Shown here piece by piece: positions 1 through 64,000 of a stretch of DNA of 64,000 bases. The stretch lies in NCBI GenBank assembly GCA_964587735.1, contig CAZPMB010000002.1, positions 1,736 to 65,735 of the forward strand. The letters run 5' to 3'. Below the pieces are notes generated by a model. The model had not been told where the DNA came from. It did not search any database and worked only from the letters and a program-made list of their open reading frames with translations. Numbering within the stretch: the stretch's first letter is position 1; every line of letters starts with the position of its first letter. The position numbers were made by a program, and so were the translations under genes. Source of the stretch: an uncultured Candidatus Bathyarchaeia archaeon (GTDB lineage: Archaea > Thermoproteota > Bathyarchaeia > TCS64).

Positions 1-1224
1 TTCAGCCGCTTCACGATCTCCTGGGCCTTATCGAATCTAATCTCCCCGGACTCCACGAGAGCCTCCACCGCCTTGTCGACGAGGCCCCCCTCTGCCCCGG
101 CCATCACCACCAGGTTGCGGGCGTGAAGGCGCATATGGCCTCGCTGGATCCCCTCCTGGGTGAGCGCCCTGAGGGCGCCGAGGTTCTGCGCAAGGCCCAC
201 TGCCACCATCACCTCGGCCAGCTCGGTCGCCCTTGAGACCCCCATCACCTTCAGCGCCAGACGGGCCATTGGATGGGTCTTTGTGGCGCCGCCTATTATC
301 CCAACGGCCATCGGCATCTCCAAGACCCCGACGAGGTCGCCGTTCTCGTTCTTTGACCATTTGCTAAGGGAGCTATATCGTCCCTTACGCGCCGCGTATG
401 CATGGGCCCCAGATTCGAGTGCCCTGTGGTCCTGGGCGACGGCCAGCGCCACGGCGACGACTCCGTTCATTATCCCCTTGTTGTGGGTGGTGGCCCTATA
501 GGGATCGGCGTCCGCGAAGGCCCACGCTGCGACGATGTTGTCTATCGCCTCCTCCCCGCCGATGTCCTCCTTTCGGATCACAGCTTCCGCGCGGGCGAGG
601 CGGTTGTCGGCGAGGTTGGAGATGATGCGGAGCAGGACACGGCCACCCGTAATTTCCTCCACGACGGGGGCGAGTGCCTCGCACATGGTGTTCACCGCGT
701 TGGCCCCCATTGCATCCCGGCAGTCAACGAGGAGGTGAAGGACCAGCATTTTACCGGCATCGGTCTCTATCACCCTCATCTGGACGTCCTTGGCTCCTCC
801 CCCAAACCGCACGAGCGTAGGATCCTGCTTATTCGCCAATTTCAGGAGCCCTTTCTTGGCGTCGGTCAGGGTTTTTTTAGCCCTGTTTAAGTCTGGTACG
901 TCGAGGACTTGGATCTGGCCTATCATGATCGGATCTGTGCAACTCGCCTTGATGCCGTCGCCGTCCCGCATCAGCCTCGCCATGTTGCTCGCAGCGGCCA
1001 CGACGGATGGCTCTTCGATAGCCATGGGGACGAGGCGGTCGCGGCCATTGATGCGAAAGTTGACTGCGATGCCAAGGGGGTAGGCTATGGCCCCGACGGT
1101 GTTCTCTATCATCTTGTCAGCCGCTTCTAGGCTTAGACCACCGCCGGAGTGGAGGAGGTCTACTTCCTCAGGTGTCAGCCCAACCTTCTCAGCGATGGCC
1201 TCGATCCTTTCCTCCATCGGCATC
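1..1224 (-). CDS. hmgA: 3-hydroxy-3-methylglutaryl-CoA reductase (class I), 3' end truncated by the window edge
   Basis: Reverse-strand translation from ATG at 1224 gives MPMEERIEAIAEKVGL... with DAMGANAVN, EMPMAVGIIGGATK and ENVIG-like motifs typical of HMG-CoA reductase. The ORF runs off position 1. The supplied ORF track only shows spurious overlapping frames here. Confidence 0.85.
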
Positions 1225-1424
1225 TTATAGAAGCCTGAGATACGGCTAGAGCCTTTGTCAGAAGCCAAGATCAGAATCCCCTGATTTGGTCTCTACGGGT
1301 GGGCCACTTTATATAACCGTTATGGTGGCTCAAAAGCCGGGTTCGATAGGAGGGAAAGCCTAAGCCTTGGAACGTGTTGGAGATGCTCTTCGGCCAGGCG
1401 TGAGTCATCATGTCAACGCGCAAA

Positions 1425-1432
1425 TTTAAATA
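1425..1432 (+). promoter_or_regulatory. Candidate archaeal TATA box (TTTAAATA) about 50 nt upstream of the PPAT start
   Basis: TTTAAATA preceded by a purine-rich BRE-like cgcaaa. Spacing to the ATG at 1482 fits a short 5' leader. Confidence 0.35.
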
Positions 1433-1481
1433 GGGCTATTGCTTCCTCCCGATGAAGCCGAGGGGACATGCTAAAAGCTAA

Positions 1482-2012
1482 ATGCTTGGTACGCATGGGT
1501 TAAGGAGAATCGGGGGGCTGGCCTGCCTGGAAAAGCTCATTCCGCTTGTCACGGTCGGCGGAACCTTCGATGTCCTCCATAAGGGCCACTGGTTCCTGCT
1601 CGAGGAGGCGTTCAACGTCTCCGAGAGGGTCATCATCGGCCTCACGACGGACGATTTCGCCCGGAGACTGAAGAAGCCCCACAAGATCGACCGCTACGAG
1701 AAGAGGCGGAGGGACCTCAAGAAGTTCCTGAAGGAGAAGGGCTTCTCTGAGAGGGCTGACATCTTGCCCATAGAAGACCTCTACGGGCCGACCATAGGCT
1801 CTCGCGAGTGTAGCGGCGAGATAGAGGGCGTAATAGTGAGCGAGGAGACCGAGCCCGGGGCCGAGGAGATCAACAGGATCAGGGTGAAGGAGGGAAAGAA
1901 GCCCCTGCTGATAATCGTGGTGAGCATGGTGCTTGCTGAGGACGGGAAGCCCATCTCCAGCACCCGCATCCGCAGGCAAGAAGTTGACCGCTACGGCAGG
2001 CTCGTGGGCTAG
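1482..2012 (+). CDS. Phosphopantetheine adenylyltransferase, archaeal type (cytidylyltransferase fold)
   Basis: GGTFDVLHKGH nucleotidyltransferase motif. The approximately 170-aa size and ...ISSTRIRR C-terminal region are typical of archaeal PPAT (COG1019). Confidence 0.7.
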   Translation: MLGTHGLRRIGGLACLEKLIPLVTVGGTFDVLHKGHWFLLEEAFNVSERVIIGLTTDDFARRLKKPHKIDRYEKRRRDLKKFLKEKGFSERADILPIEDLYGPTIGSRECSGEIEGVIVSEETEPGAEEINRIRVKEGKKPLLIIVVSMVLAEDGKPISSTRIRRQEVDRYGRLVG

Positions 2013-2027
2013 AACGAGCTGAATGAA

Positions 2028-3197
2028 ATGGTAACCATCGACCAGCATCTCGAGGTCATAGAAGATAACGCGCCAAGGATGATCGAGTTTCTAAGGAAGA
2101 TCGTAATGACCCCTAGCCTATCCGGCGAAGAAAGGGCAGTTGCCGAACTAGTTGCCGATGAGGCGAAGGGTCTCGGCTACGAGGTCGAAATGGATAAGAT
2201 GGGAAACGTCATCGCTAGACGCGGTGCCGGGCGCGGGAGGACCATACTTTTCGACGGCCACCTGGACCACATCCAACCCGGAGATCCTGAGAACTGGAGC
2301 CACGACCCTTACGCGGCAGGTGTTGTGGACGGCTTGATTTATGGCAGGGCAACCGTCGATATGAAGGGAGCCCTCGCGTCAATGGTCTACGGCTGCGCAG
2401 CTCCCGAACTACGAGGGGAGATAATCCTCTCGTGCGTCGTCCACGAGGAGACCAACGAGGGGGTGGCCACGAGGAACGTCATCAAAGAAAGGGGGTTAAA
2501 GCCAGCCGCCTGCGTTCTTGGAGAGCCGACAGACCTCCTGCTCAGCGTCGGCCAGCGGGGAAGGTGCGTTCTCAGGTTAATTGCGAGGGGCGCCACTAGC
2601 CACGCGAGCATGCCAGAGCTGGGGAAGAACGCCCTATACGAGATGGCCCCAATAATCGAGAGGATCCGAGAAGCGAACGAGCATCTACCAAGGCACCCAT
2701 TCCTCGGTTCAGGCACGATGGCAGTCACCTCCATCGCCTGTAGACCGGGAGCCGGCCCCATCATCCCCGACTACTGCGAGATCCAGGTCGACAGAAGGCT
2801 CGTTCCGCAGGAGACCCTCGAAGGCGTGCTGGCAGAGCTGAGAGCCCTCGCCCCCGGGGCGGAGGTTGAGTTGCTCGAGGACGAGTTCGTGTGCTACACG
2901 GGCTACAGGGAGAAGGCAAGACAATATTTCCAGGGATGGATCACCGACCGTAAACACTGGACAGTCCGGGAAAGCCTAAAGGCTTTAGAGGAGGGCATGG
3001 GGAGGAAGCCCGGGGTGACCGGGTGGAGGTTCAGCACCGACGGCGTGGCGACTGCTGGTGAGATGGACATACCGACAGTCGGCTTTGGGCCAGGAGACCC
3101 ATCCCTAGCCCACCAGCCAAACGAGCATATAGCTTTGTCCGACGTAGTTGCAGCGGCGAGGGGTTACTGCGCTCTTGCATACAGGCTGGCAGCCTAA
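2028..3197 (+). CDS. M20 family metallopeptidase (ArgE/DapE/CPG2-like deacylase)
   Basis: 389 aa with HxD...GRGxxDMKG metal-binding signature (DGHLDHI, GRATVDMKG) and a C-terminal dimerisation-type region. Confidence 0.7.
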   Translation: MVTIDQHLEVIEDNAPRMIEFLRKIVMTPSLSGEERAVAELVADEAKGLGYEVEMDKMGNVIARRGAGRGRTILFDGHLDHIQPGDPENWSHDPYAAGVVDGLIYGRATVDMKGALASMVYGCAAPELRGEIILSCVVHEETNEGVATRNVIKERGLKPAACVLGEPTDLLLSVGQRGRCVLRLIARGATSHASMPELGKNALYEMAPIIERIREANEHLPRHPFLGSGTMAVTSIACRPGAGPIIPDYCEIQVDRRLVPQETLEGVLAELRALAPGAEVELLEDEFVCYTGYREKARQYFQGWITDRKHWTVRESLKALEEGMGRKPGVTGWRFSTDGVATAGEMDIPTVGFGPGDPSLAHQPNEHIALSDVVAAARGYCALAYRLAA

Positions 3198-3255
3198 TGC
3201 TTACTGGCTTCGCTCGTGCACCGCCCTGTAGCGAGCTGTCTGCATTTCTAAGGCA

Positions 3256-3978
3256 TTATCGTTTTTCCTTTCCGTATTTACACGCCCTTTGGCATTCAAC
3301 GCACATCAGGTGAGAGTTTTTGGTGAACGAGGGCTCGTGTCTTCCCAGCACTTCCTCGTATCTGGAAACGTCTCCACCCGCGATGTGAACACCGACGAGA
3401 CATTTAGTGTCGTCGACTTTGTACGGCGTTAGAGCCCCAACCGGGCAAGCCCTGATGCATTCTTCGCAGTCTCCGCAGAGATCGCGCTCGAATGGCTGAT
3501 CAGCCCTCATCTCGGCGTTCGTCACGACCACGGCCAGACGAACCCATGGGCCGAAGTCCGGATTGACGATCAGGGCGTTCTTACCATAGTTCCCTAATCC
3601 AGCCAGCTGGGCCAAACGTTTATGCGATACTGAGTGGAAGGTAACCGCCTTGTAGCCCATGCCCTCCAAGCGATGGGTCACCGCCCGCCTCGGAGCGTCT
3701 AATGAGAAGTAGCCCGGGTAGACCCAGCGCTCCCCCTTCCTGATCGCGAGTTCGAGCATTTCGTCCCAGACGTGATTGCCTATGACGACGATGGACTTCG
3801 AGTCCGGCATGACGTCGGTGGTCCTTTTGTTGTAATCCTGAATCATCCACCCGACCCAGACTTTGGGAAGGGCATCGATTGTATTTGCGGAGACGATCCC
3901 GACAAGGTCGGCGCCCGAACTCAGCGCAACCTCCTTGATCTCCTTCGAGAGTTTCTCGGCCTTAGAATCAGTCTTCAA
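3256..3978 (-). CDS. 4Fe-4S dicluster domain protein, QueG (epoxyqueuosine reductase)-like family
   Basis: C-terminal CGDCEECIRACPVGAL plus a second Cys cluster (CVECQRAC). Overall layout resembles the COG1600 QueG/RdhA superfamily. Function not assignable. Confidence 0.45.
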   Translation of the reverse strand: MKTDSKAEKLSKEIKEVALSSGADLVGIVSANTIDALPKVWVGWMIQDYNKRTTDVMPDSKSIVVIGNHVWDEMLELAIRKGERWVYPGYFSLDAPRRAVTHRLEGMGYKAVTFHSVSHKRLAQLAGLGNYGKNALIVNPDFGPWVRLAVVVTNAEMRADQPFERDLCGDCEECIRACPVGALTPYKVDDTKCLVGVHIAGGDVSRYEEVLGRHEPSFTKNSHLMCVECQRACKYGKEKR

Positions 3979-4115
3979 TGTATGACACTCAAATCCGTTT
4001 ACAATACAGGATTAAAAATTTTTGTAAAGGAAGGCTAACCGTCATTCTTCCAGTAGTAACAAATTCTATCAACCCATAAAGATGTCTCGACTCCCAAAGA
4101 CAGCCTTGATGTTCA

Positions 4116-5207
4116 CTATTGGCTTTTACCCCGGGCTGAGATCTTCCAGACAGCTTCAAGAGAGCCATCCCTAACGCAATGGAAACTGTCGTAGAGGTTC
4201 GAGTTTGTGCAGCAGTGCGTAACTAGTAGCTCAATTTTATCTCCCGCCTTAATCTTAGAGTCCGGTTCGACCTTCAGCCTGCCATGCTCCTCTGAAGCGC
4301 GCTCGTAATCAACGCCCCTGATCTCCACTACGGGCGGCAGGCCAAACTCTGTTGTGACCGCCTTCAGACCGGCATCGCATATCGCCACACCAGGCCGGGG
4401 AAGGCTGATTACGGTTGTGAGGACCGTCATGGCCTTCCCAAAGCCTTCAAGACCCTCGACCTTGCTGTATGTGGCGTCCATGAACACGTAGGAGCCGGCC
4501 TCTACCTCCGTCACGCCTGGATATTTTCCCGTGATCATGTGGGTCCCCGTGCCGCCTGCGCTCACGATCTCAATTCCGAAGCCCGCATCCTCGAGAGTGT
4601 CCTTTGCCGAGATGAGCTTGGCCATCGCCCCATGGGCCTTCTCCCGTCGCTCTTCAAGGCTTCGGATGTTCTGGCAGAAGCCCTCGTATCCGAGGAGCCC
4701 CCCGAGGTTCAGGCTTGGGTGGCTTGCCACTTCCCTTGCGAGGTCGAGCGTGGGCTTCCCAGGCGCGGTCCCGCACCGGTTGTTACCAACATCCACCTCG
4801 ATTAGGACGTTCAGCCTAACACCCTTCTCCCTGGCTGAGTCTGCAAGGTGCCTGACGTTGCCGGCGTTGTCTACTGCGACGATGATGTCGCTGTGCTTGG
4901 CGAGGTTCACGAGGCGTGTGACCTTCGGCTCGCCAACGACCTGGTTGGCGACGAGGACATCCCTGATTCCGGCCTCGACCATCGCCTCTGCCTCTCCCAG
5001 CTTGGCACAGGTTATGCCGATGGCCCCGGCCTCGATCTGCTTGTGGGCTATGATGGGGCACTTGTGGGTCTTCTCGTGGGGTCTCAGCCCAGCTGTAACG
5101 GAACGGAAGAACCTCGCCATCTCTTCTATGTTCCCCTCCATCACGTCGAGATCTATGAGGAGGGCTGGCGTGTCTATCTCGCTCTTTTCGGCGCCTAGAT
5201 TAACCAT
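4116..5207 (-). CDS. PLP-dependent D-threonine aldolase / D-serine deaminase family enzyme (alanine-racemase-like N domain)
   Basis: HEKTHKCP PLP-lysine motif and C-terminal D-serine dehydratase-like domain. 363 aa, COG3616-like. Confidence 0.65.
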   Translation of the reverse strand: MVNLGAEKSEIDTPALLIDLDVMEGNIEEMARFFRSVTAGLRPHEKTHKCPIIAHKQIEAGAIGITCAKLGEAEAMVEAGIRDVLVANQVVGEPKVTRLVNLAKHSDIIVAVDNAGNVRHLADSAREKGVRLNVLIEVDVGNNRCGTAPGKPTLDLAREVASHPSLNLGGLLGYEGFCQNIRSLEERREKAHGAMAKLISAKDTLEDAGFGIEIVSAGGTGTHMITGKYPGVTEVEAGSYVFMDATYSKVEGLEGFGKAMTVLTTVISLPRPGVAICDAGLKAVTTEFGLPPVVEIRGVDYERASEEHGRLKVEPDSKIKAGDKIELLVTHCCTNSNLYDSFHCVRDGSLEAVWKISARGKSQ

Positions 5208-5323
5208 AAAGTATCCGATACCCTATCCGGGAAACGCCTTAAAGGCTTCGCCGTTTTAATGCAGTTTCACCCGTCTCCCCGCCTCAAAAAAGTTGGTAAA
5301 CGTTTTACATTCGGCTTCCTGCT

Positions 5324-6457
5324 TTGAATTCGAGGATAATCCGTGTGATAGGGACGGCTCTTCTTCCCCTTCACCACGGCCGCGCGCCCAGGTGGCTCTT
5401 CAGCAGGATGGTGAAGCTTGCGGAGTGCATCGTCGAGATCATCGTCCGCGAGCACGGGGTCAGAGGCCTCCTCGAGCGCCTCTCGGACCCATGGTTCTTC
5501 CAGTCCCTCAGCTGCGTCCTCGGCTACGACTGGCACTCCAGCGGAACCACCACGGTTACTTGCGGGGCCTTGAAGGAAGCAATCAATCCTGGGGAGATGG
5601 GCGTGGCTGTCGCCGGGGGTAAGGGCAGGGCCTCACGTAAAGCGCCGGCCGAGATAGAGGAGCAGGGCCTGGGCTTCGGACTAAGCACTGGCAGGATCCA
5701 GGAGCTCCAGTACGCGAGCAGGATGGCCGCGAAGGTGGACAACAACCTCGTCCAAGACGGCTACGACATCTACCACCACACATTCGTCTTCGACGAGGTG
5801 GGCCGGTGGATAGTCATACAGCAGGGTATCAACGAGGCAGAGGGAAACGCCAGGCGCTATCACTGGCCACCGGAGCACAGGGACTTCATCGAGGAGCCTC
5901 AAAACGCCATCCTCTGCGACAGCCGCATCCCGGCAGTACTAGACATGACCTCCGCCAAGAGCACCGACAGCCGCAGAGCCTGCGTGGACCTAGCCAGGGA
6001 GGACCCTCGGCTTCTGAGACGAATGCTGGTCGCCGCGAGGCCAATCCACCAGAGATCGCTGGGAGAGTGGATGACTGGGGGCAGCCACAACGAGGTTCTT
6101 ATAATGCCGAGGCGAATAAACTGGGAGGCGATGAAAGAGGTCTACGAGTTCCAGCCGCGGAGCTATGAGGAGCTGGTCTCCCTCCGGGGCGTGGGCTCCT
6201 CAACCATTCGCGGCCTTGCTCTGGTCGCTGAACTGGTATACGGGCAACCCCCCAGCTGGCGGGACCCGGTCCGCTTCAGCTTCGCTTTCGGGGGCAAGGA
6301 TGGCGTCCCCTTTTCCGTTGACAAAGGGGGGATGGACGGGGCAGTGGAACTTCTGAGGGCCGGCGTCGAGGAGACTAGATTGGGGCGCGAGGAAAAGCTC
6401 AGGGCCATACGGAGGCTGAGGGGCTGCGTGCCTCCAATCCCGGAGGACAGAGGCTGA
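5324..6457 (+). CDS. DUF763 family protein
   Basis: LPLHHGRAPRWLF ... DPWFFQS motifs characteristic of archaeal DUF763. TTG start. Confidence 0.5.
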   Translation: MNSRIIRVIGTALLPLHHGRAPRWLFSRMVKLAECIVEIIVREHGVRGLLERLSDPWFFQSLSCVLGYDWHSSGTTTVTCGALKEAINPGEMGVAVAGGKGRASRKAPAEIEEQGLGFGLSTGRIQELQYASRMAAKVDNNLVQDGYDIYHHTFVFDEVGRWIVIQQGINEAEGNARRYHWPPEHRDFIEEPQNAILCDSRIPAVLDMTSAKSTDSRRACVDLAREDPRLLRRMLVAARPIHQRSLGEWMTGGSHNEVLIMPRRINWEAMKEVYEFQPRSYEELVSLRGVGSSTIRGLALVAELVYGQPPSWRDPVRFSFAFGGKDGVPFSVDKGGMDGAVELLRAGVEETRLGREEKLRAIRRLRGCVPPIPEDRG

Positions 6458-7527
6458 TGTCCTCGGAGCTTAGCTTGAACGAGGCCATACAAAATGTTCC
6501 GATCACCCGAGATGCGGCTGAGGTCATACTATCGCTAAAAAAGATCCCATCCGGTCTTCTGGAATTGGCTGGGGCAGTACGGGACAGCCGCCTCGGCAGG
6601 GAACTCCGGTTCTACTACCCCCTCCCACGGTTCCCGAACGTCTCCGTGACGGGGGACAGGTGCTCGTTGAGGTGCAAGCACTGCGGCGGATACTATCTGC
6701 GGGGGATGACGAGCGTCGAGACTCCCTCCAAGTTGAAGAAGTTCTGCACCAAGCTGGAGGCGGATGGGGGAGTCGGCCTCCTAATCAGCGGAGGCTCCGA
6801 CAGGAAAGGGAGGGTCCCCCTCGACCGGTTCTACAACGCGTTTAGGTGGGTGAAGGAGAACACGGGCCTCATCGTCAACGTCCACACCGGGCTGCTGGAC
6901 CCTGGGCAGGCGGATGGGATCGCCTCGACTGGCATCGACATTGCGTCCGTTGACGTCGTGGGCAGCGACGAGACCATCAGGCGAGTCTACGGCCTGAAGG
7001 CTACGAAGGAGGACTACTCGGGAACCCTGGAATCGCTGAAGAATGCGGAAGTCCCCCACGTCATCCCTCACATATGTGTCGGCCTCGACTTCGGGGAGAT
7101 CGGGGGGGAGGTGGCTGCCTTGGAGATAGCCAAGAAGATAGACCCAGAGCTGGTCGTACTCCTAGAGCTTATGCCGACTCAGGGGACGGCGATGGAGGCT
7201 GTGAAGCCGCCCTCAGCCGAGGAAATGGCGATGGTCGTGGCTGCGGCGAGGCTGATGTGCCCTGGGGCCGGCATCGCCCTGGGCTGCATGCGCCCCAGAA
7301 CTGGCAAGGACAGGGTAGAAGAACTGGCGTTAGAGGCGGGGGTCGACAGGATCGTCCTTCCCTCAAGATCAACGGTCGAAAGGGCGGGGATTGCGGGTTT
7401 CAGCGTCAGGCATTTGGACGGATGCTGTGCGATTCCCAAGAGCCTCGAGGGCCGAGCGCTAAGGCTTGGTGGCTCCCAGGCTCATCTCCAGAACGTGAAT
7501 GAAGTCCCCGGGCGAGACGCCTATTAG
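6457..7527 (+). CDS. Radical SAM protein, candidate LipS1/LipS2-type lipoyl synthase component
   Basis: CSLRCKHCGG (Cx3Cx2C) radical SAM motif. Sits convergent to and overlapping the split lplA genes. Start overlaps the stop of the upstream DUF763 gene. Confidence 0.5.
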   Translation: MSSELSLNEAIQNVPITRDAAEVILSLKKIPSGLLELAGAVRDSRLGRELRFYYPLPRFPNVSVTGDRCSLRCKHCGGYYLRGMTSVETPSKLKKFCTKLEADGGVGLLISGGSDRKGRVPLDRFYNAFRWVKENTGLIVNVHTGLLDPGQADGIASTGIDIASVDVVGSDETIRRVYGLKATKEDYSGTLESLKNAEVPHVIPHICVGLDFGEIGGEVAALEIAKKIDPELVVLLELMPTQGTAMEAVKPPSAEEMAMVVAAARLMCPGAGIALGCMRPRTGKDRVEELALEAGVDRIVLPSRSTVERAGIAGFSVRHLDGCCAIPKSLEGRALRLGGSQAHLQNVNEVPGRDAY

Positions 7528-7746
7528 GTCTACTGAGCGGCTCCCGAAGAAGACCTTAACGGCTTTCTCCAGCGACCCCCTCTCGGCTGGGAGGCCTGCG
7601 AGGGCGCCCTCGAGCTCCTCTATCGACTCCTCAGGGTGCATGAAGAAGTCGCCTGTGATCTTGACCCTGGCCAGGCGGCCTCGCTCGACCCTCGTCTCCG
7701 CAACGATCAGCTTCCCACCGGGTACCTTGAACTCGAAACGCCCCAA
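7459..7746 (-). CDS. Lipoate-protein ligase C-terminal domain protein (LplB / Lpl-C)
   Basis: 95-aa protein immediately downstream of LplA-N, as in Thermoplasma-type split LplA. The KITGDFF motif is typical of the LplA C-terminal domain. Confidence 0.6.
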   Translation of the reverse strand: MGRFEFKVPGGKLIVAETRVERGRLARVKITGDFFMHPEESIEELEGALAGLPAERGSLEKAVKVFFGSRSVDLIGVSPGDFIHVLEMSLGATKP

Positions 7747-7750
7747 GGAC

Positions 7751-8524
7751 CTACCTCCTGAATATCCAATCGTGGGAGCGATACCTCTCCCTGAACTTCT
7801 CCATCAGCCCCTCCTCGTAGGGGGTGAGTTCCCCGGGCTCGAGGCGGACGTCGAGGGTCTCCTCGAAACCCGTTACGAGGGCCCTGCGCACCTCGTCGAA
7901 GGAGATGTCGCGCCCCAGCTCACGGCGGATGCTAGTCACCCTCTCCTCCGCTGCCTTGATCATCTTGTCGCTGATCTTCGTGTCTGAGACCTTTAGCACG
8001 GTGAAGATCTTCTTGACGTCACAGTCAACTAGGACCGTGCCGTGCTGCAGGACGGAGCCATAGCGGCGGGTCTGGGCGTTGCCCGAGATCTTCCTGCCCC
8101 CCGAGACTATATCGTTTATCGGCTTGAACTCGGCCTCCAGTCCAAGCGCCCTCAGCCCCCTGATCAAGCATCCGCATATCAGTCTGTAGGATGAGACGAT
8201 GTCCTTAGGAATCTTAGGGTCGTCGTCAGGGGCGATGAGGCTGTAGGTGATCTCCCCGTCGTAGTCGTGGAAGACGGCCCCCCCGCCAGTTATGCGGCGG
8301 ATCACGTCTACTCCGAGGCGGCGGCAGGACTCGAGGTCAACCTCGTCCCTCATGCTCTGGAAGTATCCCACAGACACCGCGGAGGGGTTCCACCTGTAAA
8401 ACCTGACGGTGTTGGGCGTCTCCCCCATCCTCCTAGCGTAGGCTATGGATTCGTCTATGCCCATCTGGGTATAGGCGTCCTCGACCCTCATATCGATCAA
8501 GCGCCATTTCTCACTCATTTTCAT
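7751..8524 (-). CDS. lplA: Lipoate-protein ligase A, catalytic N-terminal domain (Lpl-N)
   Basis: BPL/LPL catalytic domain: RRxTGGGAVFHD, YRWNP. 257 aa lacking the C-terminal domain, which is encoded separately downstream. Confidence 0.8.
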   Translation of the reverse strand: MKMSEKWRLIDMRVEDAYTQMGIDESIAYARRMGETPNTVRFYRWNPSAVSVGYFQSMRDEVDLESCRRLGVDVIRRITGGGAVFHDYDGEITYSLIAPDDDPKIPKDIVSSYRLICGCLIRGLRALGLEAEFKPINDIVSGGRKISGNAQTRRYGSVLQHGTVLVDCDVKKIFTVLKVSDTKISDKMIKAAEERVTSIRRELGRDISFDEVRRALVTGFEETLDVRLEPGELTPYEEGLMEKFRERYRSHDWIFRR

Positions 8525-9509
8525 TCAACCCTATCAGTGCGGCCTCCCTTTGCGCCTCCTCCAGGGTCAGGCCCCACGGGTAGTTGTAGAACGGACCCGA
8601 CGGTCGTTCGTTATAGTAGGGCCGATTGCAGCCCGGGCAGCCGCTGGTCCGGAAAGCCTCCCCCTCAATCAGGGCCATTCGAATGGTCTCTGCGTCCGCT
8701 CCTGGGTCCTTCAGCTTCCCACCCTCGTCGAACTCCATGTCCTCGAATCGGGTCAGCCCTTGCGTCACAAGGTACCTTGCGAGTTGGACGCGACGATAGG
8801 CCTCCAAGGGAGGCTGGGGGCGATCGACGAGGGTGGTGCCCGGCACGGGTGTGAAGGCGTATAAAGCAGTCCGGATCTTCATGTCCAACAACTGTTGAAT
8901 AAGCCTAACGGCCTCCTCCTCCGTCTCCCCTAGGCCGACGATGAGGTTGGAATAGACCTTTCCCTCGCCGAAAACCTCGACAGCGGTCCTTAACGCCTTC
9001 ATGTGCTCCTCCCAGCTGTAGGGCCCACCAGCGGACCTCCCCTTTACCTCGTCGAAGAGTTTCGGCGTCGCAGCATCCAGCGGTATGCTGATCCGATCAA
9101 GGCCGGCCTTCTTCAGCCTCTCCATGTTGCTCCTGCCCAATGGGGGAGTGTCGAGCGAGACCGGGAGCCCAGTTGCATCCCTGATCTCTCTCAGCAGCGC
9201 GAGTACGTCATCGATGAACCCGGGGTAGTTGATCGCTTGGATGCATACCCTTTCGATGATTTTCTCAGCGGGTCGCATAAGCCCGTGAATAAATTTCTCC
9301 GTGGGGAAGGCTGGCCAGATGACCCTCGACAAAAGGGACTTCTTCGAGATGCTCCCTCGGGCCTGGGGGCAGAACGCGCAGTTCGCCGTGCAACTGCCCT
9401 CCGTGTAGGTCATTGTGTAGGCGGTCGTGGGCTTCGCGTCGAGCCAGCACTCTGTAAGCCCCAGAACTGAGGCCGTGCCGATGCTGACCCTCAGCCATTT
9501 GGGAATCAA
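8511..9509 (-). CDS. Radical SAM protein, candidate LipS1/LipS2-type lipoyl synthase component
   Basis: CTANCAFCPQ (Cx3Cx2C). Overlaps the lplA-N start by 14 nt (same operon). Second radical SAM in the lipoylation cluster. Confidence 0.5.
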   Translation of the reverse strand: MIPKWLRVSIGTASVLGLTECWLDAKPTTAYTMTYTEGSCTANCAFCPQARGSISKKSLLSRVIWPAFPTEKFIHGLMRPAEKIIERVCIQAINYPGFIDDVLALLREIRDATGLPVSLDTPPLGRSNMERLKKAGLDRISIPLDAATPKLFDEVKGRSAGGPYSWEEHMKALRTAVEVFGEGKVYSNLIVGLGETEEEAVRLIQQLLDMKIRTALYAFTPVPGTTLVDRPQPPLEAYRRVQLARYLVTQGLTRFEDMEFDEGGKLKDPGADAETIRMALIEGEAFRTSGCPGCNRPYYNERPSGPFYNYPWGLTLEEAQREAALIGLNENE

Positions 9510-9669
9510 TTAAACCCCTCGGGAGGCGCCATTACTAGGCGATTATGGTCCCGAGCCTCTTATAGCTTTTTAACCTGATTACTAACCCAACTACACGGGA
9601 CACGATCGCGTCTGGAAAGCTCACATACTCATTCTAATATTCGGTGCGTCCCTTCCACACGGAGCGCAT

Positions 9670-9984
9670 TTAACTCTTTATCCAAGTGTGGTGGCACTTT
9701 GCACAGGTGAAGCGTTCCACGGCCCTATCCTGTTTGACGCCGGCGTGCTCTCCCATGGTCGTTATCACCTTACGGTAGGCCTCGTTGTGCCCGCAATTTG
9801 GACACCTCTGCATCACCCTCAGAGACCCTTCGCCTGTGTTCTCGACGACGTAGACCGGCTCTGCAGTGGGCCTTTCCGACCTCCTAACCTCGATCACATC
9901 CTGGTGAACCTCTCTTCCGCATCTAGGGCATAAGAGGCCCTTTACCGTCCTCCGCATGTACGAGCCGCATACATCGCAGAACAT
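9670..9984 (-). CDS. TFS / RpoM (Rpb9)-like double zinc-ribbon protein
   Basis: N-terminal C-x2-C...C-x2-C ribbon (MFCDVCG...CPRCG) and C-terminal TFIIS-type ribbon (CPNCG...CAKC...W), 104 aa. The inter-cysteine loop lacks the canonical RSADE acidic hairpin. Confidence 0.5.
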   Translation of the reverse strand: MFCDVCGSYMRRTVKGLLCPRCGREVHQDVIEVRRSERPTAEPVYVVENTGEGSLRVMQRCPNCGHNEAYRKVITTMGEHAGVKQDRAVERFTCAKCHHTWIKS

Positions 9985-10116
9985 CGTTCCATCGCACTCG
10001 GCTGTGAAGAACCCTCGTTTATCTTTCGCTACAGAATCTGATAAGCGTTTTTGAATCTAAGCCACATAATATATTCCTTTTATGGATCCGACATCTATTG
10101 GTGTTGATGCACGGTT

Positions 10117-10395
10117 ATGACCGTAACGCGCACTCACCTGTATATCTCGGGTCGGGTCCAGGGTGTCAATTTCCGCTACTTTGTCAGGCAAGAGGCCCTG
10201 AGGCTCGGCCTTGCAGGGTGGGTGAGGAACCTCCCAGACGGCAGGGTCGAGGTCGTCGCCGAGGGGGAGGAGGAACAGGTGGAGAGGCTCATAGGATGGT
10301 GCCGAAGGGGGCCGCCACTCGCCATGGTAAGGGGTCTTGATATTCGAAGGGAGCCGACTACAGGAGACTTGAAGACATTCACGATCAGGCTCTGA
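10117..10395 (+). CDS. acyP: Acylphosphatase
   Basis: VQGVNFRYF and [17 protein letters not shown] motifs. 92 aa. Confidence 0.85.
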
Positions 10396-10457
10396 CTTGC
10401 GGCGATTGGACACACGAACGATGACGGAAGTAAAAACGAGGGGGGATAGAGTCAGGG

Positions 10458-10688
10458 ATGGAATACAGGCGTCTCGAGGGAGACGAGGCGGTCGAGCTGA
10501 TCCTTCTGGTCCTTAGGGATGCGGGTAGGCCTATGACCACTAGGGAGATCCAAGCGGAGACGGAGAAGAGACTGGTCAGGTGCCCAGACTCGACCGTGGT
10601 CTTCCTGAACAGACTCAGGAACAAGGGAGTGATAAAGGGCGAGCGCTCCAAGGAGAAGCGAGGCTGGGTCTGGTGGGTGGAGGACTAA
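10458..10688 (+). CDS. Small winged-helix DNA-binding protein
   Basis: 76 aa with an HTH-like RPMTTREIQAETEKRL core. No family assignable. Confidence 0.35.
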   Translation: MEYRRLEGDEAVELILLVLRDAGRPMTTREIQAETEKRLVRCPDSTVVFLNRLRNKGVIKGERSKEKRGWVWWVED

Positions 10689-10981
10689 AACCAGGAAACG
10701 ATCTTATCGGCGGTCTCTATAAGACTGACCCATCTCTTGTAATCTATGGGCTCTACGCCTTCGGCCACCTTATCCCAAGAGCCCTCCGACCTGAAGTGAG
10801 GCTCTAGGTAGAATACTCCTTTGGCGTATCCGAGAGACCTGACAAGCCCGTGGTCTGTTGCGTGGCGGCAACCGTCGTATTCGAACACGAAAAGCAATCG
10901 GTCCTTCTTCGCAATCTCCTTGGCCACTTTGAAGGCGGTAGATCCTTCCTGCATCCGACCTATTAAGAAGAGGACGTTCAT
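10685..10981 (-). CDS. DsrH/TusB-like protein
   Basis: 98 aa. Third gene of a DsrE-DsrF-DsrH ordered triad. DsrE/F/H fold-sized, no active Cys motif. Confidence 0.4.
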   Translation of the reverse strand: MNVLFLIGRMQEGSTAFKVAKEIAKKDRLLFVFEYDGCRHATDHGLVRSLGYAKGVFYLEPHFRSEGSWDKVAEGVEPIDYKRWVSLIETADKIVSWF

Positions 10982-10992
10982 CTCATCATGCC

Positions 10993-11337
10993 TCAGAATG
11001 TGACTGTCGAACTACATTCTGCCATCATCTCGGCCAGCCCTCGAATGTCGATCGTTGTGATATTGAGGTCTGGGTCGAGATCCTCAATCCTCAGGCAATT
11101 TTCTTCAAGCGACTCCACGAGAACTTGTATCCCAGCTAGATCAGCCGAGGTGCGGAGGTAGTCCCTATTTGTGGAGTCCTGGAGGGCCCCAGGGAGCAGG
11201 CATTTGACTCCCTCGTCCAGGTGGACGATGCGTGGCGCTCTGTCCATCCCCAGCATTGCAGCGCAGAGCCGGAGGCCGTCGGCGACCCTCCGCACGTCCT
11301 CTGGTCCGCTCCTAATAATGACCATCACATCGACCAT
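10993..11337 (-). CDS. DsrF/TusC-like protein
   Basis: 114 aa, DsrE/DsrF family size and hydrophobic core pattern (MVDVMVIIRSGP...). Middle gene of the triad. Confidence 0.45.
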   Translation of the reverse strand: MVDVMVIIRSGPEDVRRVADGLRLCAAMLGMDRAPRIVHLDEGVKCLLPGALQDSTNRDYLRTSADLAGIQVLVESLEENCLRIEDLDPDLNITTIDIRGLAEMMAECSSTVTF

Positions 11338-11346
11338 CCACGTTCA

Positions 11347-11688
11347 CTACCCCAGAAAGATCGTCTTTTCGCTCCCCTCGATGAGCTCAACCAGTTCGGC
11401 GAGGCTGCTCAGCCCCGCACCTCTCACCAGATCCCTCAGGTACTCCAGCCCTCTCATAGCGGCGCTTGTCCTGCATACGAGAAGCCGCACCCCCCCTGGC
11501 GTGAGGCGCTCGATATCCTTGTTGGCCCTTCCCGACCTTACGAGCTGAACAGAATCCCCGTCAAGGAAAACAGTGACGTCGTGCCCCCTTTCCCTGGCGG
11601 CGCTGGAGAGGCCTATGATCGTCTCCTTTACCACCTTCAAATCCGAATGTGCGACGAGCAGCAGGTGCATTGGTGCTTTCTCCTTCAC
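11347..11688 (-). CDS. DsrE/TusD-like sulfurtransferase
   Basis: 113 aa, LLLVAHSD N-terminus and conserved Cys in VCRTSAAMRG, consistent with the DsrE/TusD active-site cysteine. First gene of the triad. Confidence 0.5.
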   Translation of the reverse strand: MKEKAPMHLLLVAHSDLKVVKETIIGLSSAARERGHDVTVFLDGDSVQLVRSGRANKDIERLTPGGVRLLVCRTSAAMRGLEYLRDLVRGAGLSSLAELVELIEGSEKTIFLG

Positions 11689-11815
11689 GGATTAATATTT
11701 CGTTGTTGTCTTAACCTTTTCAGCACGGTTTTCGGATGGTGTTCCATACTTTCGAACGGGTGTTCGAAAACCTAGGATTAAGTATCATTGAAAGTACCTA
11801 TATGGCGGTGATGAA

Positions 11816-13768
11816 TTGAGGCTACCTGCCTTCGCAATCTACCTGAACACTAGGAAGCTGGCCACATATACGATCCTCGCGTTCGTCCTGGGAGGCATGC
11901 TCGGGGGCGCGATGTGGAACTTCGGCGGCGTATACGTGCCAAAGCGCCCTACCGCGACCTCGTTTGAGTTTGGATCTCTAAACCGATTCACATCCTACGA
12001 TGAATTGAGGATTTTCCTGAGGACGCAGACCTCAAATGTTTGGGGTCGTGTTTATTTCGACTCAGTCACCTCGCCATTTTCTGCACTGACTGCAGCACAA
12101 TCGGCCAAAGCAGCTGCAGACGCCGCCAAAGGGGAAATATCAGGCATGAACGACTTTTCAGGAACGAACATTCAGGTCGAGGGCGTGGATGAGGCTGACG
12201 TGGTGAAGACGGACGGTGAGTACATATACCTCGCCGTGAACGACACGGTCGTGATTGTGAAGGCCTATCCTCCGGAGGACGCCGAGGTCGTCGCCAGGAT
12301 CAGGCTCTACCACTCGGTGCAGGACCTGTTTGTGTCGGCGGACAAACTTGTGGCGTTCATCCCATTGTACCAGGAGGTTTACAGCGAGCTGCTGGGCCCG
12401 GAGCCGTCCCCCGAGTTCGAGTTGAGAACGGACATACTCGTGTACGACATCTCCGACAGGGGGTCCCCGCAGAAGGAACGAGAGGTAACTGTTGATGGAT
12501 TCTACTTCGACTCCAGGATGATCGGCGATTATGTCTACGCCATAGTGATAGAGGCCGCCAGAATATACAAGGACGAGGTGCTGCTCCCGTGCCTCTCCTC
12601 CGAGAGCATCCGGAGAATGCCTCTCGGCCTCGTGACTGAGAGGCTGTGGCGGAAGGTCGAGCCCACCGATGTCTACTACATAAACCAAACGGACACCGGG
12701 TTCTGCTACACCAACCTCCTCGCGATCAACGCACAGGACCCCGAAGAGTCAGTTACGCTGGAGACATTCCTCCTCGGAGAAGCAGCCAACCTGTATGTCT
12801 CCATGGGCAACATCTACATCACGGCGAGGAGGTCGCATGGAGTAACAACGATCTATAAGATCGCCATCGACGGGGGTAGTGTCACCTACGCAGCCGATGG
12901 CTCAGTTCCAGGGTGGGTGCTGAACCAGTTCTCCATGGACGAGCACGAGGGCTACTTCAGGATAGCCACGACCAACGGGCATGTGCGGAGATTCGGAGGC
13001 CAACCGAGCAACAATATCTACGTCCTCAACGAGACCCTAGGAATCGTTGGCAGTCTTGAGGGCCTCGCGCCAGGAGAGGAGATCTACTCGGCCAGGTTCA
13101 TGGGCGATAGGGGCTACCTCGTCACGTTCAAGAAGGTCGACCCCCTGTTCGCCATCGACCTCTCCGATCCTGAAGAGCCGAGGGTGCTGGGCAAGCTGAA
13201 GATCCCGGGCTACTCCGACTATCTGCACCCATACGACGAGAACCACCTGATAGGGCTAGGCAAGGAGACGGTCGAGGCTGAGGGGGGCAACTTCGCCTGG
13301 TACCAGGGCATCAAGATCTCCCTCTTCGATGTCACGAACGTCTCGGCGCCTGTCGAGCAGGCTAAGATCGTTATAGGCGACAGGGGGTCCGACTCCCCGG
13401 CGCTCAGCGACCACAAGGCCTTCCTCTTCAGCCGGGCCAGGAACCTCCTCGTCGTGCCCATCCTTGTCGCCGAGATAGACGAGAGCCGCTATTCTGGCCC
13501 CATCCCGCCGGACATGTACGGCGAATACGTCTTCCAGGGTGCCTACGTCTTCGATATATCCCTGGAGTCCGGGATCACGATCAGGGGGAGGATCACACAC
13601 CTCGAGGGCTCGGAGGACCTGCTGAAGAGCGGCTACTGGTTCGATTCGGAATACACCGTCGAGAGGAGCCTATACATCGAGGAGGTGCTCTACACCCTCT
13701 CCGGCAGGATGATCAAGATGAACAGCCTTGCAGATCTTTCGGAGCTGGGCAAGGTCGAAATATCCTAA
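11816..13768 (+). CDS. Secreted or membrane-anchored beta-propeller domain protein (COG4880-like)
   Basis: N-terminal signal-anchor (TYTILAFVLGGMLGGAMW) followed by a 600-aa region with repeated blade-like segments. Resembles archaeal PF09826-type beta-propeller proteins. Confidence 0.5.
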   Translation: MRLPAFAIYLNTRKLATYTILAFVLGGMLGGAMWNFGGVYVPKRPTATSFEFGSLNRFTSYDELRIFLRTQTSNVWGRVYFDSVTSPFSALTAAQSAKAAADAAKGEISGMNDFSGTNIQVEGVDEADVVKTDGEYIYLAVNDTVVIVKAYPPEDAEVVARIRLYHSVQDLFVSADKLVAFIPLYQEVYSELLGPEPSPEFELRTDILVYDISDRGSPQKEREVTVDGFYFDSRMIGDYVYAIVIEAARIYKDEVLLPCLSSESIRRMPLGLVTERLWRKVEPTDVYYINQTDTGFCYTNLLAINAQDPEESVTLETFLLGEAANLYVSMGNIYITARRSHGVTTIYKIAIDGGSVTYAADGSVPGWVLNQFSMDEHEGYFRIATTNGHVRRFGGQPSNNIYVLNETLGIVGSLEGLAPGEEIYSARFMGDRGYLVTFKKVDPLFAIDLSDPEEPRVLGKLKIPGYSDYLHPYDENHLIGLGKETVEAEGGNFAWYQGIKISLFDVTNVSAPVEQAKIVIGDRGSDSPALSDHKAFLFSRARNLLVVPILVAEIDESRYSGPIPPDMYGEYVFQGAYVFDISLESGITIRGRITHLEGSEDLLKSGYWFDSEYTVERSLYIEEVLYTLSGRMIKMNSLADLSELGKVEIS

Positions 13769-13890
13769 AGGCTAGTCATATACTGGAGGGAAGAGGTTAA
13801 AGGGGGCTTGGGGCGACGGGCTCGAAGAGGATCTACGGGAAGACCTGGGACGTCTACCTCTGCATCCTCACATCGAACGGGCCCGTCGGC

Positions 13891-14253
13891 GTGAGGGAGA
13901 TCTGGAGGGCCCTGGACCTCTCCAGCCCGAGCCTCGCACAGTACCACGTGAACAAGCTCCTAGACCTGAAGCTTATAGAGCCCGTTGAGGGGAAGTACAA
14001 GGTCAACGAAGAGGAGAAGCTCGAGGCTCTCAGGAGTTTCCTCATGCTCAGGGGGATGCTTATCCCCAGGATGGTGATCTACGGTGCCCTCCTCTCCGGA
14101 ATCTTCCTATCATATACTATCCTGTGGCCCTGGAGGGGCGATTTCAGGGACCTCGTAACACTCGCAGTCTGCTTCTTCAGCACCCTAGCATTCTTCTACG
14201 AGGCATATAGACAGTACCATGGGCTCTCGATATTCAAAATCGATGAGAACTAA
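13891..14253 (+). CDS. Membrane-associated winged-helix regulator (HTH plus 2 TM helices). True start probably upstream (open frame from 13801)
   Basis: Frame is open from 13801 and encodes KRIYGKTWDVYLCILTSNGPVGVREIW... (HTH), but the first canonical start codon is GTG at 13891. Two C-terminal hydrophobic helices. Confidence 0.45.
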   Translation: MREIWRALDLSSPSLAQYHVNKLLDLKLIEPVEGKYKVNEEEKLEALRSFLMLRGMLIPRMVIYGALLSGIFLSYTILWPWRGDFRDLVTLAVCFFSTLAFFYEAYRQYHGLSIFKIDEN

Positions 14254-14360
14254 AAGGTGCTAATCTCCGGAATAACTGTCATCATTATTTACATCTATTT
14301 TGAGCAAACCTCGATAATTATTTCGCATCTTATTTACACTGAATTTTGCCTGGGGTATCC

Positions 14361-14368
14361 TTTAAAAA
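14361..14368 (+). promoter_or_regulatory. Candidate TATA box (TTTAAAAA) for the hypCD operon. Spacing predicts a leaderless or near-leaderless hypC mRNA
   Basis: TTTAAAAA centred about 26 nt upstream of the hypC ATG at 14391. Confidence 0.35.
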
Positions 14369-14390
14369 TTGCCATGTGAATTCAAAGGGG

Positions 14391-14618
14391 ATGTGCCTCG
14401 CGATACCAGGAAAGGTCCTGAAGATAGACGGCAGGACTGCGAGGGTCGACTTCGGATACGGTGCTACTCGTGAGGTGGACATCACTCTCGTCGATGTGAG
14501 AGTCGGCCAGTACGTGCTGGTCCACACGGGCTACGCAATCCAAGTGCTGGACGAGGAGGACGCCCTGGAGACCCTCCGGCTCTGGAAGGAGATGCTGGAG
14601 TACACGGAGCCGGCGTAG
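14391..14618 (+). CDS. hypC: [NiFe]-hydrogenase maturation factor HypC
   Basis: Begins MCLAIPGKV (invariant Cys2). 75 aa. The track ORF starts at an upstream in-frame TTG, but the HypC family starts at MC. Confidence 0.85.
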   Translation: MCLAIPGKVLKIDGRTARVDFGYGATREVDITLVDVRVGQYVLVHTGYAIQVLDEEDALETLRLWKEMLEYTEPA

Positions 14619-14641
14619 AACTTATTTTGGGGTGAGGACGC

Positions 14642-15718
14642 ATGAAAGAGTTCTCGGGTTTCAAGGACCGGAACGTAGCCGAGCTGCTGCGAGTGAGGAT
14701 CGGTGAGCTCGCCTCCCCTGAGAAGGTGAAGATCTGCCACGTCTGCGGAACCCACGAGTGGACGATTACCCACTCGGGGCTGAGGGACCTCCTTCCGGAT
14801 AATGTCTCCCTAATAGCAGGGCCAGGGTGCCCGGTGTGCATCGTCCCAGCCCGCGAGATCGACGAGGCCGTCTGGCTGGCTCAAAACGGGTTAACAGTTG
14901 CGACCTTCGGCGACATGTTCCGCGCACCCGGGTCCGATCTTTCCCTCAGCAACGCCTGCGGGCGGGGTGCAAAGGTGAGGGTGGTCTACAGCGTAAGAGA
15001 TGCCGTAGCGATGGCAAGGAGAGAGCCGGGAAGGGAGTTTGTCTTCTTCGCGATAGGCTTCGAGACCACCACCCCGATGAACGCCGTCGAGATCCCAGGT
15101 TGCCCAGAGAACTTGAGCTTCCTGACGAGCCACAGGCTGATACCGCCGGCGATGGAGTTCCTCGCCGAGATGCCCGGCCTGAACATAGACGGCTTTATCG
15201 CCCCGGGGCACGTCTCCACGATCATCGGCGAGAGGCCCTACAGGATGTTCCCGGAAAAATACGGGATGCCCACGGTCATCGCCGGATTCGAGCCGCTGGA
15301 CGTGCTCATGGCCGTCTACATGCTCCTCAAACAGATACGGGAAGGCAGACCAAGGCTTGAGAACGAGTACTCCAGGGTCGTGACGTACGGGGGGAACATC
15401 AAGGCGCAGAAGGCGATGTCAGACGTGTTCGACATTTCCGACGGCGCATGGAGGGGAATTGGTGCGATCCCCTCCTCGAGCCTGAAGCTGAAAGAGGAGT
15501 TCTCTCGAAAGGACGCGAGGAAGAGATACGAGATAGATGTTGGCCCGGGCAGGGACATAATTCCGGGCTGCAGCTGCCACCTCGTCATCGTCGGGAAGAT
15601 CGAGCCGGACAAGTGCCCCCTGTTCATGAAAGCTTGCACTCCCGAGAGGCCGAAGGGGGCCTGCATGGTCAGCAGCGAGGGGACCTGCAGGATCTGGGCG
15701 TACGAAGAAGGGTCATAG
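14642..15718 (+). CDS. hypD: [NiFe]-hydrogenase maturation factor HypD
   Basis: CHVCGTHEW, GPGCPVC, FAIGFETTTP and C-terminal CxH/Cys cluster motifs. Confidence 0.9.
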   Translation: MKEFSGFKDRNVAELLRVRIGELASPEKVKICHVCGTHEWTITHSGLRDLLPDNVSLIAGPGCPVCIVPAREIDEAVWLAQNGLTVATFGDMFRAPGSDLSLSNACGRGAKVRVVYSVRDAVAMARREPGREFVFFAIGFETTTPMNAVEIPGCPENLSFLTSHRLIPPAMEFLAEMPGLNIDGFIAPGHVSTIIGERPYRMFPEKYGMPTVIAGFEPLDVLMAVYMLLKQIREGRPRLENEYSRVVTYGGNIKAQKAMSDVFDISDGAWRGIGAIPSSSLKLKEEFSRKDARKRYEIDVGPGRDIIPGCSCHLVIVGKIEPDKCPLFMKACTPERPKGACMVSSEGTCRIWAYEEGS

Positions 15719-18049
15719 ATCCTTCAGGGACGCCACAACGGCCTGACCGAGGGAGGTCCCGCCATCCCCCGGAGGGACCTGCCTGTGACGGATGAACCTT
15801 AGGCCCATACCCTCCACCCTCTTCCTGATCACACTGTTCAGCATCTCGTTGTAGGCAACGCCACCAGAGAAGCCGACCGTCCCCAGACCGTACTTCTCTG
15901 CGGCTGAAATCGCCATTTTAGACAAGCCCTCGGCGACTGCCAAATGCAGGGCGCTAGCTAGTACTCCTTCATCATGCCTTTCCCTGAGCTCAAACAGCCT
16001 CCTGAACATCTGGGATGTCTTCAGAACCAACACGCCCTTCTCATCAATCACCTCGACGGGGAGATCGACTCCATTTGATGATGCAGCCGCTACTGCCTCG
16101 AGCTTCATTGCGCCCTCCCCCTCGTAAGTCCTCCCATAAGAGACGCCAAGGAGGCAGGCTGCGGCATCTAGGATCCTGCCCACGCTAGTGGTCATTGGGG
16201 TGTTGAGCCCCTTGTCGAGCTGGGCGAAGACGGCGTCGATCTCCCTCTCGCCATGCTTGTAGCCCTCTAGGCAGCTCTGCGAGAGGAACTCCCTCAGCTC
16301 ATCCCTTGGCAGCTCGCTATACAGGATACCCTGAAGCATCCTACCGTACCTGATGGCACTGAGGTCCCCGCCCGGCATGGGCTGAGGTTCTAGATGCCCA
16401 GCTCGCCTAAAGCCCCTGTAACCACCGACCAGAATCTCGCCGCCCCATGCGGAGCCGTCGCTCCCATAACCGTACCCGTCGCACATCGCGCCAACGATCT
16501 CCTTCCCCGGCTCGAGGCCGTTCTCCGCCATGACCGCGGCGAGGTGGGCGTGGTGGTGCTGGACCTCGACAAGGGGGACACCGTGCTCCTCCGCGATCTC
16601 GGCGGCCACCGTCCTTGAAAGGAAGTTTGGGTGGAGATCGCAGGCCACGGCGTCCGGCTTCTCAAGCCTCAGGAGCTTCGTCATGTGGTCGATGGCCTCC
16701 CTCAGGAAGGCAAGGGCCCCAGGGCTCTCGACGTCGCCCAGGTGCTGGGTCGGGTAGCACTTGTCCTCCTTGAGGACGCATGCAGTGGATGCGAGCTCGG
16801 GGCCCACAGCCACGACATTCCTTATCGAGGTAAATGGGAGGTGCACGGGAAGGGGGACGTAGCCCCTGGACCTTCTGAGGAATAATGGGTTCCCGTCGAC
16901 CACCCTGATGACGGAGTCGTCGCACCTCGCGCATATCTCGCGGTCGTGGAGGAGGAGGTAGTCGGCAATGTCTCCCAGCCTCTCGAACGCCTCGCGGTTC
17001 GAGACCGCCATGGGCTCTCCAGGGAAATTCGCGGAGGTCATGACCAGCGCCGGCTCCTCGCTGTAGCGGAATAAAACGTGGTGCATCCCCGAGTAGGGCA
17101 GCATAGCCCCGACCGTGTTGAGATCGGGGGAGATGTAAGGAGAGAGCGGGAAGGGCTCCAGCTTTCTGAGAGCCACTATCGGCCTCGCTAGGGAGGTGAG
17201 GAGCCCTCTCTCACGCCCGGAGATCAGGGCGTATTCCTCGATCTCCTTCAGGCTCGGGCTCATGATGGCGAAGGGCTTACCGGGCTTCCTCCTCCTTTCC
17301 CTGAGCAAAATAAGGGCATCGTCCTCCGTTGTCTTCGTCGCTAGGTGTATGCCGCCTATGCCCTTGATGGCCAGCACGCTGCCCTCGTACAGCAGGCCCG
17401 CGGCCACTCTTAGGGGAGCATCGTCATCGACTACCGACCCGTCAGGGGCGTAAAGAGTCATCCTCGGCCCGCACTGGGGACAGCAGATCGTCTGGGCATT
17501 GAACCGCCTGTCCGGGGGGCCGTGGAATTCTTCGCTGCAGTCCCCGCAGAGGGGGAACTCGGCCATCGTCGTCCTCTCCCTGTCGTAGGGGATGTCTGTT
17601 ATCGTCGTGAACCTTGGGCCACAGATGGCGCAGCACGTGAAGGGGTAGAGGTAGTGCCTGTCACCGGGGTCGAGGAGCTCCCTGAGGCAGTCGTCGCAGA
17701 TGGCCGCGTCCGACGGGATGAGGGAGTGCTTCACCTCAATCCTCCCCATGTCGCTGTCGTCGATGGAGAAGACGGGGTACTCGCCGCTGTAATCCAGCCA
17801 TTCGACGTCGATCCTGGTATAGACGGCGACCGGGATCCTCTCATCCTCCAAGCCCCTCAGGAAATCCCTGATGGCGTCTTCCTCGCCGTTAACATCGATC
17901 CTAACCCCAGCGTCCCCCATGTTCTTAACGTAGCCCCTCAGTCCCCTTTTCACAGCCAGCCTGTAGACAAAGGGTCTGAAGCCTATGCCCTGTACGAGGC
18001 CCTGGACGGTGACGATGGCTCTCCTCTTCAAGATCTCAGCCCGTTCCAC
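15713..18049 (-). CDS. hypF: Carbamoyltransferase HypF
   Basis: 778 aa with N-terminal acylphosphatase domain (VQGIGFRPF), two CxxC zinc-finger pairs, YrdC-like and Kae1-like domains. Confidence 0.9.
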   Translation of the reverse strand: MERAEILKRRAIVTVQGLVQGIGFRPFVYRLAVKRGLRGYVKNMGDAGVRIDVNGEEDAIRDFLRGLEDERIPVAVYTRIDVEWLDYSGEYPVFSIDDSDMGRIEVKHSLIPSDAAICDDCLRELLDPGDRHYLYPFTCCAICGPRFTTITDIPYDRERTTMAEFPLCGDCSEEFHGPPDRRFNAQTICCPQCGPRMTLYAPDGSVVDDDAPLRVAAGLLYEGSVLAIKGIGGIHLATKTTEDDALILLRERRRKPGKPFAIMSPSLKEIEEYALISGRERGLLTSLARPIVALRKLEPFPLSPYISPDLNTVGAMLPYSGMHHVLFRYSEEPALVMTSANFPGEPMAVSNREAFERLGDIADYLLLHDREICARCDDSVIRVVDGNPLFLRRSRGYVPLPVHLPFTSIRNVVAVGPELASTACVLKEDKCYPTQHLGDVESPGALAFLREAIDHMTKLLRLEKPDAVACDLHPNFLSRTVAAEIAEEHGVPLVEVQHHHAHLAAVMAENGLEPGKEIVGAMCDGYGYGSDGSAWGGEILVGGYRGFRRAGHLEPQPMPGGDLSAIRYGRMLQGILYSELPRDELREFLSQSCLEGYKHGEREIDAVFAQLDKGLNTPMTTSVGRILDAAACLLGVSYGRTYEGEGAMKLEAVAAASSNGVDLPVEVIDEKGVLVLKTSQMFRRLFELRERHDEGVLASALHLAVAEGLSKMAISAAEKYGLGTVGFSGGVAYNEMLNSVIRKRVEGMGLRFIRHRQVPPGDGGTSLGQAVVASLKDL

Positions 18050-18106
18050 ATTCGGTCGTTAGACGTTCTTTTTTACCCGTTGAAGGGTGTCTTTAAAACG
18101 ATTCCC

Positions 18107-19120
18107 TCAGCAGATTCGGGGCATGGGGGATCCGACGGGTTCCCTTACTATCCTCCTCCCGCCTATGAAGGTCTCAAGTATGACCCTGCCCCTGCCCTCA
18201 TGGACCTCGCCAACTATTTTGGCGTATTTCCCATAGCGGTTTCTCCGCACGACCCTCAGGACATCCTCGGCCTTCTCGTCTTCAACGCCTATGATCGCTA
18301 TTCCCTCATTGGCGAGCTCCAGTGGGTCGAGGCCCAGGAGGTCGCAGGCACTCCTCACGACGCCCTTCACGGGAATCTCCCGCTCAAGGAGGTGGACTTC
18401 GACGCCTGACTTCCTCGCCATGTCGTTGAGGGCCCCGGAGACTCCACCTCGAGTGGGGTCCTTCATGGCTGTGATTCCGCCGACCCTCATCCCCTCGCAG
18501 AGCATCCCCGACAGGGGCGCCGCGTCGGACTCGATGGGCGCGTCGAGCTCCAGGCCCTCACGGGATACGAGGAGGGAGAGCTGGTGGTTCCCGATGGTCC
18601 CGGTTAGGATAATCTTGTTCCCTGGTTTAAGGCCGGAATCGGTCACTACCATGTCAGCGAGGCCAACGCCTGAGGCATTGATCATGAGCTCGGTGACACC
18701 GCCGTGCTCGACGACCTTTGTGTCGCCTGCGATGAGGGGGACTCCGATCTCCTCAAGGGATCCCCCCATGGACTTTACCACCCTCCTCAGCAGATCTATG
18801 TGGAGCCCCTCCTCGACGATGATCGAAGACATCATGGCGACGGGGGTTGCCCCCATGACGGCCAGGTCGTTCGCGGTCCCGCAGACCGCGAGCCTCCCTA
18901 TGTCGCCTCCCGGGAAGAAGAGTGGCCTCACCGTGTACGCGTCCGTGGTGACGACGATGTGGCGCCCGCACAGCGGGATCGTGGCGCCGTCATCCATCTC
19001 GGGTAGGCCGATCCCGCCCTCGACCCTGTTCAGCCGGTAGGCGGGGAGGATAACCTCCTCGATGAGCTGCCTCATGAGCCTCCCACCGCCGCCGTGCTCC
19101 ATCCTCACGACCTCGGTCAT
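18107..19120 (-). CDS. hypE: Hydrogenase maturation factor HypE
   Basis: PurM-like fold and C-terminal PRIC motif (carbamoyl/cyano-accepting Cys). Confidence 0.9.
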   Translation of the reverse strand: MTEVVRMEHGGGGRLMRQLIEEVILPAYRLNRVEGGIGLPEMDDGATIPLCGRHIVVTTDAYTVRPLFFPGGDIGRLAVCGTANDLAVMGATPVAMMSSIIVEEGLHIDLLRRVVKSMGGSLEEIGVPLIAGDTKVVEHGGVTELMINASGVGLADMVVTDSGLKPGNKIILTGTIGNHQLSLLVSREGLELDAPIESDAAPLSGMLCEGMRVGGITAMKDPTRGGVSGALNDMARKSGVEVHLLEREIPVKGVVRSACDLLGLDPLELANEGIAIIGVEDEKAEDVLRVVRRNRYGKYAKIVGEVHEGRGRVILETFIGGRRIVREPVGSPMPRIC

Positions 19121-19272
19121 TCCTCAGACTCCACCTTCAAGCGCGATTGAAAAATTTCCTCTGATCCTTCCCCTGCAATCTAATAAACCTTTCAACCGGA
19201 CGATCGAACACGTCGATTCAGGAACCGCTGGACAGGAACATAAATTAAGCCTCGTCTGCCTAATGCTCCGAT

Positions 19273-19680
19273 ATGCACGAGTGGGCCTTGGCCGAGGGCG
19301 TAGTCTCCACCGCCACCAAGATCGCAGAGGAACAGGGGCTGGAAGAGGTCACGGAGGTGACAGTCAGGATAGGCGAGCTCCAGCAGATAGAGCACGAAGT
19401 CTTCAGTTTCGCTCTCGAGCAGCTCAGGACGCCTGTGATGAAGAACGCAAAGTTCGTCCTCGAGACGATCCCCGGAAAGTTGAGATGCCGGGCATGCGGC
19501 AAGGAGTGGCTCTTCAGCCCGGAGGCGCTGGGCGATGAGGTCTCGGAGGCCATCCACTTCGTTCCGGAGGTAGCCCACGTCTACGTCAAGTGCCCGAGCT
19601 GTGGGAGCCCGGACTTTGAGATCATCGAGGGGCGGGGAGTCATCCTGGCCTCTATTAAGGGGGTGAAGGGAAGTGATTGA
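19273..19680 (+). CDS. hypA: Hydrogenase nickel incorporation protein HypA
   Basis: MHEWALAEGVV N-terminus (MHE Ni site) and CRACG...CPSCG zinc ribbon. Confidence 0.85.
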   Translation: MHEWALAEGVVSTATKIAEEQGLEEVTEVTVRIGELQQIEHEVFSFALEQLRTPVMKNAKFVLETIPGKLRCRACGKEWLFSPEALGDEVSEAIHFVPEVAHVYVKCPSCGSPDFEIIEGRGVILASIKGVKGSD

Positions 19681-20410
19681 CCCCAGGCTTGAGATCATAG
19701 GCAAAAGGCTCGGGAAGATAGGGAAGATCGTGGCCGTCTCGAGCGGGAAGGGAGGCGTCGGCAAGAGCATGGTCGCTGCCATCCTGGCGCTCACCCTGAG
19801 GAGAGAGGGTTTCAGCGTTGGGCTGCTGGACTTAGACTTCACCAGCCCCTCGAGCCACGTCATCCTGGGTGTGGAGGGGCTCTACCCCGAGGAGGATAAA
19901 GGTATAGTGCCTCCTCTGGCCCATGGCATAATGTACATGTCCATAACCTACTACTCACTCGACAAGCCGGCCCCGCTGAGGGGTTCAGATGTCACAGACG
20001 CCATAATTGAGCTCCTGGCCATCACCAGATGGGGGGAGCTCGACTATCTGGTGATAGACATGCCGCCCGGCATAGGCGACGCCACCCTCGACCTGCTACG
20101 CCTCGTCAAGGGGATAAGCTTCCTCGTCGTGACTACTCCCTCGATGGTGGCCTTCGAGACCGTCAGAAAGCTCCTTGTCCTCTTACATGAGCTTGGTATT
20201 TCCATAATCGGCGTCGTCGAGAACATGGTGATGCAACCTTCGAGACAGATAAGGAGTCAGGTCGAACGAATCGGACAACGCTACCTTGGGGAAATACCCT
20301 TCGACAAGGAGCTGGAGGGGGCCCTCGGTGACGTCGAAAGGCTCATGGGCACCGGTTTCGCCTCATCGCTGAAGAAGATAGCCGGGGATGTTCAACAAAG
20401 GCTCAATTGA
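19673..20410 (+). CDS. Mrp/MinD-family P-loop ATPase, candidate ATPase-type HypB (Ni insertion partner of HypA)
   Basis: GKGGVGKS Walker A, ParA/MinD/Mrp fold. Overlaps the hypA stop by 8 nt. No GTPase-type hypB in the window. Confidence 0.6.
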   Translation: MIDPRLEIIGKRLGKIGKIVAVSSGKGGVGKSMVAAILALTLRREGFSVGLLDLDFTSPSSHVILGVEGLYPEEDKGIVPPLAHGIMYMSITYYSLDKPAPLRGSDVTDAIIELLAITRWGELDYLVIDMPPGIGDATLDLLRLVKGISFLVVTTPSMVAFETVRKLLVLLHELGISIIGVVENMVMQPSRQIRSQVERIGQRYLGEIPFDKELEGALGDVERLMGTGFASSLKKIAGDVQQRLN

Positions 20411-20629
20411 GAAGGATCTTAGAGGGACAAGGATATTGACTGCTCAGAGTCTCAGAGCTCCATTTACGATATGTAATGAGGATCTACTTCTCTGCGCGTG
20501 ATAACTGCACAAAATTCCGCTATTAAACTGGCGTATATGCTAGCATTAAAAGCCCTTTACTGGACTCCTTGCCCTCCGTCACCCGTAGGATTTATCCATC
20601 GCCATATATCATGGAAGGGGAGGATACCC

Positions 20630-21118
20630 ATGGTACCCATAGATGCCGTTGTCGATATCAGCAAGTCGGATGCCCGCTTCCTCCGCAGGCTCGCCGCGGA
20701 GATGGGCGCTTCCGACCTGAGCAAGTGCTTCCAGTGCGGCGTCTGCGTCGCCAGCTGTCCCGTCAGGGAGATCGAGGCGGAGTTCAACCCCAGGCGGATC
20801 ATGAAGCTGGCGAAGCTCGGCCTGAAGGACATCGTCCTCGGGAGCGATTTCATCTGGCTGTGCTCCATGTGCTTCATGTGCCACGAGCGCTGCCCCCAGG
20901 ACGTAAGGCCGCCCGAGGTTATGACGGTCCTGAGGAACATCGCCGCGAAGGAGGGCATTGCGCCGCCTAACCTGATGAAGCTCGTCGAAGTGCTCTCCGA
21001 GAACGGGAGGGTCTACCCACTCGACGACTTTACGATGGACGAAAGGCAGGACAGGGATCTACCCGAGGTAGAGTCCAAACCAGGGTTCGTGATGAAGATA
21101 GCAGGGGCGGGGAAATGA
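20630..21118 (+). CDS. hdrC: Heterodisulfide reductase subunit C
   Basis: Two CxxCxxC...CP ferredoxin-like motifs (CFQCGVCVASCP, CSMCFMCHERCP). ATG at 20630 preceded by GGAAGGGGAGG. The track ORF starts upstream at 20498. Confidence 0.8.
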   Translation: MVPIDAVVDISKSDARFLRRLAAEMGASDLSKCFQCGVCVASCPVREIEAEFNPRRIMKLAKLGLKDIVLGSDFIWLCSMCFMCHERCPQDVRPPEVMTVLRNIAAKEGIAPPNLMKLVEVLSENGRVYPLDDFTMDERQDRDLPEVESKPGFVMKIAGAGK

Positions 21119-21990
21119 GGTACGCCCTGTTCCTCGGCTGCACCATACCGGCCAGGCAGATGAACTACGAGCAGTCGGCCCGGACTGTAGCGAAGGCGCT
21201 GGGAATCGATCTGGTCGACGTCGACTTCGGTTGCTGCGGCTTTCCGATAGAGCCGGTAGACGAGGTAAAGGCCCTTTCCATGGCCGCTGTGAACCTCAAG
21301 AAGGGGAAGGAGAAAGGGCTCGATATCGTCACCCTGTGCTCTGCCTGCGGCGAGATGCTTACGAAGGCTGAGGAGGTCCTGGAGAAGGACGAAGCCATGG
21401 GAAAGAGCGTCAACGGCGTCCTCGGCAAACAGGTGGGCACAGAGTACAAAGGGGAGAAGCCCCGCGTCGTCCACTTCGCCAGGATGCTCTACGAGGACAT
21501 CGGTAGAGAGAAGATAAGAGCTCTAGTCAAGCGCCCGCTCCAGGGGCTGAAGATAGCGACCCACCCCGGCTGCCACTACGTGAGGCCCTCCAGCCTCAGC
21601 GGCGGATTCGACGACCCCGAGTTCCCCCACAGCCTCGACGAGCTCGTCGAGGCCACGGGCGCAGAGGCTGTAGACTATATGGGCAAGGAGGACTGCTGCG
21701 GGGGGAGCATCTTGGCCGTGAGGGAGGATGTCTCGAAGGCGATGACACGGAAGAAGCTAGAGGCGCTGAGCGGGAAGGTGGACGCGATGGTGTTAATCTG
21801 CCCGTTCTGTGGGATCATGTACGACAGGTACCAGAAGCTGATGGCCGACGAGCTGGAGAAGGAGTACAATGTCCCAGTGCTCTACTACCCTCAACTCCTG
21901 GGTCTGGCCCTTGGAATTGACCCTGAAAAGCTAGGTTTCGACGTCAACTCCGTGAGGGTTGACGGGGTTTTAGAGAAGGTGGGTGTCTGA
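21115..21990 (+). CDS. hdrB: Heterodisulfide reductase subunit B (two CCG domains)
   Basis: FGCCGFP and EDCCGGS CCG-domain motifs. MRYALFLGCT start. Confidence 0.85.
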   Translation: MRYALFLGCTIPARQMNYEQSARTVAKALGIDLVDVDFGCCGFPIEPVDEVKALSMAAVNLKKGKEKGLDIVTLCSACGEMLTKAEEVLEKDEAMGKSVNGVLGKQVGTEYKGEKPRVVHFARMLYEDIGREKIRALVKRPLQGLKIATHPGCHYVRPSSLSGGFDDPEFPHSLDELVEATGAEAVDYMGKEDCCGGSILAVREDVSKAMTRKKLEALSGKVDAMVLICPFCGIMYDRYQKLMADELEKEYNVPVLYYPQLLGLALGIDPEKLGFDVNSVRVDGVLEKVGV

Positions 21991-24313
21991 GTTGGCGTTG
22001 GGTGTTTTCATCTGCAAGTGCGGAGGCAACATCTCCGGGACCGTGAACTGCGAGGAGGTCAGGGACGCCGTCAAGGACATGGATGGGGTGACGACCGCCC
22101 AGGTAACCGAGTTCCTCTGCTCGAAGCCTGGGCTCCAGCTGATCAGGAACGCTATCCAGAGGAGGAAGCTGGACAGGGTCGTCGTGGCGTGCTGCAGCCC
22201 CCATATGCACGAGAAGATGTTCCAGAACGTTGTCGAGGAGGAGGGGGTGAACAGGTACCGCTTGGTCCACGTCAACCTGAGGGAGCACTGCAGCTGGGTC
22301 CACGAGAAGGGCGCCACCGAGAAGGCCGTCAACCTCGTGAAGGGAGGGGTGAGGAGGGCGCTCACCCTCGAGCCCCTCGAGGGAAAGGAGGTTGAGCTCT
22401 GCAGGGATGTCCTAGTCATCGGGGGCGGGGTCGCGGGCATAACAGCGGCTCTGCAGCTCTCCGAGGGCGGCTTCAAGGTCAACATGGTGGAGAGGAGGCC
22501 TAGCATCGGGGGCCGGATGGCCCAGCTGAGCAAGACCTTCCCCACCCTCGACTGCTCCCCGTGCATACTGAGCCCCAGGATGGCGGAGGTAGAGAACGAC
22601 AAGAACATCACCCTCTACACGGGGGCAGAGGTAATTGGCGTGACAGGAGGCCCCGGCAACTACAAAGTCGCTGTCAAGCAGAAGGCGAGGGGGGTCGACC
22701 TCGACAAGTGCCTCAAGTGCGGGCGCTGCTCATCGGTCTGCCCGACCGAGGTCCCGAACGAGTTCGAGGAGGGGCTGTACAGCCGGAAGGCGATCTACCT
22801 CCCCTTCCCGCAGGCCGTTCCATCCTCCTACGTCATAGACCTCGAGAACTGCAAGAGGTGCGGCAGCTGTGTTGAGGCGTGTCCTGCCAAGGCTGTCAAC
22901 CTCGACGACGAGGACAAGACGATCGAGCTCGACGTGGGGGCGATCGTCGTCGCCACCGGATTCGACCTCATCGACGATGCGAGGCTCAAGAGCTATCACC
23001 CGGAGCACTCCGGCGTCGTGAACGCCCTCCAGGTGGAGAGACTGATTGAGAACGAGCTCACCGAGGGCAAGGTGCTGATGACGAAGGGCGGCGAAAGGGT
23101 GAAGGGCATAGCCTACGTGCTTTGCGCCGGGAGCCGTGACCCCCACAGGGGGGTCTCCTACTGCAGCGCTGTCTGCTGCCCCTACTCGATAAAGCAGGCG
23201 ATCCTGCTGAAGAAGTTCCTCCCCTACCTGAAGATCTACATCTACTACACGGACATGAGGATGATCGGAAGGGGCTTCGAGGACTTCTACAGGGACGCCA
23301 GGGAGAAGGGCATAATCTTCATCCACGGAAGGCCAGGCGAGGTGACCCCTCTACCCTATGGAAATCTCGAGATCCTGGTGGAGGACATCGACACAGGCAT
23401 AATGTTCAGGAATGAGGTGGAGCTGGTCGTTCTCTCCTCGGCGATGATCCCCTCGGCAGGGACGGCGGAGCTAGCCTCCAAGCTCAGCATCGCCCTCGGG
23501 GAGGACCTCTTCGTCGCCAGCAAGCACGTGAAGCTTGACCCGATCTCGACGCTCAGGGCAGGGATCTTCGCCGCAGGCGTCGCGACCAACTGTAAGGACA
23601 TCCACGACTCCGTCATTGAGGCGAGGGCCGCGGCATCCCACGTCGCAAACTTCCTAGGAGAGGGGAGAATGAAGCTCGACCCCTTCAAACCCACGGTCGT
23701 GGGAGAGTGTGACGGGTGTGGCCTCTGCGTCGAGGTCTGCCCGAGGGGAGCTGTTAGCGTGAAGGGGTTCTCCCCAGTGATCGATCTAGTATCCTGTAAC
23801 GGCTGTGGTGCCTGCGTCTCGGCATGCTCGACGGGGGTGCTCAGGCTCCCGAACTACACAAGGGAAGCCATACTCGAAGAGGTCAGAGGACTCGTCGAAG
23901 GAGCCAAAGACGAGGTCGTCGTAATCGGCTTTTACGACGACAACATCAGTTATACAGCCGCTGACAACGCCGGGACAGCGCGGATCCACTCCCCCACGAA
24001 CATGAGGATCATTAGGACCCCCTCCACGGCTATACTCGACAGGGACACGATACTCAAATCCCTCGGTTATGGGGCGGACGGGATAATGATCTGCGAGGTC
24101 GAGGGGAGCCACGAGGAAAAGCTCGCAGAGAAGCTCGTTGACGAAGTGAGAGGGGAACTGGAGAGGCTCGGCTTGGAGCCCGAGAGAGTGTACCTGAAGC
24201 CGATGGTGCTCCCCATCTTCAAGGTGCTGCCCCAGTTCATCGACGATTTCACCAACACTATCGGGAAACTGGGAAAAATACCGGAGGACAAGCGGGAGAA
24301 AATTCTTGGGTAG
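21983..24313 (+). CDS. hdrA: Heterodisulfide reductase subunit A with a C-terminal Cys-less MvhD-like domain
   Basis: N-terminal Cys domain (FICKCGGN), FAD GGGVAGITAA, inserted and C-terminal 2x[4Fe-4S] ferredoxins. Residues from about 640 align to MvhD with the Cys ligands replaced. Confidence 0.85.
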   Translation: MSELALGVFICKCGGNISGTVNCEEVRDAVKDMDGVTTAQVTEFLCSKPGLQLIRNAIQRRKLDRVVVACCSPHMHEKMFQNVVEEEGVNRYRLVHVNLREHCSWVHEKGATEKAVNLVKGGVRRALTLEPLEGKEVELCRDVLVIGGGVAGITAALQLSEGGFKVNMVERRPSIGGRMAQLSKTFPTLDCSPCILSPRMAEVENDKNITLYTGAEVIGVTGGPGNYKVAVKQKARGVDLDKCLKCGRCSSVCPTEVPNEFEEGLYSRKAIYLPFPQAVPSSYVIDLENCKRCGSCVEACPAKAVNLDDEDKTIELDVGAIVVATGFDLIDDARLKSYHPEHSGVVNALQVERLIENELTEGKVLMTKGGERVKGIAYVLCAGSRDPHRGVSYCSAVCCPYSIKQAILLKKFLPYLKIYIYYTDMRMIGRGFEDFYRDAREKGIIFIHGRPGEVTPLPYGNLEILVEDIDTGIMFRNEVELVVLSSAMIPSAGTAELASKLSIALGEDLFVASKHVKLDPISTLRAGIFAAGVATNCKDIHDSVIEARAAASHVANFLGEGRMKLDPFKPTVVGECDGCGLCVEVCPRGAVSVKGFSPVIDLVSCNGCGACVSACSTGVLRLPNYTREAILEEVRGLVEGAKDEVVVIGFYDDNISYTAADNAGTARIHSPTNMRIIRTPSTAILDRDTILKSLGYGADGIMICEVEGSHEEKLAEKLVDEVRGELERLGLEPERVYLKPMVLPIFKVLPQFIDDFTNTIGKLGKIPEDKREKILG

Positions 24314-24384
24314 GAGGTGAGCCCCATCGCCTCTATGGCCCCTTACGCATAACATCCGCGCCGTCTAAAGGTGGTCAATATCGT

Positions 24385-24412
24385 CATGGTTTATTAACTA
24401 ATTAAAATTCTT
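24385..24412. terminator. Candidate bidirectional T-rich terminator region between convergent hdrA and protease genes
   Basis: ttaactaattaaaattcttttcaaaat: near-palindrome plus T-runs in a 118-bp convergent spacer. Confidence 0.3.
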
Positions 24413-24431
24413 TTCAAAATCTGAAGGGACG

Positions 24432-24876
24432 CTACTCCAGTTCTCGTTTGATCATCTTTATGAGCTTCGGCATAGCCACCTGAACCTTCTCAGTTAGATC
24501 GCTGCTGAACGACTCCACATCCTGGGCCTCAACGGCCAAGATCACGATCTTCCCCGGCATCTCATAGGGGTAAAGCTGCTTCCCCAGCTTCAATATGCCG
24601 GGGAGATTCAAGCCATGGGACTGGCCGAAATCGGACTCTACCAGCTCCTCGGGTTCCAGCCTGTGGATAGTCCCGGGTTCGGCGCCCGTCGTTGTTGCAT
24701 CGATGATGATGACCCTGTTTCGGTTCCTGATGTGGTCCAGTAGGTCGATATTCGCAGTGGAAAGGTCGACGGCATCGACCTCAGGCATCTCCTCCTTCAG
24801 GATCTTTACGACATGTATCCCAACGCCGTCGTCAGCCCGGAGGAGGTTGCCTATGCCAATGACCGCGTTCCTCAAC
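24432..24876 (-). CDS. Hydrogenase maturation endopeptidase (HycI/FrhD/HybD family)
   Basis: GIGNLLRADDGVG motif. Likely TTG start at 24876 overlapping the mvhA TGA stop (TTGA). The track ORF extends further upstream in frame. Confidence 0.75.
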
Positions 24877-26335
24877 TCAGGTTCCTTTCGAGCCTCTTGT
24901 ACAGACTGCCCCTGCTGTCGTAGATCTCCACAGCCAAGGGCATCTGGCCGGGAAGGCTGTGTGTTGAGCAGGCGAAGCATGGGTCGTATGCCCTGAAGGC
25001 CATCTCCACCTTGTTGAGGAGGCCCTCGCTCACCTTGCCTCCCTTGATGAGACCACTCGCGGCATCTCTAATAGACACGCAGATGGGCGCGTAGTTATTC
25101 GTGGTTGCTACTATCAGATTCGCCTTCTCCACGAGGCCCTCGCTGTCCAACTTGTAGTGGTGGTAAAGGGTACCCCTCGCTGCCTCGACTACGCCAACCC
25201 CTTCCCCGGGCTTCCCCACTGGGTTCCTCAGGCCCGTCCCCGTTATCTCCGGGTCGGTCGCTAGCTCTAGTGTCCGCTCCGTAGCGTAAAGCAACTCCAC
25301 AAGCCTCGCCCAGTGGAAGGCGAGGGTCGAGTTTACAGGCTTCCCGCCGAGGGTCTTGTACATTCGCTTGTACTCCTCGTCGGCGAGGGGCGTCGCCATG
25401 CCTTCGGCGGCGTTTAGCCTGCCGAGGGGACCGACGCGGTAGATTCCGCTGTCCTTGCCATCCTTCAGCCCCTTCCAGCCGACGTCCTTCAGGTAGGTGA
25501 ACTTCGAGTAAGTCCAGGGCTCCACGTGCTCGGAGATGTAATCGAGGTAGTCCTTCGCCTGGAACCTGTCGTGCTCCCTCCCCTTCTGGTCGGTCACGCG
25601 GATGTCCCCGTCGTAGAAGTTGACCCTGTTGTTCTCGTCGACGAGGCCCATGTTGTAGGTCTTTAGCTGATAGGGGTCGCTGAGGATCAGGTCAACGTAG
25701 CCCTTGTTCCCGAGGACAACGTCGTTGAACACTCTGAGGGTGAACCTTGCGAACTCGATGGAGGAGCGGGCCATCTCCTCTATCTCCTTCCTCTCCTCCT
25801 CGTTCAGCCCCTTCGAGACGCCTCCGGGGAGACCACTCGTCGGGTGGGTCGCCTTCCCGCCGAGGATCTCGATGACCCTCTGTCCATATGCCCTGTGCTT
25901 AATCACCTCCTTTCCGACATCGAGGCCTACCTTCTTCAGGACGCCGAATATGTTCCTCTCTGTTGGCGGGGCATCCGGCCCAACGACGAAGTCTGGGGCC
26001 CCCAGAAAGTAGAAGTGGAGAGTGTGATCGTAGACGTAATAGCCCGAGTACATCAACTCCCTGAGCTTCTTTGCCGTCGGCGTGGGCGCGACATCGTATG
26101 CTGCATCTAGGGCTTTTGTGGAGGCCATGTGGTGTGCCACCGGGCATACGCCGCAGATCCGTGGCGTTATGATGGGCATGTCCTCGGCCCTCCTACCCTC
26201 GCAGAAGCGTTCGAAGCCTCTCAGCTCGGGGACTTGTAGGTACGCGTTCTCGACGTTCCCCTCGTCATTGAGGAATATGGCGATCTTGCCGTGGCCCTCG
26301 AGCCTAGTTATCGGGTCTATGGTGACGGTCTTCAT
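24872..26335 (-). CDS. mvhA: [NiFe] hydrogenase large subunit, MvhA-like (F420-non-reducing type)
   Basis: N-terminal RICGVCPVAH (RxCGxC) and C-terminal DPCFACSTH (DPCxxCxxH) Ni-Fe ligand motifs. 487 aa. Confidence 0.85.
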   Translation of the reverse strand: MKTVTIDPITRLEGHGKIAIFLNDEGNVENAYLQVPELRGFERFCEGRRAEDMPIITPRICGVCPVAHHMASTKALDAAYDVAPTPTAKKLRELMYSGYYVYDHTLHFYFLGAPDFVVGPDAPPTERNIFGVLKKVGLDVGKEVIKHRAYGQRVIEILGGKATHPTSGLPGGVSKGLNEEERKEIEEMARSSIEFARFTLRVFNDVVLGNKGYVDLILSDPYQLKTYNMGLVDENNRVNFYDGDIRVTDQKGREHDRFQAKDYLDYISEHVEPWTYSKFTYLKDVGWKGLKDGKDSGIYRVGPLGRLNAAEGMATPLADEEYKRMYKTLGGKPVNSTLAFHWARLVELLYATERTLELATDPEITGTGLRNPVGKPGEGVGVVEAARGTLYHHYKLDSEGLVEKANLIVATTNNYAPICVSIRDAASGLIKGGKVSEGLLNKVEMAFRAYDPCFACSTHSLPGQMPLAVEIYDSRGSLYKRLERNLS

Positions 26336-27300
26336 CTTTTGATCCTCCTGTTCATGATGGCAACCGGGAGCCCGTATTTATAAAAGGTCCCGACAGGGTC
26401 CTTCAGCTGCGACATGAGCGCCTCGGGGTCGAAGCCCTCCTCCTTCTCCTCGGCGAGGCCCAGGACGGTCGAGAGGGCCGAGATCATCGCAGTCCCCTGC
26501 TCGATGGCCTCGGGGCAAGGGCCCCCACAGCCTGTACAGGGCATGTTGGCGTTCAGGCATCGGGACTCGCAGCCCCCCCTAGTGGCTGGACCCATGCAGA
26601 CGATGCCCTGCTCGAGGAGGCACTTCTCGGGCTCGGGTTCGAAGTCGATGATCCTCCTGATCCCGGCAACTTTCTTCTCCTCCCTGGTCCTAGGGCACTC
26701 GTCGCAGACCGACTTCTCAGGGGCTAGAACCGCACCCTTCGGCGGGAGGTTCCCACTCGCTATGGCCTGGACAGCCTCGACTATGAGCCCCGGCGCCGGA
26801 GGGCACCCCGGCAGATAGTAGTCCACGTCCACGACTTGGTCCAGCGCCATGACAGTGTCGTAGAACTCAGGGAGCGTGAGGGTTCCCTCCTTGGCTTCGA
26901 ACTTGGTCAGTGGGACAAGGTTCTTCTCATTCTCCGTAGAAGGCGACCGCAGGTAGGCCCTCTCGAATACCTCCTCCCGGTCGGCGACGTTGGCGAGCCC
27001 TGGAATGCCGCCCATGTGGGCGCATGAGCCGAAGGCGACGAGGGCCTTCGCCTTCCTCCTGAGCAGCTTGGCGAGGTGATCCTGCTCCTCTGTGCGCACC
27101 GCTCCGTTGAAGAAGCAGACATCCATGAAGCCATCCGGCATCGCCTCCACATCCTTGTATTTGACGTCCATCGCCACAGGCCAGAAGACTACTTCTGCTA
27201 TCTCCAAAACGTCGAGTATCTTCTCGTCGATGTCAAGGACGGCGATCTCACAGCCCCCGCAACTAGCAGCCCAGTAGAACCCGAACTTCAGCTTACCCAA
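26332..27300 (-). CDS. mvhG: [NiFe] hydrogenase small subunit, MvhG-like
   Basis: AASCGGCE proximal-cluster motif and multiple downstream Cys clusters. 322 aa. 4-nt overlap with mvhA. Confidence 0.8.
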   Translation of the reverse strand: MGKLKFGFYWAASCGGCEIAVLDIDEKILDVLEIAEVVFWPVAMDVKYKDVEAMPDGFMDVCFFNGAVRTEEQDHLAKLLRRKAKALVAFGSCAHMGGIPGLANVADREEVFERAYLRSPSTENEKNLVPLTKFEAKEGTLTLPEFYDTVMALDQVVDVDYYLPGCPPAPGLIVEAVQAIASGNLPPKGAVLAPEKSVCDECPRTREEKKVAGIRRIIDFEPEPEKCLLEQGIVCMGPATRGGCESRCLNANMPCTGCGGPCPEAIEQGTAMISALSTVLGLAEEKEEGFDPEALMSQLKDPVGTFYKYGLPVAIMNRRIKR

Positions 27301-27306
27301 ATAATA

Positions 27307-28164
27307 TCACTCCGTGAACTTCTGCAGCATTGAGGCATCGATCTTGTTGCTGTTGAACCCCAGATCGTCGTAGTCGATCCCGAGCGCCAGACCAAGCAGC
27401 TGCGGGTAGTGAACGATAGGCACGTTTGGGGGATTCTCCTGAATCAACTGGCACCTCTCGTATGTCAGGTAGCAGAACGGGCAGGCCGTGATCAGTATAT
27501 CCGCATACTTCTTTACAGTCTCCACCTTCTCAAGGCCGACGCTCCAGGTGACGGCCTCCCGGACTCCCATGATCGGCCCGGCGCAGCACTCCAGCTTGTT
27601 CGGGTAGGCGACGCTCTCCGCGCCAGTGACTTCTACGAGCTCGTCCAATGTTTTTGGTGCCTCTGGGTCGTCCTTGACCATGATGTCCGAGGGCTTCAGC
27701 ATGTGGCACCCATAGTGGGTTCCGACCCTCAGACCCTTCAGCGGCTGTGAAACCTGCGACCCGATCTTTTCTAGGCCTATGTCGTCCTTCAGCATCCTGG
27801 CGAAGTGCTTTACCTCCACCGTCCCCTTGAACTCCCTGCCGACGTCGGCGAGGACCTCATTGACCTCGGCCCTGAGCTTCGGGTCTTCCTTGAGCTCCTT
27901 GTTCGCCCTCATCAGGACCTCCGTGCAGCCGTTGCAGACCGTGACTATGTCTAGCTCCATCTCCTCCGCGATGCAGATGTTCCTTGCGGCGACGGCCAGC
28001 CCCGTATTGTGGTCCAAGGTCTCGAGGTATGTGGTGCCGCAGCAGCTCGAGCCTGGCATGTCCACCAGCTCGATACCCAGCCGCTCAGCGACCCTCCTCG
28101 TTGCCTTCTCGTATCCCCAGAGGCGGGCAAGGGTCGTGCAACCGGCGAAGAACGCGTACTTCAT
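27307..28164 (-). CDS. hdrB: Heterodisulfide reductase subunit B
   Basis: SSCCGTT and LECCAGP CCG motifs. MKYAFFAGCT start. Confidence 0.85.
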   Translation of the reverse strand: MKYAFFAGCTTLARLWGYEKATRRVAERLGIELVDMPGSSCCGTTYLETLDHNTGLAVAARNICIAEEMELDIVTVCNGCTEVLMRANKELKEDPKLRAEVNEVLADVGREFKGTVEVKHFARMLKDDIGLEKIGSQVSQPLKGLRVGTHYGCHMLKPSDIMVKDDPEAPKTLDELVEVTGAESVAYPNKLECCAGPIMGVREAVTWSVGLEKVETVKKYADILITACPFCYLTYERCQLIQENPPNVPIVHYPQLLGLALGIDYDDLGFNSNKIDASMLQKFTE

Positions 28165-28165
28165 C

Positions 28166-28678
28166 TCAGCCCTCCTCCACGAGGCCGAGGAAACCCGTCT
28201 TCCTCATTATCTTCTCGACCTCTTTGGCGTCTGGCTCGGGTGCGGGGGGCAGGTCCTCGTCCTCCCTCATCTCGTTCTGGAAGTCGTCTATCTCGTAGAT
28301 GTACCCAATCTCCGCCAGGGTGTTCATCAGCGCCCTGTGGGTCGGGTGGATTATCCCCCCCTTCACCGCCAGCTTCCGGAGCGCCGAGACTATCTCCGAG
28401 ATCCTAACCTGCTCCGGGCAGCGCTCGTAGCAGGTGTAGCACCCTGCGCAAAGCCACACGGTGTCGCCGACGAGCAGCCTTTCCTTCTGGCCGTAGATCG
28501 CTAGCCGCGCGATCTGCCTGGGCCTGAACGCCTCGACCCTCATGGCGATGGGGCAGTCGGCGGTACAGGTCCCACATTGGTAACAGAGCATCAGCTTCTC
28601 GGCGCCTGGTATCTGCATTAGGCGCTCCCTGAAGCCCTTGTCTGCCTGGGACATCCGGATCTCCTTACGCTCGGTCAA
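28166..28678 (-). CDS. hdrC: Heterodisulfide reductase subunit C
   Basis: CYQCGTCTADCP and CAGCYTCYERCP motifs. Confidence 0.8.
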   Translation of the reverse strand: MTERKEIRMSQADKGFRERLMQIPGAEKLMLCYQCGTCTADCPIAMRVEAFRPRQIARLAIYGQKERLLVGDTVWLCAGCYTCYERCPEQVRISEIVSALRKLAVKGGIIHPTHRALMNTLAEIGYIYEIDDFQNEMREDEDLPPAPEPDAKEVEKIMRKTGFLGLVEEG

Positions 28679-29121
28679 CTTACTCGCCCTCCGGCAGTGA
28701 TGACCTCCAACGGCCTTAGGGGGCTAGGTCCCAGCCTCTTCATGTCTGCGACCATCTCCTTCATCACTCGGGCAAATTTGTCCCCCTCCGCGGCAGAGAT
28801 CCATTCCAGCCTTAGACGTTCCGGCTCAAGCCCGAGCTGAGACATCAGCCTCTTCAGCATTGCGATCCGCCTCTTGGCCTTCAGATTACCGGTAATGTAG
28901 TGGCAGTCGTTGGGAGGGTGGCAGCCGGCGACTAACACTCCGTCTGCCCCGTCCCTGAACGCCTCCAAGATGAAGGCGGGGTGGACCCTCCCGCTACACA
29001 TCACCCTTATTACCCTTAGGTTTGGAGGGTACTGGAACCTGCTGACCCCGGCGAGGTCGGCCCCGGCGTAGCTGCACCAGTTGCAGAGGAACCCAACTAT
29101 CCTCGGCTCGAACTCGGTCAT
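28675..29121 (-). CDS. mvhD: MvhD (methyl-viologen-reducing hydrogenase delta subunit, [2Fe-2S])
   Basis: MTEFEPRIVGFLCNWCSYAGADLAG ... MCSGRV ... GCHPPNDCHY canonical MvhD cysteines. ATG at 29121 overlaps the stop of the upstream hdrA fusion (ATGA). Confidence 0.8.
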   Translation of the reverse strand: MTEFEPRIVGFLCNWCSYAGADLAGVSRFQYPPNLRVIRVMCSGRVHPAFILEAFRDGADGVLVAGCHPPNDCHYITGNLKAKRRIAMLKRLMSQLGLEPERLRLEWISAAEGDKFARVMKEMVADMKRLGPSPLRPLEVITAGGRVS

Positions 29122-32120
29122 GCCTTCACCTCCATGAGGGCGGCCCTCACCTGAGAGAGTATCTCGTCGTCCGTGAAGTGGCCGACCGTTATGGCCCCAG
29201 ACGGGCAAGTTGAGGCGCAGACACCGCAGCCCTTGCACAGCTCCTCTACGACGTGGGAGTGAACCTTACCCTCCTCCTCGACCATCTCGATGGCGTTGAA
29301 CTCGCAGACGCCTTCGCACATCCTGCAGCCTGAGCAGAAGTCCTCGTTAACGCTCGCAATGGCACCCTCCATCTCCAGCGTCTCTTTCGAAAGTATCGTC
29401 ATCGCTCTAGCGGCTGCACCGCAAGCCTGGCTTATGCTCTCGTCAATCGACTTCGGCCCGTGGGCCATCCCACAGAGGAAGACGCCGTCGGTGGCGAAGT
29501 CGAGGGGCCTCAGCTTCATGTGGGCCTCCAAGAAGAACCCATCCTTGCTGAGGGGTACCTTCAGAAGCCCTGCGATCCACCGGTTGTCGGGAGAGGGCAG
29601 GACCCCGGCGCTTAATACCACGGCCTCCGGCTCCATGATCACATTCTCTTTAAGTACCGGGTCCAAGACCTCGACTCTGAGACCGCTCTCTCTTGTGACC
29701 CGAGGCTTGTGCTCGTCATCGTACCGGATGAAGATGACGCCCTTCTTCGCGGCGTCCCTGTAGAAGTCCTCCTTGAATCCATAGGTACGCATGTCCTTGT
29801 AGAGGACGTAGATATCCGCGGCCGGGTTTACCTCCTTTACCTTGAGGGCGTTCTTCACGGCGTCGGTACAGCAGATCCTGGAGCAGTAAGGGCGCTCATC
29901 GCACCTGGAACCGACACACTGGATCATGACCACAGAGCTCGGTTTGAACCCATTCGCTAGTTTCTCCTCTAGCTCAAGCTGGGTCATCACATCCTCATCG
30001 GAGCCATAGAGGTACTCCTTGGGCTCGTACTCGACACCACCGGTGGCGATGACGACGACCCCGTGCTTGACCACCTCCTCGCCCTTCTTGCTGAGCAGCG
30101 TGGTCTCGAAGTTACCAATGTAGCCGCCCACGTCCTCCACCTTCGCGCCTAGGTGGACGTGGATCTTCTTGTTGCCCCTCACCCTGTTCACGAGCTCCCC
30201 CAGCTTCTTCTGAGGGTCAATTCCGCCAAGCGCGAATCTTAACCTCCTCAGGTTGCCACCTAGCTCGCTCTCCTTCTCCACGAGGTGGGTCTTAATGCCC
30301 TGCTCGGCGAGTTCGAGGGCCGCGGTCATGCCCGAGAGGCCCCCCCCAATTACTAGGGCTGCTGGGGTAACCTTGACCTGGGGCTTCTTCAGGGGCTGGA
30401 GGAGCCTGGCCTTGGCGACGGCCATCCTGACCAAGTCCTTCGCCTTCTGGGTGGCCTCCTCTGGCTCCCGCATATGGACCCAGCTGCACTGGTCCCTGAT
30501 GTTCGCCATCTCGAAAAGGTAGGGGTTCAGCCCCGCGTCTTGGAGGGTCGCCCTGAAGAGGGGCTCGTGGGTCCTCGGCGTGCATGAGGCCACTATTACC
30601 CGATTAAGCTTGTGCTCCAGTATCTTCTCCTTGATCTTCTCCTGAGTGTCCTGGGAGCAGGTGTAAAGGTTCCTCTCGGAGTACGCGACGCCGGGCAGGG
30701 TGCCTGCGTACTCTATGACCTCCGGAACGTTAACGACGCCTCCGATGTTGATGCCGCAGTGGCAGACGAAGACTCCAACTCTGGGCTCCTCGCCAGAGAT
30801 GTCCCTCTCGACGGGGTACTCCTCGCTCACAACGAGGGTGCCTCTCACAGAGGCGATCGCCCTCTCCGCCTTAGCTGCGGCCCCACTCGCCTGCGCAACG
30901 CTGTCGGGGATGTCCTTCGGAGAGGCGAATGCCCCGCACACGTAAACGCCTGGACAGGTCGTCTCCAACGGTGTGAAGAGCCCGGTCTTAGCAAATCCGT
31001 GCTCGTTGAGCTCGAAGCCAAGGACCTCGGAAAGCTTCCCAGCGTCTGCCGGTGGGTTCATTCCAACAGAGAGGACCACCATATTGAACCTCTCCCGCTT
31101 CACCTCGCCGTTCTCAACGTAAGTGACGAATAGGTCCTTGGTATCTGGGTCCTGGTCGGTGTGGGAGGCCCTGCTCCTGATGAACCTGACTCCGTGTTCC
31201 TCTTCTGCCCTGGCGTAGTAGTCGTCGAACTCCTTGCCAAAGGCGCGGACGTCCATGAAGAAGATTGAGGGCTTCAGCCCAGGGTTGTGCTCTTCGGCGA
31301 TGACAGCCTCCTTAATGGTGTACATGCAGCAGACGCCGCTGCAGTATGGGTTACCGACCCTCTCGTCCCTGCTGCCAACGCACTGTATAAAAGCAACCTT
31401 CTCAGGTAGCTCGCCATCGGATGGTCTTAGTACAACGCCCCGGTAGGGGCCAGTAGCGCTCAGGATGCGCTCGAACTCGATACTCGTCACGACGTTGGGG
31501 TACCGCCCATAGCCGTACTCTGTGACGATCCTCGGGTCGAACTCCTCAAAGCCGGGGGCGAGGATTATGGACCCGACCTCTAGCTCGACCTCTGAGTCCT
31601 CTTCATCGTAGCGGATAGCATTCGCCTTGCAGACCTCCTTACAGATGCCGCAGCCGAGGCACTTCTCCTTGTCGATAGTGAAGATGAGCGGCACCGCCTG
31701 GGAGTATCGGATGAAGACTCCCCTACGCTTGCTGAGGCCCTCGTTGTACTCGTCTATTGCCGAAGCGGGGCATTTCTGTGCGCAGATTGCGCACCCCGTG
31801 CATTTCTCGGGGTCTACCCTCATCGCCTTCTTTTTGAGAGTCGCCCTGAAGTCGCCCTCCTCCCCCTCCACACTCTTCAGCTCCGAGTAGGGCACGATCT
31901 GGATGTTCGGGTGCCTCCCGGCTCCTACGAGCTTCGGGGCGAGGATGCACATGGCGCAATCATTCGTTGGGAAGGTCTTGTCCAGCTGGGTCATTACCCC
32001 GCCGATGCTCGGCTCCTTCTCCACCAGATATACCTTGAATCCCGAGTCAGCCAGGTCCAGGCTCGCCTGTATGCCGGCTATGCCCCCACCGACGACCATC
32101 ACCGCACCGACTTTCCTCAT
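29118..32120 (-). CDS. hdrA: Tandem HdrA fusion: FAD-domain-only HdrA' fused in frame to a full-length HdrA (1000 aa)
   Basis: Two Rossmann FAD motifs (VVGGGIAGIQAS near the N-terminus; IGGGLSGMTAA near residue 580). The central VFVCHCGINIGG...CSWVH HdrA N-domain lies between them. The two halves are paralogous to the adjacent split pair at 34596..35918 and 32893..34593. Confidence 0.8.
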   Translation of the reverse strand: MRKVGAVMVVGGGIAGIQASLDLADSGFKVYLVEKEPSIGGVMTQLDKTFPTNDCAMCILAPKLVGAGRHPNIQIVPYSELKSVEGEEGDFRATLKKKAMRVDPEKCTGCAICAQKCPASAIDEYNEGLSKRRGVFIRYSQAVPLIFTIDKEKCLGCGICKEVCKANAIRYDEEDSEVELEVGSIILAPGFEEFDPRIVTEYGYGRYPNVVTSIEFERILSATGPYRGVVLRPSDGELPEKVAFIQCVGSRDERVGNPYCSGVCCMYTIKEAVIAEEHNPGLKPSIFFMDVRAFGKEFDDYYARAEEEHGVRFIRSRASHTDQDPDTKDLFVTYVENGEVKRERFNMVVLSVGMNPPADAGKLSEVLGFELNEHGFAKTGLFTPLETTCPGVYVCGAFASPKDIPDSVAQASGAAAKAERAIASVRGTLVVSEEYPVERDISGEEPRVGVFVCHCGINIGGVVNVPEVIEYAGTLPGVAYSERNLYTCSQDTQEKIKEKILEHKLNRVIVASCTPRTHEPLFRATLQDAGLNPYLFEMANIRDQCSWVHMREPEEATQKAKDLVRMAVAKARLLQPLKKPQVKVTPAALVIGGGLSGMTAALELAEQGIKTHLVEKESELGGNLRRLRFALGGIDPQKKLGELVNRVRGNKKIHVHLGAKVEDVGGYIGNFETTLLSKKGEEVVKHGVVVIATGGVEYEPKEYLYGSDEDVMTQLELEEKLANGFKPSSVVMIQCVGSRCDERPYCSRICCTDAVKNALKVKEVNPAADIYVLYKDMRTYGFKEDFYRDAAKKGVIFIRYDDEHKPRVTRESGLRVEVLDPVLKENVIMEPEAVVLSAGVLPSPDNRWIAGLLKVPLSKDGFFLEAHMKLRPLDFATDGVFLCGMAHGPKSIDESISQACGAAARAMTILSKETLEMEGAIASVNEDFCSGCRMCEGVCEFNAIEMVEEEGKVHSHVVEELCKGCGVCASTCPSGAITVGHFTDDEILSQVRAALMEVKA

Positions 32121-32896
32121 TCCGACACCTCCATCGCCGCGTAGATGGGAGAACTCCCTCGTATCTCTTGGACATCAACCCAGCCCAGCTGACGCATCGC
32201 CACTATATGTTCTAGGACCTTTTTGGAGTCAATGCCCAGCTTCTTCGAGAGCTCCTTGACCGAGGAGGGCTCTTGGAGAAGGGAGAGGCGGATCTTCTGG
32301 TGAACATACTCGCTTTCTAAGGCCTCGTCCATCACCTCGTCGAACTCGCCCTTCGCGACAGGCTCCCCATAGATGTTCCCTTCCTTGACGAGCTTCTCCT
32401 CCTTCCCCACAAGGGCCCTGAGCCTGTAGTTCTCAGCAGCAGCCTTCGCCGCCCTGAGGTTGAGAAGCAGCCCGGGGTCCGGTGAGTCGCCGGAGACAGA
32501 TGACGGGCCCAGCCCTCTGACCTTTTCTATGAAAGCTCCTACTTGGTCCGCGAACTTTTGACCCTCTGAGGCGAATATATACTCCAGAGCAAGCCTCTCG
32601 GGCTCGAAGCCTGCCTTCTCCAGTAGCCTCCTCGTAAAGTGGTACTTAGTTTCGACCTGCTCGTGGTTCCTGATGTAGTTGCAGCCGCCGAGTGTGCAAG
32701 TTGTGATCATGACGCCGTCGATCCCCTCCGAGAAGACCCTTAGCAGCATAGAGGGGTCAATCCTCCTACAACACATGACCCGGAGGAAGCGGATATTGGG
32801 GGGGTACTGGATCCTGCTGATCCCAGCCAGGTCGGCTACTGCATATCCGCAACAGTTGCACAGGAAACCTATCAGGCGCGGCTCGTACTCGGTCAT
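32117..32896 (-). CDS. MvhD domain fused to a C-terminal winged-helix-like domain
   Basis: N-terminal 135 aa is canonical MvhD (GFLCNCCGYAVADLAG, MCCRR, TCTLGGCNY). The C-terminal 120 aa carries SSVKELSKKLGIDSKKVLEHIVAMRQLGWV, which is HTH/wH-like. Confidence 0.7.
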   Translation of the reverse strand: MTEYEPRLIGFLCNCCGYAVADLAGISRIQYPPNIRFLRVMCCRRIDPSMLLRVFSEGIDGVMITTCTLGGCNYIRNHEQVETKYHFTRRLLEKAGFEPERLALEYIFASEGQKFADQVGAFIEKVRGLGPSSVSGDSPDPGLLLNLRAAKAAAENYRLRALVGKEEKLVKEGNIYGEPVAKGEFDEVMDEALESEYVHQKIRLSLLQEPSSVKELSKKLGIDSKKVLEHIVAMRQLGWVDVQEIRGSSPIYAAMEVSE

Positions 32897-34593
32897 TTTC
32901 CGGACCTCCCATCCACGGCGGCGAGGATCTGCGCCTCAAGCTGATCGTCAGTGAAGTGATGTATCGTTATGGCCCTCTCGGGGCAGCTTGCTGCACACAC
33001 GCCACAGCCACCGCAAAGGGAGCTATCGGCCCTCGAGATCCCGAGCTCGTCCTTGCGGATTGCGTTGTAGGGGCAGAGCTCTATGCAGATCCCACATCCG
33101 CTGCACTTCTTCTCGTCGATATCGGCGAAAGCCGCCCCCCTGCCTCGTCTGCGACTGAACCTGTTCTCCGCCGCCTTCGAACCGACGCCGAGCCCTTCGG
33201 ATATGCTCTCAACGGCGTCCTTAGGCGCCCGGGCGGTACCGCAAACGTAGACACCCTCTGTCGCGAAGTCTAGGGGACTCAGCTGGTGGGCCTCTTTAAA
33301 GAATCCGAAGGCGTCTAGGGGGAGCCTAAGCATCTCGGACATCTCCTGCGCCCCCTCTGCCGGCACAAGGGGTGTGGAAAGGACTACGAGGTCCGCGTTG
33401 AATTCCATCTCCTCGTTTATCGTTGGACTTAACACCCTGACCGCAACGCCTTCCTCACCTGGCGTCACAATGGGGGGCGTGTCGTCCTTGTACTTGATCA
33501 GCTTCACCCCTTTTCTCTTGGTGTTCAGCTCTAGAGCCGAGGACTCGATGCCGTAGGTCTGGAGGTCTTTGTATACGATGTAGATGTCCGTGTCCCTGCT
33601 CAGATCCCTGAGGATCTGGGCGTTTTTGAGGGCCGTGTTGCAGCAGATCCTCGAACAGTATGGACGCTCCTCACAGCGGGAGCCTGCGCACTGGATCATC
33701 ACAACCGTACGGACCCCGTCCAAGCTCCCGTTCTTCAGCATCTCCTCGAGTTCAAGCTGAGTTATTATCCTCTCGTCCCTACCATAACCATAAAGGCCCT
33801 TGGGTCTGAGTATGTCCGATCCTGTAGCCACGATAATCCTGCCCACGTTGAAGGCCCTCTTTTCAGCCCCCTTTGACTCGACCTCGATGTCGAAGCTGCC
33901 GATGGCTCCTGTTACGGATTTAACCCTCGATGATTTGTGGACCTCGATGTTCGGATTGTTCTCCACCGACCTGAGTAAGTGCTCAAGGACCTCGGAGCTG
34001 TCCCTCATCGTGGGGGAGAGCTTGTGAAGGCTCTTGAGCATACCGCCGAGCTCCGCTTGCTTCTCGACGAGGTGAACGTGGAACCCGAGGTCCGCCAGTG
34101 AGAGCGATGACGACATTCCCGATATCCCACCGCCCATCACGAGGACGTTCGGGTTCTGCTTTACCTCCGGGTCCTCCCAAGGGCTCAGAAGGCGGGCCTT
34201 TGCCACGGCCATCCTCACGAGGCCCTTCGCCTTATCCGTTGCCTTCCCTGGCTCCTCCCTGTGTACCCAGCTGCACTGCTCACGGATATTCGCCATCTCA
34301 ACGAGGTACTTGTTCAAGCCAGCCCTATTGAGGGCCGACTGGAATACAGCCTCGTGGGTCCTCGGCGTACATGCTGCTACGACGACCTTCTCAAGGTTAT
34401 TCTTCCTGATGGCGTCTTCGATCCTCTCTAGCCCGGTTGTCGAGCAAGCAAAGGCGTTCTCTTCGATATGGGCCACCCCAGGAATGCCCTTAGCATACTC
34501 GACCAGTTCGGGCACATCAACTACTCCGCCAATGTCTTTACCACACCGGCAGACGAATACGCCGACCCGTGGACTTGCGACGTTCTCTGACAT
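32893..34593 (-). CDS. hdrA: Heterodisulfide reductase subunit A (full length: N-domain, FAD domain, ferredoxins)
   Basis: VGVFVCRCGKDIGG...CSWVH N-domain, MGGGISGMSS FAD motif, C-terminal CSGCGICIELCP/CGGCGVCAASCP. Confidence 0.85.
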   Translation of the reverse strand: MSENVASPRVGVFVCRCGKDIGGVVDVPELVEYAKGIPGVAHIEENAFACSTTGLERIEDAIRKNNLEKVVVAACTPRTHEAVFQSALNRAGLNKYLVEMANIREQCSWVHREEPGKATDKAKGLVRMAVAKARLLSPWEDPEVKQNPNVLVMGGGISGMSSSLSLADLGFHVHLVEKQAELGGMLKSLHKLSPTMRDSSEVLEHLLRSVENNPNIEVHKSSRVKSVTGAIGSFDIEVESKGAEKRAFNVGRIIVATGSDILRPKGLYGYGRDERIITQLELEEMLKNGSLDGVRTVVMIQCAGSRCEERPYCSRICCNTALKNAQILRDLSRDTDIYIVYKDLQTYGIESSALELNTKRKGVKLIKYKDDTPPIVTPGEEGVAVRVLSPTINEEMEFNADLVVLSTPLVPAEGAQEMSEMLRLPLDAFGFFKEAHQLSPLDFATEGVYVCGTARAPKDAVESISEGLGVGSKAAENRFSRRRGRGAAFADIDEKKCSGCGICIELCPYNAIRKDELGISRADSSLCGGCGVCAASCPERAITIHHFTDDQLEAQILAAVDGRSGK

Positions 34594-34595
34594 AA

Positions 34596-35918
34596 TCAGC
34601 CCCCCCGACCTCCTGTTGCGATTCGGATGTCACTGACTGCCTTCAGCGCCACGGCACTCGCCTCGGTCACCGAGTCGGAGATGTCCCTGGGCCCATGGCT
34701 GCAGCCGCAGACGTAAATCCCCTCCCTAGTGGTCTCCAGGGGACCGAGAAATGGGTCCTCGACCCTAAAAAAGCCAAACTCATCCAAATCAACGCCTAAG
34801 GCTCCAGCGAGCCTGACGTTCTCGAACCTTGGGAGAACAGCAGCCGAGAGGATGGCCATGTCTACCTCCTTCCTCCCTATCTCACCGGTGTCGGTGTTCT
34901 CGTACCAGACGTACAGGTCCTTCGTGATGGGGTTCTCCCTGATCTCTCCGGGCTTGCCCCTGATGTAATCTACGCCGAGCTCATCCCGGGCCCTGTTGAC
35001 GAGACCCTGATAGTCCCTGCCAAAGGCTTTGACGTCTATGTAGAAGACATAAATCTCAGAGCTTGGGTACTTCTCCTTCACCGTGACCGCCTCCTTGGCC
35101 GTGTACATGCAGCATATGCCCGAGCAATAGGGGACGCCCACTCCTTCCCTGTGGCTCCTAGAGCCTACGCATTGGACAAAGGCCACCCTCTTGGCGAGCT
35201 TTCCATCCGACGGGCGCTCCAGCTCGCCGCCTGTGGGACCATACGGAGAGATGAGTCTCTCGAACTCTAGGGATGTGATCACGTTCTCGTACCGGTTATA
35301 CCCGTATTCCCCCATCTCCGTAGGGTCGTACTGCTGAAAACCTGTGGCGATGATGATAGAGGAGGCGTTAAGTGTACTCACCCTCACGCCCTCCTCCAAC
35401 CTGATGGCGTCGACCGGGCAGGCCTTCTCACAGGCCCTGCAGCCGCCGCCCTTGAAGTGATTGCAGGCCCCCTCATCTATTGAGGGCGCGTAGGGAACCG
35501 CCTGGGGAAACGGGATGTAGACGGCCTTCCGGGACTCGAACCCCGTCTGGAAATCGTCAGGGACGGTGGCAGGGCAGATCTCGACGCAGGTACCGCACCT
35601 TGTGCACCTAGATGGGTCTACGTGTCTCGGCCTCTGGACAACCCTCACTGCGAAGCGCCCTTTCGAGCCGTCGACGTCGACGACCTCTGATAGGGTGTGA
35701 ACCTCTATGTTGGGATGCCTATAGCACTCGATCATCTTGGGCTCTAGGATGCAGATGCAGCAGTTCATGGTGGGGAAGGTCTTGTCCAGCTGCGCCATGA
35801 CGCCCCCGACGTAGGGGGCCTTCTCTACGATGTGGACATGGATCCCCTGGTTCGCCAGGCTGAGGGATGCCTGCAGGCCGGCCACGCCCCCGCCTATCAC
35901 TAAGACGCTCCCTTCCAA
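34596..35918 (-). CDS. HdrA-like FAD/ferredoxin protein lacking the HdrA N-terminal Cys domain (HdrA')
   Basis: Starts directly at VLVIGGGVAGLQAS (FAD). Has an inserted 2x[4Fe-4S] ferredoxin (CTRCGTCVEICP; CRACEKACP). 440 aa. Paralogous to the first half of the 1000-aa fusion. Confidence 0.8.
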   Translation of the reverse strand: MEGSVLVIGGGVAGLQASLSLANQGIHVHIVEKAPYVGGVMAQLDKTFPTMNCCICILEPKMIECYRHPNIEVHTLSEVVDVDGSKGRFAVRVVQRPRHVDPSRCTRCGTCVEICPATVPDDFQTGFESRKAVYIPFPQAVPYAPSIDEGACNHFKGGGCRACEKACPVDAIRLEEGVRVSTLNASSIIIATGFQQYDPTEMGEYGYNRYENVITSLEFERLISPYGPTGGELERPSDGKLAKRVAFVQCVGSRSHREGVGVPYCSGICCMYTAKEAVTVKEKYPSSEIYVFYIDVKAFGRDYQGLVNRARDELGVDYIRGKPGEIRENPITKDLYVWYENTDTGEIGRKEVDMAILSAAVLPRFENVRLAGALGVDLDEFGFFRVEDPFLGPLETTREGIYVCGCSHGPRDISDSVTEASAVALKAVSDIRIATGGRGG

Positions 35919-35920
35919 CG

Positions 35921-36802
35921 CTACCCCTCCAGTACCTTCTCTAGCACGAAGTCTATCGGGCTTAGGTTCAGGTCGAGCCCAAGCTTCTCTGGCCCAAGCC
36001 CCATTGCGAGGCCAAGCAGCTGTGTATAATAGAATACCGGTACCTCTAGGGACCTGTCCCCCATTGCTGCTTGAATTGCCCTCTGCCTGTTGTCGAAGAC
36101 CTTAAAGCAGAATGGGCAGACGGTGACAAGGCCATCGAACCCGAACTTCCTTACGGACTGGAGCTTCTCCCCTGCGATGAGAAGTGTGGTCTTTCCTGAG
36201 GCAATCGCCAAAGATGAGCCGCAGCAGTCGGTTTTCTCTGGGTAATCCATCACATCGGAGCCGAGGGCTCTCATCAGGTCATCGAGCTTCTGGGGGTTCT
36301 CCGGGTCGTCCGTATGCTTCAGCTCCCCGCCCCTTATTGCGTGGCAGCCAGGATGGGTCGCGAACTTCAGGCCCTTTATTGGCCTGATCACGCTGGCTCC
36401 TATCGTGTCGACTCCTACGATGTCGTGAAGGATCTCAAGTATGTGTACTATTCTCACGCTCCCCGTGTATGTCAGCCCTTCCTTTTTCAGATCCTTATTG
36501 ATGGAATCCCTAGTCCTCGGGTTGACCTCAAGGTGGTGTTTGGTCTCCGCGAAGGACATGTGGCAACCATTGCAGAGGGGGAAGAGATCCAGTCTTAGGC
36601 CTTCCGCGATCGCCATGTTTCGCGCTGAGAGATAGTACCAAGCCGACGGGTAAACGCTGCTGAATGCCGGGAACCCGCAGCAGCTGGTCCCCTCCATGTC
36701 GACAAGCTCGACGCCGATCCTGGGCAGCACCTCCCTGACCGAGGCCTCGTATCCGAACTGCTCAGTCTGAACTGTGCAACCCGGATAAAACGCGTACTTC
36801 AA
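35921..36802 (-). CDS. hdrB: Heterodisulfide reductase subunit B
   Basis: TSCCGFP and TDCCGSS CCG motifs. Confidence 0.85.
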   Translation of the reverse strand: MKYAFYPGCTVQTEQFGYEASVREVLPRIGVELVDMEGTSCCGFPAFSSVYPSAWYYLSARNMAIAEGLRLDLFPLCNGCHMSFAETKHHLEVNPRTRDSINKDLKKEGLTYTGSVRIVHILEILHDIVGVDTIGASVIRPIKGLKFATHPGCHAIRGGELKHTDDPENPQKLDDLMRALGSDVMDYPEKTDCCGSSLAIASGKTTLLIAGEKLQSVRKFGFDGLVTVCPFCFKVFDNRQRAIQAAMGDRSLEVPVFYYTQLLGLAMGLGPEKLGLDLNLSPIDFVLEKVLEG

Positions 36803-36814
36803 TACCAGACCCTC

Positions 36815-37327
36815 CTATGAAAGCTTCTTCAGGTTCTCGTGGAACGCTTCCATGTCCTTAGGCTTCTCCACTGGGGGCAGCCCAAGAGACTTCCTGTCGT
36901 GCCTGCCGCCCTTCCTGGCCCGGACCTGCTGGGGCTCGCCGGAAATCCCTTTCTCCACGACGGTCCTGATGAAGTCATCGTAGCCTGAGGGGTGCTCGTA
37001 GCCCGCCCGGTACGCCAGAGTTCTGAGCACCAGTATAACGTCGTAGGGGGAGATCTGCTCGGGGCACCTCTCCTTGCACTTTAGGCAGGAGGTACAGGTC
37101 CATAGCAACTCCGACTTGAGGAGCTCCCCCAACTTCCCGAGGGAGACCTTCGAGATGAGCTGACGGGGGTTGAACCCTTCGATGTACTTCGACACGGGGC
37201 ACGCTGAGGAGCACTTGCCGCACTGGTCACACACCTCGGCAGTCTCGCTCACGGCCCTCTGGAGCAGTGTGGTGATGAACTCTTCCTGCTGATCCCTGAT
37301 CTCGCCCAAACTAGGTCCCTGTTTCAC
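36815..37327 (-). CDS. hdrC: Heterodisulfide reductase subunit C
   Basis: CDQCGKCSSACP and CTSCLKCKERCP motifs. First gene of the 12-gene minus-strand operon. Confidence 0.8.
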   Translation of the reverse strand: MKQGPSLGEIRDQQEEFITTLLQRAVSETAEVCDQCGKCSSACPVSKYIEGFNPRQLISKVSLGKLGELLKSELLWTCTSCLKCKERCPEQISPYDVILVLRTLAYRAGYEHPSGYDDFIRTVVEKGISGEPQQVRARKGGRHDRKSLGLPPVEKPKDMEAFHENLKKLS

Positions 37328-37597
37328 TCTTTTTAAAAGGAATTTTCATTAAATATGCAAAAATGAATGTTTTTAACAATCATCAGGCACTTCCCGCGAC
37401 TCTTCTTACCTCCTTGCCGGGTGAATTTAAATCTTACCTGATAGCAGAAAGAATTAAATTCGACTTTTATAGTGATTATTTCATAACAAAATAAAAAAAG
37501 ATAATGTATGTAACATGATGATCAATCTTGAAGGGAATGTTTTTTTTATAGTATCTAGAGTAAATAACCAGTAAATTCTCGGGGTGGATGAAGCGGC
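37328..37597. promoter_or_regulatory. 270-bp AT-rich divergent promoter region between the two hdr operons, with candidate TATA boxes on both strands and GAATT(T)AAAT(T)C-like repeated motifs
   Basis: GC far below the genome average. TTTTTATA at 37543..37550 about 48 nt upstream of the plus hdrC. ctttttaaaagg/attaaatatg near the minus hdrC start. gaatttaaatc (37423..37433) and near-palindromic gaattaaattc (37451..37461). Confidence 0.5.
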
Positions 37598-38080
37598 ATG
37601 GTTACGTCGAGGGAGCTCTTAAGCAGGTTAGTCGACGAGAAAAAGCTCACCTACTGCGAAAATTGCGGTATGTGCACTGCCAGCTGCCCCCTCGCTAGGG
37701 CGATCCCAGAGATCTACAACCCAAGAGTTCTTCTGCAGAGGGTGATCTTCGATCTGGACGAACTCATCAAGAGCGAGGAGTTCTGGCTGTGCGCATGGTG
37801 CTACAGATGCACGGAGAGATGCCCCCAGGGCATACAGCCGACAGAGATATTCCTCCTCACCAGGAACTTTGCGGTGGAGAAAGGACACGTGCCGAACAAC
37901 CCCAAGGCGATCATGAGGGAGATCATAAGATCAGGTAGATCGATACCCGTCTTCGAGGACTTCGACGACTGGCGGGAGGACTATGGCTTGCCCCCGATCG
38001 GACCCACCATCTCGAAGGAAGCCCTGGAGGAGCAGAGGAAGATAATGGGAGAAGAGTTCTTGAGGAGGCTACAGGGTTGA
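37598..38080 (+). CDS. hdrC: Heterodisulfide reductase subunit C
   Basis: CENCGMCTASCP and CAWCYRCTERCP motifs. GGGGTGGA Shine-Dalgarno-like sequence upstream. Confidence 0.8.
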   Translation: MVTSRELLSRLVDEKKLTYCENCGMCTASCPLARAIPEIYNPRVLLQRVIFDLDELIKSEEFWLCAWCYRCTERCPQGIQPTEIFLLTRNFAVEKGHVPNNPKAIMREIIRSGRSIPVFEDFDDWREDYGLPPIGPTISKEALEEQRKIMGEEFLRRLQG

Positions 38081-38967
38081 GCCTGGATTACCTACTTTAT
38101 CCAGGGTGCGTCGCCTCAGTGAGGGAACTCGGCTACGAGATCTCCATGAGGAGGGTCTTTGAAGCCCTAGATATAGGGTTGAAAAAATCCAACGATTTCA
38201 ACTGCTGCATGCCGGCCTGCCTCGTCCACAGCTTCGATTACAAGAGGGGGCTCGCCCTCACGTCGAGGAACCTATGCATCGCGGGCGAGTTCGATATGCC
38301 ACTGCTGACCCTCTGCTCGAGCTGCTTCGGCAACCTCTCGAGGGCCAAATACCTACTCGACACAAACGATGACCTAAGGAGGGACGTTAACGACATTCTC
38401 GGCGAGGTTGGAAGAGAGTATAAGAGCGGCGTGAGGGTGGAACAGGTCATAACGGCGCTCTATAAAGATTATACAGTTAAGAAGCTCAAGAGAATGATCG
38501 GGTCTCCCCTTAAAAAGGTGAAGGCTGCACCCTTCTACGGCTGCCATATATTCCTCCCGGGCCGTTACACCAAGTTCGATGACTCCGAGTTTCCAAAGAA
38601 CCTCGATAGTCTGATAAGAGTCACAGGTGCGGAAAGCGTGGACTACCATGAGAAGACCAGCTGCTGCATAGGTTGTGGCTCTTTCTTTGGGGAGTTATCC
38701 GAGAAGGCATCAGTCATACTCGCCGAGACAATACTCGAAAGCGCAAGCAAAGTGAGTGCTGACTGCATCATAACCACGTGCCCCTTCTGCATCATGCAGC
38801 TGGAGATGGGCCAGATCCGCCTAAAGACTGAGAAGGGGGTAGATTACAGGATGCCGGTGATGCATTACGTAGATCTCCTCGGCCTCTCTATGGGGTTGAG
38901 TGCAAAGGAACTCGGTTTGGACATTCGAAGATCGGACATGAACCCCTTTCTGTCTAAAATTAACTGA
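38077..38967 (+). CDS. HdrB-like protein with degenerate CCG motifs (HdrB2-like variant)
   Basis: HdrB fold and length, but the two CCG signatures read FNCCMPAC and TSCCIGCG instead of CCG. YPGC...CSSC and FYGC...CPFC framework retained. Confidence 0.75.
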   Translation: MSLDYLLYPGCVASVRELGYEISMRRVFEALDIGLKKSNDFNCCMPACLVHSFDYKRGLALTSRNLCIAGEFDMPLLTLCSSCFGNLSRAKYLLDTNDDLRRDVNDILGEVGREYKSGVRVEQVITALYKDYTVKKLKRMIGSPLKKVKAAPFYGCHIFLPGRYTKFDDSEFPKNLDSLIRVTGAESVDYHEKTSCCIGCGSFFGELSEKASVILAETILESASKVSADCIITTCPFCIMQLEMGQIRLKTEKGVDYRMPVMHYVDLLGLSMGLSAKELGLDIRRSDMNPFLSKIN

Positions 38968-39114
38968 ACGTAACCCATTTTTCACCTTTAATAATGTAGT
39001 TTGTACTTGTCAACTGAAAATCGTCTAGGTTGATTGAGGGCTTGGTAACTTCAGACTCGGTTTGAAGTAAAAATGATTGGCTTGATTGTCACCATTCAGG
39101 TCCTGCGACCGATG

Positions 39115-40326
39115 TCAGTTTTCGCTGTGGTTTTTAAAGTAGGACTTCGCCAGCTTTAACTTCTCTGGATCGGCAAGCAGTTCAACCAAGGTCATGGCGA
39201 GGGCCTTGGTGCCGGTGATCATGGCCTCTAGCCCCTCGGTGGTCACGGATGCGTCTGCCATCTGCCTGCTATGCCCTGGGGTCTCTGGATCAGCGATCTT
39301 GATGTATGAGCTGGCCGCTGGAATCCTCTGAGAGACGTCCCCGAAGTCGGTGGAGGCCATCGGCATGCCGTTGATGCTCTCCCTCCATGGCTTCATCTCG
39401 ACTCCTTGTGCCGCATAGTTGTTCCACAGAACTTCCACCAGCGGCTCGTTGATCTTCTTCCCGCTGTATAACTTCCTCTTTGTCACCTTCACCTTCGCCC
39501 CCATCGCCAGTGCGGCGCCCTTGGCGCATCGAGCAACCTTCTCCACCATCTCCTTGAGGTACTCATCGTCACTGCTCCTTACGCCGAAGTCGCAGACGGC
39601 CCTGTCCGGGATGACGTTGGAAGCGAGGCCTCCCTCCGAGATGATCCCGTGGATAACCAGGTTCGCGTCCCTTCGCGCCTCCTGCCTGAGCATGTGGGTC
39701 GCCATGTATGCGAGGGTCGCCGCATTCAGGGCGTTGATCCCCGCCTGCGGCGAGGCGGCGGCGTGGGATGTCTGGCCCTTGAACTCCATCTTCACCGTCC
39801 AGATGCCGAGGGACCTCTCGCCGACGCCGTAGATGGTCGACGGGTGGAGCATGATGGCTGCGTCGATGTCGTCCCAGAACCCCTTTTCTGCCATGACCAC
39901 TTTGCTCCCGCTGCTCGGTCCGTGCCCCTCCTCGGCGGGAGTCCCAACTACGAGAACCTCACCATCGAGCTCGCCCATCACCTTGCTCGCGGCTATCCCT
40001 GCGCCAATAGCTGATGCGGCTATGAGGTTGTGGCCACAGCCGTGACCTACACCAGGGAGGGCGTCGTACTCGGCTATGACGACGACCCTATGGCCGTCGC
40101 CTTTCCCTTGGAACGTTGCACAGAACGCCGTGGGCATCCCCAAGATTCCCCGCTCGACTTCGAACCCATGCTCCTCAAGCTCGCCTGTAAGAAGCTCGGC
40201 TGCCCTGAACTCCTCGCTGCCAAGCTCGGGGTTCTCGTAAAGCCAGCGGCTTATCTCAAACAGACGCTTCTTCTGCCCCTCTACAGCCTTGACTGTTTTT
40301 GACTTCAGATCTACTATTCGGGTCAA
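39115..40326 (-). CDS. M20D family amidohydrolase (AbgB / hippurate hydrolase-like)
   Basis: VGHGCGHNL motif and 403-aa M20D architecture. Confidence 0.75.
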   Translation of the reverse strand: MTRIVDLKSKTVKAVEGQKKRLFEISRWLYENPELGSEEFRAAELLTGELEEHGFEVERGILGMPTAFCATFQGKGDGHRVVVIAEYDALPGVGHGCGHNLIAASAIGAGIAASKVMGELDGEVLVVGTPAEEGHGPSSGSKVVMAEKGFWDDIDAAIMLHPSTIYGVGERSLGIWTVKMEFKGQTSHAAASPQAGINALNAATLAYMATHMLRQEARRDANLVIHGIISEGGLASNVIPDRAVCDFGVRSSDDEYLKEMVEKVARCAKGAALAMGAKVKVTKRKLYSGKKINEPLVEVLWNNYAAQGVEMKPWRESINGMPMASTDFGDVSQRIPAASSYIKIADPETPGHSRQMADASVTTEGLEAMITGTKALAMTLVELLADPEKLKLAKSYFKNHSEN

Positions 40327-40486
40327 TCCCGATCCTCAGAACATCTGATCAAATCTGTTGATATTGTTTACTAATAAGCCCACATCCTAAAACACATTTG
40401 GCTTGAAACATGGGGCGACATGCTCCACATGAAGACATTGATTTTATGTAAGTACCTTCATACATGGTGCAAGGAGAAGATCTAAG

Positions 40487-41743
40487 TTGACGTATTATTT
40501 GGAGAAGCGGCCGGAAGATTCGGCCACCAAGGTTTTGATAGCCTCCATGGTCATCGATGGAACCGGTACGGATCCCATTAGAGACGGAGTCGTCGTGGTG
40601 GAGGGTGACAGGATCACCGAAGTTGGACCCCGGAAAAGGGTATCAATCCCTTCAGGGGCCTCGAGGATAGAGCTCGGCGCAAGGACGCTGATGCCCGGGA
40701 TGATCGACGCCCACACCCACATCACCGGAACTCGGAGCTACAGCGCATCAGAGGATCTTATCACGCCCCACGACCTCCAGGTCCTGAGGGCGGCGGAGGA
40801 CTGCTTCAAGCTGCTCCGGGCCGGGTTCACAACGGTCAGGGACTGCGGCAGCGAGATAGCCCTCTCCCTCAAGCGGGGCATAAACGCTGAGGTCATACCG
40901 GGTCCCAGGATATACGCCGCCGGAAGACCCCTTTCCCAGACGGCCGGCCACGGTGACACACACTTCATGCCGAGGGAGGAGGTCATCAAGAGGGGGACCC
41001 TTCTGTGCGATGGCCCCGACGACTGCAGGAGGGCGGCAAGGGAAGCCCTCAGGGATGGATCGGATCTGATAAAGGTCTCGACCACCGGCGGAGTGGGGTC
41101 GGAGAAGGACAACCCCTGGGAGCCCCAGTTCACCGTGGATGAGATAGAGGCCATAACATACGAGGCCCACAACGTCGGCAAGCTGGTAGCATCCCACGCT
41201 CAGGGTGCCCAGGGGGTGAAGAACGCCATCGTCGGCGGGGTCGACACGATAGAGCACGGCTTTTTCCTAGACGACGAGTGCGTCGAAATGATGCTCAAAC
41301 ACGGCACATACTATGTGCCAACATTTGCGCTGGTCGAGGTCTACAAGAAGGCCTTAGAGAATCCATACGACATGCCAGATTACAGGCTGAGGAAGCAGAG
41401 GATGTGCATAGAGGCGATGCCGAAGAGCCTGATGAAGGCATACGAGGCCGGTGTGAAGATCGCAACAGGGCCTGATTACTTTGGGGCGCCGCTGAGGGCT
41501 CACGGCGACAACGCCGATGAGCTGATAGCGTTGGTGAAGTACGGAATGAAGCAAAATGATGTCATCGTCGCCGCCACGAAGAACGGCGCGGAGTGCATAG
41601 GCATCGAGGGCGAGCTTGGGACACTCGAAGAGGGTAAATTGGCGGACATGATTGCTCTTGACGGTAATCCATTGGAGGACATCGAAGCCGTGAAAAGGGT
41701 ATCCTACGTGATGAAGACTGGTAAAACCTTCCTCCACAAATAG
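40487..41743 (+). CDS. Metal-dependent amidohydrolase (COG1228-like, imidazolonepropionase/prolidase-related)
   Basis: GMIDAHTHI metal-binding motif and TIEHG downstream. TTG start with upstream AAGGAGAAG. Confidence 0.7.
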   Translation: MTYYLEKRPEDSATKVLIASMVIDGTGTDPIRDGVVVVEGDRITEVGPRKRVSIPSGASRIELGARTLMPGMIDAHTHITGTRSYSASEDLITPHDLQVLRAAEDCFKLLRAGFTTVRDCGSEIALSLKRGINAEVIPGPRIYAAGRPLSQTAGHGDTHFMPREEVIKRGTLLCDGPDDCRRAAREALRDGSDLIKVSTTGGVGSEKDNPWEPQFTVDEIEAITYEAHNVGKLVASHAQGAQGVKNAIVGGVDTIEHGFFLDDECVEMMLKHGTYYVPTFALVEVYKKALENPYDMPDYRLRKQRMCIEAMPKSLMKAYEAGVKIATGPDYFGAPLRAHGDNADELIALVKYGMKQNDVIVAATKNGAECIGIEGELGTLEEGKLADMIALDGNPLEDIEAVKRVSYVMKTGKTFLHK

Positions 41744-41983
41744 ATTTTTTAAACCTTTACATCTTGCACAACCTATTCAAGAGATTAATGAGTAACCACT
41801 TCGCAATTGGTTCGTTCGCTTAATTTTATCAATTGCAAAAAAGTCCAACCAATAAATTAATGGGCTTGGCGTGATGAAAAATTCATGCTAACAACTTAAG
41901 GTAAAGGCTTTTTCCATTTTTTATTAACAAAAACTTATATGAGCAACCCCTCGGGGTTAAATCTGATACAAAGGAGAGCCAAG

Positions 41984-44635
41984 ATGGTTAAACGGGTTTA
42001 CGACTTCGAGGAGGGGAACAAGGACATGACGGCCCTCCTTGGAGGAAAGGGGGCGAACCTGGCCGAGATGACCAACCTGGGCCTGAGGGTGCCCCCTGGA
42101 TTCATTATAACGACGAAGACTTGCAACGACTTCTTCGAGGCGAGCGGGGAGTTCCCCATGGGCCTCTGGGAGGAGGTACTCGAACATGTCAGGGGCCTTG
42201 AGAAGAAGACTAAGAAGGTATTCGGCAAACCTTCAAACCCACTACTCATCTCCGTTAGGAGTGGAGCACCCGTCTCCATGCCCGGCATGATGGACACCGT
42301 CCTGAACCTGGGGATAAACGACGAAGTGGCCAAGGGCCTAATCGAGCTGACGGCGGATGAGCGGTTCGTCTACGACGCCTATAGAAGGTTCATCACGATG
42401 TTCAGCGATGTGGTTATGTACGTGGATCGGCTCAAGTTCGACGCGATCTTTGAGGACGAAAAGAGGAAGGAGGACGTCAAATCAGACACTGAGCTTAGCG
42501 CTAAGGGCCTAAAGAAAGTTGTTGAGGGGCAGAAAAGGCTCTTCAAGAAGATCATCGGCAGAGATTTCCCAGCCGATCCATACGAGCAACTCAGGCTTGC
42601 CATAGCCGCGGTCTTCAACTCGTGGAACACGGAGAGAGCCAAGACCTACAGGCGCATCGAGCGTATCCCAGACGACATGGGCACGGCCTGTAACATCCAG
42701 ACGATGGTCTACGGCAACATGGGGTGGGATTCGGGCAGCGGCGTCCTTTTCACCAGAAACCCATCGAACGGCGAGAAGGGCATCTACGGCGAGCTCCTCT
42801 TCAACGCTCAGGGAGAGGACGTCGTGGCTGGCCTGCGCACACCGATCTCGGTCGAGGACCTTAAGACTGAGAGACCGACCCTGTACAATGAGCTTGTCGA
42901 CGTTGTAGAGAAGCTTGAGCGCCACTACGGGGAGATGCAGGACATAGAGTTCACCATAGAGAAGGGCACACTGTATATCCTCCAGACCAGGAGCGGCAAG
43001 AGGACGGCGAGGGCGGCGATAAAGATAGCCGTAGACATGGTGAAGGAGGGCCTAATCGACGAGAAGGAGGCCATCCTGAGAGTAGAGCCACAGCAGATCG
43101 AGCTGCTACTCCACAAGACCATCGACCCAAACGCCAAGAAGAAGGTGCTGGCAACGGGCTTACCGGCCTCCCCCGGAGCGGCGACGGGCCAGGTTGTCTT
43201 CGTGCCCAAGGAGGCCGAGAAGTGGAAGGAAGCGGGCAAGAAGGTCGTCCTCGTCAGGCCCGAGACGACGCCGGAGGACATAGGCGGGATGGTGGCCGCC
43301 CAGGGCGTGCTGACTAGCCGCGGCGGGATGACAAGCCACGCTGCCATCGTCGCAAGGGGCATCGGCAAACCCGCGGTCGTCGGCTGCGAGGCGCTCCACA
43401 TCGATCTCGAAAAGGAGGAATTCTCCGTCGGCGAGGTCCTTGTGAAGAAGGGAGATGTTATCACCATCGATGGCCTGACCGGACACGTGATTTTGGGCGA
43501 GGTCCCCCTCGTCGAGCCCAAGATGGTGGGCGAGGTCGAGGAGCTGCTGGCTTGGGCCGATAAGCACAGGAGGCTCGGCGTCTGGGCCAACGCGAATGAC
43601 GAGGCCGACTCGAGGAAGGCCTGGGAAAACGGAGCCGAGGGGATTGGCCTTGCGAGGACGGAGAGGATGTTCCTCGGCGTTGAGAGGGTTGCCCTAGTCA
43701 GGGAGATGATAATGGCGGAGAATCAGGAGCAGAGGAGAGCGGCCCTCGAGAAGCTGCTCCCGATGCAGAAGGGGGACTTCGAGGGGGTCCTCAGGGAGAT
43801 GAACGGGAAGCCCGTCCAGATTAGGCTGTTGGACCCACCGCTCCACGAGTTCATGCCGAAGGAAACCGAGGTCCTGACACGCATATACGAGATGGAGAAG
43901 TCCGGGGCTTCCGAGAGAGAGCTCGAGGAGCATCGCATAATCCTCTCCAAGGTGCGCAGGATCCAGGAGGCGAACCCGATGATCGGCCTCAGGGCCTGTC
44001 GCGTCGGCGTGCTGTACCCGGAGATATACGAGATACAAGCGAGGGCGATATTCGAGGCCGCATCTGAACTCAGGATGAAGGGCTATGACCCGCGTCCTGA
44101 GATAATGATCCCAGGGAGCATCACATACCGGGAGCTGACCTACATCAAGCCCCTCGTCGAGAAGGCGAACAAGGACGCGGAGGCGAAGTACGGCTTCAAG
44201 ACCCACTACAAGTACGGGACAATGATCGAGATGCCGAGGGCGGCTCTTACCGGAGACGAGATCGCTAGGGTTTGCGACTTCTTCAGCTTCGGCACCAATG
44301 ACCTCACCCAGACGGGGCTGGGGCTGAGCCGCGACGACGCCCAGGGGACTTTCCTGCCGGTGTACATAGACAAGAAGATCCTGGACGAGGACCCGTTCCA
44401 GATCCTGGACGTGAAGGGCGTAGGCCAGCTGGTGGAGATCTGCGTCGAGAAGGGGAGGAAGGCCAACCCGAAGCTGAAGATAGGGATCTGCGGCGAGCAC
44501 GGCGGCGAGCCCAACAGCATCTACTTCTTCCACAAGGCAGGCCTAGACTACGTCAGCTGCAGCCCCTTCAGGATACCCATCGCCAGGCTGGCGGCCGCCC
44601 GCATAGCGATCCTGGACGAGAGGGGAGAGGCTTGA
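41984..44635 (+). CDS. ppdK: Pyruvate, phosphate dikinase
   Basis: MVKRVYDFEEGNKDM...LGGKGANLAEM N-terminus, GGMTSHAAIVARG phosphohistidine region, PEP-utilising C-terminal domain (CGEHGGEP). AAAGGAGAG Shine-Dalgarno-like sequence before the ATG at 41984. The track ORF starts upstream at 41939. Confidence 0.9.
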   Translation: MVKRVYDFEEGNKDMTALLGGKGANLAEMTNLGLRVPPGFIITTKTCNDFFEASGEFPMGLWEEVLEHVRGLEKKTKKVFGKPSNPLLISVRSGAPVSMPGMMDTVLNLGINDEVAKGLIELTADERFVYDAYRRFITMFSDVVMYVDRLKFDAIFEDEKRKEDVKSDTELSAKGLKKVVEGQKRLFKKIIGRDFPADPYEQLRLAIAAVFNSWNTERAKTYRRIERIPDDMGTACNIQTMVYGNMGWDSGSGVLFTRNPSNGEKGIYGELLFNAQGEDVVAGLRTPISVEDLKTERPTLYNELVDVVEKLERHYGEMQDIEFTIEKGTLYILQTRSGKRTARAAIKIAVDMVKEGLIDEKEAILRVEPQQIELLLHKTIDPNAKKKVLATGLPASPGAATGQVVFVPKEAEKWKEAGKKVVLVRPETTPEDIGGMVAAQGVLTSRGGMTSHAAIVARGIGKPAVVGCEALHIDLEKEEFSVGEVLVKKGDVITIDGLTGHVILGEVPLVEPKMVGEVEELLAWADKHRRLGVWANANDEADSRKAWENGAEGIGLARTERMFLGVERVALVREMIMAENQEQRRAALEKLLPMQKGDFEGVLREMNGKPVQIRLLDPPLHEFMPKETEVLTRIYEMEKSGASERELEEHRIILSKVRRIQEANPMIGLRACRVGVLYPEIYEIQARAIFEAASELRMKGYDPRPEIMIPGSITYRELTYIKPLVEKANKDAEAKYGFKTHYKYGTMIEMPRAALTGDEIARVCDFFSFGTNDLTQTGLGLSRDDAQGTFLPVYIDKKILDEDPFQILDVKGVGQLVEICVEKGRKANPKLKIGICGEHGGEPNSIYFFHKAGLDYVSCSPFRIPIARLAAARIAILDERGEA

Positions 44636-45003
44636 CCCCATCGCTGGACCACATAGGCATATACGTCAGGGACCTTGAGAGATCCCTCTCCTTCTACCGC
44701 ACCGTTTTAGGCTTCTCCCAGCGTCGGAGGTTCAGCATGGGAGCTTCGAAGATAGCGGTCCTCGATGTCGGCGGGGGGCTTCTGGAGATCATACAGCGCC
44801 CCGAAGCACCAGCCGAGGCCCCGAAAGGCAGGTGGAGCCACACCGCATTTCACATCGACGACTACGGCGATCTGGAGTCCAAGCTGGAGAGTATGGATAT
44901 CGAACTGCGGAAGGTGACTCTGGACAACGGCCTTCGCATAGCCTTCTTTAAAGATCCCGATGGCCATGAAATCGAGATGATGGAAGGGGGTTTGGGTCAG
45001 TAG
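44632..45003 (+). CDS. VOC (glyoxalase I/bleomycin-resistance) family protein
   Basis: LDHIGIYVRDLERSLSFYRTVLGF and HTAFHIDD metal-site motifs. 123 aa. Confidence 0.65.
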   Translation: MTPSLDHIGIYVRDLERSLSFYRTVLGFSQRRRFSMGASKIAVLDVGGGLLEIIQRPEAPAEAPKGRWSHTAFHIDDYGDLESKLESMDIELRKVTLDNGLRIAFFKDPDGHEIEMMEGGLGQ

Positions 45004-45812
45004 ACGATTTCGAGGGGTATCCCCCGTCGGCCGCACTCATCAATCAACTTCTTCTTCAGCGTCCTGTAATACCCTGAGCCATCTATTAGGGCGGACTCGA
45101 AGACCGGCTGTAAATCTTGGTAGTACGTAGAGAGGATACGTCGGATGGGTTCCATGTTCCCGCATTTTATGTTGAGCTTGTCGACGATTATCCGGTTCAC
45201 ACATCCTGCTAGCTCGTCTAGGAGTACCTCCAGCCCCTCATCCGATAGATAGGGGAGCATCGGGCCTAGGAACACGTAGGTAGCGATGCCTGAGTCGCTC
45301 AGCTTCCTCAAAGCGGCCAGCCTTGCCTCGACTGGAGAGGCGCCAGGCTCGAAGAACCGGCGGACAGAGTCATCCTTAGACGTGATGGTCAATCCGACTT
45401 CGCACGAGTCAAACCTCTGAAGTAGATCAATGTCGCGGAGAACGAGGTCCGACTTGGTGAGGATCGATATGGGGAACTTGTGCTCAAGGAGTATCCTGAG
45501 GGAACCCCTCGTAAGCTCGAACCTCCTCTCAAGGGGCTGGTATGGGTCGGTGACGCTCGAAAGTAGGACGATCCCCTTCCTCCTCCGGGGGGCCTCCAGC
45601 CTCAGCCTCTCAAGGGCGTTCACCTTGACGTCGACGAAGGAGCCCCAACGCTCGCCGACGTGCCCCATCCTCGACATGAACCTAGCGTAGCAGTAGACGC
45701 ACCCATGCTCGCACCCCAGGTAGGGATTAATTGCGTAGTCGACGCTGCTGATGCCGCTCCGGCCCATAATCGTCTTGCAGCTCCTCTCCCCTACCCTGAG
45801 CAATCCTCTCAC
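44997..45812 (-). CDS. Radical SAM protein of the SplB / DNA-repair-photolyase-like family (COG1533)
   Basis: GCEHGCVYCYARF (Cx3CxYC variant of the radical SAM motif). 271 aa. Confidence 0.6.
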   Translation of the reverse strand: MRGLLRVGERSCKTIMGRSGISSVDYAINPYLGCEHGCVYCYARFMSRMGHVGERWGSFVDVKVNALERLRLEAPRRRKGIVLLSSVTDPYQPLERRFELTRGSLRILLEHKFPISILTKSDLVLRDIDLLQRFDSCEVGLTITSKDDSVRRFFEPGASPVEARLAALRKLSDSGIATYVFLGPMLPYLSDEGLEVLLDELAGCVNRIIVDKLNIKCGNMEPIRRILSTYYQDLQPVFESALIDGSGYYRTLKKKLIDECGRRGIPLEIVY

Positions 45813-46024
45813 CGCATGAGACTAACCAAAGGCTGTCAGGTTCAACAGCGAAGGCTGTATTTTACATTTATCGGCGACCAAGTTTTCCCCCAGTCATCCT
45901 TTAATCGACTCCCAAAAAATGCTTTCTTTTTTGACCTTGGCAACGTATAAATAACACGCTATAGAGAAATTGAACCATCGCTTGAGGGCAATGGTTCCCT
46001 GGCATGAGGAAGGGTTGAAGAAAA

Positions 46025-46501
46025 ATGAAGATAGTGGTCGTATACGACAGCCTGAGCGGCAACACTGAGAAGATGGCGAGGGCGATAGCCGAGGGAGCCG
46101 GCTCCGTCGCCGGGACCTCTGTGGATGTCAAGAAGATAGGTGAGCCTTTTCCCCTGTCCATACTGGTGAAGGCTGATGGTGTCGCCTTTGGATCGCCGTG
46201 CGTCTACGCCAACGTGACGGATGGCATGAGGAGCTTCGTAGAGAACATTAAGAATTACATCAAATCCGGGAGGATGGAAGTGAAGGGCAAGCGCGCGGTA
46301 GTCTTCGGCAGCTACGGCTGGGACGGGGCCTGGGTCATGGAGGAGAAGCTGAAGTCGATGGTCAAGGACCTGGGGTACAAGGTCAAGGACGAGGTCTGCG
46401 TCGAGACCGACGCGAGCATAAAGTACCAGGCAGGGAAGTACGTAGAGAAGTGCAAGGCATTCGGCAGAGAGTTTGTAGAGTCCCTTAAAAAGCCGACCTA
46501 A
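46025..46501 (+). CDS. Flavodoxin-like protein
   Basis: MKIVVVYDSLSGNTEKMA flavodoxin FMN-phosphate loop and GSYGW second loop. Confidence 0.7.
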   Translation: MKIVVVYDSLSGNTEKMARAIAEGAGSVAGTSVDVKKIGEPFPLSILVKADGVAFGSPCVYANVTDGMRSFVENIKNYIKSGRMEVKGKRAVVFGSYGWDGAWVMEEKLKSMVKDLGYKVKDEVCVETDASIKYQAGKYVEKCKAFGREFVESLKKPT

Positions 46502-46595
46502 ATTCTAAATTTTATTAAACCCCATTTTTTCATAGGTTCTATAATGTAAAAAATAAATGCCGTTTGGACCTATTGGTTCAGAGAGTATAACAACA

Positions 46596-47309
46596 TTATC
46601 TTCTCTTACCCATGGTCGCGATGTAGACGACGAACTGCTCCTCTCCGTCAATGCCGAGGAGCCCGTTGATCTCCTTGTCGTCATAGGCGCCTATGGCGCA
46701 GACGCCGCTTCCTATGGCCTCCGCAGCTAGGTATAGGTTCTGGCAGACGTGGCCGGCGTCGAGGTGAATGTACCTGTAGCCCCTCTCCCCGTACCGCCAG
46801 CACATCCTGTAGATTACTGCAACCCAGATGAACGTGACGGCGCACGTCTTCACCATGTTCTGCCTCAGACAAGCATCTGCGGCCCTGTCAGCCAAGTCCT
46901 TCTCCAGGCTGACCTCCAAGAGCTTATGCCTTGTGGCAAGGAACCTGTAGAGGCCGGGCTTGACCCCCTCGACCCGGTTCAAGAGCAGGTAGGTCTCGAA
47001 GGCATGACGGGCTCCAGCGGACGGCACTGTCCTCAGGGTTGAGGACCTCCCCGAGATCTCCTTCACCCCCTGGGTACACCATAGCAGCCAAGACAGCTCA
47101 TCCAGGGTTAATGGCTTGGCAGCGTAGTCCCTCACGCTCCTGCGGCTCTCGATCGCCTTTCTCAGGTCATACGTTACAGCTTTAATCGCCGATGGCGCCG
47201 GGAGGTCGATGACTGCCTTCTCCTTATCGTAATCGAGCTCCAGCGGTGGTTGGGGCATGCCCTTGTTCTGGTCTGACTTCTCCATATGCTCGTACCGCGT
47301 CTTCTCCAT
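46596..47309 (-). CDS. SagB-type dehydrogenase / nitroreductase-superfamily protein
   Basis: RRSVRDY...PSAGARH...YRYIHLDAGHVCQNLYLAAEA, typical of the SagB/ThcOx subfamily. Start chosen at MEKTRYEH (47309); an alternative is 47366. The track ORF extends to 47516 and overlaps nrdD. Confidence 0.55.
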   Translation of the reverse strand: MEKTRYEHMEKSDQNKGMPQPPLELDYDKEKAVIDLPAPSAIKAVTYDLRKAIESRRSVRDYAAKPLTLDELSWLLWCTQGVKEISGRSSTLRTVPSAGARHAFETYLLLNRVEGVKPGLYRFLATRHKLLEVSLEKDLADRAADACLRQNMVKTCAVTFIWVAVIYRMCWRYGERGYRYIHLDAGHVCQNLYLAAEAIGSGVCAIGAYDDKEINGLLGIDGEEQFVVYIATMGKRR

Positions 47310-47424
47310 GAACTCCTTTCCAATTCCTCGCGTCAAGTTTTGATCCCCCCTTATAGAGTGAGTCATGCGATATAACCTCAACATGTTTAAAGCACAGATC
47401 CTAACCTCATAACGGAGCGAAGAG

Positions 47425-49212
47425 ATGACAAAGAACTCGGAAGACATGCTTGACGCAGTAGAGCTGGTAGACGGCTTCATCAAACAGTCTGACTGGAGGA
47501 GCAGGGAGAACAGCAACCTAGGCTACGGCTTCAGCTCAGTCTTCCTCAGGGCGGCCGGCGAGGTGATGGAGAGATACACTCTGAGCAGGGTCTACAGCCA
47601 GGAGGTGGCCGAAGCCCACAGGAAGGGCGACTTCCACATACACAACCTCTCCATGGGTATTGTCGGCTACTGCGCGGGGTGGAGCATAGAGGATCTGCTG
47701 ACCCAGGGCTTCAACGGCATCCCCGCTAGAACAGAGTCGGCCCCGCCAAGGCACCTCTCCACGGCCCTACTCCAGCTTGCGAACTTCCTCGGAACGATAC
47801 AGAACGAGTGGGCGGGGGCCCAGGCCCTCAACAGCCTCGACACCTACCTCGCCCCATACGTCAGGAAGGACGGCCTCGGCTTCAAGCAGGTGAAGCAGGA
47901 GATACAGCAGTTCATCTACAACCTGAACATCGCCAGCCGCTGGGGGGGTCAGACCCCGTTCACTAATGTCACCCTAGATCTTAGGCCGCCATCCGATCTG
48001 AAGGATGTCCAGGCCATCCACGCCGGGGAGCGTCTGGGGGATGCCTACGCCGAGTTCCAGCCCGAGATGGACACGATCAACAAGGCCTTCTGCGACGTCA
48101 TGTCCGAAGGCGACATGCGGGGGCGGGTGTTCACATTCCCCATCCCGACGTACAACGTCACGAAGGACTTCGACTGGGACGGGGATATCTCAGAGGGCAT
48201 CTTCCGCATGACGGCGAAATATGGCACCCCATACTTCCAGAACTTCATTAAAAGCGACCTCGACCCCACCGAGGTGAGGGCCATGTGCTGCCGGCTCAGG
48301 CTCGACCTCCGGGAGCTCTTCAGGAGGGTCGGGGGGACCTTCGGCTACGCGGACAAGACGGGGAGCGTCGGCGTCGTCACGATCAACATGCCCAGGATAG
48401 GATATACTTCGGGAGACGAGGACGCTTTCTTCGAGCGCCTCGGCCACCTCATGGACCTGGCTAAGGAGAGCCTGGAGGCAAAGAGGAGGGTCGTCGCCGA
48501 CAACATGGAGCGCGGCCTCCTCCCCTTCTCCAAGCGTTACCTGGGGACCCTGGAATGGCACTTCTCCACCATCGGCCTGCTCGGCATGAACGAGGCCTGC
48601 CTGAACCTGCTCGGCGAGGGCATCGGCGCTGAGGAGGGCGAGAAACTCGCCGTCAAGACCCTCGAGTTCATGCTCGGTAGGGCGTCGGAATTCCAAGAAG
48701 AAACGGGAAACCTCTACAACATCGAGGCGACGCCGGCGGAGGGGGCAAGCTACCGCCTCGCGAGGCTCGACAAAGAATTGTACCCGGATATCAAGACGGC
48801 CGGGGAGGACGAACCTTACTACACGAACTCGACTCAGCTTCCGGTGGACTACACCGACGACCTCTTCGACGCTCTCAAGCACCAGGAGAAGCTCCAGGGC
48901 ATGTATACAGGCGGCACCGTGTTCCACGTCTTCCTGGGCGAGAGGATTCAAGACCCTGAGGGCTGCAAGCTCCTGGTGCGCAGGATAGCCGAGCGCTTTG
49001 CGATCCCCTACTTCACCATCACCCCGACATTCAGCATATGCATCGACCACGGATACCAGTCCGGTGAGCACTTCAGCTGCCCGGTCTGCGGAAAGCCCTC
49101 TGAGGTCTACAGCCGCGTCGTCGGCTACTACAGGCCCGTGCAGAACTGGCACAAGGGAAAGCGGGAGGAGTACAGACAACGTCGGACCTACTCCCTAGAC
49201 GGGCCCGCCTGA
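47425..49212 (+). CDS. nrdD: Anaerobic ribonucleoside-triphosphate reductase (class III)
   Basis: 595 aa, C-terminal CPVCG zinc ribbon and RVVGYYRP glycyl-radical motif. Confidence 0.9.
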   Translation: MTKNSEDMLDAVELVDGFIKQSDWRSRENSNLGYGFSSVFLRAAGEVMERYTLSRVYSQEVAEAHRKGDFHIHNLSMGIVGYCAGWSIEDLLTQGFNGIPARTESAPPRHLSTALLQLANFLGTIQNEWAGAQALNSLDTYLAPYVRKDGLGFKQVKQEIQQFIYNLNIASRWGGQTPFTNVTLDLRPPSDLKDVQAIHAGERLGDAYAEFQPEMDTINKAFCDVMSEGDMRGRVFTFPIPTYNVTKDFDWDGDISEGIFRMTAKYGTPYFQNFIKSDLDPTEVRAMCCRLRLDLRELFRRVGGTFGYADKTGSVGVVTINMPRIGYTSGDEDAFFERLGHLMDLAKESLEAKRRVVADNMERGLLPFSKRYLGTLEWHFSTIGLLGMNEACLNLLGEGIGAEEGEKLAVKTLEFMLGRASEFQEETGNLYNIEATPAEGASYRLARLDKELYPDIKTAGEDEPYYTNSTQLPVDYTDDLFDALKHQEKLQGMYTGGTVFHVFLGERIQDPEGCKLLVRRIAERFAIPYFTITPTFSICIDHGYQSGEHFSCPVCGKPSEVYSRVVGYYRPVQNWHKGKREEYRQRRTYSLDGPA

Positions 49213-49229
49213 GTCGGCAGCTGCCGATC

Positions 49230-49913
49230 GTGGGGCTGCAGAGGCTCAGCCTCATCGACTACCCGGGGAAGCTGTGCGCCACGGCGTTCACCGCGGGATG
49301 CAACTTCCGATGCCCGTACTGCTACAACGTGGACATCGTCCTCAACCACCAGGTAATGGCAACTATGCCCGAGGCAGAGGTGTTGAACTTCCTGTACCAA
49401 AGGAAGGGGTTTCTGGATGGCCTCTGCGTCGGCGGTGGAGAGCCGACGCTCCACAACGAGCTGTACACCTTCCTCTACAAAGTCAAGTCCGTCGGCTACC
49501 TCGTTAAGCTCGATACGAACGGCTCTAAGCCGAAGAGGCTGAACAAGCTGATGGAGGAGCGGGTCGTCGACTACGTCGCCATGGATGTGAAGGCCCCCCT
49601 GAGTCGATACCCGGAGGTGGTTAGGTACAAGGCGGACATAGAAGCCGTGGCGAAGAGCGTCAAGCTCCTGCGGCGGAGTGGCGTGGACCACGAGTTCCGC
49701 ACAACAGCTGTGCCCGGGCTGCTTGACGGAGACGACATTGAGGAGATCGCTCAGACATTGGCAGGTTCAAAAAGGTACGTCATCCAGCAGTTCAGGCCCG
49801 GCAGGACGCTGTGCCCTGAGTTCAAGGAAGGAAAACCATACAGCGAGAACGAGCTCAGACAGTTCAGGGACAGGGTCGCCCCATACTTTGCCGAGTGCAA
49901 GCTGAGGCTCTGA
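49230..49913 (+). CDS. nrdG: Anaerobic ribonucleotide reductase activating protein (radical SAM)
   Basis: CNFRCPYCYN Cx3Cx2C motif. Directly downstream of nrdD. Confidence 0.85.
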   Translation: MGLQRLSLIDYPGKLCATAFTAGCNFRCPYCYNVDIVLNHQVMATMPEAEVLNFLYQRKGFLDGLCVGGGEPTLHNELYTFLYKVKSVGYLVKLDTNGSKPKRLNKLMEERVVDYVAMDVKAPLSRYPEVVRYKADIEAVAKSVKLLRRSGVDHEFRTTAVPGLLDGDDIEEIAQTLAGSKRYVIQQFRPGRTLCPEFKEGKPYSENELRQFRDRVAPYFAECKLRL

Positions 49914-49924
49914 TGGATCAGCGT

Positions 49925-50416
49925 TCAGAGCTTCTGTAGAATTCGTGGGACAACGACGTTTCTACGCCTGCAATAGGCTTGGATTGTCTCGCTTACCCAA
50001 GGCTTTCGTTGTGACTCTTCCTTGAGTGCCAGCTCAAGCGCCGAGATGTCTTCCGATGTGCCCAGGACCTGATCTTCCATAAGCACGGCCAACGAGTCAG
50101 CAAAGATCAGCGACTCGTCCAGCAGGCCTCTGGGCTTCACTTCCGTTCTTAGATCGTGCGCCCTTATCGCGTGTAGGGCATCATCGGCAAGCTTCCCCTC
50201 AAGCATTTCGGCAGCCAAGGTCCCGTGTCGGCTCATATCGCCGAGGACCGAGTCGTAATCCAGGTCGTGCAGGAGCCCGACGATCCCCCAATCATCCTTA
50301 TCTTCGAGGAATTCCTCAGCCAAGGCGATCATTATACTACTGACCAAAATGGAATGGGCGTATCTGCTTGACCCCTCGATCAGTTTAAGGGCCTCTTCCC
50401 GTGTCATCGGAGACAT
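49925..50416 (-). CDS. HD-domain phosphohydrolase
   Basis: H...HD (LLHDLDY) motif. Start placed at an internal Met (MSPMTREE) to avoid a 59-nt same-strand overlap with the upstream HAD gene. Confidence 0.55.
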   Translation of the reverse strand: MSPMTREEALKLIEGSSRYAHSILVSSIMIALAEEFLEDKDDWGIVGLLHDLDYDSVLGDMSRHGTLAAEMLEGKLADDALHAIRAHDLRTEVKPRGLLDESLIFADSLAVLMEDQVLGTSEDISALELALKEESQRKPWVSETIQAYCRRRNVVVPRILQKL

Positions 50417-50465
50417 CGAGCGAAGACAAATAGCTACCGGTTCGATAACAACTTTTGGATAGGAT

Positions 50466-51128
50466 TTATGCTTGCCTGAATATGATCGAGGGGACCTCTT
50501 CAAGGGATCTGATGAAGAAGTCATGGTCGAAATCGGGTTGCCTCCCGTCCCGCCTCAAGATTATGGAAATCAATCCGGCGTTGCTCGCCGCCTCCGAGTC
50601 GAAGGACGCATCTCCCACAAGCCATCCGACCTCAACCCCGAGCCTCGATTCTGCCAGGTATATTATGGCTGGATCCGGTTTCAGGCGTGGGACGTCGCTG
50701 CGCGTAGCGACCGCGCCGAAGTAACTTCTCAACCCAAGATTGGTAAGGATGTACTCCGCGGCTGCGGCCGATGTGTTCGTTACGACCCCCATCGCGACGC
50801 CCTCATCCAGCAGACTATTCAATGCGCTAAGGGTGTCTGGGTAGAGCACTGTTCGCCTGGCTGAACCCATGTCGTAGGGAATCATGAAGGCCTCCATCTC
50901 AGCGCGTAAACATGCTGCCTGCTCCACGCTCAGGTTATCTTCGGCCCACTGGTAGGCCGTATTTCTGAGTGCATAGGACCTTACCAGCCCAGCGAGGAGC
51001 TCCTCGGGCACCCCCAAGCTGACGAGCTTCTGCCTAGTCTCCCTCCTGAGCTCCTCTATTGTCTCTGGGGACTGCTGGTAGGAGGATTCTACGAGGGTGC
51101 CTTCGAGATCGAAGAGCAATGCCTTCAA
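50466..51128 (-). CDS. HAD-superfamily hydrolase (phosphatase)
   Basis: MKALLFDLEGTLV (DxxGT motif I), GVVTNTS motif II and a GD motif IV. Confidence 0.7.
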   Translation of the reverse strand: MKALLFDLEGTLVESSYQQSPETIEELRRETRQKLVSLGVPEELLAGLVRSYALRNTAYQWAEDNLSVEQAACLRAEMEAFMIPYDMGSARRTVLYPDTLSALNSLLDEGVAMGVVTNTSAAAAEYILTNLGLRSYFGAVATRSDVPRLKPDPAIIYLAESRLGVEVGWLVGDASFDSEAASNAGLISIILRRDGRQPDFDHDFFIRSLEEVPSIIFRQA

Positions 51129-51202
51129 CCCATCGAACCTGCCGACTGAGCCGTCGTCTTTAATCGGTGCATTTGATTTTCATCAACGATACTTGTGAGA
51201 GG

Positions 51203-51661
51203 TCAGGGTCTATTTAACAGTCTTTTAGTCTTGTCCGCGGCCCACTCGACGTACTCGTCGCAGCGGAAACCCCCCATCCCCTTAAGTTCATCGTAGCGCT
51301 TTCTGCCCTCATCCGTTCGCCGGTCAACCCCCAAGAGGTCCATGCAGTTCACAGAGCCGAACTCGTCCTCAAACTCTGCCATGAAATATTGGGCTACACT
51401 CCTCAACAGACTCCTCTTGTCATGGAAATTGTTGGATGTCTCGGCGCCATCGGTCCCATAGATGAGACCTAATGCCATGACGGCGCCGCTCACGGCGCCG
51501 CATACGCTGCCCCATCCGCTGACGCCACCTCCGAAGGCCGAGGCTATCCTCATCATGTCTGTATCGAAGCCGGGCAAGGGTTTGCTCTCGTCGATCCTTA
51601 TGAGGACGCTCTCGCAGCAGTTAAACTTAAGATCGCCCCTGGAGATCATACCGACTCCCAT
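51203..51661 (-). CDS. C_GCAxxG_C_C family redox protein
   Basis: FNCCESVL ... CGAVSGAVMALG ... FRCDEYV cysteine pattern. Confidence 0.7.
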   Translation of the reverse strand: MGVGMISRGDLKFNCCESVLIRIDESKPLPGFDTDMMRIASAFGGGVSGWGSVCGAVSGAVMALGLIYGTDGAETSNNFHDKRSLLRSVAQYFMAEFEDEFGSVNCMDLLGVDRRTDEGRKRYDELKGMGGFRCDEYVEWAADKTKRLLNRP

Positions 51662-51696
51662 AACCCCTCCACCTTGAAATAGCTACCGGACGGGCG

Positions 51697-52323
51697 TCAT
51701 GCGAACCCTAAAAATACGACAATGAGCGGCGTCAAAGTGACCTCGACGACGGCAGCAATAAAGAGAAGTGGGATGATCCTCGTAGCGAACAGCCTGAGAG
51801 CCATTCTGAACTCGGCTCCTAGGCCACCTCGACCTCTGAAGCGGTTTATCAGCTGGTACCCTATCCCCATACCGGCGGCTGAGCTGAGGAGGATGGTGGG
51901 AACCTCTATGATGCCGTGGGGCAAGAGGGCGGCCACCGTGAATGTAAGGCTCCTCTCTAAGGCGACGGCGTATGATACGTTGCCGAGGATGAAGCCGTTC
52001 ATGATGCTGAAGTACAGGGAGGGAAAGCTCCCGATTATCCCGAGCACCATGAAGAGGAAGCTCTTGGCCACGTTGTTGAAGACGATGAAGAGGAATATCA
52101 TCGTGATGTCGAAGCCCTCGAAGTCGGGGAAGGCCCCCATGAGCTCGTCCATGACGGAGGTCGAAATGCTGCCCCCCATCTCGTACCCAACCACCAGGGA
52201 GAAGAAGAACCCCATTAGGCATAAGATGTACAGGGGGACAAGCCTCCTGACATAATTCGCCTGCCTACCGAATATGAGCCCAAGCAGCCCGTCACGTTGA
52301 ACTCGGCTCTCATCAGCTATCAT
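51697..52323 (-). CDS. DUF95 / SpoIIM-like integral membrane protein
   Basis: Multiple TM helices. Family-typical FIVFNNVAKSF and GIIEVPTILLS segments. Confidence 0.5.
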   Translation of the reverse strand: MIADESRVQRDGLLGLIFGRQANYVRRLVPLYILCLMGFFFSLVVGYEMGGSISTSVMDELMGAFPDFEGFDITMIFLFIVFNNVAKSFLFMVLGIIGSFPSLYFSIMNGFILGNVSYAVALERSLTFTVAALLPHGIIEVPTILLSSAAGMGIGYQLINRFRGRGGLGAEFRMALRLFATRIIPLLFIAAVVEVTLTPLIVVFLGFA

Positions 52324-52550
52324 TGGTGGCCCGTACCACCCTCCACCAGCTGAGTGGCTGCCCTGACATCCCGGCCAAGCACCGTCTTCCTGCCATCGCC
52401 CATCGCCTGGGCGATGGCTGCCTTAGCGACCCTTGATCCATAACTGCCTAATGTGCGCCTCAGCTCCTCTGCAGCGCCGTCGCTGATCCTCATGTCGCCA
52501 TGCTTCATGATCAGCCTTCTCATGGGCGCCAGAGTGAACTCCTCCGCCAT
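52320..52550 (-). CDS. Archaeal histone (HMf-like histone fold)
   Basis: LAPMRRLIMKHGDMRISDGAAEEL...AGRKTVLGRDVRAA histone-fold signature. Stop overlaps the next gene start (ATGA). The track ORF starts 12 nt upstream at 52562. Confidence 0.75.
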   Translation of the reverse strand: MAEEFTLAPMRRLIMKHGDMRISDGAAEELRRTLGSYGSRVAKAAIAQAMGDGRKTVLGRDVRAATQLVEGGTGHQ

Positions 52551-52604
52551 GAGCACCACCATCCAGACTTAAGAATCTCACCGCTTATTTTATGTTCCGA
52601 AGGA

Positions 52605-53297
52605 ATGCTCCATATAATCCTGGTCGAGGCCGCCCTTGAGACTGTCCCGCCAGAGATCCTCCGCCACCCCTCGGTCAGGAGGAACGCAAAGAGGCGGGGG
52701 AAGAGGCCCGAGGAGACCCTACTGAACAGAAGCCTCCACAACTCGGCGATGAGCGGGCTGAAAGATGGCCACAGGAGGGGCAGGCCGGACATCGTTAACA
52801 TCTGCCTCCTCGAGGCCCTCGGCTCGCCGCTGAACATGACGGGAGGGCTGAGGGTTTGGGTCCACACCTACGGGGGCTACGCAATCGAGGTATCACCCGG
52901 AGCGAGGCTGCCCAGGGACTGCAACAGGTTCAACAGCCTGATGGAGCAGCTCTTCTCCGAGGGCAGAGTCCCCCCTGGGGAAGGGGAGCCCCTCATGAGC
53001 CTCGAGAGGACGGGGCTAAACCAGCTCTTGGATAAAATAGGACCGACGCATATAGTAGCCTTCACCAGCCACGGGGAGCCCTCTGACTTGGAGGATGCGT
53101 GTATCGCCCTCTCAAAGGAGGGGCGGCCAGCAACTTTCGTGGGCGCCTACCCTCACGGCCCCATGCGGGAGGAGACGCTCTCCCTCGCAAACGAGGCGAT
53201 AAGCATCTACACTGAGGCGCTGGAAGCCTGGGTCGTGACCTCGCGACTGATATACGAATACGAGAGAGCCGTAGCAAAAGATGGAAGACCAGCGTAG
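52605..53297 (+). CDS. nep1: Ribosomal RNA small subunit methyltransferase Nep1 (Emg1, SPOUT)
   Basis: LHIILVEAALETVP start and RPDIVNICLLEALGSPLN motif (RPDI(T/V)HQCLL in Emg1). ATG at 52605 inside the longer track ORF. Confidence 0.7.
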   Translation: MLHIILVEAALETVPPEILRHPSVRRNAKRRGKRPEETLLNRSLHNSAMSGLKDGHRRGRPDIVNICLLEALGSPLNMTGGLRVWVHTYGGYAIEVSPGARLPRDCNRFNSLMEQLFSEGRVPPGEGEPLMSLERTGLNQLLDKIGPTHIVAFTSHGEPSDLEDACIALSKEGRPATFVGAYPHGPMREETLSLANEAISIYTEALEAWVVTSRLIYEYERAVAKDGRPA

Positions 53298-53523
53298 CCA
53301 CAGACACCGACATCGAATGAGTGCCGGGGTGCCGATACGAGAGATGGGCTACTTTTCCTTGAAGACCTATGACACCTTCAAAAGCCGACTCGGATAGAGC
53401 CCCACCGGTTCATCGGGCTTCTTGTCCTTCTGGAGTACCCCAAAAAGTGGCCCGCTGAAGATCCATTCGCTTTGAACACCCTGTGGAAAACAATTTATAT
53501 CGCCATTTTACGATCGCACTGAA

Positions 53524-54483
53524 TTGAATTTAAGCATCGTAATCCCTGCACTCAACGAGGAGGCCATGATAGAGCAGTGCCTGTCAAGCATACGACGCCA
53601 AGACCAGCCCGTTGAGATCATTCTTGTAGATAACGGCAGTGTAGACCGAACCCCCGAGATCGCTAAGAAATACTGCGACATGATCCTCATCGAGCCTGGC
53701 TACAGCCTCGCGGAGATGAGGGACCAGGGTGCCAGAGAAGCCAAGGGCGATATCGTTGTCACAACAGACGCTGACTGTGTGGCCCCGCCCCATTGGATAA
53801 GTGAGCTAACCAAACCCTTCTACGACCCCGGGGTGGTAGCCGTAGGCGGAGCCTTAAGGCCCTTAAAGAGGAGTCTGCTCGGTGGGTTCTACTGCTGGAT
53901 CTCCGCCGTGGTCCAGGGATTGTTTGGCCTCTACCAGGGAGCAAACATGGCGTATAGGCGCGATGTCTACCTCAGGTCCCCAGGCTATGCGGGGGCGAAG
54001 CGGGCGGAAGACTGGAACCTTAGCTGGAACCTCCGCAGGTATGGGAAGACTAAGTTCATCAGAAAGGCATACACGTACACGGAGATCCCGTTCAACAGGC
54101 AGATAGAGTACGTTGGGGTCATCGCCAGCGGCATACTCATCATCCTAGGAGGCGTCTTGGGCTGGGTTAACCTGTTGGGCTTTGGCCTTGGGTACATTCT
54201 GAGCGAGGCGGCCACATTTATCTACAAGCACAGGAGCATCCTCAGGCGCAGCCAAGTGACCCTCATCGCTCTGGCCCTAGTCTTCATCTTCCAGAGGACC
54301 CTCACGGTTGTCAACTACACATTCATCGCAGGATTACTTGGAGGCATCTTCGCTTATCACTTCATCTCGGAGGATATCAGGCTGGTTATTGAGGACTTGA
54401 AGCTCTACAATCTCAGGAAGAGGCCTGACCATAGCTTCCTAAGCGTTATTAAGCAACACATCAGCCGTGTCATTAGGCTGTAG
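53524..54483 (+). CDS. Family-2 glycosyltransferase with C-terminal transmembrane segments
   Basis: SIVIPALNEE, VDNGSVDRT and TTDADC (DxD) GT2-A motifs. Hydrophobic C-terminal third. Confidence 0.75.
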   Translation: MNLSIVIPALNEEAMIEQCLSSIRRQDQPVEIILVDNGSVDRTPEIAKKYCDMILIEPGYSLAEMRDQGAREAKGDIVVTTDADCVAPPHWISELTKPFYDPGVVAVGGALRPLKRSLLGGFYCWISAVVQGLFGLYQGANMAYRRDVYLRSPGYAGAKRAEDWNLSWNLRRYGKTKFIRKAYTYTEIPFNRQIEYVGVIASGILIILGGVLGWVNLLGFGLGYILSEAATFIYKHRSILRRSQVTLIALALVFIFQRTLTVVNYTFIAGLLGGIFAYHFISEDIRLVIEDLKLYNLRKRPDHSFLSVIKQHISRVIRL

Positions 54484-54817
54484 TCAGGTTGAATGTGCTT
54501 CATAGATTAGGAAGTATCGTTTAAGGCTCACGGAAACCCTTAAATCGGATCAAGCCACTCCGCCACATTAACGATCACAGAGGAAGCCATTATACCTAGA
54601 AAAGCGGCCGCATAATGGCTGTCCGTTTTCAAGTTACATTACCTGCTCTTGTGTACACAATTTAACACATTATCACACGCCGCAGCGACAGCCGGTGTAC
54701 AATATCCATACAAAGTTGAGGGGTGCAACCCACTTTCTGAATTGGGATTTGAGAAATAGCCTTTCTTATCCTACGAAACCAATGCCGAGTTGTTCAGGTT
54801 GTTAAGGAGATTCATGC

Positions 54818-55585
54818 TTATCCTTTTAACCCCTTAATTTTCAGCATCGAAACCCCCTTTTCACATGAGGCATAGCACGATAGACACCTTATGCAATCCG
54901 GTGAGTTGAAGTCCAATGATTCCATCGAACAGCTAGCAGTACAGGAATTACATTCTCCGCATGCTTCATGTGGTCGCTCAAGGGAGAAAAGGCTAAACCT
55001 ATTCGAAGCGGAAAAAATTGTGCTCATTGGGCAGATGTACCGACACCATGGCCTATGGAAGAAGACTGATGAGACGAGAGTAATCGCCGTTGTTAAGATC
55101 GAAAGTAAGACTAATTTTTCTCTATAGGTCATCAAAAGCGACCAGAGGCCCTTGACCGGCATGAGCCCGAACAGAACCAGCACCGCCTCAGAGATCAGGT
55201 AAAGAAACAAGATTAACGTGCCGTACTTCAACAAGATTAGTCTTCTGAAAACACTCTTCGGCTTAATTTTCCTTATAGGAACCCTATGTAGAAAGTCACT
55301 GAGAACCCCCGCAGGGCATAGCAATCCGCAGAAAATCCTGCCGAATAGGAGGCTTGAGACTAGGATTATGCCGAACAACCAGGGTCGGATGATGCTGAAG
55401 GTACACGGAGCCGGACAGATATGGCAGAGGATGAAGGGTACATTGAAGGGGCATCCGAAAAGGCCACCAGTTACGCTTGAGCCGATGTGCCCGAGAGCAC
55501 CCATGGGCCCCAAGTACAGAAGCGAGGCGCTTTTAACTAGGAGCAGAATACCTTTAAACCTCACCCTAATATAAGAGAGCCCCAC
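54818..55585 (-). CDS. NapH/MauN-like membrane-bound 4Fe-4S polyferredoxin
   Basis: TM helices plus CxxCxxC...CP motifs (CGECNSCTASC, CIRCLSCYASC) and RIFCGLLCP, typical of the COG0348 family. Confidence 0.6.
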   Translation of the reverse strand: MGLSYIRVRFKGILLLVKSASLLYLGPMGALGHIGSSVTGGLFGCPFNVPFILCHICPAPCTFSIIRPWLFGIILVSSLLFGRIFCGLLCPAGVLSDFLHRVPIRKIKPKSVFRRLILLKYGTLILFLYLISEAVLVLFGLMPVKGLWSLLMTYREKLVLLSILTTAITLVSSVFFHRPWCRYICPMSTIFSASNRFSLFSLERPHEACGECNSCTASCSMESLDFNSPDCIRCLSCYASCEKGVSMLKIKGLKG

Positions 55586-55591
55586 CGTGCC

Positions 55592-56263
55592 TCACCAGCC
55601 CTGCACAGAAATTGCGATTTGAGACGCTATCTGCCTAACGCCTAAGAAGATGAGCATGACGCCGCAGGACCTCCTGAAGAACTTGTAAATCCTCGGTGTC
55701 TTGAAGATCAGAGAGGGTGCCCCCCCTGCGACCACTCCGAGCAAGATTACTGGCGACACGATCGATGCCCCTAGGCCGAAACAAAGGGTGTGGAAGGCCC
55801 CGGCTAGGGGCGTTCTGACGTTTAAGGCTATATAGGTGAGGACCCCGATGAGGGGGGCGCAAGGGGTCACACCCACAACGAACCCTAGGAATACAAGGCT
55901 CAACAAACCGCCATCGATGTTTAGTTTTAGCGCCCTGTGAAATGCTACCCTCGGCTCAAAGCCAAACAGGATGAGAAACCCGAGAAAAGAGATAAAGAGC
56001 CCGCCGACGACCCATGCATATAGACAGAAGCTCGTATGGTCTAAGAAATCTATCATAATCATTCCTGAACAGCCAGCAACCAGACCAAGCATGGTGTATG
56101 CCAACAGCCTCGATAGTGAGAACGCCATGGTTGCCTTGAGGCCTTCCATCCAACCATTGGAGGTCCCCGCGATATAGGGAATGATTATCGGTACACAGAA
56201 GAGAAGGCACGGGCCGAAACCCAATGTCAAACCTGTCAAGAACAGCTCTATGGGGACTTCCAT
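55592..56263 (-). CDS. ccdA: CcdA/DsbD-family thiol-disulfide transporter (cytochrome c biogenesis-type)
   Basis: GLTLGFGPCLL first-Cys motif and GVTPCAPLIG second-Cys motif in a 6-TM scaffold. Confidence 0.75.
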   Translation of the reverse strand: MEVPIELFLTGLTLGFGPCLLFCVPIIIPYIAGTSNGWMEGLKATMAFSLSRLLAYTMLGLVAGCSGMIMIDFLDHTSFCLYAWVVGGLFISFLGFLILFGFEPRVAFHRALKLNIDGGLLSLVFLGFVVGVTPCAPLIGVLTYIALNVRTPLAGAFHTLCFGLGASIVSPVILLGVVAGGAPSLIFKTPRIYKFFRRSCGVMLIFLGVRQIASQIAISVQGW

Positions 56264-56419
56264 CTCCGTTGAGTTCTGGAGCCATTCCGGTTAAAAGGAG
56301 TTCCCTCAAAGCCATCGAAGTGGTTCATCAACCAAGTGAATTTTTGCCGAAGCTAAAAATACTGGTGCCCCTCTTTCAATTAATCGAATAGATTTCTAGC
56401 CGACTGAGGCGGGTTTACT

Positions 56420-57598
56420 GTGGAAGAGGTTGAGGGGCGAAGGTCTAGGCTCAGGACAGGATTGGAAGTAACCGCCCTAATCCTTTTCGTGGTCATAGGC
56501 GTGGTAATAATTTTCCCGGAGATTTTTTCAGCCATCTTGAAACCATCCACAGAAGGCCTCAGGGAGGCAATGTATTACACAAAAATCGAGGGGAATGCGG
56601 TCCAGTGCCAGCTCTGTTTTAGGAGATGCGTTATAGGGGAAGGGCAGAGAGGCTTCTGCACCAACAGGAGGAACGTAGGAGGCAGGCTATACACGGTGAT
56701 ATATGGTAAGCCGTGTGCATTACAGATCGACCCTGTAGAGAAGGAGCCTCTCTTCCACGTCTACCCCAGAAGCAGTATATTCTGCATAGGAACAGCTGGA
56801 TGCAACTTCAGATGTAGCTTCTGTCAGAACTGGCACATGGCCCATAAGAGCCTGGAGGAGGTGGAGTACGCACAGTACTCGCCCGAGGAACTCGTCGATT
56901 TGGCCTTCGAATATAACTGTACTGGCTTCCACTTCACCTACAACGAGCCCACCGTCTTCTACGAGTACATGTTCGATATCGCTGAGATCGCCAAGAAGAA
57001 GGGCCTTGTGGTGGCTTTTCACAGCAATGGCGCCATTAACGAGGAGCCCCTGAGGGAGCTCCTGAGGTTCATGGACGCGGTCACCATCGATCTGAAGTCC
57101 TTCAAACCCGAGTATTACGAATACGTGACAGAGCAATCCACCTCCGGTCCCTTCCAGCCCTCCTCTCCACCTCTCGATACAGTCCTATCCACAATGAAGA
57201 CGATCAAGGAGGTGGGAGTTTGGTTGGAGATAGTTAACCTCATGATACCTACCCTGAACGACGACATGGAAGACGTAAAAGAGATGTGCACCTGGATAAG
57301 AGAGAACCTCGGCGACGACGTGCCTCTCCACTTCCTCAGGTTTATGCCGGCGTGCAAGCTGACGAAGCTCCCATACACCCCTGTCCAGACCCTCGAGGCT
57401 GCGAGGAGGACGGCCATGGCTGCAGGGATGAAATACGTATACATAGGTAATGTCCCAGGCCATGAAGGCAACAGCATGTTCTGCCCTAGCTGCGGGGAGT
57501 GTCTCATCGCCAGATACCATTTCTTGGTTCTCAGCTACAACTTAGATGGAGACAAGTGCAAGTTCTGTGGCTACGAGATACCGGGCCTCTGGAGATAA
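56420..57598 (+). CDS. AmmeMemoRadiSam-system-type radical SAM enzyme (PFL-activase-like). N-terminal 50 aa (GTG start, TM-like) may not be translated
   Basis: CQLCFRRCVIGEGQRGFCTNR plus CNFRCSFCQNW motifs. Alternative ATG at 56570 (MYYTKIEG) gives the typical 342-aa length. Confidence 0.7.
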   Translation: MEEVEGRRSRLRTGLEVTALILFVVIGVVIIFPEIFSAILKPSTEGLREAMYYTKIEGNAVQCQLCFRRCVIGEGQRGFCTNRRNVGGRLYTVIYGKPCALQIDPVEKEPLFHVYPRSSIFCIGTAGCNFRCSFCQNWHMAHKSLEEVEYAQYSPEELVDLAFEYNCTGFHFTYNEPTVFYEYMFDIAEIAKKKGLVVAFHSNGAINEEPLRELLRFMDAVTIDLKSFKPEYYEYVTEQSTSGPFQPSSPPLDTVLSTMKTIKEVGVWLEIVNLMIPTLNDDMEDVKEMCTWIRENLGDDVPLHFLRFMPACKLTKLPYTPVQTLEAARRTAMAAGMKYVYIGNVPGHEGNSMFCPSCGECLIARYHFLVLSYNLDGDKCKFCGYEIPGLWR

Positions 57599-57619
57599 CG
57601 GAAGCCTGAATCGAAGCCA

Positions 57620-59905
57620 TCACGGTATGGATGAGAGATATAGGGCTATCAGGCTAGCTACATTAAGGATGGCAGCAACCAAGCATACGCCTATGACTCC
57701 GTGGAGGGGTACAAGCCAGATGCTTGCTATCAGACTCCCGATGCAGGCTCCCATAAGGTCCGTGGCATAGAGGGCGCCAGCGACACTGCCTACCCGTCCT
57801 CCTACCCTCATAGAGATCTGGCTGGCGAGAGGGAACTCCATTCCCACGATAAAACCGGCAATACCGTTCATGAGGGGAAAAAGGCACCGAGCAATAGAGA
57901 TAATGTTTGTCTTTTCTCCACTCTCGGAGAGGCCCATGATGGCGATTGGCATCAAGATCGAGTAAGCGATAACCATTATCTCAGTCTTACACAACGTCTT
58001 GATGTCCCTTTCTTGCTCTGAGATCATGTAGGCCATGAACCATCCACCTAGGGCAGCCCCAAACATGAAAGACGCCGTCAGGACCCCGAGCTCTATATAT
58101 AGATATCCGCACAGAGCCTGGAAGGCGTAGAGGATAACGATGCTAGAGGTCATCCCCGCGATTCCTGTGGTGAGGACAGCGACGTAGACCGATAACCGCG
58201 AGGACCTCCACCGCCTCTGGATCATCAGCATGGCAGTAAACAATAGCATCAGAGGAGGGGCTAGCCACCACAATTTTACTTCTGAAAGCAGTGAGAACAA
58301 TGCTCCCGAGCCAGGGTGTAACATGACGTTCCAGAGGGCTAGGTCGTGGAAGACCGCGATGGGCCTCATGTCCATATTGACATCCATCCCTTCACCATGT
58401 AGATACGCCAGGCCGATTGCCATCCTCTCTGGGGAGAGTTTGTAACGGATGTAGTCGTCCGTGAAGACGCTGGTCGCAAGACCTCTATTCCGCAACCTTC
58501 CAGTGAGGACTTCGACATCCCAGGTGGCCCCTTCATCACCACAGCTTGAAGAGGCCAAGAACAGGTTGAAGTCGCCAGGAACGATGAGGCAGCACGGGAA
58601 AACCTCTATGAGTGTTTCGTAGACGCACCTATTGCGAGCCGCCATCTCCTTGCTCATGTGGGCCAGGGAGGAAGACAGGCCAAATGACAATATGCCATCC
58701 TCATCGAGTACGCTACGAATTTCTTTAAAGAACTCAATTGTGTAAAACCTGTTTAACTGGAGTGTGGATGGCGGAGGCAGATTGATGATCACGACATCGA
58801 AAACGGCATTTGCCTTCTTAACGAAGAGCCTCCCATCGAGATTTATCGCCTCCACCCTCGGATCTTTGAGTACCTCAGCGGATTCAGGAGAAAATATCTT
58901 AGTCAGCTTGATCAACGCGGGGTCCAACTCAATGTACGTCACTTTACTCACAGGGTGCTTCAAGAGCTCCTCCAAGACTCCCCCTAGCCCCCCACCAATC
59001 AGTAACACCCTTTCTGGCATCGGGTGTTGAAGCATGGGGAAATGTACGACCTCTTCAACGAATATTACATCCGGGTTCGGCGACGTAAAAATCGGCAGCC
59101 CATTGACCCATAAATTCACCTGATCCCCGCTCTGGGTGACGGCAATGTTACCGTAGACAGAGTTTTCGGAGTGGATTAGCCCCAGGCCTCTCCATTGCCA
59201 ATGATAAGAAGAAGCGTCGAGATTGCCGATCCAACCTGAGAAAAAGGCGAATCCGCCGACCATGACCATAAAGGCGATCACGGCCTTTAGGAATTCATTT
59301 GAAGATGATACAACGTTCTTGTTCAACAGTAGGATCATCGCTAGAAACAAGTTCAGCAGGCTAAGTCCAATACTGATCTCGAGTGCCCTCAGGTTGCTGG
59401 CCAGAATGTATGTGAATACGAGCCCACCAATCACAGAACCCAAAGCCTCGAGGACATATACCCTGCCAATCTGAATAGAAGAATATTCAGCGACACCGCC
59501 TCTCGCGTACAGCTTGCAGCCAAGGGAAAACTGGAAACCGTACAGTGAGCAGAACGGTAGTAAGACTATGAATGTTGAGTAGAATGTGGATATCAGCCCC
59601 GCCATCTCACCCCTCTCTGCCACGATCCGGCTCACTATCGATCTTAGGAACACTATCTGAGCAGGCAAGATGACCGAGATGCCTATCAGTATGAAAACAA
59701 GCCAGACGAAACTCACCATCTGCCTATCAGCTAACTTTCCAAGACCCCAGCTTCCCAGCGCAATACAAAGGAGCCAGTTGACGAAGAGTACGCCGAGAAC
59801 GAGCTCGTTTCCGCTGAAGATGGTCATAAACTCCCGAGCTAGGAGTACCTGGATGATGGAGCAATTGAAGCCCATCACCACGAAGGTCAGCTCGAGTCTC
59901 TTCAA
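57620..59905 (-). CDS. Spermidine-synthase-like aminopropyltransferase domain fused between polytopic membrane domains
   Basis: 761 aa. Central VLLIGGGLGG...IELDPAL...DVVIINLPPP (SpeE SAM-fold) flanked by N-terminal (about 8 TM) and C-terminal (about 6 TM) hydrophobic blocks. Confidence 0.6.
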   Translation of the reverse strand: MKRLELTFVVMGFNCSIIQVLLAREFMTIFSGNELVLGVLFVNWLLCIALGSWGLGKLADRQMVSFVWLVFILIGISVILPAQIVFLRSIVSRIVAERGEMAGLISTFYSTFIVLLPFCSLYGFQFSLGCKLYARGGVAEYSSIQIGRVYVLEALGSVIGGLVFTYILASNLRALEISIGLSLLNLFLAMILLLNKNVVSSSNEFLKAVIAFMVMVGGFAFFSGWIGNLDASSYHWQWRGLGLIHSENSVYGNIAVTQSGDQVNLWVNGLPIFTSPNPDVIFVEEVVHFPMLQHPMPERVLLIGGGLGGVLEELLKHPVSKVTYIELDPALIKLTKIFSPESAEVLKDPRVEAINLDGRLFVKKANAVFDVVIINLPPPSTLQLNRFYTIEFFKEIRSVLDEDGILSFGLSSSLAHMSKEMAARNRCVYETLIEVFPCCLIVPGDFNLFLASSSCGDEGATWDVEVLTGRLRNRGLATSVFTDDYIRYKLSPERMAIGLAYLHGEGMDVNMDMRPIAVFHDLALWNVMLHPGSGALFSLLSEVKLWWLAPPLMLLFTAMLMIQRRWRSSRLSVYVAVLTTGIAGMTSSIVILYAFQALCGYLYIELGVLTASFMFGAALGGWFMAYMISEQERDIKTLCKTEIMVIAYSILMPIAIMGLSESGEKTNIISIARCLFPLMNGIAGFIVGMEFPLASQISMRVGGRVGSVAGALYATDLMGACIGSLIASIWLVPLHGVIGVCLVAAILNVASLIALYLSSIP

Positions 59906-60279
59906 TTGTCGGCCCTACCATACAGCGTTATCATTTCTTCAATCCTTGCGAGTCGAACTTTGCGTCTCTGTAACTGAAGAGCATCAAGAACTGTGTTCAT
60001 TCCCACTTGCGATCTATATTACAAGTGTTGCGTATGTATATTTCGCGACTTCATTGGTTGTTACCTTATGGGTTAAATATCATGATTCGTCTAACGGGGT
60101 AAAGAACGGGGGCTAAGGTGCGAGCTCTGACCTCTCCGCTCCCTGTGGGATCACTTATTGCTCGATTCTTTGCCCTCGTGTGGGCGATTGCGTAAACGTC
60201 GTGATCTAAATGGACGAACTCTCTTTGGAGCTGCATGCTATGATCCTAACGGTGCACTACCCGTTATGAGTTATAGCTC

Positions 60280-60471
60280 TCACCTAAATCCGCTAGGTAA
60301 CTCCCCTTTCTTGTCCTCTTCCTTTTCAGCCAAGACTATCTCATCGCTGATATTAAAGAAAAGAGCAAGCTCAACCCATCCATTTCTTTTAACGTAGAGT
60401 TTCCTCTTGATGTCCGCAACATCCATTTTAAGAACGAGGAATTTTTCCTTAAGGTTGTTGAAGGCCTTCAT
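60280..60471 (-). CDS. Hypothetical small protein in the low-GC island
   Basis: 63-aa ORF in an AT-rich region. No family recognisable. Coding status uncertain. Confidence 0.2.
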   Translation of the reverse strand: MKAFNNLKEKFLVLKMDVADIKRKLYVKRNGWVELALFFNISDEIVLAEKEEDKKGELPSGFR

Positions 60472-60768
60472 TCTCCGCTATCTCCTCGTCGGTTACGATA
60501 GGGAAGGCTATATCAGAGGTAGGTACGGGAATAATCTATCTCTTCCTCAAGTTTAACCCTCTAATAACTTATACTCGTGTTCAAGGATGTCCCCCTTCGT
60601 TCGCAAGCATGAACTCGTGTAAATCGCCATTACATAACATTCTCGTTTGTAATTCGAAGAGAACCCCACGCGCTGCACTATGTTCGGCTGGATTGAACAT
60701 CTCCTTGATAATGAGGATGAAGTAAGGTATATCTGCCTCCGTGTAGATTTTATTTTTGGTGAAAGATT

Positions 60769-61125
60769 ATGCCTGAGGCATACCACTACGTCAGGTTCAG
60801 ATGGTGGAACAGGCTGGAACTCGATAAGGTGTCGAATGAACTTACCCCAAATTATGAAGTTAAAATGCTGGCGAGGCCGGGAGAGGAGCACGAGATAGCC
60901 TTACTGAAGGACGAGAGGAGCGAGCTTGTGGTCAAGTCCGACACGATAATGGCGCATCTATCGCCCATCAGGGCCGTCATGTCGCAGAAGAAGCCCATGC
61001 CACTCACGCCAAAGGACTTGGAGCTGAGGAAGAAGGTACTCGAGCTTTACCCAAGGGACAGGCCGACACCTTTCCCATGGGAGTTCAGCACCGAGCCCAA
61101 ATTCGAAGTCGCAAAGAAAAAGTGA
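60769..61125 (+). CDS. Hypothetical protein
   Basis: 118-aa ORF with protein-like composition. No recognisable motifs. Confidence 0.35.
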   Translation: MPEAYHYVRFRWWNRLELDKVSNELTPNYEVKMLARPGEEHEIALLKDERSELVVKSDTIMAHLSPIRAVMSQKKPMPLTPKDLELRKKVLELYPRDRPTPFPWEFSTEPKFEVAKKK

Positions 61126-61344
61126 TGAAGAACCCTTTTTCTGCTTTCTAATATTTTAATTTTATTACTATTGGTATCAAGTTAGCCATTATCATCTTTC
61201 ACTTGTATGAAACGATTCTTGGAATACCCATCTCAAAAAGAATTCAATTGGATTCAGCGCATTTTTTACACTTTCTAAAAGCTTCGGTTCCGATACCCAC
61301 GGATCTATTTTCGCAGACGAATGAGAAATTGAGAGGTAACTGTT

Positions 61345-61875
61345 CTAATGGGATTCATTCTCCTTCTCTTCATAGAGTTCGTGGATCCTCGGGTCGACGT
61401 GTGACCAGTCCCTGTTATCGCCGAAGAAGTCCTTCCTATCCTTCTCGGAAGTGGGCAGCGTCTCGAATTCGCATTGTTCGTCTCCAACTGTCAGGCATCT
61501 CGTGTGGACGAGCTTCTCGTCCGGGTTGGTGAACATGGTCTTGGCGGGGTCGATGAGGCAGTAGAGGCTTCCGATGTCCATCTCGTCGTATTCGAGGACG
61601 ATCTTGCCGAGCTCGCATATTGGGGGCTTTCCCTCCCGCCTCTCCCAGAAGCCGTACTTCGGGAGGCTCTGGTGCCCTTGCTTCGTCCTCTCGGCGACCC
61701 GCCTTCCGTATTCCTTGATGGCGTTGAGGATCAGCTGCTTCCCCCTCTCCCACCCGAACTCGTCCACCAACGTCCTTGCATACGCCAGGTGGAGTAGGGC
61801 GAGCCTCTGGGTCACCACCTTCACCTCGTTCTCAGCCTCGCTGATGGGTACCATCTCTTCTTTTTGTTTCGACAT
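61345..61875 (-). CDS. Hypothetical protein (possible ATC-hydrolase-like small Cys-containing protein)
   Basis: 176 aa. Cys pairs (PPICELG, CLID, CLTVGDEQCEF). Family assignment tentative. Confidence 0.35.
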   Translation of the reverse strand: MSKQKEEMVPISEAENEVKVVTQRLALLHLAYARTLVDEFGWERGKQLILNAIKEYGRRVAERTKQGHQSLPKYGFWERREGKPPICELGKIVLEYDEMDIGSLYCLIDPAKTMFTNPDEKLVHTRCLTVGDEQCEFETLPTSEKDRKDFFGDNRDWSHVDPRIHELYEEKENESH

Positions 61876-61923
61876 GCCACTCAGCCACCATTTTATGGGA
61901 ATCTATTGATTTAATAGAAGACT

Positions 61924-62757
61924 TCAATTCTTCTTTTCGATGATGGCATCGTCGAGGTTCATCCTTTCCGACTTTATCGGCGCCTCAGCGGGCCAGCCTA
62001 CTACAATGTGGCAGCGGCTGACAAACGTTTCGGGCAGCCTGAAGTACTCCCTGATTTTCTTCTGCGTCTCCTCGCCGTGGGTGAGCCAGCACGCCCCCAG
62101 GCCGAGGGCATGGGCCATGAGGCAGATGTGGTCGGCTGCCGCAGCGGCGTCGAAGTAGATGTTCTGCGGAACAGCCCTGTCGAACTTCAGGGTTTTGTAT
62201 ACGCGCATATCTTGGCAGACGAGGATCATGACGCAGTTCTCGACGAGTATATCGCTCCTAACCAGTTTCCACTCATCCGGATGGCGAAGCACGATGAACC
62301 TCCTGGAGTCCACGTTGCAACCCTGGGGCGACATGAGGCCCGCGTATAGGATTTCCTTGATCATCTCTTCCGGGATAGGCCTATCCGCAAACTGCCTTAT
62401 GGACCGCCTCCCGTAGAGGAGCTTCTTGACGACGGCCATCTCAACACCAGTGAAGGGCTCCGGCAACTTCGTTCCGAGGACGACCTTTTCTCCTCTGTTG
62501 AGCTTCTTCGCGATCTCAACATATCTCATGCACCACCGGATGTCGGGAGAATCGGTTGGTAGACCCCTCTCCTCCCAAACATCAAGAACCATATTTGCTT
62601 CGGATCCAAATTTGGGCGGCTTCCTCAGCTTCCCGTTCAGGATCCTATACAACATCACCTCGATGGTGTGATGGGTTCGCTCGTGGAGGATCGCCCTCAA
62701 CGAGTCGACGTCCATTTTCATGAGGTCGTCTCTAGAATATCCATGGATTTTCTCCAT
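61924..62757 (-). CDS. Nitroreductase-family protein with a 110-aa N-terminal extension
   Basis: RRSIRQFADRPIPEEMIKEIL ... SPQGCNVDSRRFIVL nitroreductase core in the C-terminal 165 aa. N-terminal domain unassigned. Confidence 0.65.
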   Translation of the reverse strand: MEKIHGYSRDDLMKMDVDSLRAILHERTHHTIEVMLYRILNGKLRKPPKFGSEANMVLDVWEERGLPTDSPDIRWCMRYVEIAKKLNRGEKVVLGTKLPEPFTGVEMAVVKKLLYGRRSIRQFADRPIPEEMIKEILYAGLMSPQGCNVDSRRFIVLRHPDEWKLVRSDILVENCVMILVCQDMRVYKTLKFDRAVPQNIYFDAAAAADHICLMAHALGLGACWLTHGEETQKKIREYFRLPETFVSRCHIVVGWPAEAPIKSERMNLDDAIIEKKN

Positions 62758-62971
62758 CTTCTACCCTCTTCGTACATTTGTCTAGATGAGTGAAAAAGGA
62801 TTGCCTACACACCCTCCTTAAGAACCGAAAGAAATTTTCAGAGATTCTCGTAATTTTCAAGCTTTTTGGCCATGTTTCGCAAGGCTGTAGTTTCATATGA
62901 ATGTCGAAAACCGCGGCAAACGTCACTAAACTTAACGCTAGATATTCATAAAAGAGATTGTGTGTGCTTGG

Positions 62972-64000
62972 TCATGGCGTGGTGCTTGAATTCTTGCCAT
63001 TGCTTTCTTGGAGTTTCTTGTGTATCTGCTCTATTATCTTCTCCCTGATCTTGTTGGCTATCGGGGGATTGATTTCCCCTCGAAGCTCTTCGAACTTCCT
63101 TGATACCTCGTCCAGCAGTTCGCGAGCAGCATCGTTCTCCCCCTCTTCGAACCGCTCCCTCATTCTCTCCAGCAATCCTGCGGCGTTCTCTAGCTCCTCG
63201 TCCACGTCTGTGGTGTTCTCACCCTTCCTCCTCAGCCTATCTGCGGTGTTCCTCAGAACCCTTATCCTAGCCTCGACAACGTTCATTGCCCTGAGGTTCG
63301 TTGATGTGGCATTGCTGTTCAGCTCGTCCAGGCTGTCGTCGATCTCCTCCACGGCGTCCTTCAGCTCCCCGAGCAGCTCATCTACCTCTTCGGTCGAGAG
63401 GCGTTCCCTCAGCCGCTCTATCTTCCTAGAGATGATCCCTAGATTATGTCCGACCATTACCGTCCTCTCAGCCTCGAGGCGTTCTCGGAGCTTAAGGATC
63501 GTCTCGTTCAGAATCCTTACCCTGTTTTGGACATGCTCCATGAAACTTTCGGCCATATCCTGCTTGTGCTCCATCATCGCAGTTCTGTGGAGAAGCCCAT
63601 TCGTCTCGCCGAGATGATTGCGGATCCTCGCAAGTTCCTGTGCTATGTCGGCGATACTGGCGTCGGATTCCAGAGAATCCAATTTGTCCCTCAGCGCCAT
63701 CAGGGCGTTCTCAGCCTCTTCAAGTCTGCCTCGGATGAGCTCGTAATCGAACTCGTACCCTTCCTCAATCAACCTGTCAACGGTCGCGTTCACCCTGTCG
63801 ATGAACCTCAGCGCCCTGTCGATGGCGACGTAGAGGCCGATACCCCTCTCGACGTCGTCCTCGGGCTCTTCTAGCACTTCAGTCTCCTCAGGCTCCTCGG
63901 TTTCAGGGGGCTCCTCTTCCTCGGGCTCGAGGGCCTCTGCGCTCTCGAAGACTCCGCCAAGGATTTCAAGGGCGTCGCGTGCCTTCTCGGCAGCCGCCCC
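62972..64000 (-). CDS. Acidic coiled-coil protein, N-terminus beyond the window edge
   Basis: The reading frame continues past 64000. Heptad-rich and E/R/L-rich sequence (LEEAENALMALRDKLDSLE...). No enzymatic motifs. Confidence 0.4.
   Translation of the reverse strand, partial: GAAAEKARDALEILGGVFESAEALEPEEEEPPETEEPEETEVLEEPEDDVERGIGLYVAIDRALRFIDRVNATVDRLIEEGYEFDYELIRGRLEEAENALMALRDKLDSLESDASIADIAQELARIRNHLGETNGLLHRTAMMEHKQDMAESFMEHVQNRVRILNETILKLRERLEAERTVMVGHNLGIISRKIERLRERLSTEEVDELLGELKDAVEEIDDSLDELNSNATSTNLRAMNVVEARIRVLRNTADRLRRKGENTTDVDEELENAAGLLERMRERFEEGENDAARELLDEVSRKFEELRGEINPPIANKIREKIIEQIHKKLQESNGKNSSTTP

Follow-up and report, generated by a model that had tools for sequence, protein, structure and literature searches.

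Does an archaeal operon that places two sets of heterodisulfide reductase (Hdr) genes beside the genes of a single [NiFe] hydrogenase encode one electron-bifurcating machine or two independent enzymes? The question is raised by a stretch of 64,000 nucleotides on contig CAZPMB010000002.1 of an uncultured Candidatus Bathyarchaeia archaeon (hereafter the window; GC content about 58%). ORF calls combined with Pfam and NCBIfam profiles place twelve genes on its minus strand, from 37327 down to 24432, in the order hdrC-hdrB-hdrA'-hdrA-mvhD::wH-hdrA'A fusion-mvhD-hdrC-hdrB-mvhG-mvhA-HycI-type protease. A first-pass annotation had proposed these gene identities, their order and close spacing, and two HdrC/B/A/MvhD sets beside a single mvhGA, all of which the profiles and junctions confirm. 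Because family-profile E-values range from 1e-23 to 0, chance matches can be excluded. Junctions lie between −4 and +12 nt; read 5' to 3', the first five are +12, +2, +2, −4 (ATGA) and −4 (ATGA), and the last six −4 (ATGA), −4 (TTGA), +1, +6, −4 (ATGA) and −4 (TTGA). On metagenome contigs carrying an identical MvhA, an independent gene caller agreed on where hdrB2, mvhG and mvhA begin and end and on the 147-aa protease. Terminator-like sites are fewer than in shuffled sequence (10 observed, 13.3 expected), the operon strand holds a single weak one inside the operon, and T-rich sequence follows the protease stop codon. We infer that the region is one co-transcribed operon with a single transcript.

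The operon opens with hdrC1 (36815-37327; 170 aa, GTG start), which carries two CxxCxxCxxxCP motifs, and hdrB1 (35921-36802; 293 aa, PF02754 1.3e-25), whose two CCG domains hold all ten motif cysteines. There follow hdrA' (34596-35918; 440 aa), a thioredoxin-reductase (FAD) domain with an inserted 2x[4Fe-4S] ferredoxin domain that aligns with positions 141-558 only of the HdrA2 model, and hdrA (32893-34593; 566 aa), with N-terminal FeS, FAD and C-terminal 2x[4Fe-4S] ferredoxin domains. Multiple alignment with PDB entry 8rvu_a places a Cys53-x2-Cys56 pair in HdrA', which also has Lys275 and Glu221, and shows the FAD domain of the 566-aa HdrA to be without both the inserted ferredoxin and the Cys-x2-Cys pair. 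Downstream of the long mvhD::wHTH gene, the fused hdrA'A (29118-32120; 1000 aa) repeats this arrangement in one polypeptide: residues 1 to about 440 have the HdrA' architecture, with Cys55/Cys58 and Lys270, and residues from about 441 to 1000 that of HdrA, with an N-domain, Lys756 and a C-terminal ferredoxin domain, the two halves sharing 45% and 48% identity with the split pair. Its stop codon overlaps the ATG of the short mvhD (28675-29121; 148 aa, PF02662 1.4e-55) as ATGA, after which come hdrC2 (28166-28678; 170 aa), hdrB2 (27307-28164; 285 aa), the hydrogenase small-subunit gene mvhG (26332-27300; 322 aa, PF01058 3.5e-26, VhuG 218 bits) and the large-subunit gene mvhA (24872-26335; 487 aa, VhuA 1e-123). 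The MvhA translation reads the NiFe motifs RICGVCPVAHH and DPCFACSTH and a C-terminal extension, and the mvhA stop codon overlaps the TTG start of a HycI-type hydrogenase maturation endopeptidase (24432-24875; 147 aa, TIGR00072 1e-36).

Against 8rvu_a, each A'/A set holds one N-domain, one Cys-x2-Cys pair, one inserted ferredoxin and one C-terminal ferredoxin domain. On this alignment, HdrA' and HdrA complement each other as the two halves of a single asymmetric HdrA pseudo-dimer; the 1000-aa protein is that pair in fused form, of type II and BamE-like. Where canonical HdrA forms a homodimer, the split pair and the fusion each represent one asymmetric equivalent; the earlier view of hdrA'/hdrA and the fusion as extra HdrA copies does not hold, their domains and ligands being complementary.

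The neighbourhood extends beyond the operon. An AT-rich intergenic region of 270 bp (37328-37597; 31% GC) separates hdrC1 from a divergent plus-strand pair, hdrC3 (37598-38080; 160 aa) and hdrB3 (38077-38967; 296 aa), as first annotated, and this pair is also present in loci L005 and L011. The region carries TATA-like motifs on the minus strand (ATATTTAA, about 26 nt 5' of the hdrC1 start) and on the plus strand (TTTTATAG) and is a putative bidirectional archaeal promoter. GGAGG-like motifs lie 5-14 nt 5' of most internal operon genes and none precedes hdrC1, a motif pattern that, with the position of ATATTTAA, is consistent with a leaderless first gene. On the operon's other side, a fourth hdrC-hdrB-hdrA::MvhD-like module (20498-24313, plus strand, convergent with the operon) was overlooked initially. 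It comprises hdrC4 (20498-21118; up to 206 aa, Fer4_8/Fer4_17 matches), whose true start may be an internal Met near 20630, hdrB4 (21115-21990; 291 aa, PF02754 8.3e-26) and hdrA4 (21983-24313; 776 aa, HdrA2 model 777 bits). The latter is a canonical four-domain HdrA with both N-domain and Cys-x2-Cys pair and a fused MvhD-like domain whose [2Fe-2S] cysteines have been lost. The three hdrCB pairs originally listed are real, but the total is four, with a third HdrA type. Also missed were the Pfam-identified [NiFe] maturation genes nearby (14346-20410): hypC (14346-14618, plus), hypD (14642-15718, plus), hypF (15713-18049, minus), hypE (18107-19120, minus) and an Mrp/NUBPL FeS carrier gene (19673-20410, plus).

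Duplicated modules invite the explanation that one copy is decaying or redundant. A G7 homopolymer directly before the hdrA' stop could be read in this way, as one additional G would join hdrA' and hdrA in frame. Yet the junction (stop, GGAGG, ATG) is kept in 15 checked loci with differing stop codons and frames, which indicates that the split is real and rules out a frameshifted hdrA'-hdrA fusion. No copy within the operon has lost any FeS or flavin ligand, and this includes the FAD-stabilising Lys and Glu of the HdrA proteins and the five cysteines each of MvhD and MvhD::wHTH; all four HdrB proteins keep their 10 cysteines and all four HdrC proteins their 8. Every operon gene shows a dN/dS of 0.05-0.35 in comparison with four orthologous loci, and paralogue identity is just 32-48%, which marks these as old duplications that have persisted. 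Module decay, which the first-pass annotation had named as one of the observations that would count against it, is absent, and this explanation is effectively refuted.

A second possibility is that the HdrBC pairs reduce CoM-S-S-CoB as in methanogens, with the duplicates serving as isoenzymes in an Mcr-bearing Bathyarchaeon. CoB-CoM heterodisulfide reductase models are indeed the best family matches for HdrB and HdrC, and some Bathyarchaeia encode Mcr (cited in PMC7886697). All HdrA/B/C scores, however, fall under the NCBIfam equivalog cut-offs: HdrB1, HdrB2 and HdrB3 reach 241, 295 and 250 bits against 345 for TIGR03288, and HdrC1, HdrC2 and HdrC3 84, 113 and 112 bits against 160 for TIGR03290. 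Neither mcr nor CoM/CoB-biosynthesis families had a match in the scanned ORFs of the 64-kb window, the core operon also occurs in Asgard archaea and some loci labelled bacterial, and the Hdr substrate of non-methanogenic Bathyarchaeia is treated as unknown in the literature (PMC7886697). As such, a methanogen-type role is improbable.

The first operon unit (unit 1, with split HdrA'/HdrA) carries the long adaptor, mvhD::wHTH (32117-32896; 259 aa, PF02662 1.9e-39, weak HTH matches). Residues 1-134 form the MvhD [2Fe-2S] domain, residues from about 140 to 208 a conserved helical linker and residues from about 210 to 255 an ArsR/SmtB-like winged helix. The AF2 model (pLDDT 87.7) combines an MvhD fold with an ArsR-like wHTH, and Foldseek matches residues 1-132 to 5odc_D (TMt 0.84) and the C-terminus to the repressors NolR, CzrA, HlyU and BigR. 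This fold, together with HTH_20 and HTH_5 Pfam matches among homologues, some of them annotated 'predicted transcriptional regulator', could point to a redox-sensing transcription factor rather than a structural subunit, in which the [2Fe-2S] cluster would control DNA binding and autoregulation of the operon. Several observations point the other way. The gene sits between two catalytic genes through ATGA overlaps, and in locus L030 up to four tandem copies alternate with fused HdrA. The extension's best conserved residues (A149, A150, K151, R158, R160, E166 and Y176) lie in the linker and not in the recognition helix, and net charge is −6 for the linker and only +1 for the winged-helix domain. 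In Thermoplasmata, linker and winged helix are encoded on their own, in an ORF of about 125 aa that lies between mvhD and mvhG; such fission favours the view that they serve as a subunit of a complex, and BamF employs the same type of motif as a protein-protein interface (preprint 10.64898/2026.04.10.717634). A purely regulatory function thus appears very unlikely. A cut-off of E<=1e-10 yields 848 homologues, and the full-length ones ranked highest measure about 252-271 aa.

Comparison across genomes bears on how the units are related. The locus had been called exceptional, but its entire gene order recurs in other Bathyarchaeia MAGs (L001, L005, L007, L009 and L011), L001 being colinear with the window in nucleotide sequence (72% across 12.7 kb), and the operon core also occurs in Thermoplasmata besides the Asgard and bacterial-labelled loci. 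A synteny survey of 80 related loci, spanning several phyla, found fused HdrA after MvhD::wH in 71 of 73 cases and plain MvhD after a fusion in 79. The upstream slot is more variable: 34 cases have an HdrA566-type gene there, 16 to 19 a fusion and 15 a GltD/NfnB-like flavoprotein of about 580 aa that ends in an HdrA-type C-terminal ferredoxin domain, an enzyme that in sister lineages takes the place of unit 1. Asgard loci have one hdrCB pair per two A'A units and L030 has none near its four, so a fixed stoichiometry is not conserved.

These patterns leave some room for two co-transcribed enzymes that exchange no electrons, in which unit 2 would be a self-sufficient Mvh-Hdr and the wHTH of unit 1 would bind another donor encoded elsewhere, for example one dependent on F420 or NAD(P)H. 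In place of mvhGA, Asgard loci have two FrhB-like genes together with an AsrAB/HydBG-like NAD(P)-binding module on the flanks of the core, and in BCRII the BamF wHTH touches BamI, which is the donor module, rather than a further HdrA (preprint 10.64898/2026.04.10.717634). Across loci, the identity of MvhD::wH to that of the window tracks the upstream HdrA and not the downstream fusion. Relative to L008, which lacks the short mvhD, hdrA'-hdrA-mvhD::wH is 88-94% identical and the flanks 63-74%; it thus behaves as a cassette inherited separately, which fits an independent enzyme equally well. Against this separation, the 64-kb window holds no second donor candidate (FrhB-like, GltD-like or separate wH protein), and the near-constant adjacency of fused HdrA across phyla, together with the adaptor's 4-nt overlaps with both neighbours here, would be unusual for unrelated enzymes. 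Two uncoupled enzymes are therefore possible, though rather unlikely.

The reading we favour, with reasonable though far from complete confidence, is a [NiFe]-hydrogenase-linked, HdrA-type flavin-based bifurcating (or confurcating) system in which two intact, anciently diverged units form a supercomplex. Specifically, unit 2 would be the hydrogenase core, comprising fused A'A, short MvhD, HdrC2B2, MvhGA and protease. MvhA would oxidise H2, and electrons from MvhG would reach FAD by way of the C-terminal ferredoxin domain and MvhD; FAD would split them between HdrC2B2 and ferredoxin. [quoted passage not shown] Judging from BamE, the flavin that bifurcates would lie in the A' half, whose Cys-x2-Cys pair and inserted ferredoxin domain would offer the low-potential exit to ferredoxin, giving every pseudo-dimer one complete bifurcation circuit. 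Unit 1 would be the same machine in two polypeptides, with HdrC1B1, split A'/A and the long MvhD::wHTH, and would dock on the neighbouring fused unit through linker and winged helix, so that both act on the single hydrogenase. What is observed is the gene content, the intactness of the ligands, purifying selection and the conservation of synteny; the physical coupling is what we infer from them. Of the first-pass proposal that two modules share one hydrogenase, the two sets beside one mvhGA stand, and the sharing is better recast, on synteny, as a hydrogenase-linked core to which an exchangeable second Hdr unit attaches by way of MvhD::wHTH.

The component parts of this operon are already known, and the recurrence of their layout in several archaeal phyla suggests a plug-in mode of wiring electron-bifurcating enzymes together. 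The logic of tandem and fused HdrA heterodimers has been described (PMC9012536, PMC12054007), and BamE, in which the HdrA dimer is fused and has one bifurcating FAD, displays the same asymmetric pattern in its structure (preprint 10.64898/2026.04.10.717634). In the published description of BamE, a second flavin is coordinated by Gln768, whereas the second half of the fusion retains Lys756, so a second active flavin there is conceivable. In turn, the published BamF is a long MvhD adaptor, and its wHTH provides the docking for the input module (preprint 10.64898/2026.04.10.717634), and the MvhD::wHTH of this operon, with its linker and winged helix, is BamF-like.

The gene map places twelve genes between 37327 and 24432, all read from the minus strand, that form a compact predicted operon encoding two HdrA-based units and one [NiFe] hydrogenase. 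In transcriptional order, and as assigned from the ORF map and Pfam/NCBIfam scans, these are hdrC1, hdrB1, hdrA' (440 aa), hdrA (566 aa), mvhD::winged-helix (259 aa; hereafter mvhD::wH), an hdrA'A fusion (1000 aa), a short mvhD (148 aa, ATG start at 29121), hdrC2, hdrB2, mvhG, mvhA and a HycI-type protease gene (147 aa from the TTG at 24875). The first five genes, with HdrA as a split pair, are termed unit 1, and the remaining seven, with HdrA as a fusion, unit 2. The first-pass annotation had named the same genes in this order and on this strand, had described them as tightly packed and had placed a further, divergent hdrCB pair across an AT-rich gap. All of this is borne out: successive junctions measure +12, +2, +2, -4, -4, -4, -4, +1, +6, -4 and -4 nt, and the gap that separates the operon from the divergent hdrC3-hdrB3 pair is 270 bp long with a GC content of 31%.

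Expression signals were also traced along the operon. A GGAGG-like motif lies 5' of most internal genes, whereas none precedes the first gene, which carries a ATATTTAA element about 26 nt 5' of its start; judged from this pattern, the first gene may be leaderless, as expected for an archaeal operon. Terminator-like sites are rarer than in shuffled sequence, a T-rich sequence follows the last stop codon, and tRNA and Rfam scans of the window returned no RNA feature. Independent gene calls on short metagenome contigs with an identical MvhA agree on the boundaries of hdrB2, mvhG and mvhA and on the start of the protease gene. Among the three proteins used for exact-sequence searches, MvhA alone matched contigs; the fusion and the EMG1 protein gave no hit.

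When the HdrA proteins are aligned with 8rvu_a, the HdrA chain of PDB 8RVU, the domain patterns of HdrA' and HdrA, and likewise those of the two halves of the fusion, prove strictly complementary. Specifically, the A' type contains the FAD motif, a Cys-x2-Cys pair and the inserted 2x[4Fe-4S] domain, whereas the A type lacks the Cys pair and the inserted domain and holds the N-domain and the C-terminal ferredoxin (Fd) domain. Because the pattern is complementary, each A'/A set supplies one copy of every element that is doubled in the canonical homodimer. The fusion contains two thioredoxin-reductase FAD domains (GGGIAG at residues 11-16 and GGGLSG at 592-597), matches 5odc_A in three HdrA stretches and has HdrA chains as its best PDB sequence matches (about 1e-215); its Cys55 and Cys58 are the equivalents of methanogen Cys194 and Cys197. 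The CxGSR...YCSxxCC cluster-binding motif is kept in all four FAD domains of the operon, and so are the two residues, Lys and Glu, found on either side of the methanogen flavin. The complementary pattern follows the heterodimer logic that has been proposed for the tandem and fused HdrA proteins of ANME archaea (PMC9012536) and formalised as type II, A6 + A12 (PMC12054007). The same logic is seen in the structure of BamE, from class II benzoyl-CoA reductase (BCRII), in which bifurcation is confined to the FAD of the N-terminal unit, with Cys59/62 and Lys280 (preprint 10.64898/2026.04.10.717634). The fusion departs from the BamE-type signature, a Lys near N5 in the first FAD domain only, since the CC(x4)K motif has its Lys in either half (Lys270 and Lys756), and the Glu is likewise retained.

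Duplicated modules raise the question whether one of them is decaying, an outcome that the first-pass annotation had named as evidence against its own reading and that the data exclude. All ten Cys of the two CCG motifs are kept in each of the four HdrB proteins, all eight Cys of the two CxxCxxCxxxC motifs in each of the four HdrC proteins, and the five Cys shared with the crystallised MvhD in both MvhD and MvhD::wH. The MvhA translation contains the NiFe-binding motifs RICGVCPVAHH and DPCFACSTH and a cleavable tail of 28 aa. All twelve operon genes show dN/dS values of 0.05-0.35 (Nei-Gojobori, orthologues in four loci), and the least saturated comparison, that of hdrA', hdrA and mvhD::wH with the related locus L008, gives 0.055-0.09. 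Paralogues are only 32-48% identical, so the duplications are ancient. The split junction is equally genuine. A G7 homopolymer stands directly before the hdrA' stop codon (34594-34610, minus strand), where one more G would join hdrA' and hdrA in frame, and a frameshifted fusion was considered and rejected: the arrangement of stop codon, Shine-Dalgarno motif and ATG recurs in 15 checked loci with differing stops and frames, and because it is kept in these 15 genomes the split is taken as real. The G7 run could offer a natural path by which split genes become fused, or the reverse.

With the fusion as query and one genome per species, at least 592 encoding stretches were found, and the ORFs of the best 80 loci were classified against the window proteins. 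These best 80 of at least 592 loci derive mostly from Bathyarchaeia (64-82% identity to the fusion), followed by Thermoplasmata/Methanomassiliicoccales and Asgard archaea (Promethearchaeota) at 54-61%; a few are labelled bacterial. Judged from these relatives, the window most likely derives from a Bathyarchaeon. A neighbourhood search had been suggested in the first-pass annotation, and among these 80 loci it recovered the complete 12-gene order in L001 and L009, and the same order in L005, L007 and L011 as far as the contig or assembly reaches; L005 and L011 also have the divergent hdrCB pair. At the nucleotide level, L001 aligns colinearly with the window over 12.7 kb (72%). L001 (DATLAV010000190.1) was deposited as a Patescibacteria MAG and L009 (DATKWN010000035.1) as Krumholzibacteriaceae; their fusions are 74-82% identical to that of the window in amino-acid sequence, and both are probably mis-binned Bathyarchaeia contigs.

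Beyond Bathyarchaeia, the core hdrC-hdrB-hdrA'-hdrA-mvhD::wH-fusion-mvhD occurs in at least 15 Asgard loci, and the Thermoplasmata-type loci L031-L034 read hdrA'-hdrA-mvhD::wH-fusion(-mvhD::wH-fusion)-mvhD, followed by mvhG-mvhA-protease. In the Methanomassiliicoccales chromosome CP070739.1 (L030, 4325-21361), four fused hdrA genes alternate with mvhD::wH, a plain mvhD comes last, and no hdrCB pair is present; no other array among the best 80 of at least 592 loci is as extreme. Since the same order or core recurs in Bathyarchaeia, Asgard and Thermoplasmata loci, the layout is conserved and widespread. The first-pass interpretation is thus supported in part: the gene content and the integrity of both modules stand, but the cluster is not exceptional. 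Asgard and TACK genomes had already been reported to encode multiple fused HdrA proteins and hdrA-frhD(mvhD) tandems (PMC11237513; PMC11227280), and 'HdrABC/MvhADG' had merely been listed for Bathyarchaeia, with an unknown heterodisulfide (PMC7886697).

The long adaptor gene has a conserved position in these loci. Across the best 80 of at least 592 loci, a fused hdrA directly follows mvhD::wH in 71 of 73 cases and directly precedes a plain mvhD in 79. The gene before mvhD::wH varies: it is of the HdrA566 type, that is, like the 566-aa HdrA of the window, in 34 cases, a fusion in 16 (plus 3 partial) and a ferredoxin-like ORF in 17. The last class was at first sight a small ferredoxin or an hdrA relic, which was rejected, as 15 of the 17 ORFs belong to a GltD/NfnB-like flavoprotein of about 580 aa (Fer4_20 + Pyr_redox_2; loci L002, L010, L013-L016, L018, L020-L022, L024, L026, L028, L029 and L041) and correspond to its 2x[4Fe-4S] domain at the C-terminus. 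The long adaptor is thereby found nearly always between a flavoprotein with an HdrA-type Fd domain at its C-terminal end and a fused HdrA. In sister Bathyarchaeia, this NAD(P)H-type flavoprotein occupies the slot of the window's hdrC1-hdrB1-hdrA'-hdrA, and the downstream fusion-mvhD-hdrC-hdrB-mvhG-mvhA-protease is unchanged. The Asgard loci L045, L048 and L054 combine the two-unit core with two FrhB-like genes, one of them between hdrB and hdrA', and carry an AsrA/AsrB- or HydB/G-like FeS and NAD(P)-binding module in place of mvhGA. An actin gene lies near the L045 locus.

The long adaptor itself exceeds the short MvhD by an extension of more than 100 aa that ends in a winged helix-turn-helix (wHTH). 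It has 848 homologues at E<=1e-10, with top-ranked full-length matches of about 252-271 aa, and an AF2 model built from 40 homologues (pLDDT 87.7, pTM 0.86) predicts an MvhD fold (TM 0.84 against 5odc_D) that is joined by a conserved helical linker to a winged helix of the ArsR/SmtB type. Such a domain might be thought to make the protein a transcription factor, yet this is unlikely: within the extension, conservation is strongest in the linker and not in the recognition helix, the linker is acidic (net charge -6) and the winged helix about neutral, and synteny with a fused hdrA is near-invariant. Furthermore, in the Thermoplasmata-type loci L031-L034 and L039, linker and winged helix (residues 146-255) have an ORF of their own, of about 125 aa, which is located between a plain mvhD and mvhG. 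This fission argues that the extension is a subunit of the complex and, like the conserved synteny, lends indirect support to a possible contact of the wHTH with the electron-input module; within the 64-kb window, neither a stand-alone extension ORF nor a GltD-like gene was found. By analogy, the closest precedent is BamF of BCRII, an MvhD adaptor that is likewise more than 100 aa longer than usual and whose wHTH contacts the input subunit BamI (preprint 10.64898/2026.04.10.717634).

In the mechanism that we consider most likely, unit 2 (fusion, MvhD, HdrC2B2 and MvhGA) would act as a hydrogenase-linked bifurcating enzyme. By extrapolation from 5ODC and BCRII, electrons from H2 would pass through MvhA and MvhG to the C-terminal Fd domain and MvhD, and from there to the FAD of the A' half. 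In the high-potential branch, they would continue over the adjacent [4Fe-4S] cluster to HdrC2, HdrB2 and a disulfide, and in the low-potential branch they would reach the inserted Fd domain and ferredoxin by way of the Cys pair and the cluster of the N-domain. Unit 1 would work alike, with the HdrA part divided between two polypeptides, an HdrC1B1 pair of its own and the long adaptor. As the place of this adaptor is conserved, its extension may dock unit 1 onto the fused unit, in which case both could use the one hydrogenase or exchange electrons. The reaction may also run in reverse, as H2-evolving confurcation. The latter role has been proposed for Asgard MvhADG-HdrABC.

The main alternative is that the operon encodes two independent enzymes that are merely co-transcribed. 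Consistent with this, hdrA'-hdrA-mvhD::wH is 88-94% identical between the window and L008 (dS 0.5-0.7), whereas the flanking hdrC1B1 and fusion-hdrC2B2 are only 63-74% identical (dS >=1), a mosaic that suggests cassette exchange between Bathyarchaeia lineages; L008 has no short mvhD. Across loci, moreover, the identity of MvhD::wH to the window protein tracks that of the upstream HdrA, the hdrCB pairs per unit differ between lineages, and the wHTH of BamF binds the donor module and not another HdrA. On the other hand, the 64-kb window encodes no other donor module on which a separate unit 1 could draw, and the adaptor gene stands next to the fused hdrA almost without exception. As a tentative proposal, which we regard as possible rather than probable, MvhD::wH would be a general coupler of an exchangeable upstream flavoprotein to fused HdrA, with two bifurcation sites and one [NiFe] hydrogenase joined in a supercomplex in the window. 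The upstream partner would carry an HdrA-type C-terminal Fd domain and could be of three kinds: a further HdrA pseudo-dimer that brings its own HdrBC, a second fused HdrA, or an NAD(P)H enzyme resembling GltD/NfnB. Under such coupling, two bifurcations would proceed in series or in parallel, for instance as re-bifurcation to lower potentials or to balance H2, ferredoxin and two disulfides, and repeated units, of which the Methanomassiliicoccales locus L030 has as many as four in tandem, would be chains of modules.

With regard to the substrate, the Hdr proteins score below the NCBIfam equivalog cut-offs (HdrB 241-295 bits against 345, HdrC 84-113 against 160, HdrA-type proteins 485-1029 against 1100), and no match to mcr or to CoM/CoB-biosynthesis families was obtained among the ORFs scanned in the window. 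As judged from these sequence scores and the missing matches, the disulfide is probably not CoM-S-S-CoB.

The surroundings of the operon add genes that were absent from the first-pass annotation. A fourth, convergent Hdr module lies directly downstream (20498-24313, plus strand) and comprises hdrC4 (20498-21118), hdrB4 (21115-21990) and hdrA4 (21983-24313), the last encoding a 776-aa HdrA fused to an MvhD-like domain. HdrA4 is the sole canonical four-domain HdrA in the neighbourhood; in its MvhD-like domain, only one Cys of the five in the [2Fe-2S] region is left (FYDDNISY versus FLCNWCSY), so that this domain probably binds no cluster. Upstream of this module, at 14346-20410, lie the [NiFe] maturation genes hypC and hypD (plus strand) and hypF and hypE (minus strand) together with an Mrp/NUBPL FeS carrier gene (plus strand); neither hypA nor hypB was seen beside them. 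As the fourth module and the hyp genes adjoin the operon, the Hdr/Mvh neighbourhood extends over about 24.6 kb.

Other parts of the window were noted in passing. The stretch 5324-9509 encodes a DUF763 protein, two radical-SAM proteins and an LplA/B-type lipoate-protein ligase, and may be a LipS1/LipS2-type lipoylation set; it lies 11 kb from the nearest hdr gene. In the sHdr systems of sulfur oxidisers, lipoate-binding proteins work with Hdr-like enzymes. The following 9670-11800, about 2 kb, contains short ORFs only (60-184 aa), one of them with weak zinc-ribbon-like matches, and gave no Pfam match above the gathering cut-off and no RNA family match. At 54000-62000, the GC content falls to 0.48-0.51, compared with about 0.58 elsewhere, over genes for glycosyltransferase, radical-SAM and spermine-synthase-domain proteins. 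The region may have been acquired and may concern surface polysaccharides.

In anaerobes, energy conservation depends centrally on HdrA-type flavin-based electron bifurcation. 'MvhADG-HdrABC' is routinely invoked for the H2 metabolism of Bathyarchaeia and Asgard archaea, including in hydrogen-based models of eukaryogenesis, without the loci being checked. The form common in these lineages is not the methanogen enzyme; it is built in modules, from asymmetric HdrA pseudo-dimers and MvhD adaptors of two classes. Every part is already of a known kind (Mvh/Hdr, type II and tandem HdrA, BamF-like adaptor), and loci of the window's type are already in public MAGs. In the literature searched, we found no description of a split and a fused pseudo-dimer in tandem with long and short MvhD, two HdrBC pairs and one hydrogenase, nor of a long adaptor that links an exchangeable flavoprotein with a C-terminal Fd domain to a fused HdrA core. 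The synteny rule, namely C-terminal-Fd flavoprotein, MvhD::wHTH, fused HdrA and MvhD, offers a testable hypothesis for how bifurcation modules are joined, for which the very recent BCRII structure is the sole structural precedent. If confirmed, the rule would mean that the 'hierarchical coupling of bifurcation modules' described for one specialised enzyme of bacteria also applies to a hydrogenase system that is widespread in archaea, and an electrical coupling of the two units, if shown, would be of high interest.

With the MvhADG-HdrABC complex of hydrogenotrophic methanogens (PDB 5ODC; related 8RVU and 7BKB), the window has in common a group-3-type [NiFe] MvhA/G with its protease, the [2Fe-2S] adaptor MvhD, HdrC with 2x[4Fe-4S], HdrB with two CCG noncubane-cluster motifs, and HdrA with FAD and FeS domains. 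The hydrogenase proteins match VhuA (1e-123), VhuG (1e-64) and TIGR00072 (1e-36), all below equivalog cut-offs. Whereas the methanogen HdrA is a four-domain homodimer (N-domain, TrxR/FAD domain with Cys197, inserted Fd and C-terminal Fd), the operon encodes a split pair and a fusion, and it has, for one mvhGA, two units with an hdrCB pair each and adaptors of two types. More hdrCB pairs lie nearby, and the organism is a Bathyarchaeon. In QmoABC, QmoA resembles HdrA' in having the FAD domain without N- and C-terminal domains, QmoB resembles HdrA plus MvhD, and QmoC has an HdrC-like domain. QmoC of sulfate reducers also has a membrane HdrE-like domain, which the window HdrCs (160-206 aa) lack; window proteins match qmoC at only 45-71 bits against a cut-off of 300 bits, and no apr gene (aprAB) lies adjacent to the locus.

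The HdrA3/4, 5/6 and 12/13 proteins of ANME and other methane-metabolising archaea (PMC9012536) and the type II A6+A12 (PMC12054007) share the adjacent MvhD gene with the window. For ANME HdrA3/4, however, the unit with the N-domain is described as the first, whereas the Cys-bearing unit leads in the window and in BamE. The partners reported for tandem HdrA in ANME are FdhB and an inactive molybdopterin protein instead of MvhGA, and a split-plus-fused tandem with long and short MvhD is not described for ANME-type HdrA in these two papers.

The BCRII of Geobacter metallireducens differs in several respects. Its BamB/C tungsten module and BamGHI are absent from the window, in which no match to AOR-family or NuoEFG/HydABC-like proteins was obtained among the ORFs scanned, and the electron donor in the window is a [NiFe] hydrogenase. 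The window adaptor has Cys at its cluster, with no in-frame TGA, where that of BCRII has Sec; the second FAD domain carries Lys756 in place of Gln768 of BamE; and the long adaptor follows the split pair, with the short MvhD after the fusion, unlike in BCRII. By published description, nevertheless, BamE is also a fused HdrA dimer with an N-terminal Cys-x2-Cys and Lys at the FAD, and Cys55/58 and Lys270 of the window fusion are colinear with its Cys59/62 and Lys280. BamD is HdrBC-like, both systems place an MvhD-type adaptor gene after the fused gene, and the long MvhD with a winged helix-turn-helix is common to BamF and the window.

Follow-up and report, generated by a model that had tools for sequence, protein, structure and literature searches.

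A 1000-aa open reading frame (ORF) in the 64-kb stretch of DNA analyzed here (the window) probably encodes a type II HdrA, in which an A6-type part, a linker of about 20 residues and an A12-type part are joined in one chain. The same explanation holds that the two unfused genes upstream of it would be an ancient unfused copy, and that the two parts would form a pseudo-dimer with a single bifurcation circuit. In anaerobes, the electron bifurcation that HdrA carries out with its flavin has a central place in energy metabolism. All three hdrA ORFs of the original prediction (1000, 566 and 440 aa) were found on the minus strand, in an operon for which we propose two HdrA modules sharing one [NiFe]-hydrogenase: the first consists of the split pair, an MvhD with a winged-helix tail and HdrCB, the second of the fusion, MvhD and HdrCB. 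Listed from the first gene to the last, the operon is composed of:

36815..37327, minus strand: HdrC-like subunit of set 1, 170 aa, 2x[4Fe-4S] (Pfam Fer4_17/Fer4_8), first gene of the operon
35921..36802, minus strand: HdrB-like subunit of set 1, 293 aa, two CCG domains (Pfam CCG in 2 stretches, E 1.3e-25)
34596..35918, minus strand: unfused HdrA without N-domain, class A6 type, 440 aa (46% identity to fusion residues 5-418, E 4e-130)
32893..34593, minus strand: unfused N-domain-bearing HdrA, class A12 type, 566 aa (48% identity to fusion residues 446-995, E 1e-160)
32117..32896, minus strand: MvhD-like [2Fe-2S] subunit, 259 aa, extended at its C-terminus by a winged-helix-like part
29118..32120, minus strand: fused 'type II' HdrA, 1000 aa plus stop, with the three parts given in the next lines
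30846..32120, minus strand: N-half of the fusion, residues 1-425, matching 5odc HdrA residues 147-510
30786..30845, minus strand: linker of the fusion, residues 426-445 (~20 residues)
29121..30785, minus strand: C-half of the fusion, residues 446-1000
28675..29121, minus strand: MvhD of set 2, 148 aa, start codon ATG at 29121
28166..28678, minus strand: HdrC-like subunit of set 2, 170 aa
27307..28164, minus strand: HdrB-like subunit of set 2, 285 aa, two CCG domains
26332..27300, minus strand: [NiFe]-hydrogenase small subunit, MvhG/VhuG-like, 322 aa (Pfam Oxidored_q6)
24872..26335, minus strand: [NiFe]-hydrogenase large subunit, MvhA/VhuA-like, 487 aa (Pfam NiFeSe_Hases)
24432..24980, minus strand: hydrogenase maturation protease, HycI family (Pfam HycI, E 5e-18), last gene of the operon

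Overlaps of 4 nt of the ATGA type connect the 566-aa gene with the first MvhD (32893-32896), this MvhD with the fusion (32117-32120) and the fusion with the second MvhD (29118-29121). The split genes, for which such an overlap had been described, are instead separated by a 2-nt spacer (...GGC TGA tt ATG...) and lie in different frames, and the pair is not immediately upstream of the fusion as had been stated, but is separated from it by the 259-aa MvhD-like gene. In the product of this gene we found Pfam FlpD at residues 9-130 (E 1.9e-39) and a match of 5odc_D to residues 1-134 (E 2.8e-38); the matches of its tail to ArsR/TrmB families are weak (PF0610-like_N/TrmB at 200-256), and the position of the MvhD with the winged-helix tail is conserved over 80 loci. 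For the second MvhD the mechanical ORF runs to 29238, with Pfam FlpD starting at residue 47 of this long ORF (E 1.4e-55), and the start of the 148-aa form is matched in its orthologues of 143-147 aa. In related loci a homologous HdrC ('C') gene occupies the same place as the first gene of the operon. The hydrogenase subunits score below the NCBIfam cutoffs (VhuG 218 bits, cutoff 450; VhuA 413 bits, cutoff 800), and within the 64-kb window we noticed neither mcr nor any other gene of methanogenesis.

By pairwise alignment (identities listed above) the split genes are paralogs of the two fusion halves, as had been proposed. The 1000-aa chain contains two GxGxxG...E motifs and two Pyr_redox_2/FAD matches, which corresponds to the two TrxR/FAD domains of type II HdrA. 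The fusion junction, expected at about 30830, falls within the linker. The N-half, which like the C-half aligns to the TrxR domain of HdrA, is HdrA-like without the HdrA N-terminal domain, in agreement with the original prediction, and carries TrxR/FAD domain 1 with Cys55/Cys58 (31947-31958), an inserted ferredoxin domain at approximately residues 98-175 (31596-31829) and the TrxR [4Fe-4S] Cys. The C-half had been regarded as a complete HdrA. It does have an N-terminal [4Fe-4S] domain (matching 5odc 2-155), a second GxGxxG motif and a C-terminal 2x[4Fe-4S] ferredoxin (matching 5odc 510-648), but its TrxR/FAD domain 2 is without the inserted ferredoxin, and C194/C197 are replaced by D/K. The 440-aa protein was thought to be FAD-only, whereas we found a TrxR/FAD domain with CxxC (Cys53/Cys56), an inserted 2x[4Fe-4S] ferredoxin as well as the four Cys for the TrxR [4Fe-4S] cluster; neither the N-domain nor the C-terminal ferredoxin is present. 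The 566-aa protein comprises an N-terminal [4Fe-4S] domain, a TrxR/FAD domain and a C-terminal 2x[4Fe-4S] ferredoxin, but the canonical inserted ferredoxin of ~80 residues (8 Cys) and the Cys194/Cys197 pair are both missing, as in the fusion C-half, so that it is not the full HdrA it had been called.

It had been considered that the fusion or the split could be an artefact of a frameshift in sequencing or assembly, and one feature of the sequence fits such an origin: a G7 homopolymer lies directly ahead of the stop codon of the 440-aa gene, and one added G would join this gene in frame to the 566-aa gene. However, both states are conserved. The best 120 database homologs of the fusion all have about its length, measuring 998-1007 aa down to 67% identity, with Bathyarchaeia MAGs as nearest relatives, and we counted 101 fused units spread over 80 species-level loci. 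Within the linker R426 and E438 are invariant and P436, E445, P446 and R447 are conserved to at least 90% (60-sequence alignment). The split state was observed in 27 loci from several phyla, and the stop codons and spacers differ among them; in the closest relative (L008) the homopolymer is absent at the junction site, and the identical 566-aa protein was called on 5 independent contigs from 4 sources. The conservation of the fused and the split states thus excludes the frameshift for practical purposes, and we leave it hardly any chance.

Loci of Bathyarchaeia, Thermoplasmata, Asgard archaea and a few MAGs that carry a bacterial label share one gene arrangement, in which HdrC-HdrB is followed by the split pair, the MvhD with its winged-helix tail, the fused HdrA and a further MvhD. 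The evidence that this split-plus-fused operon architecture is conserved across archaeal phyla is an addition made by our analysis. The reversed domain order, with the N-domain half first, was found in 0 of 101 fused units in the 80 loci. As the two paralogs are adjacent within one operon, they might be taken for the product of a recent duplication followed by fusion or fission in the lineage of the window, and a fission or recent in-operon event had in fact been suggested. The identities argue against it: the window fusion is 55.1% identical to fused genes of Asgard archaea, 58.6% to those of Thermoplasmata and 56.2% to those of bacteria, compared to 46.8% to its own split pair. For single units the deep nodes of the neighbor-joining (NJ) trees were weak (33-55%), and an NJ tree of concatenated halves was used instead. 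In this tree a core fused clade with 100% bootstrap stands above a basal grade of split pairs, while four deeper fused sequences join with 42-51% support. The halves fall into separate clades and the fused forms are monophyletic (core clade 100%), as is the case for type II HdrA. Because the split pairs are basal, the event would be a fusion and not a fission. Together with the gene order recurring across phyla, these results make a recent event very improbable; judged from the sequence comparisons, the paralogy of split and fused genes appears to be ancient and the fused clade derived.

Next, the cofactor ligands were compared over 142 N-domain-less (A6-type) and 145 N-domain-bearing (A12-type) units. 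Among the A6-type units C194/C197 are kept in 94-99% and the Cys of the inserted ferredoxin in 100%; an N-domain and a C-terminal ferredoxin are lacking. The A12-type units show the N-domain residues C11/13/46/71 in 100% and the C-terminal ferredoxin Cys in 99-100%, whereas C194/C197 are found in 0-2% and the inserted ferredoxin is missing in 98-100%. In terms of conserved sequence the ligands are strictly complementary between the halves, each part retaining what the other has lost. Shared by both types are C386/399/403/404, and the GxGxxG...E FAD motif was found in all units examined. E356 and K409 are present in 100% of the A6-type units but in only 86% (E356) and 79% (K409) of the C-halves of fused proteins, an asymmetry which points to the flavin of the A6 part as the essential one; in the window itself both fusion halves and both split proteins keep the two residues, the FAD motif and the four TrxR-cluster Cys. 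K409 corresponds to the K of CCMYTIK in the N-half of the fusion and of CCTDAVK in its C-half. The table of complementary residues, including the inserted ferredoxin domain, and the E356/K409 asymmetry are modest additions of the present work. The complementarity supports a pseudo-dimer that is asymmetric and holds one complete bifurcation circuit, and the asymmetric pseudo-dimer put forward earlier also agrees with the AlphaFold2 model of the whole 1000-residue chain, which is predicted to be compact (pTM 0.85). Foldseek with this model retrieved canonical HdrA chains only (TM 0.73-0.89), the best PDB match by sequence had an E value of 8.8e-215, and neither search detected an HdrA with two TrxR domains in the PDB.

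We propose that the A6 and A12 parts would be arranged in the manner of the canonical HdrA homodimer, in the fusion inside a single chain and in the split pair between two chains, so that each pseudo-dimer would hold one complete bifurcation circuit, not two. MvhAG would oxidize H2, and the electrons would pass via MvhD to the C-terminal ferredoxin and the N-domain of the A12 part and then to the FAD of the A6 part, which is taken as the bifurcating flavin. From here the high-potential electron would move by way of the TrxR cluster to HdrC and HdrB, where a disulfide would be reduced, and the low-potential electron would use the CxxC and the N-domain cluster (in trans) to reach the inserted ferredoxin domain and finally ferredoxin. 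The second FAD domain would mainly serve as a structural partner or as an accessory relay. The trans-interaction of Cys197 with the N-domain and the low-potential path follow a published model (PMC9012536), and in M. maripaludis a Cys-Sec197 feature lies between the N-domain cluster and the FAD (PMC13518236). A selenocysteine at the Cys197 position was considered for the window as well and rejected, both positions being Cys codons here.

Alternatively, both FAD domains of the fused chain could be catalytic, which would give two bifurcation sites (or one bifurcation and one confurcation site) per polypeptide, and two FBEB sites have been proposed for type II HdrA (PMC12054007). The retention of GxGxxG...E, E356, K409 and the TrxR-cluster Cys in all four parts in the window is in line with this. 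However, each pseudo-dimer has no more than a single N-domain cluster, a single CxxC, a single inserted ferredoxin domain and a single C-terminal ferredoxin, and the stoichiometry of the operon provides only one MvhD and one HdrCB for each. Moreover, K409 is replaced in ~20% and E356 in ~14% of the C-halves and never in the N-halves. We therefore regard two sites per chain as rather unlikely, though still worth considering. A further option is that the modules do not bifurcate at all and are plain electron-transfer flavoproteins which link the hydrogenase to a disulfide, or to ferredoxin alone. The NCBIfam scores against the CoB-CoM HdrA equivalogs could be read in this way, as the fusion stays below the cutoffs for HdrA (758, cutoff 1400), hdrA_Methbact (711, cutoff 1300) and HdrA2 (1029 bits, cutoff 1100) and the split proteins score lower than the fusion for the HdrA equivalogs. 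Against it stand the retained input arm (MvhD and C-terminal ferredoxin), the arm from the TrxR cluster to HdrCB and the arm from the CxxC and N-domain cluster to the inserted ferredoxin, as well as the bifurcation-linked residues E356 and K409, and we think it improbable that bifurcation has been lost.

The single-circuit pseudo-dimer, which remains our preferred reading, can be compared with several known systems. Type II HdrA is an already established observation, as is the idea of the asymmetric pseudo-dimer (papers of 2022-2025): the class was described in 2022, 2024 and 2025 (PMC9012536, PMC11237513, PMC12054007), and the earlier statement that such a protein had not been characterised holds only for structure and enzymology. 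Following the HdrA nomenclature of Chadwick et al. 2022 (PMC9012536), type II (classes A3/A4) was named in Microbiol Spectr 2025 as a fusion of the type I classes A6 and A12 (PMC12054007); according to that paper the fusion is inferred to have happened once and no biochemistry has been done. Fused duplicated HdrA was also reported for Asgard and TACK archaea (mSystems 2024, PMC11237513). The window fusion shares with type II the two TrxR/FAD domains in a chain of ~1000 aa, the A6-like N-part and A12-like C-part, E356 and K409 in both, and the clustering with MvhD and HdrBC. The surveys, however, dealt with methane- and alkane-metabolising archaea, in which FdhB/molybdopterin partners are frequent, whereas here we find a Bathyarchaeia-like host, an MvhAG-type [NiFe]-hydrogenase and an unfused A6/A12 pair in the same operon.

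Heterodimers of tandem and fused HdrA with complementary N-domain and Cys197 were proposed by Chadwick et al. 2022 (PMC9012536). In their ANME tandems HdrA5/6 and 12/13 one copy has the N-domain without Cys197 and the other the reverse, which is the pattern of our 566-aa and 440-aa genes; in the window and related loci, however, the N-domain-less gene comes first and a fused paralog lies downstream of the pair. The domain order given in the text of the same paper for ANME HdrA3/4 is opposite to that of the window fusion. The fused Firmicutes homologs (L078, L079) have the same order as the window.

When compared to canonical MvhADG-HdrABC of Methanothermococcus thermolithotrophicus (PDB 5ODC; related 8RVU, 7BKB, 9SW2), the domains and cluster ligands of one HdrA are all present if both fusion halves are summed, and its partners HdrB (2 CCG), HdrC, MvhD, MvhG and MvhA are encoded beside the fusion. 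The canonical enzyme reduces CoM-S-S-CoB and ferredoxin with H2 through flavin-based bifurcation. Its HdrA forms a symmetric homodimer in which every chain of ~650 aa unites N-domain, TrxR with Cys197, inserted ferredoxin and C-terminal ferredoxin, and two circuits are complete; the fusion departs from this single-chain layout by spreading the domains over two TrxR units, with one proposed circuit and an extra TrxR/FAD domain that has its own cluster. The only purified complex reported with such an HdrA, as far as the published description allows the likeness to be drawn, is MetFV-HdrABC-MvhD of Moorella thermoacetica (Mock et al. 2014). Later summaries list its HdrA with 2 FAD (PMC5861303) and describe it as two fused HdrA domains with complementary loss (PMC9012536), and in these accounts its partner is a methylene-THF reductase with NADH, whereas in the window it is a hydrogenase. 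Type Ia HdrA2, the HdrA-MvhD fusion of Methanosarcina acetivorans HdrA2B2C2 (PMC5296606), is an HdrA fusion as well but has a single TrxR domain; the 1000-aa ORF differs from it in having no MvhD domain, as no Pfam match to FlpD (MvhD) was obtained in this ORF and MvhD is a separate downstream gene. A neighboring ORF (21983..24313, 776 aa) shows the HdrA-MvhD fusion that is a feature of type Ia.

Since no more than a single complete circuit would be left in them, type II HdrA and the A6/A12 pairs offer naturally made constructs that are good material for asking whether the two flavin sites of the canonical dimer act independently. They may also be useful for studying the hydrogen metabolism of uncultured Bathyarchaeia and Asgard archaea. 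A more speculative reading, to which we assign a low probability, makes the type II chain an obligate partner of the unfused A6/A12 pair and not an alternative to it: a single supercomplex would contain two HdrA cores, both pseudo-dimeric but not equivalent, served by one hydrogenase and bridged by the extended MvhD. If this were true, bifurcation could run in two coupled steps or along a route that can be switched; serial bifurcation with co-located type I HdrA has already been floated (PMC12054007). The cluster HdrCB, A6, A12, MvhD with winged-helix tail, type II and MvhD, with or without HdrCB-MvhGA, is conserved in Bathyarchaeia, Thermoplasmata and Asgard archaea. In four of the Asgard relatives (L057, L068, L070 and L076) the type II chain is further fused to MvhD.

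The 1000-aa HdrA fusion lies in a single tightly packed operon on the minus strand, which is read from 37327 to 24432 and comprises 12 genes:

37327-36815, minus strand, HdrC, first gene transcribed
36802-35921, minus strand, HdrB
35918-34596, minus strand, 440-aa HdrA-like protein
34593-32893, minus strand, 566-aa HdrA-like protein
32896-32117, minus strand, 259-aa MvhD-like protein
32120-29118, minus strand, 1000-aa ORF (the fusion)
29121-28675, minus strand, second MvhD
28678-28166, minus strand, second HdrC
28164-27307, minus strand, second HdrB
27300-26332, minus strand, MvhG-like hydrogenase subunit
26335-24872, minus strand, MvhA-like hydrogenase subunit
24980-24432, minus strand, maturation protease, last gene

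For each two-part HdrA the operon supplies one MvhD and one HdrCB. The original prediction had placed the split pair (the 440-aa and 566-aa proteins) immediately upstream of the fusion, with a 4-nt ATGA overlap inside the pair, but we found the MvhD-like gene standing in between and a 2-nt spacer at the 440/566 junction (GGC TGA tt ATG).

Domains were mapped onto the solved M. thermolithotrophicus HdrA (5odc chain A), whose N-terminal domain (2-155) corresponds to fusion residues 444-597, its thioredoxin-reductase-like FAD (TrxR) core with inserted ferredoxin (147-510) to residues 8-369 and its C-terminal ferredoxin (510-648) to residues 855-993. As predicted, BLASTP showed both halves to be paralogous to the split proteins: residues 5-418 match the 440-aa protein (46% identity, E 4e-130) and residues 446-995 the 566-aa protein (48% identity, E 1e-160). 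In both the N-half and the 440-aa protein there is a CxxC pair equivalent to Cys194/Cys197 of canonical HdrA, together with 8/8 Cys of the inserted ferredoxin (2x[4Fe-4S]) and the 4 TrxR-domain cluster Cys. The C-half and the 566-aa protein have the Cys of the N-domain and of the TrxR cluster, along with the 8 C-terminal ferredoxin Cys; the inserted ferredoxin is absent and Cys194/Cys197 are replaced by D/K or D/E. Because of this mapping the second half is not the complete HdrA that had been claimed, and the 440-aa protein is more than FAD-only.

A sequencing frameshift, raised as a concern in the original prediction, explains neither the fused nor the split state. Each of the best 120 database relatives of the fusion, at 67-100% identity, has a length of 998-1007 aa, the linker of ~20 residues between the halves contains invariant and near-invariant positions, and 80 related loci (L001-L080), obtained by scanning one genome per species, hold 101 fused units of identical domain order. 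A G7 homopolymer (34599-34612, minus strand) directly precedes the stop codon TGA of the 440-aa gene, and insertion of a single G there would join this gene in frame to the 566-aa gene (…GGRGGLIMSENV…). L008, the closest relative (proteins 88-90% identical), lacks a homopolymer at this site, the split state occurs in 27 loci with differing stop codons and spacers, and 5 contigs from 4 sources encode an identical 566-aa product. On conservation we rejected an artefact for both states.

The cofactor ligand sets were strictly complementary across 142 N-domain-less and 145 N-domain-bearing units, and the dinucleotide-binding motif is kept in every unit. E356 and K409, which are tied to bifurcation in canonical HdrA (PMC12054007), are 100% conserved in N-domain-less units, and among the fused relatives in L001-L080 their N-half equivalents are invariant. 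In the C-halves of fused proteins E356 is conserved to 86% and K409 to 79%, with C-half-only losses of the K409 equivalent in ~20% (to T/N/A) and of the E356 equivalent in ~14%; this suggests that the second flavin site is under relaxed selection. Within the canonical dimer, the N-domain cluster of a subunit is touched by Cys197 of its partner, a contact that forms part of the low-potential path leading to the inserted ferredoxin domain (PMC9012536); for M. maripaludis a Cys-Sec197 feature is described between N-domain cluster and FAD (PMC13518236). The two parts would pack into an asymmetric pseudo-dimer, as had been proposed, a reading that is well supported at the sequence level by the complementary ligand sets. 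Such a pseudo-dimer would contain only one complete circuit, and its bifurcating flavin would be that of the N-domain-less part. From the N-domain-bearing part would come, in trans, the N-domain cluster and the C-terminal ferredoxin on which MvhD docks; the flavin domain of this part would act as a structural partner or as an accessory relay. The main rival reading, proposed in PMC12054007, is that one fused chain has two active bifurcation sites; it stays viable, since the window protein keeps both flavin sites intact. The AlphaFold2 model of the fusion is compact (mean pLDDT 82.5, pTM 0.85), and the only PDB entries that it strongly matches are canonical HdrA chains.

The gene order [HdrC HdrB], N-domain-less HdrA, N-domain HdrA, MvhD with C-terminal extension, fused HdrA, MvhD recurs across loci from Bathyarchaeia, Thermoplasmata and Methanomassiliicoccales, Asgard archaea and some bacteria. 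Variants hold a fused gene also at the first HdrA position, up to four (MvhD + fused) units in array (L030), or a fused HdrA additionally joined to MvhD (L057, L068, L070, L076). With halves concatenated, the window fusion shows mean identities of 55.1% to fused genes of Asgard archaea, 58.6% to those of Thermoplasmata and 56.2% to those of bacteria, compared with 46.8% to its own split neighbours. A neighbour-joining tree of concatenated halves, rooted on canonical HdrA, places the split pairs at its base as a grade and gives the core fused clade 100% bootstrap; for four deeper fused sequences the attachment has 42-51% support. All trees were neighbour-joining, and single-unit trees have weak deep nodes. 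Judged from these sequences the fused/split paralogy is ancient, because the fusion is closer to fused genes of other groups than to its own split pair and is placed accordingly in the tree. The fused state is derived, probably from one fusion event; nothing points to the fission once suggested, the split pairs being basal. Two loci titled 'Patescibacteria group bacterium' (L001) and 'Krumholzibacteriaceae bacterium' (L009) carry a complete Bathyarchaeia-type operon with proteins 73-84% identical to the window, and these contigs are therefore probably mis-binned.

The observation is real and the arrangement common. Tandem and fused HdrA paralogs in which N-domain and Cys197 are lost in complementary fashion appear in Chadwick et al. 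2022, who suggested that they form heterodimers, self-contained where the chain is fused, and saw the same pattern in the Moorella HdrA that was purified as part of a MetFV-HdrABC-MvhD complex (PMC9012536); Buckel and Thauer list this HdrA with 2 FAD (PMC5861303). A 2024 survey of archaeal fusions lists fused duplicated HdrA, at times with MvhD, in Asgard and TACK lineages (PMC11237513). The 2025 classification names the class type II HdrA, derives it from a single fusion of A6 and A12, reports K409 and E356 kept in both TrxR domains and states that there is no biochemistry on it (PMC12054007). The window fusion departs from the canonical single-chain HdrA architecture, scores below the NCBIfam equivalog cutoffs and shows every defining type II feature that could be tested. 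The claim that such a protein is uncharacterised thus held for biochemistry, and no two-TrxR HdrA was found among PDB sequences or folds, but class, heterodimer hypothesis and fusion history are published. Our additions are incremental: complementarity now covers the inserted ferredoxin, flavin-site residue conservation is asymmetric between halves, and the split-plus-fused operon is conserved cross-phylum. Their modest weight would grow only should the two modules turn out to assemble into a single supercomplex, or should the enzyme serve to settle how many flavin sites are needed per HdrA dimer.

The MvhD at 32117-32896 (minus strand) has a ~125-residue C-terminal extension with weak winged-helix (ArsR/TrmB/PF0610-like) similarity. 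A long MvhD occupies the equivalent position in most of the 80 loci, always followed by a fused HdrA, also in the four-unit array; a short MvhD comes after the last fused gene. In many Bathyarchaeia the split pair is replaced by a GltD/NfnB-like flavoprotein of 571-588 aa (Fer4_20 + Pyr_redox_2) encoded upstream of this long MvhD (L002, L010, L013-L018, L022, L024, L026, L029, L041). Its C-terminal 2x[4Fe-4S] ferredoxin is similar to that of the 566-aa protein, which suggests that an NAD(P)H-linked module was exchanged into this slot. Three bacterial fused HdrAs of ~1500 aa (~1480-1514 aa; L060 4504-8946, L067 4456-9000, L079 12540-17006) carry a large insertion of ~450 residues within the N-half inserted-ferredoxin region and resemble the GltD/NfnB-inserted 'type III' or HdrL-like proteins of the literature.

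Two further Hdr modules flank the operon, a third set (20498-24313, plus strand) convergent to it and a fourth HdrC/HdrB pair (37598-38967, plus strand) divergent from its start:

20498-21118, plus strand, HdrC-like, third set
21115-21990, plus strand, HdrB-like, third set
21983-24313, plus strand, 776-aa HdrA of canonical architecture with C-terminal MvhD (FlpD) domain, third set
37598-38080, plus strand, HdrC-like, fourth pair
38077-38967, plus strand, HdrB-like with two CCG domains, fourth pair

The 776-aa protein is a fusion of the type Ia, 'HdrA2-like' kind; against NCBIfam HdrA2 it reaches 777 bits, where the cutoff is 1100. An additional C-B pair is found at a similar position in L005, L009 and L011. 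Hydrogenase maturation genes adjoin the Hdr/Mvh island: HypD (14642-15718, plus strand), HypF (15713-18049, minus strand) and a HypE-like gene (18107-19120, minus strand).

Follow-up and report, generated by a model that had tools for sequence, protein, structure and literature searches.

The HdrB-like protein encoded at positions 38077-38967 of the window (i.e., the whole 64-kb stretch of bathyarchaeal DNA analysed here) is, as far as can be judged from its sequence, a functional member of a lineage-restricted HdrB subfamily, not a decayed copy. This protein, designated HdrBv below, retains all of the ligands for two non-cubane clusters and possesses one extra cysteine at each of the two sites. 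Complexes of the HdrABC type occur widely in archaea that are not methanogens and in bacteria, but few of their thiol/disulfide substrates are known. In the clade described here, the CoM pocket appears to have been rebuilt around two new cysteines with the catalytic clusters retained, which offers a testable idea of a mechanism free of CoM and CoB.

The hdrBv gene and its two signatures

The two unusual motifs reported in the original prediction, FNCCMPAC and TSCCIGCG, were both confirmed in the open reading frame on the plus strand, and correspond to residues 41-48 and 194-201, respectively. It also holds that HdrBv differs at both CC motifs from its three paralogues in the window, the motifs of which are as previously stated:

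38077..38967, plus strand: hdrBv (HdrB subfamily), 296 aa, with two CCG domains, ten ligand cysteines and two extra invariant cysteines
38203..38220, plus strand: N-terminal signature CCMPAC (C43 C44 M45 P46 A47 C48), the extra cysteine being C48
38662..38679, plus strand: C-terminal signature CCIGCG (C196 C197 I198 G199 C200 G201), the extra cysteine being C200
35921-36802, minus strand: canonical HdrB copy hdrB_a, motifs CCGFP and CCGSS
27307-28164, minus strand: canonical HdrB copy, motifs CCGTT and CCAGP
21115-21990, plus strand: canonical HdrB copy, motifs CCGFP and CCGGS

The start codon of hdrBv is TTG, which is preceded by a Shine-Dalgarno sequence (GAGGAGG), shares a 4-base overlap with the stop codon (TGA) of the hdrC-like gene just upstream (37598-38080), and fits the N-termini of the homologues (M-S/T-L-E-Y...PGC). 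The protein matched PF02754 (CCG) in two stretches with 70.9 bits (Pfam gathering score, 20.6), and its best match in PDB was 5ODC_B (E=7e-59). Against the NCBIfam equivalog TIGR03288, HdrBv scored 249.7 bits, which is under the cut-off of 345.15, as were the three canonical paralogues (241-295 bits).

In the alignment with the HdrB of 5ODC, C48 corresponds to Gly46. HdrBv has a one-residue insertion after the second CC, and because the placement of this insertion is ambiguous, C200 corresponds to either Ala196 or Gly197, 1-2 residues ahead of the Gly198 position. The glycine after the first CC is not obligatory in HdrB, as the solved methanogen HdrB bears CCPAPG at its first site, and the residue in question was proline in 32 (and glycine in 84) of 125 other HdrB-like representatives.

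Conservation and distribution of the family

The family signature, CC[MQAH]PAC plus CCIGCG[SA]FF, was found to be nearly invariant in ~120 proteins sharing about 45-99% identity. CCIGC is present in 119 of the 120 homologues, the sole exception being a canonical outgroup at 37% identity. Among the 106 full-length members, CCxPAC occurs in 105, as does Cys48 itself; each residue of CCIGCG is conserved in 105-106, and Cys200, Ile198, Gly199, Pro46 and Ala47 are found in all. One member (P0105) has Phe at position 48 with C200 retained, and is therefore evidence against an obligatory Cys48-Cys200 disulfide pair. Synonymous codons at the signature cysteines are scrambled, with TGT/TGC counts of 14:13 and 12:15 in 27 distinct DNA versions. 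The hdrBv motifs are evidently under strong purifying selection.

The hosts of the family are Bathyarchaeia, Jordarchaeia, Freyarchaeia and Loki-type MAGs, which span two archaeal phyla. In an exhaustive phmmer search of 1.84 billion cluster representatives, the signature was found in only one representative among the matches listed and in none of the other 148 best-scoring HdrB-like representatives listed, and the score fell from 386 to 230 bits between the signature representative and the next match. This gap and the motif census are the basis on which we regard the clade as isolated. The nearest relatives outside the family bear only generic "HdrB family" names in a cluster look-up. When PDB was searched with a profile of the family alignment, the search retrieved methanogen HdrB only, plus one weak unrelated match, and a full-text literature search for the signature motif strings returned irrelevant nucleotide strings only. 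The combination of CCxPAC and CCIGCG is a clean sequence marker by which one HdrB clade, confined to Bathyarchaeia and Asgard archaea, can be recognised.

Cluster ligands and predicted fold

Ten ligand cysteines were identified in HdrBv (C11, C43, C44, C80 and C83, and C156, C196, C197, C235 and C238), which align with C9/41/42/78/81/153/193/194/231/234 of 5ODC. The first site reads C11-X31-C43C44-X35-C80xxC83 and the second, the first cysteine of which sits in FYGCH, C156-X39-C196C197-X37-C235xxC238. HdrBv therefore carries two five-cysteine motifs of the form CX31-39CCX35-36CXXC, with the X37 spacer of the second site 1 residue above the published range. C83 and C238 correspond to Cys81 and Cys234, the bridging residues at the catalytic irons. 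All ten ligands are fully conserved in the 106 family members, save five N-terminally truncated sequences. The original prediction had described the two motifs as degenerate. This description does not apply to a protein with ten ligand cysteines, retained spacing and strong purifying selection: in the alignment, the count and spacing of cysteines suit both cluster sites, the very outcome that had been named as refuting the idea.

In the AF2 model of HdrBv (pLDDT 84, with just 60-75 in the cluster loops; pTM 0.86), helices start at residues 45 and 199. The model was superimposable on 8RVY_B, 7BKB_B and 5ODC_B in Foldseek (TM 0.90-0.92, rmsd 2.0-2.3 Å), which also found EtfD as a distant match.

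The substrate pocket

In methanogen HdrB, hydrogen bonds from the backbone NH groups of Gly46 and Gly198 hold the CoM sulfonate, while CoB is bound by Arg201 at its carboxylate and by Arg14 and Arg240 at its phosphate (PMC13261682). The residues of HdrBv at the positions of Gly46, Gly198, Arg201, Arg14 and Arg240 are C48, S202, G205, R16 and M244, respectively. Only the Arg14 equivalent is retained among the five contact residues, which is true family-wide; of the three arginines that bind CoB, HdrBv lacks two, and the Arg240 position is occupied by Met, Val, Ile or Leu across the family. Bulky residues, Ile198, Phe203 and Phe204, are found in place of the glycine-rich loop. The substrate pocket of HdrBv is, on the alignment, remodelled in a fixed way, and the two extra cysteines at the CoM site suggest a different thiol/disulfide substrate. 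The idea of a different substrate, already raised in the original prediction, is plausible because Gly46 is replaced by Cys48, and the equivalents of Arg201 and Arg240 are Gly205 and Met244.

The hdrCv partner and gene neighbourhood

The genes surrounding hdrBv in the window are as follows:

37598..38080, plus strand: hdrCv, a dedicated HdrC-like ferredoxin of 160 aa whose 8 cysteines form two CxxCxxCxxxCP motifs, with translational coupling to hdrBv
37328..37597, unstranded: AT-rich intergenic region separating the divergent genes hdrC_a and hdrCv, with a TATA-like TTTTATAG ~50 bases upstream of the hdrCv ATG
35921..37327, minus strand: canonical hdrC_a (36815-37327) and hdrB_a (35921-36802), divergent from hdrCv-hdrBv
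34596-35918 and 32893-34593, minus strand: split hdrA, 440 aa and 566 aa, respectively (Pfam, NCBIfam)
32117-32896, minus strand: mvhD-like gene, 259 aa (Pfam, NCBIfam)
24432..32120, minus strand: rest of the supercluster, comprising tandem hdrA (1000 aa), mvhD, hdrC_b, hdrB_b, mvhG, mvhA ([NiFe] hydrogenase) and hycI protease

HdrCv matched Pfam Fer4_8/17, and its score against TIGR03290 (112 bits) was under the 160-bit cut-off. The hdrCv gene is located directly upstream of hdrBv in every signature locus examined. The intergenic region at 37328..37597 is presumably the promoter region for both operons. In some Bathyarchaeia (L017-L020), counterparts of hdrC_a-hdrB_a share a strand with hdrCv-hdrBv and follow that pair immediately, and the Asgard operons read hdrCv-hdrBv-hdrA(~450)-hdrA(~565)-mvhD on one strand, with no other hdrCB at that end. 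In general, hdrBv is found beside a supercluster of split hdrA, mvhD and [NiFe] hydrogenase; the gene order of the part at 24432..32120 is conserved in the Bathyarchaeia loci L001, L008-L010 and L018-L020.

The immediate neighbours of the variant pair encode an M20 peptidase and an amidohydrolase. In all-against-all BLAST, the stand-alone loci (L011, L014-L016 and L021-L023) had no conserved neighbour save hdrCv, and guilt by association consequently yields no substrate; no substrate candidate was consistently encoded beside hdrCv-hdrBv in the signature loci. No methanogenesis genes were seen within the 64-kb window.

Genes related to lipoate were observed at several places. In Bathyarchaeota UBA233, the variant pair adjoins GcvH-like, sLpl(AB)-like and LipT-like genes as well as two radical SAM genes. 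At least 10 further Bathyarchaeia loci have GcvH-like genes in the vicinity of Mvh/Hdr clusters, and the region at 6.4-9.5 kb of the window itself contains genes for LipS1/LipS2-like radical SAM proteins and for a lipoate ligase. A link to a lipoyl protein is treated here as a side observation rather than an explanation: GcvH/lipoate genes are absent beside most signature loci and, since they accompany canonical HdrB paralogues in other genomes too, their association is not peculiar to the variant.

Possible function of HdrBv

In our view, HdrBv is probably a catalytic HdrB whose pocket is remodelled and whose thiols are supplied by the protein itself, and which acts on a substrate other than CoM-S-S-CoB. 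We infer that HdrCvBv serves as the output module, converting thiols and disulfides, of an HdrA complex that is flavin-based and H2-linked (MvhAGD); this complex would be built from the split HdrA (440 + 566 aa) and MvhD. Cys48 and Cys200 would be placed in the first turn of two short helices, the N-termini of which form the CoM sulfonate site, and may assume the role of the coenzyme thiols. One option is that the two residues form a redox-active disulfide between the clusters. Alternatively, each extra cysteine could bind the catalytic iron of its own cluster, and an incoming thiol could then be joined to it in a mixed disulfide. In either case, an external protein or small-molecule disulfide would receive the reducing equivalents via thiol-disulfide exchange, as happens in ferredoxin:thioredoxin reductase and as has been proposed for the conserved cysteine of DsrK. 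The proposal for DsrK Cys329 provides a precedent for a protein cysteine at a non-cubane cluster, and there is also a precedent for the bridging cysteine of such a cluster being displaced by a ligand.

More specifically, Cys48-Cys200 might constitute a built-in "heterodisulfide" at the positions of the CoM and CoB thiols, cycling between a disulfide and two iron-bound thiolates, albeit we regard this version as doubtful. If it is true, the built-in heterodisulfide would provide Bathyarchaeia and Asgard archaea with a high-potential acceptor for flavin-based electron bifurcation that needs no coenzyme and in turn reduces an external disulfide by exchange. For these lineages, it would also resolve the long-standing question of the Hdr substrate in organisms lacking CoM and CoB. 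The hdrCv-hdrBv pair is a two-gene unit small enough for heterologous expression, as is the case for HdrB2C2 of M. acetivorans.

Rather than being catalytic, HdrCvBv may only pass electrons inside a multi-Hdr complex or to another partner, with the extra cysteines as permanent sixth ligands and the non-cubane clusters as non-catalytic wires as in EtfD, an interpretation that seems rather unlikely to us. In EtfD, His583 completes the non-cubane cluster, which is non-catalytic with its cavity occluded; a closed pocket of this sort fits Ile198, Phe203 and Phe204 of HdrBv as well as the loss of the charged CoB-binding residues, and many Bathyarchaeia have a second, canonical hdrCB directly beside the variant. 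Nevertheless, the Asgard operons have no hdrCB other than the variant at their hdrA(440/566)-mvhD end, and HdrBv retains the bridging C83 and C238, the source of catalytic flexibility, on which EtfD does not depend. Furthermore, EtfD draws its extra ligand from elsewhere, namely the CxxC region, and the oxygen-protection rationale for EtfD is probably inapplicable to the variant, as its hosts are likely anaerobes. The original prediction also likened HdrBv to HdrB2 of the sHdr systems. If the likeness held, the two hdrCB pairs on either side of hdrA would belong to a complex of the sHdr type that has a lipoate-binding protein as its target, as in sulfur oxidisers. The presence of two different hdrCB pairs beside one hdrA set and the lipoate-related genes in the window, in UBA233 and near Mvh/Hdr in the further Bathyarchaeia loci are in keeping with this resemblance, which we nonetheless judge improbable and do not retain. 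sHdrB2 is described as classical, and the order hdrC1B1A-hyp-hdrC2B2 is absent, the layout being hdrCv-hdrBv and the divergent hdrC_a-hdrB_a-hdrA440-hdrA566-mvhD. The hdrA genes are of the long bifurcating (HdrA2-like) type with MvhD and [NiFe] hydrogenase, not the short sHdrA. No GcvH/LbpA was found in the window by tblastn with a bathyarchaeal GcvH-like query (E<=1e-5), and no sulfur transferase is adjacent to the variant pair among its immediate neighbours. The lipoate genes are 28 kb away from the pair, and adjacency to lipoate genes was seen in only one of ~27 signature loci.

The remaining two explanations are less probable still. HdrBv could be an ordinary CoM-S-S-CoB reductase isoenzyme of a methane- or alkane-metabolising archaeon, in which the motif changes are functionally meaningless. 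This is highly improbable in our opinion: while the best PDB and NCBIfam matches are to methanogen HdrB (5ODC_B and TIGR03288) and the loop lengths after both CC motifs are closer to those of methanogen HdrB than are those of most HdrB-like proteins, the TIGR03288 score is well under the 345-bit equivalog cut-off, the equivalents of Gly46, Arg201 and Arg240 are altered across the whole family, and the window contains no recognised methanogenesis genes. For the most part, the Bathyarchaeia, Jordarchaeia, Freyarchaeia and Loki-type MAGs are not known to possess MCR. "CoB-CoM heterodisulfide reductase subunit B" is probably a wrong functional name for HdrBv-type proteins, for which annotators should be cautious. 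To the explanation by decay, i.e., a non-functional paralogue with motif changes from relaxed constraint, we assign practically no credence. The absence of the CCG glycine at both sites gives such a first impression only, and the explanation is refuted by the conservation of the family, in which the signature persists in 105-106 of 106 members despite saturated synonymous change, and homologues at about 45-99% identity occur in two archaeal phyla. The open reading frame is intact, its start is coupled to the upstream gene and preceded by a Shine-Dalgarno sequence, and the similarity of the product to HdrB models is on par with that of the canonical paralogues (249.7 vs 241-295 bits).

Comparison with known systems

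HdrBv shares with methanogen HdrB (HdrABC-MvhAGD; PDB 5ODC/5ODR, 7BKB and 8RVU) a common fold (TM 0.90-0.92), two CCG domains, the identical ten cysteine ligands including the equivalents of the bridging Cys81 and Cys234, an adjacent HdrC with two [4Fe-4S] motifs, and a gene neighbourhood that includes HdrA, MvhD and the MvhAG hydrogenase. The equivalents of Arg14 and Phe233 are retained, and the loops after both CC motifs are similar in length. On the other hand, CCGAGGGVR of the methanogen protein is CCIGCGSFFG in HdrBv, with the one-residue insertion, Cys200, Ile and Phe-Phe; Gly46 is replaced by Cys48, Arg201 by Gly, and Arg240 by Met, Val, Ile or Leu in the family. Unlike classical methanogens, the hosts are Bathyarchaeia and Asgard archaea.

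DsrK, TmcB and HmcF possess one non-cubane cluster and a conserved cysteine, which was proposed to bind the cluster and to participate when a disulfide or trisulfide of a protein-bound substrate is reduced. These proteins and HdrBv have in common a strictly conserved protein cysteine beside a non-cubane [4Fe-4S] cluster. In DsrK, however, one cluster site is lost and the special cysteine (GECGH) is what remains of it, whereas HdrBv has no T/GECGH and retains both full sites with one new cysteine each. DsrK is membrane-/quinone-linked, and HdrBv is soluble and HdrA-linked. Ferredoxin:thioredoxin reductase (FTR) has an Fe-S cluster beside a redox-active disulfide and relays electrons to an external disulfide by thiol-disulfide exchange. 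The likeness is a functional analogy only, as FTR has an unrelated fold and a single cubane cluster, and the disulfide in HdrBv is hypothetical.

According to the sHdr literature, sHdrB2 is able to bind two classical non-cubane clusters. As in the hdrBv locus, two different HdrCB pairs accompany one HdrA set in sHdr systems, and lipoate-assembly genes share a genome region with the variant, being directly adjacent in UBA233. The hdrBv locus differs in gene order, in having no LbpA or DsrE/TusA beside the pair, and in its hydrogenase-linked anaerobic context. It is the published description of sHdrB2 and the gene layout, not sequence grouping, that set HdrBv apart from sHdrB2.

In mycobacterial EtfD (PDB 9OJN), the coordination of the CCG clusters is completed by the extra ligand His583, and the cavity is occluded. 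This ligand is a histidine from the CxxC region. By sequence, the extra cysteines of HdrBv are suitably placed for an additional ligand of the catalytic iron. One site of EtfD carries a linear [3Fe-4S] cluster because a ligand cysteine is lost. EtfD is membrane-bound, quinone-reducing and aerobic.

Cluster ligands of the variant HdrB

Four hdrC-hdrB pairs were found in the window, one of which consists of the variant hdrB (hdrBv) and a gene for an HdrC-like ferredoxin (hdrCv).

20498-21990, + strand: hdrC-hdrB pair of the third hdrCB-hdrA unit
27307-28678, - strand: hdrC-hdrB pair b
35921-37327, - strand: hdrC-hdrB pair a
37598-38967, + strand: hdrCv-hdrBv pair
38077-38967, + strand: hdrBv ORF, 296 aa
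38203-38220, + strand: codons for CCMPAC, within FNCCMPAC (residues 41-48)
38662-38679, + strand: codons for CCIGCG, within TSCCIGCG (residues 194-201)

The TTG start of hdrBv overlaps by 4 bases with the TGA stop of hdrCv (37598-38080), GAGGAGG lies 8-14 bases upstream, and the N-terminus, MSLDYLLYPGC, agrees with those of homologues. The hdrCv product has eight cysteines arranged as two CxxCxxCxxxCP motifs, and HdrBv has two CCG domains (Pfam). Both motifs are present as the original prediction quoted them, and the CCG signatures that it stated for the other three copies are confirmed as well (CCGFP/CCGSS, CCGTT/CCAGP and CCGFP/CCGGS).

The original prediction regarded the two motifs of HdrBv as degenerate, which the alignments do not bear out. 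The best match among all PDB chains (phmmer) was Methanothermococcus thermolithotrophicus HdrB, 5ODC_B (E=7e-59, residues 4-295), and the canonical neighbour copy scored similarly (2e-62). In both the phmmer alignment and a 236-sequence MAFFT alignment, all ten cluster ligands of 5ODC (C9, C41, C42, C78, C81, C153, C193, C194, C231 and C234) are cysteines in HdrBv (C11, C43, C44, C80, C83, C156, C196, C197, C235 and C238, respectively). Their spacings, X31/X35/CXXC and X39/X37/CXXC, match those of 5ODC except for one additional residue in the second CC-to-CXXC spacer; thus, cysteine number and spacing suit both non-cubane cluster sites, the outcome named in the original prediction as refuting its idea, and the motifs are not degenerate. 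The residues kept include C83 and C238, the counterparts of the bridging cysteines on the catalytic irons of methanogen HdrB (Cys81 and Cys234). Nor is the absence of Gly from the first site abnormal, because the solved methanogen HdrB itself reads CCPAPG, and the first CC is followed by Pro in 32 of 125 other HdrB-like representatives (Gly in 84). When an AlphaFold2 model based on a 15-sequence family alignment (pLDDT 84, pTM 0.86) was superimposed on HdrB chains of solved structure, TM was 0.90-0.92 and rmsd 2.0-2.3 Å.

Conservation and distribution of the signature

Our homologue search retrieved 120 proteins, 119 of which (45-99% identity) carry CCIGCG[SA]FF with rare flank variants, the full-length members bearing CC[MQAH]PAC as well; the sole non-member, P0120 (37% identity), reads CCGFF/CCGAP. 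Cys200, Ile198, Gly199, Pro46, Ala47, Leu49, Phe203 and Gly205 are kept in 106/106 full-length members, and Cys48 in 105/106. Across 27 distinct DNA versions, TGT and TGC are used for the extra cysteines at 14:13 and 12:15, and the motif residues Ile, Gly, Pro and Ala are encoded by every synonymous alternative. As synonymous codons are scrambled while the residues are fixed, the codon data indicate that the signature amino acids are under purifying selection, rather than conserved via recent common descent. A decaying paralogue is excluded by the conservation of the signature.

phmmer, run exhaustively against 1.84 billion cluster representatives (50% identity), yielded 2285 HdrB-like proteins. 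Among the matches listed, the signature occurs in one representative only, P0093 (386 bits; the next match, 230 bits), and neither CCIGC nor CCxPAC was found in the 148 others listed. A few unrelated clades (e.g., P0171, P0182, P0196 and P0220) have a Cys 2-4 residues past the second CCG, and none of them, among the listed representatives, has extra cysteines at both sites. In GTDB contigs (one genome per species), signature loci were found in Bathyarchaeia, in Jordarchaeia, Freyarchaeia and Loki-labelled Asgard MAGs, and in one MAG labelled Nitrososphaeria. Searches of the accessible literature gave no description of the signature, and the database annotation of the family is generic only. 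The family forms an HdrB clade of its own, restricted phylogenetically and with its active-site pocket rebuilt, and not a new kind of system.

One contig labelled Candidatus Krumholzibacteriaceae bacterium (L018, DATKWN010000035.1) carries a complete hdrCv-hdrBv-hdrC-hdrB-hdrA-hdrA-mvhD-hdrA-mvhD-hdrC-hdrB cluster of bathyarchaeal-type gene order, with proteins 56-80% identical to those of the window, and is probably mis-binned archaeal DNA. P0105, representing a cluster of 7 sequences, reads CCMPAF with CCIGCGAFL kept, and no other family member has Phe at the Cys48 position; it could be either a sequencing error or a natural variant with a single cysteine, which might shed light on the mechanism.

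Substrate pocket

Work on the 5ODR product complex published in 2026 (PMC13261682) described hydrogen bonds from the CoM sulfonate to the backbone NH of Gly46 and Gly198, paired the CoB carboxylate with Arg201 and the CoB phosphate with Arg14 and Arg240, and described a tunnel lined by Phe233.

Contact residues of 5ODC and their HdrBv equivalents
Gly46, CoM sulfonate (NH): Cys48; unambiguous (CCPAPG vs CCMPAC, no indel)
Gly198, CoM sulfonate (NH): Ser202; Cys200 is at the Ala196 or Gly197 position, according to the placement of a one-residue insertion
Arg201, CoB carboxylate: Gly205
Arg240, CoB phosphate: Met244; Val/Ile/Met/Leu in the family
Arg14, CoB phosphate: Arg16, kept
Phe233, tunnel: Phe237, kept

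The cluster machinery of HdrBv is intact and most elements that recognise CoM and CoB have been replaced, the glycine-rich loop GAGGGV of 5ODC having become IGCGSFF. As Gly46 and Gly198 bind one sulfonate, the two segments oppose each other across the pocket beside the clusters, and we infer that two protein thiols are now sited there. In the AlphaFold2 model, short helices start at residues 45 and 199 (local confidence moderate, 60-75), so that Cys48 and Cys200 would each lie in the first turn of a helix with its N-terminus toward the CoM site. Thiolates are typically stabilised in such an environment.

The canonical paralogues themselves differ at the CoB-phosphate positions: HdrB_b (27307-28164, - strand) and HdrB_c (21115-21990, + strand) have the equivalents of Arg14 and Arg240, and HdrB_a (35921-36802, - strand), of pair a, has Glu and Asn. 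Arg240 is uncommon in 125 other HdrB-like representatives. Judging from these differences, the four copies may have different substrates.

Genomic context

In all signature loci hdrCv lies immediately 5' of hdrBv. The divergent layout of the window recurs in Bathyarchaeia (L001, L008-L010, L012, L013 and L024), with the pair beside and divergent from hdrC_a-hdrB_a-hdrA(440)-hdrA(566)-mvhD(259)-hdrA(1000)-mvhD-hdrC_b-hdrB_b-mvhG-mvhA, and in L017-L020 the pair heads that cluster on the same strand. Asgard operons (L002, L003, L006, L007, L025-L028 and L030) read hdrCv-hdrBv-hdrA(~450)-hdrA(~565)-mvhD followed by more hdrA-like genes, with no second hdrCB at the hdrCv end, where upstream genes are unrelated. 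The pair stands alone in 6 or 7 loci, with hdrCv as the only conserved neighbour. Two bathyarchaeal MAGs, UBA8941 (L009/L011) and C20_metabat.bin.87 (L021/L024), have two copies each, one beside the hdr/mvh supercluster and the other stand-alone.

The most divergent signature-bearing pair (HdrBv 47% identical, CCAPAC/CCIGCGAFF) is that of UBA233 (Bathyarchaeota; L004/L031, DAZI01000028.1, 9501-13550). Downstream on that strand, genes for a 480-aa GlcD-like FAD-binding oxidase and a 394-aa HdrD-like Fe-S/CCG protein take the place of hdrA, which suggests that the HdrCvBv module is able to couple to various electron-input modules; GcvH-like, sLpl(AB)-like, LipT-like and radical SAM genes lie upstream.

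In NCBIfam, the 440-, 566- and 259-aa proteins match separate stretches of HdrA2, the model for the HdrA-MvhD fusion; taken together, they resemble a heterodimeric HdrA in split form with MvhD.

32117-35918, - strand: split HdrA (a core protein of 440 aa, and one of 566 aa with N-terminal domain, partial core and C-terminal ferredoxin), then the 259-aa MvhD-like gene
29118-32120, - strand: tandem HdrA fusion, 1000 aa, after the 259-aa MvhD-like gene

In homologues of the 259-aa protein, the C-terminal half gave weak HTH-type matches.

Possible function

The evidence best supports HdrCvBv as a functional module for thiol/disulfide redox chemistry, with a substrate other than CoM-S-S-CoB, in a flavin-based electron-bifurcating system that contains HdrA/MvhD and is linked to a hydrogenase. 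Cys48 and Cys200 may stand in for the coenzyme thiols, because they map to the pocket, because DsrK offers a precedent and because the bridging cysteine of the non-cubane cluster is known to be displaced by ligands. DsrK has a conserved cysteine beside its non-cubane cluster, proposed as a cluster ligand acting in catalysis. The two residues could form a disulfide in the pocket or, alternatively, serve as iron-bound thiolates forming mixed disulfides, and electrons would then be relayed via thiol-disulfide exchange. P0105, which keeps Cys200 without Cys48, counts against this hypothesis. The clade is relevant to an old question, namely which substrates Hdr has in non-methanogens.

The strongest competing explanation is an electron wire as in EtfD, in which an additional ligand saturates the cluster. 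The bulky residues in the HdrBv pocket and the canonical hdrCB adjoining the pair in Bathyarchaeia fit this idea, but it is opposed by the retained bridging cysteines and by the Asgard operons, which lack another hdrCB at the hdrCv end. A genuine CoM-S-S-CoB reductase is unlikely, given 249.7 bits vs the equivalog cut-off of 345 and the altered contact residues. It is also unlikely that HdrBv is the counterpart of sHdr HdrB2, a likeness raised in the original prediction, since sHdrB2 is described as classical in the sHdr literature, and the hdrBv locus has neither the gene order of sHdr systems nor their accessory genes.

Other genes of the window

The hyp genes and an Mrp/NUBPL ATPase (14642-20410) directly precede the third hdrCB-hdrA unit, whose 776-aa HdrA is MvhD-fused.

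14642-15718, + strand: hypD
15713-18049, - strand: hypF
18107-19120, - strand: hypE-like gene
19673-20410, + strand: Mrp/NUBPL-type Fe-S ATPase
6457-7527, + strand: LipS1/LipS2-like radical SAM protein
7751-8524, - strand: LplA-type lipoate ligase
8511-9509, - strand: LipS1/LipS2-like radical SAM protein

Together with an anaerobic ribonucleotide reductase encoded in the window, the hypD, hypE, hypF and Mrp/NUBPL genes are consistent with an H2-metabolising anaerobe. A tblastn search of the 64-kb window with a bathyarchaeal GcvH-like protein gave no match at E<=1e-5. At least 11 Bathyarchaeia loci elsewhere (L004, L039, L047, L048, L054, L066, L068, L070, L071, L073 and L076) have a GcvH-like gene, often with LipS1/LipS2/Lpl, no more than a few kb from mvhGA-hdrA-hdrC-hdrB clusters, which hints at a link between lipoyl-proteins and Hdr in anaerobic archaea, parallel to sHdr-LbpA.
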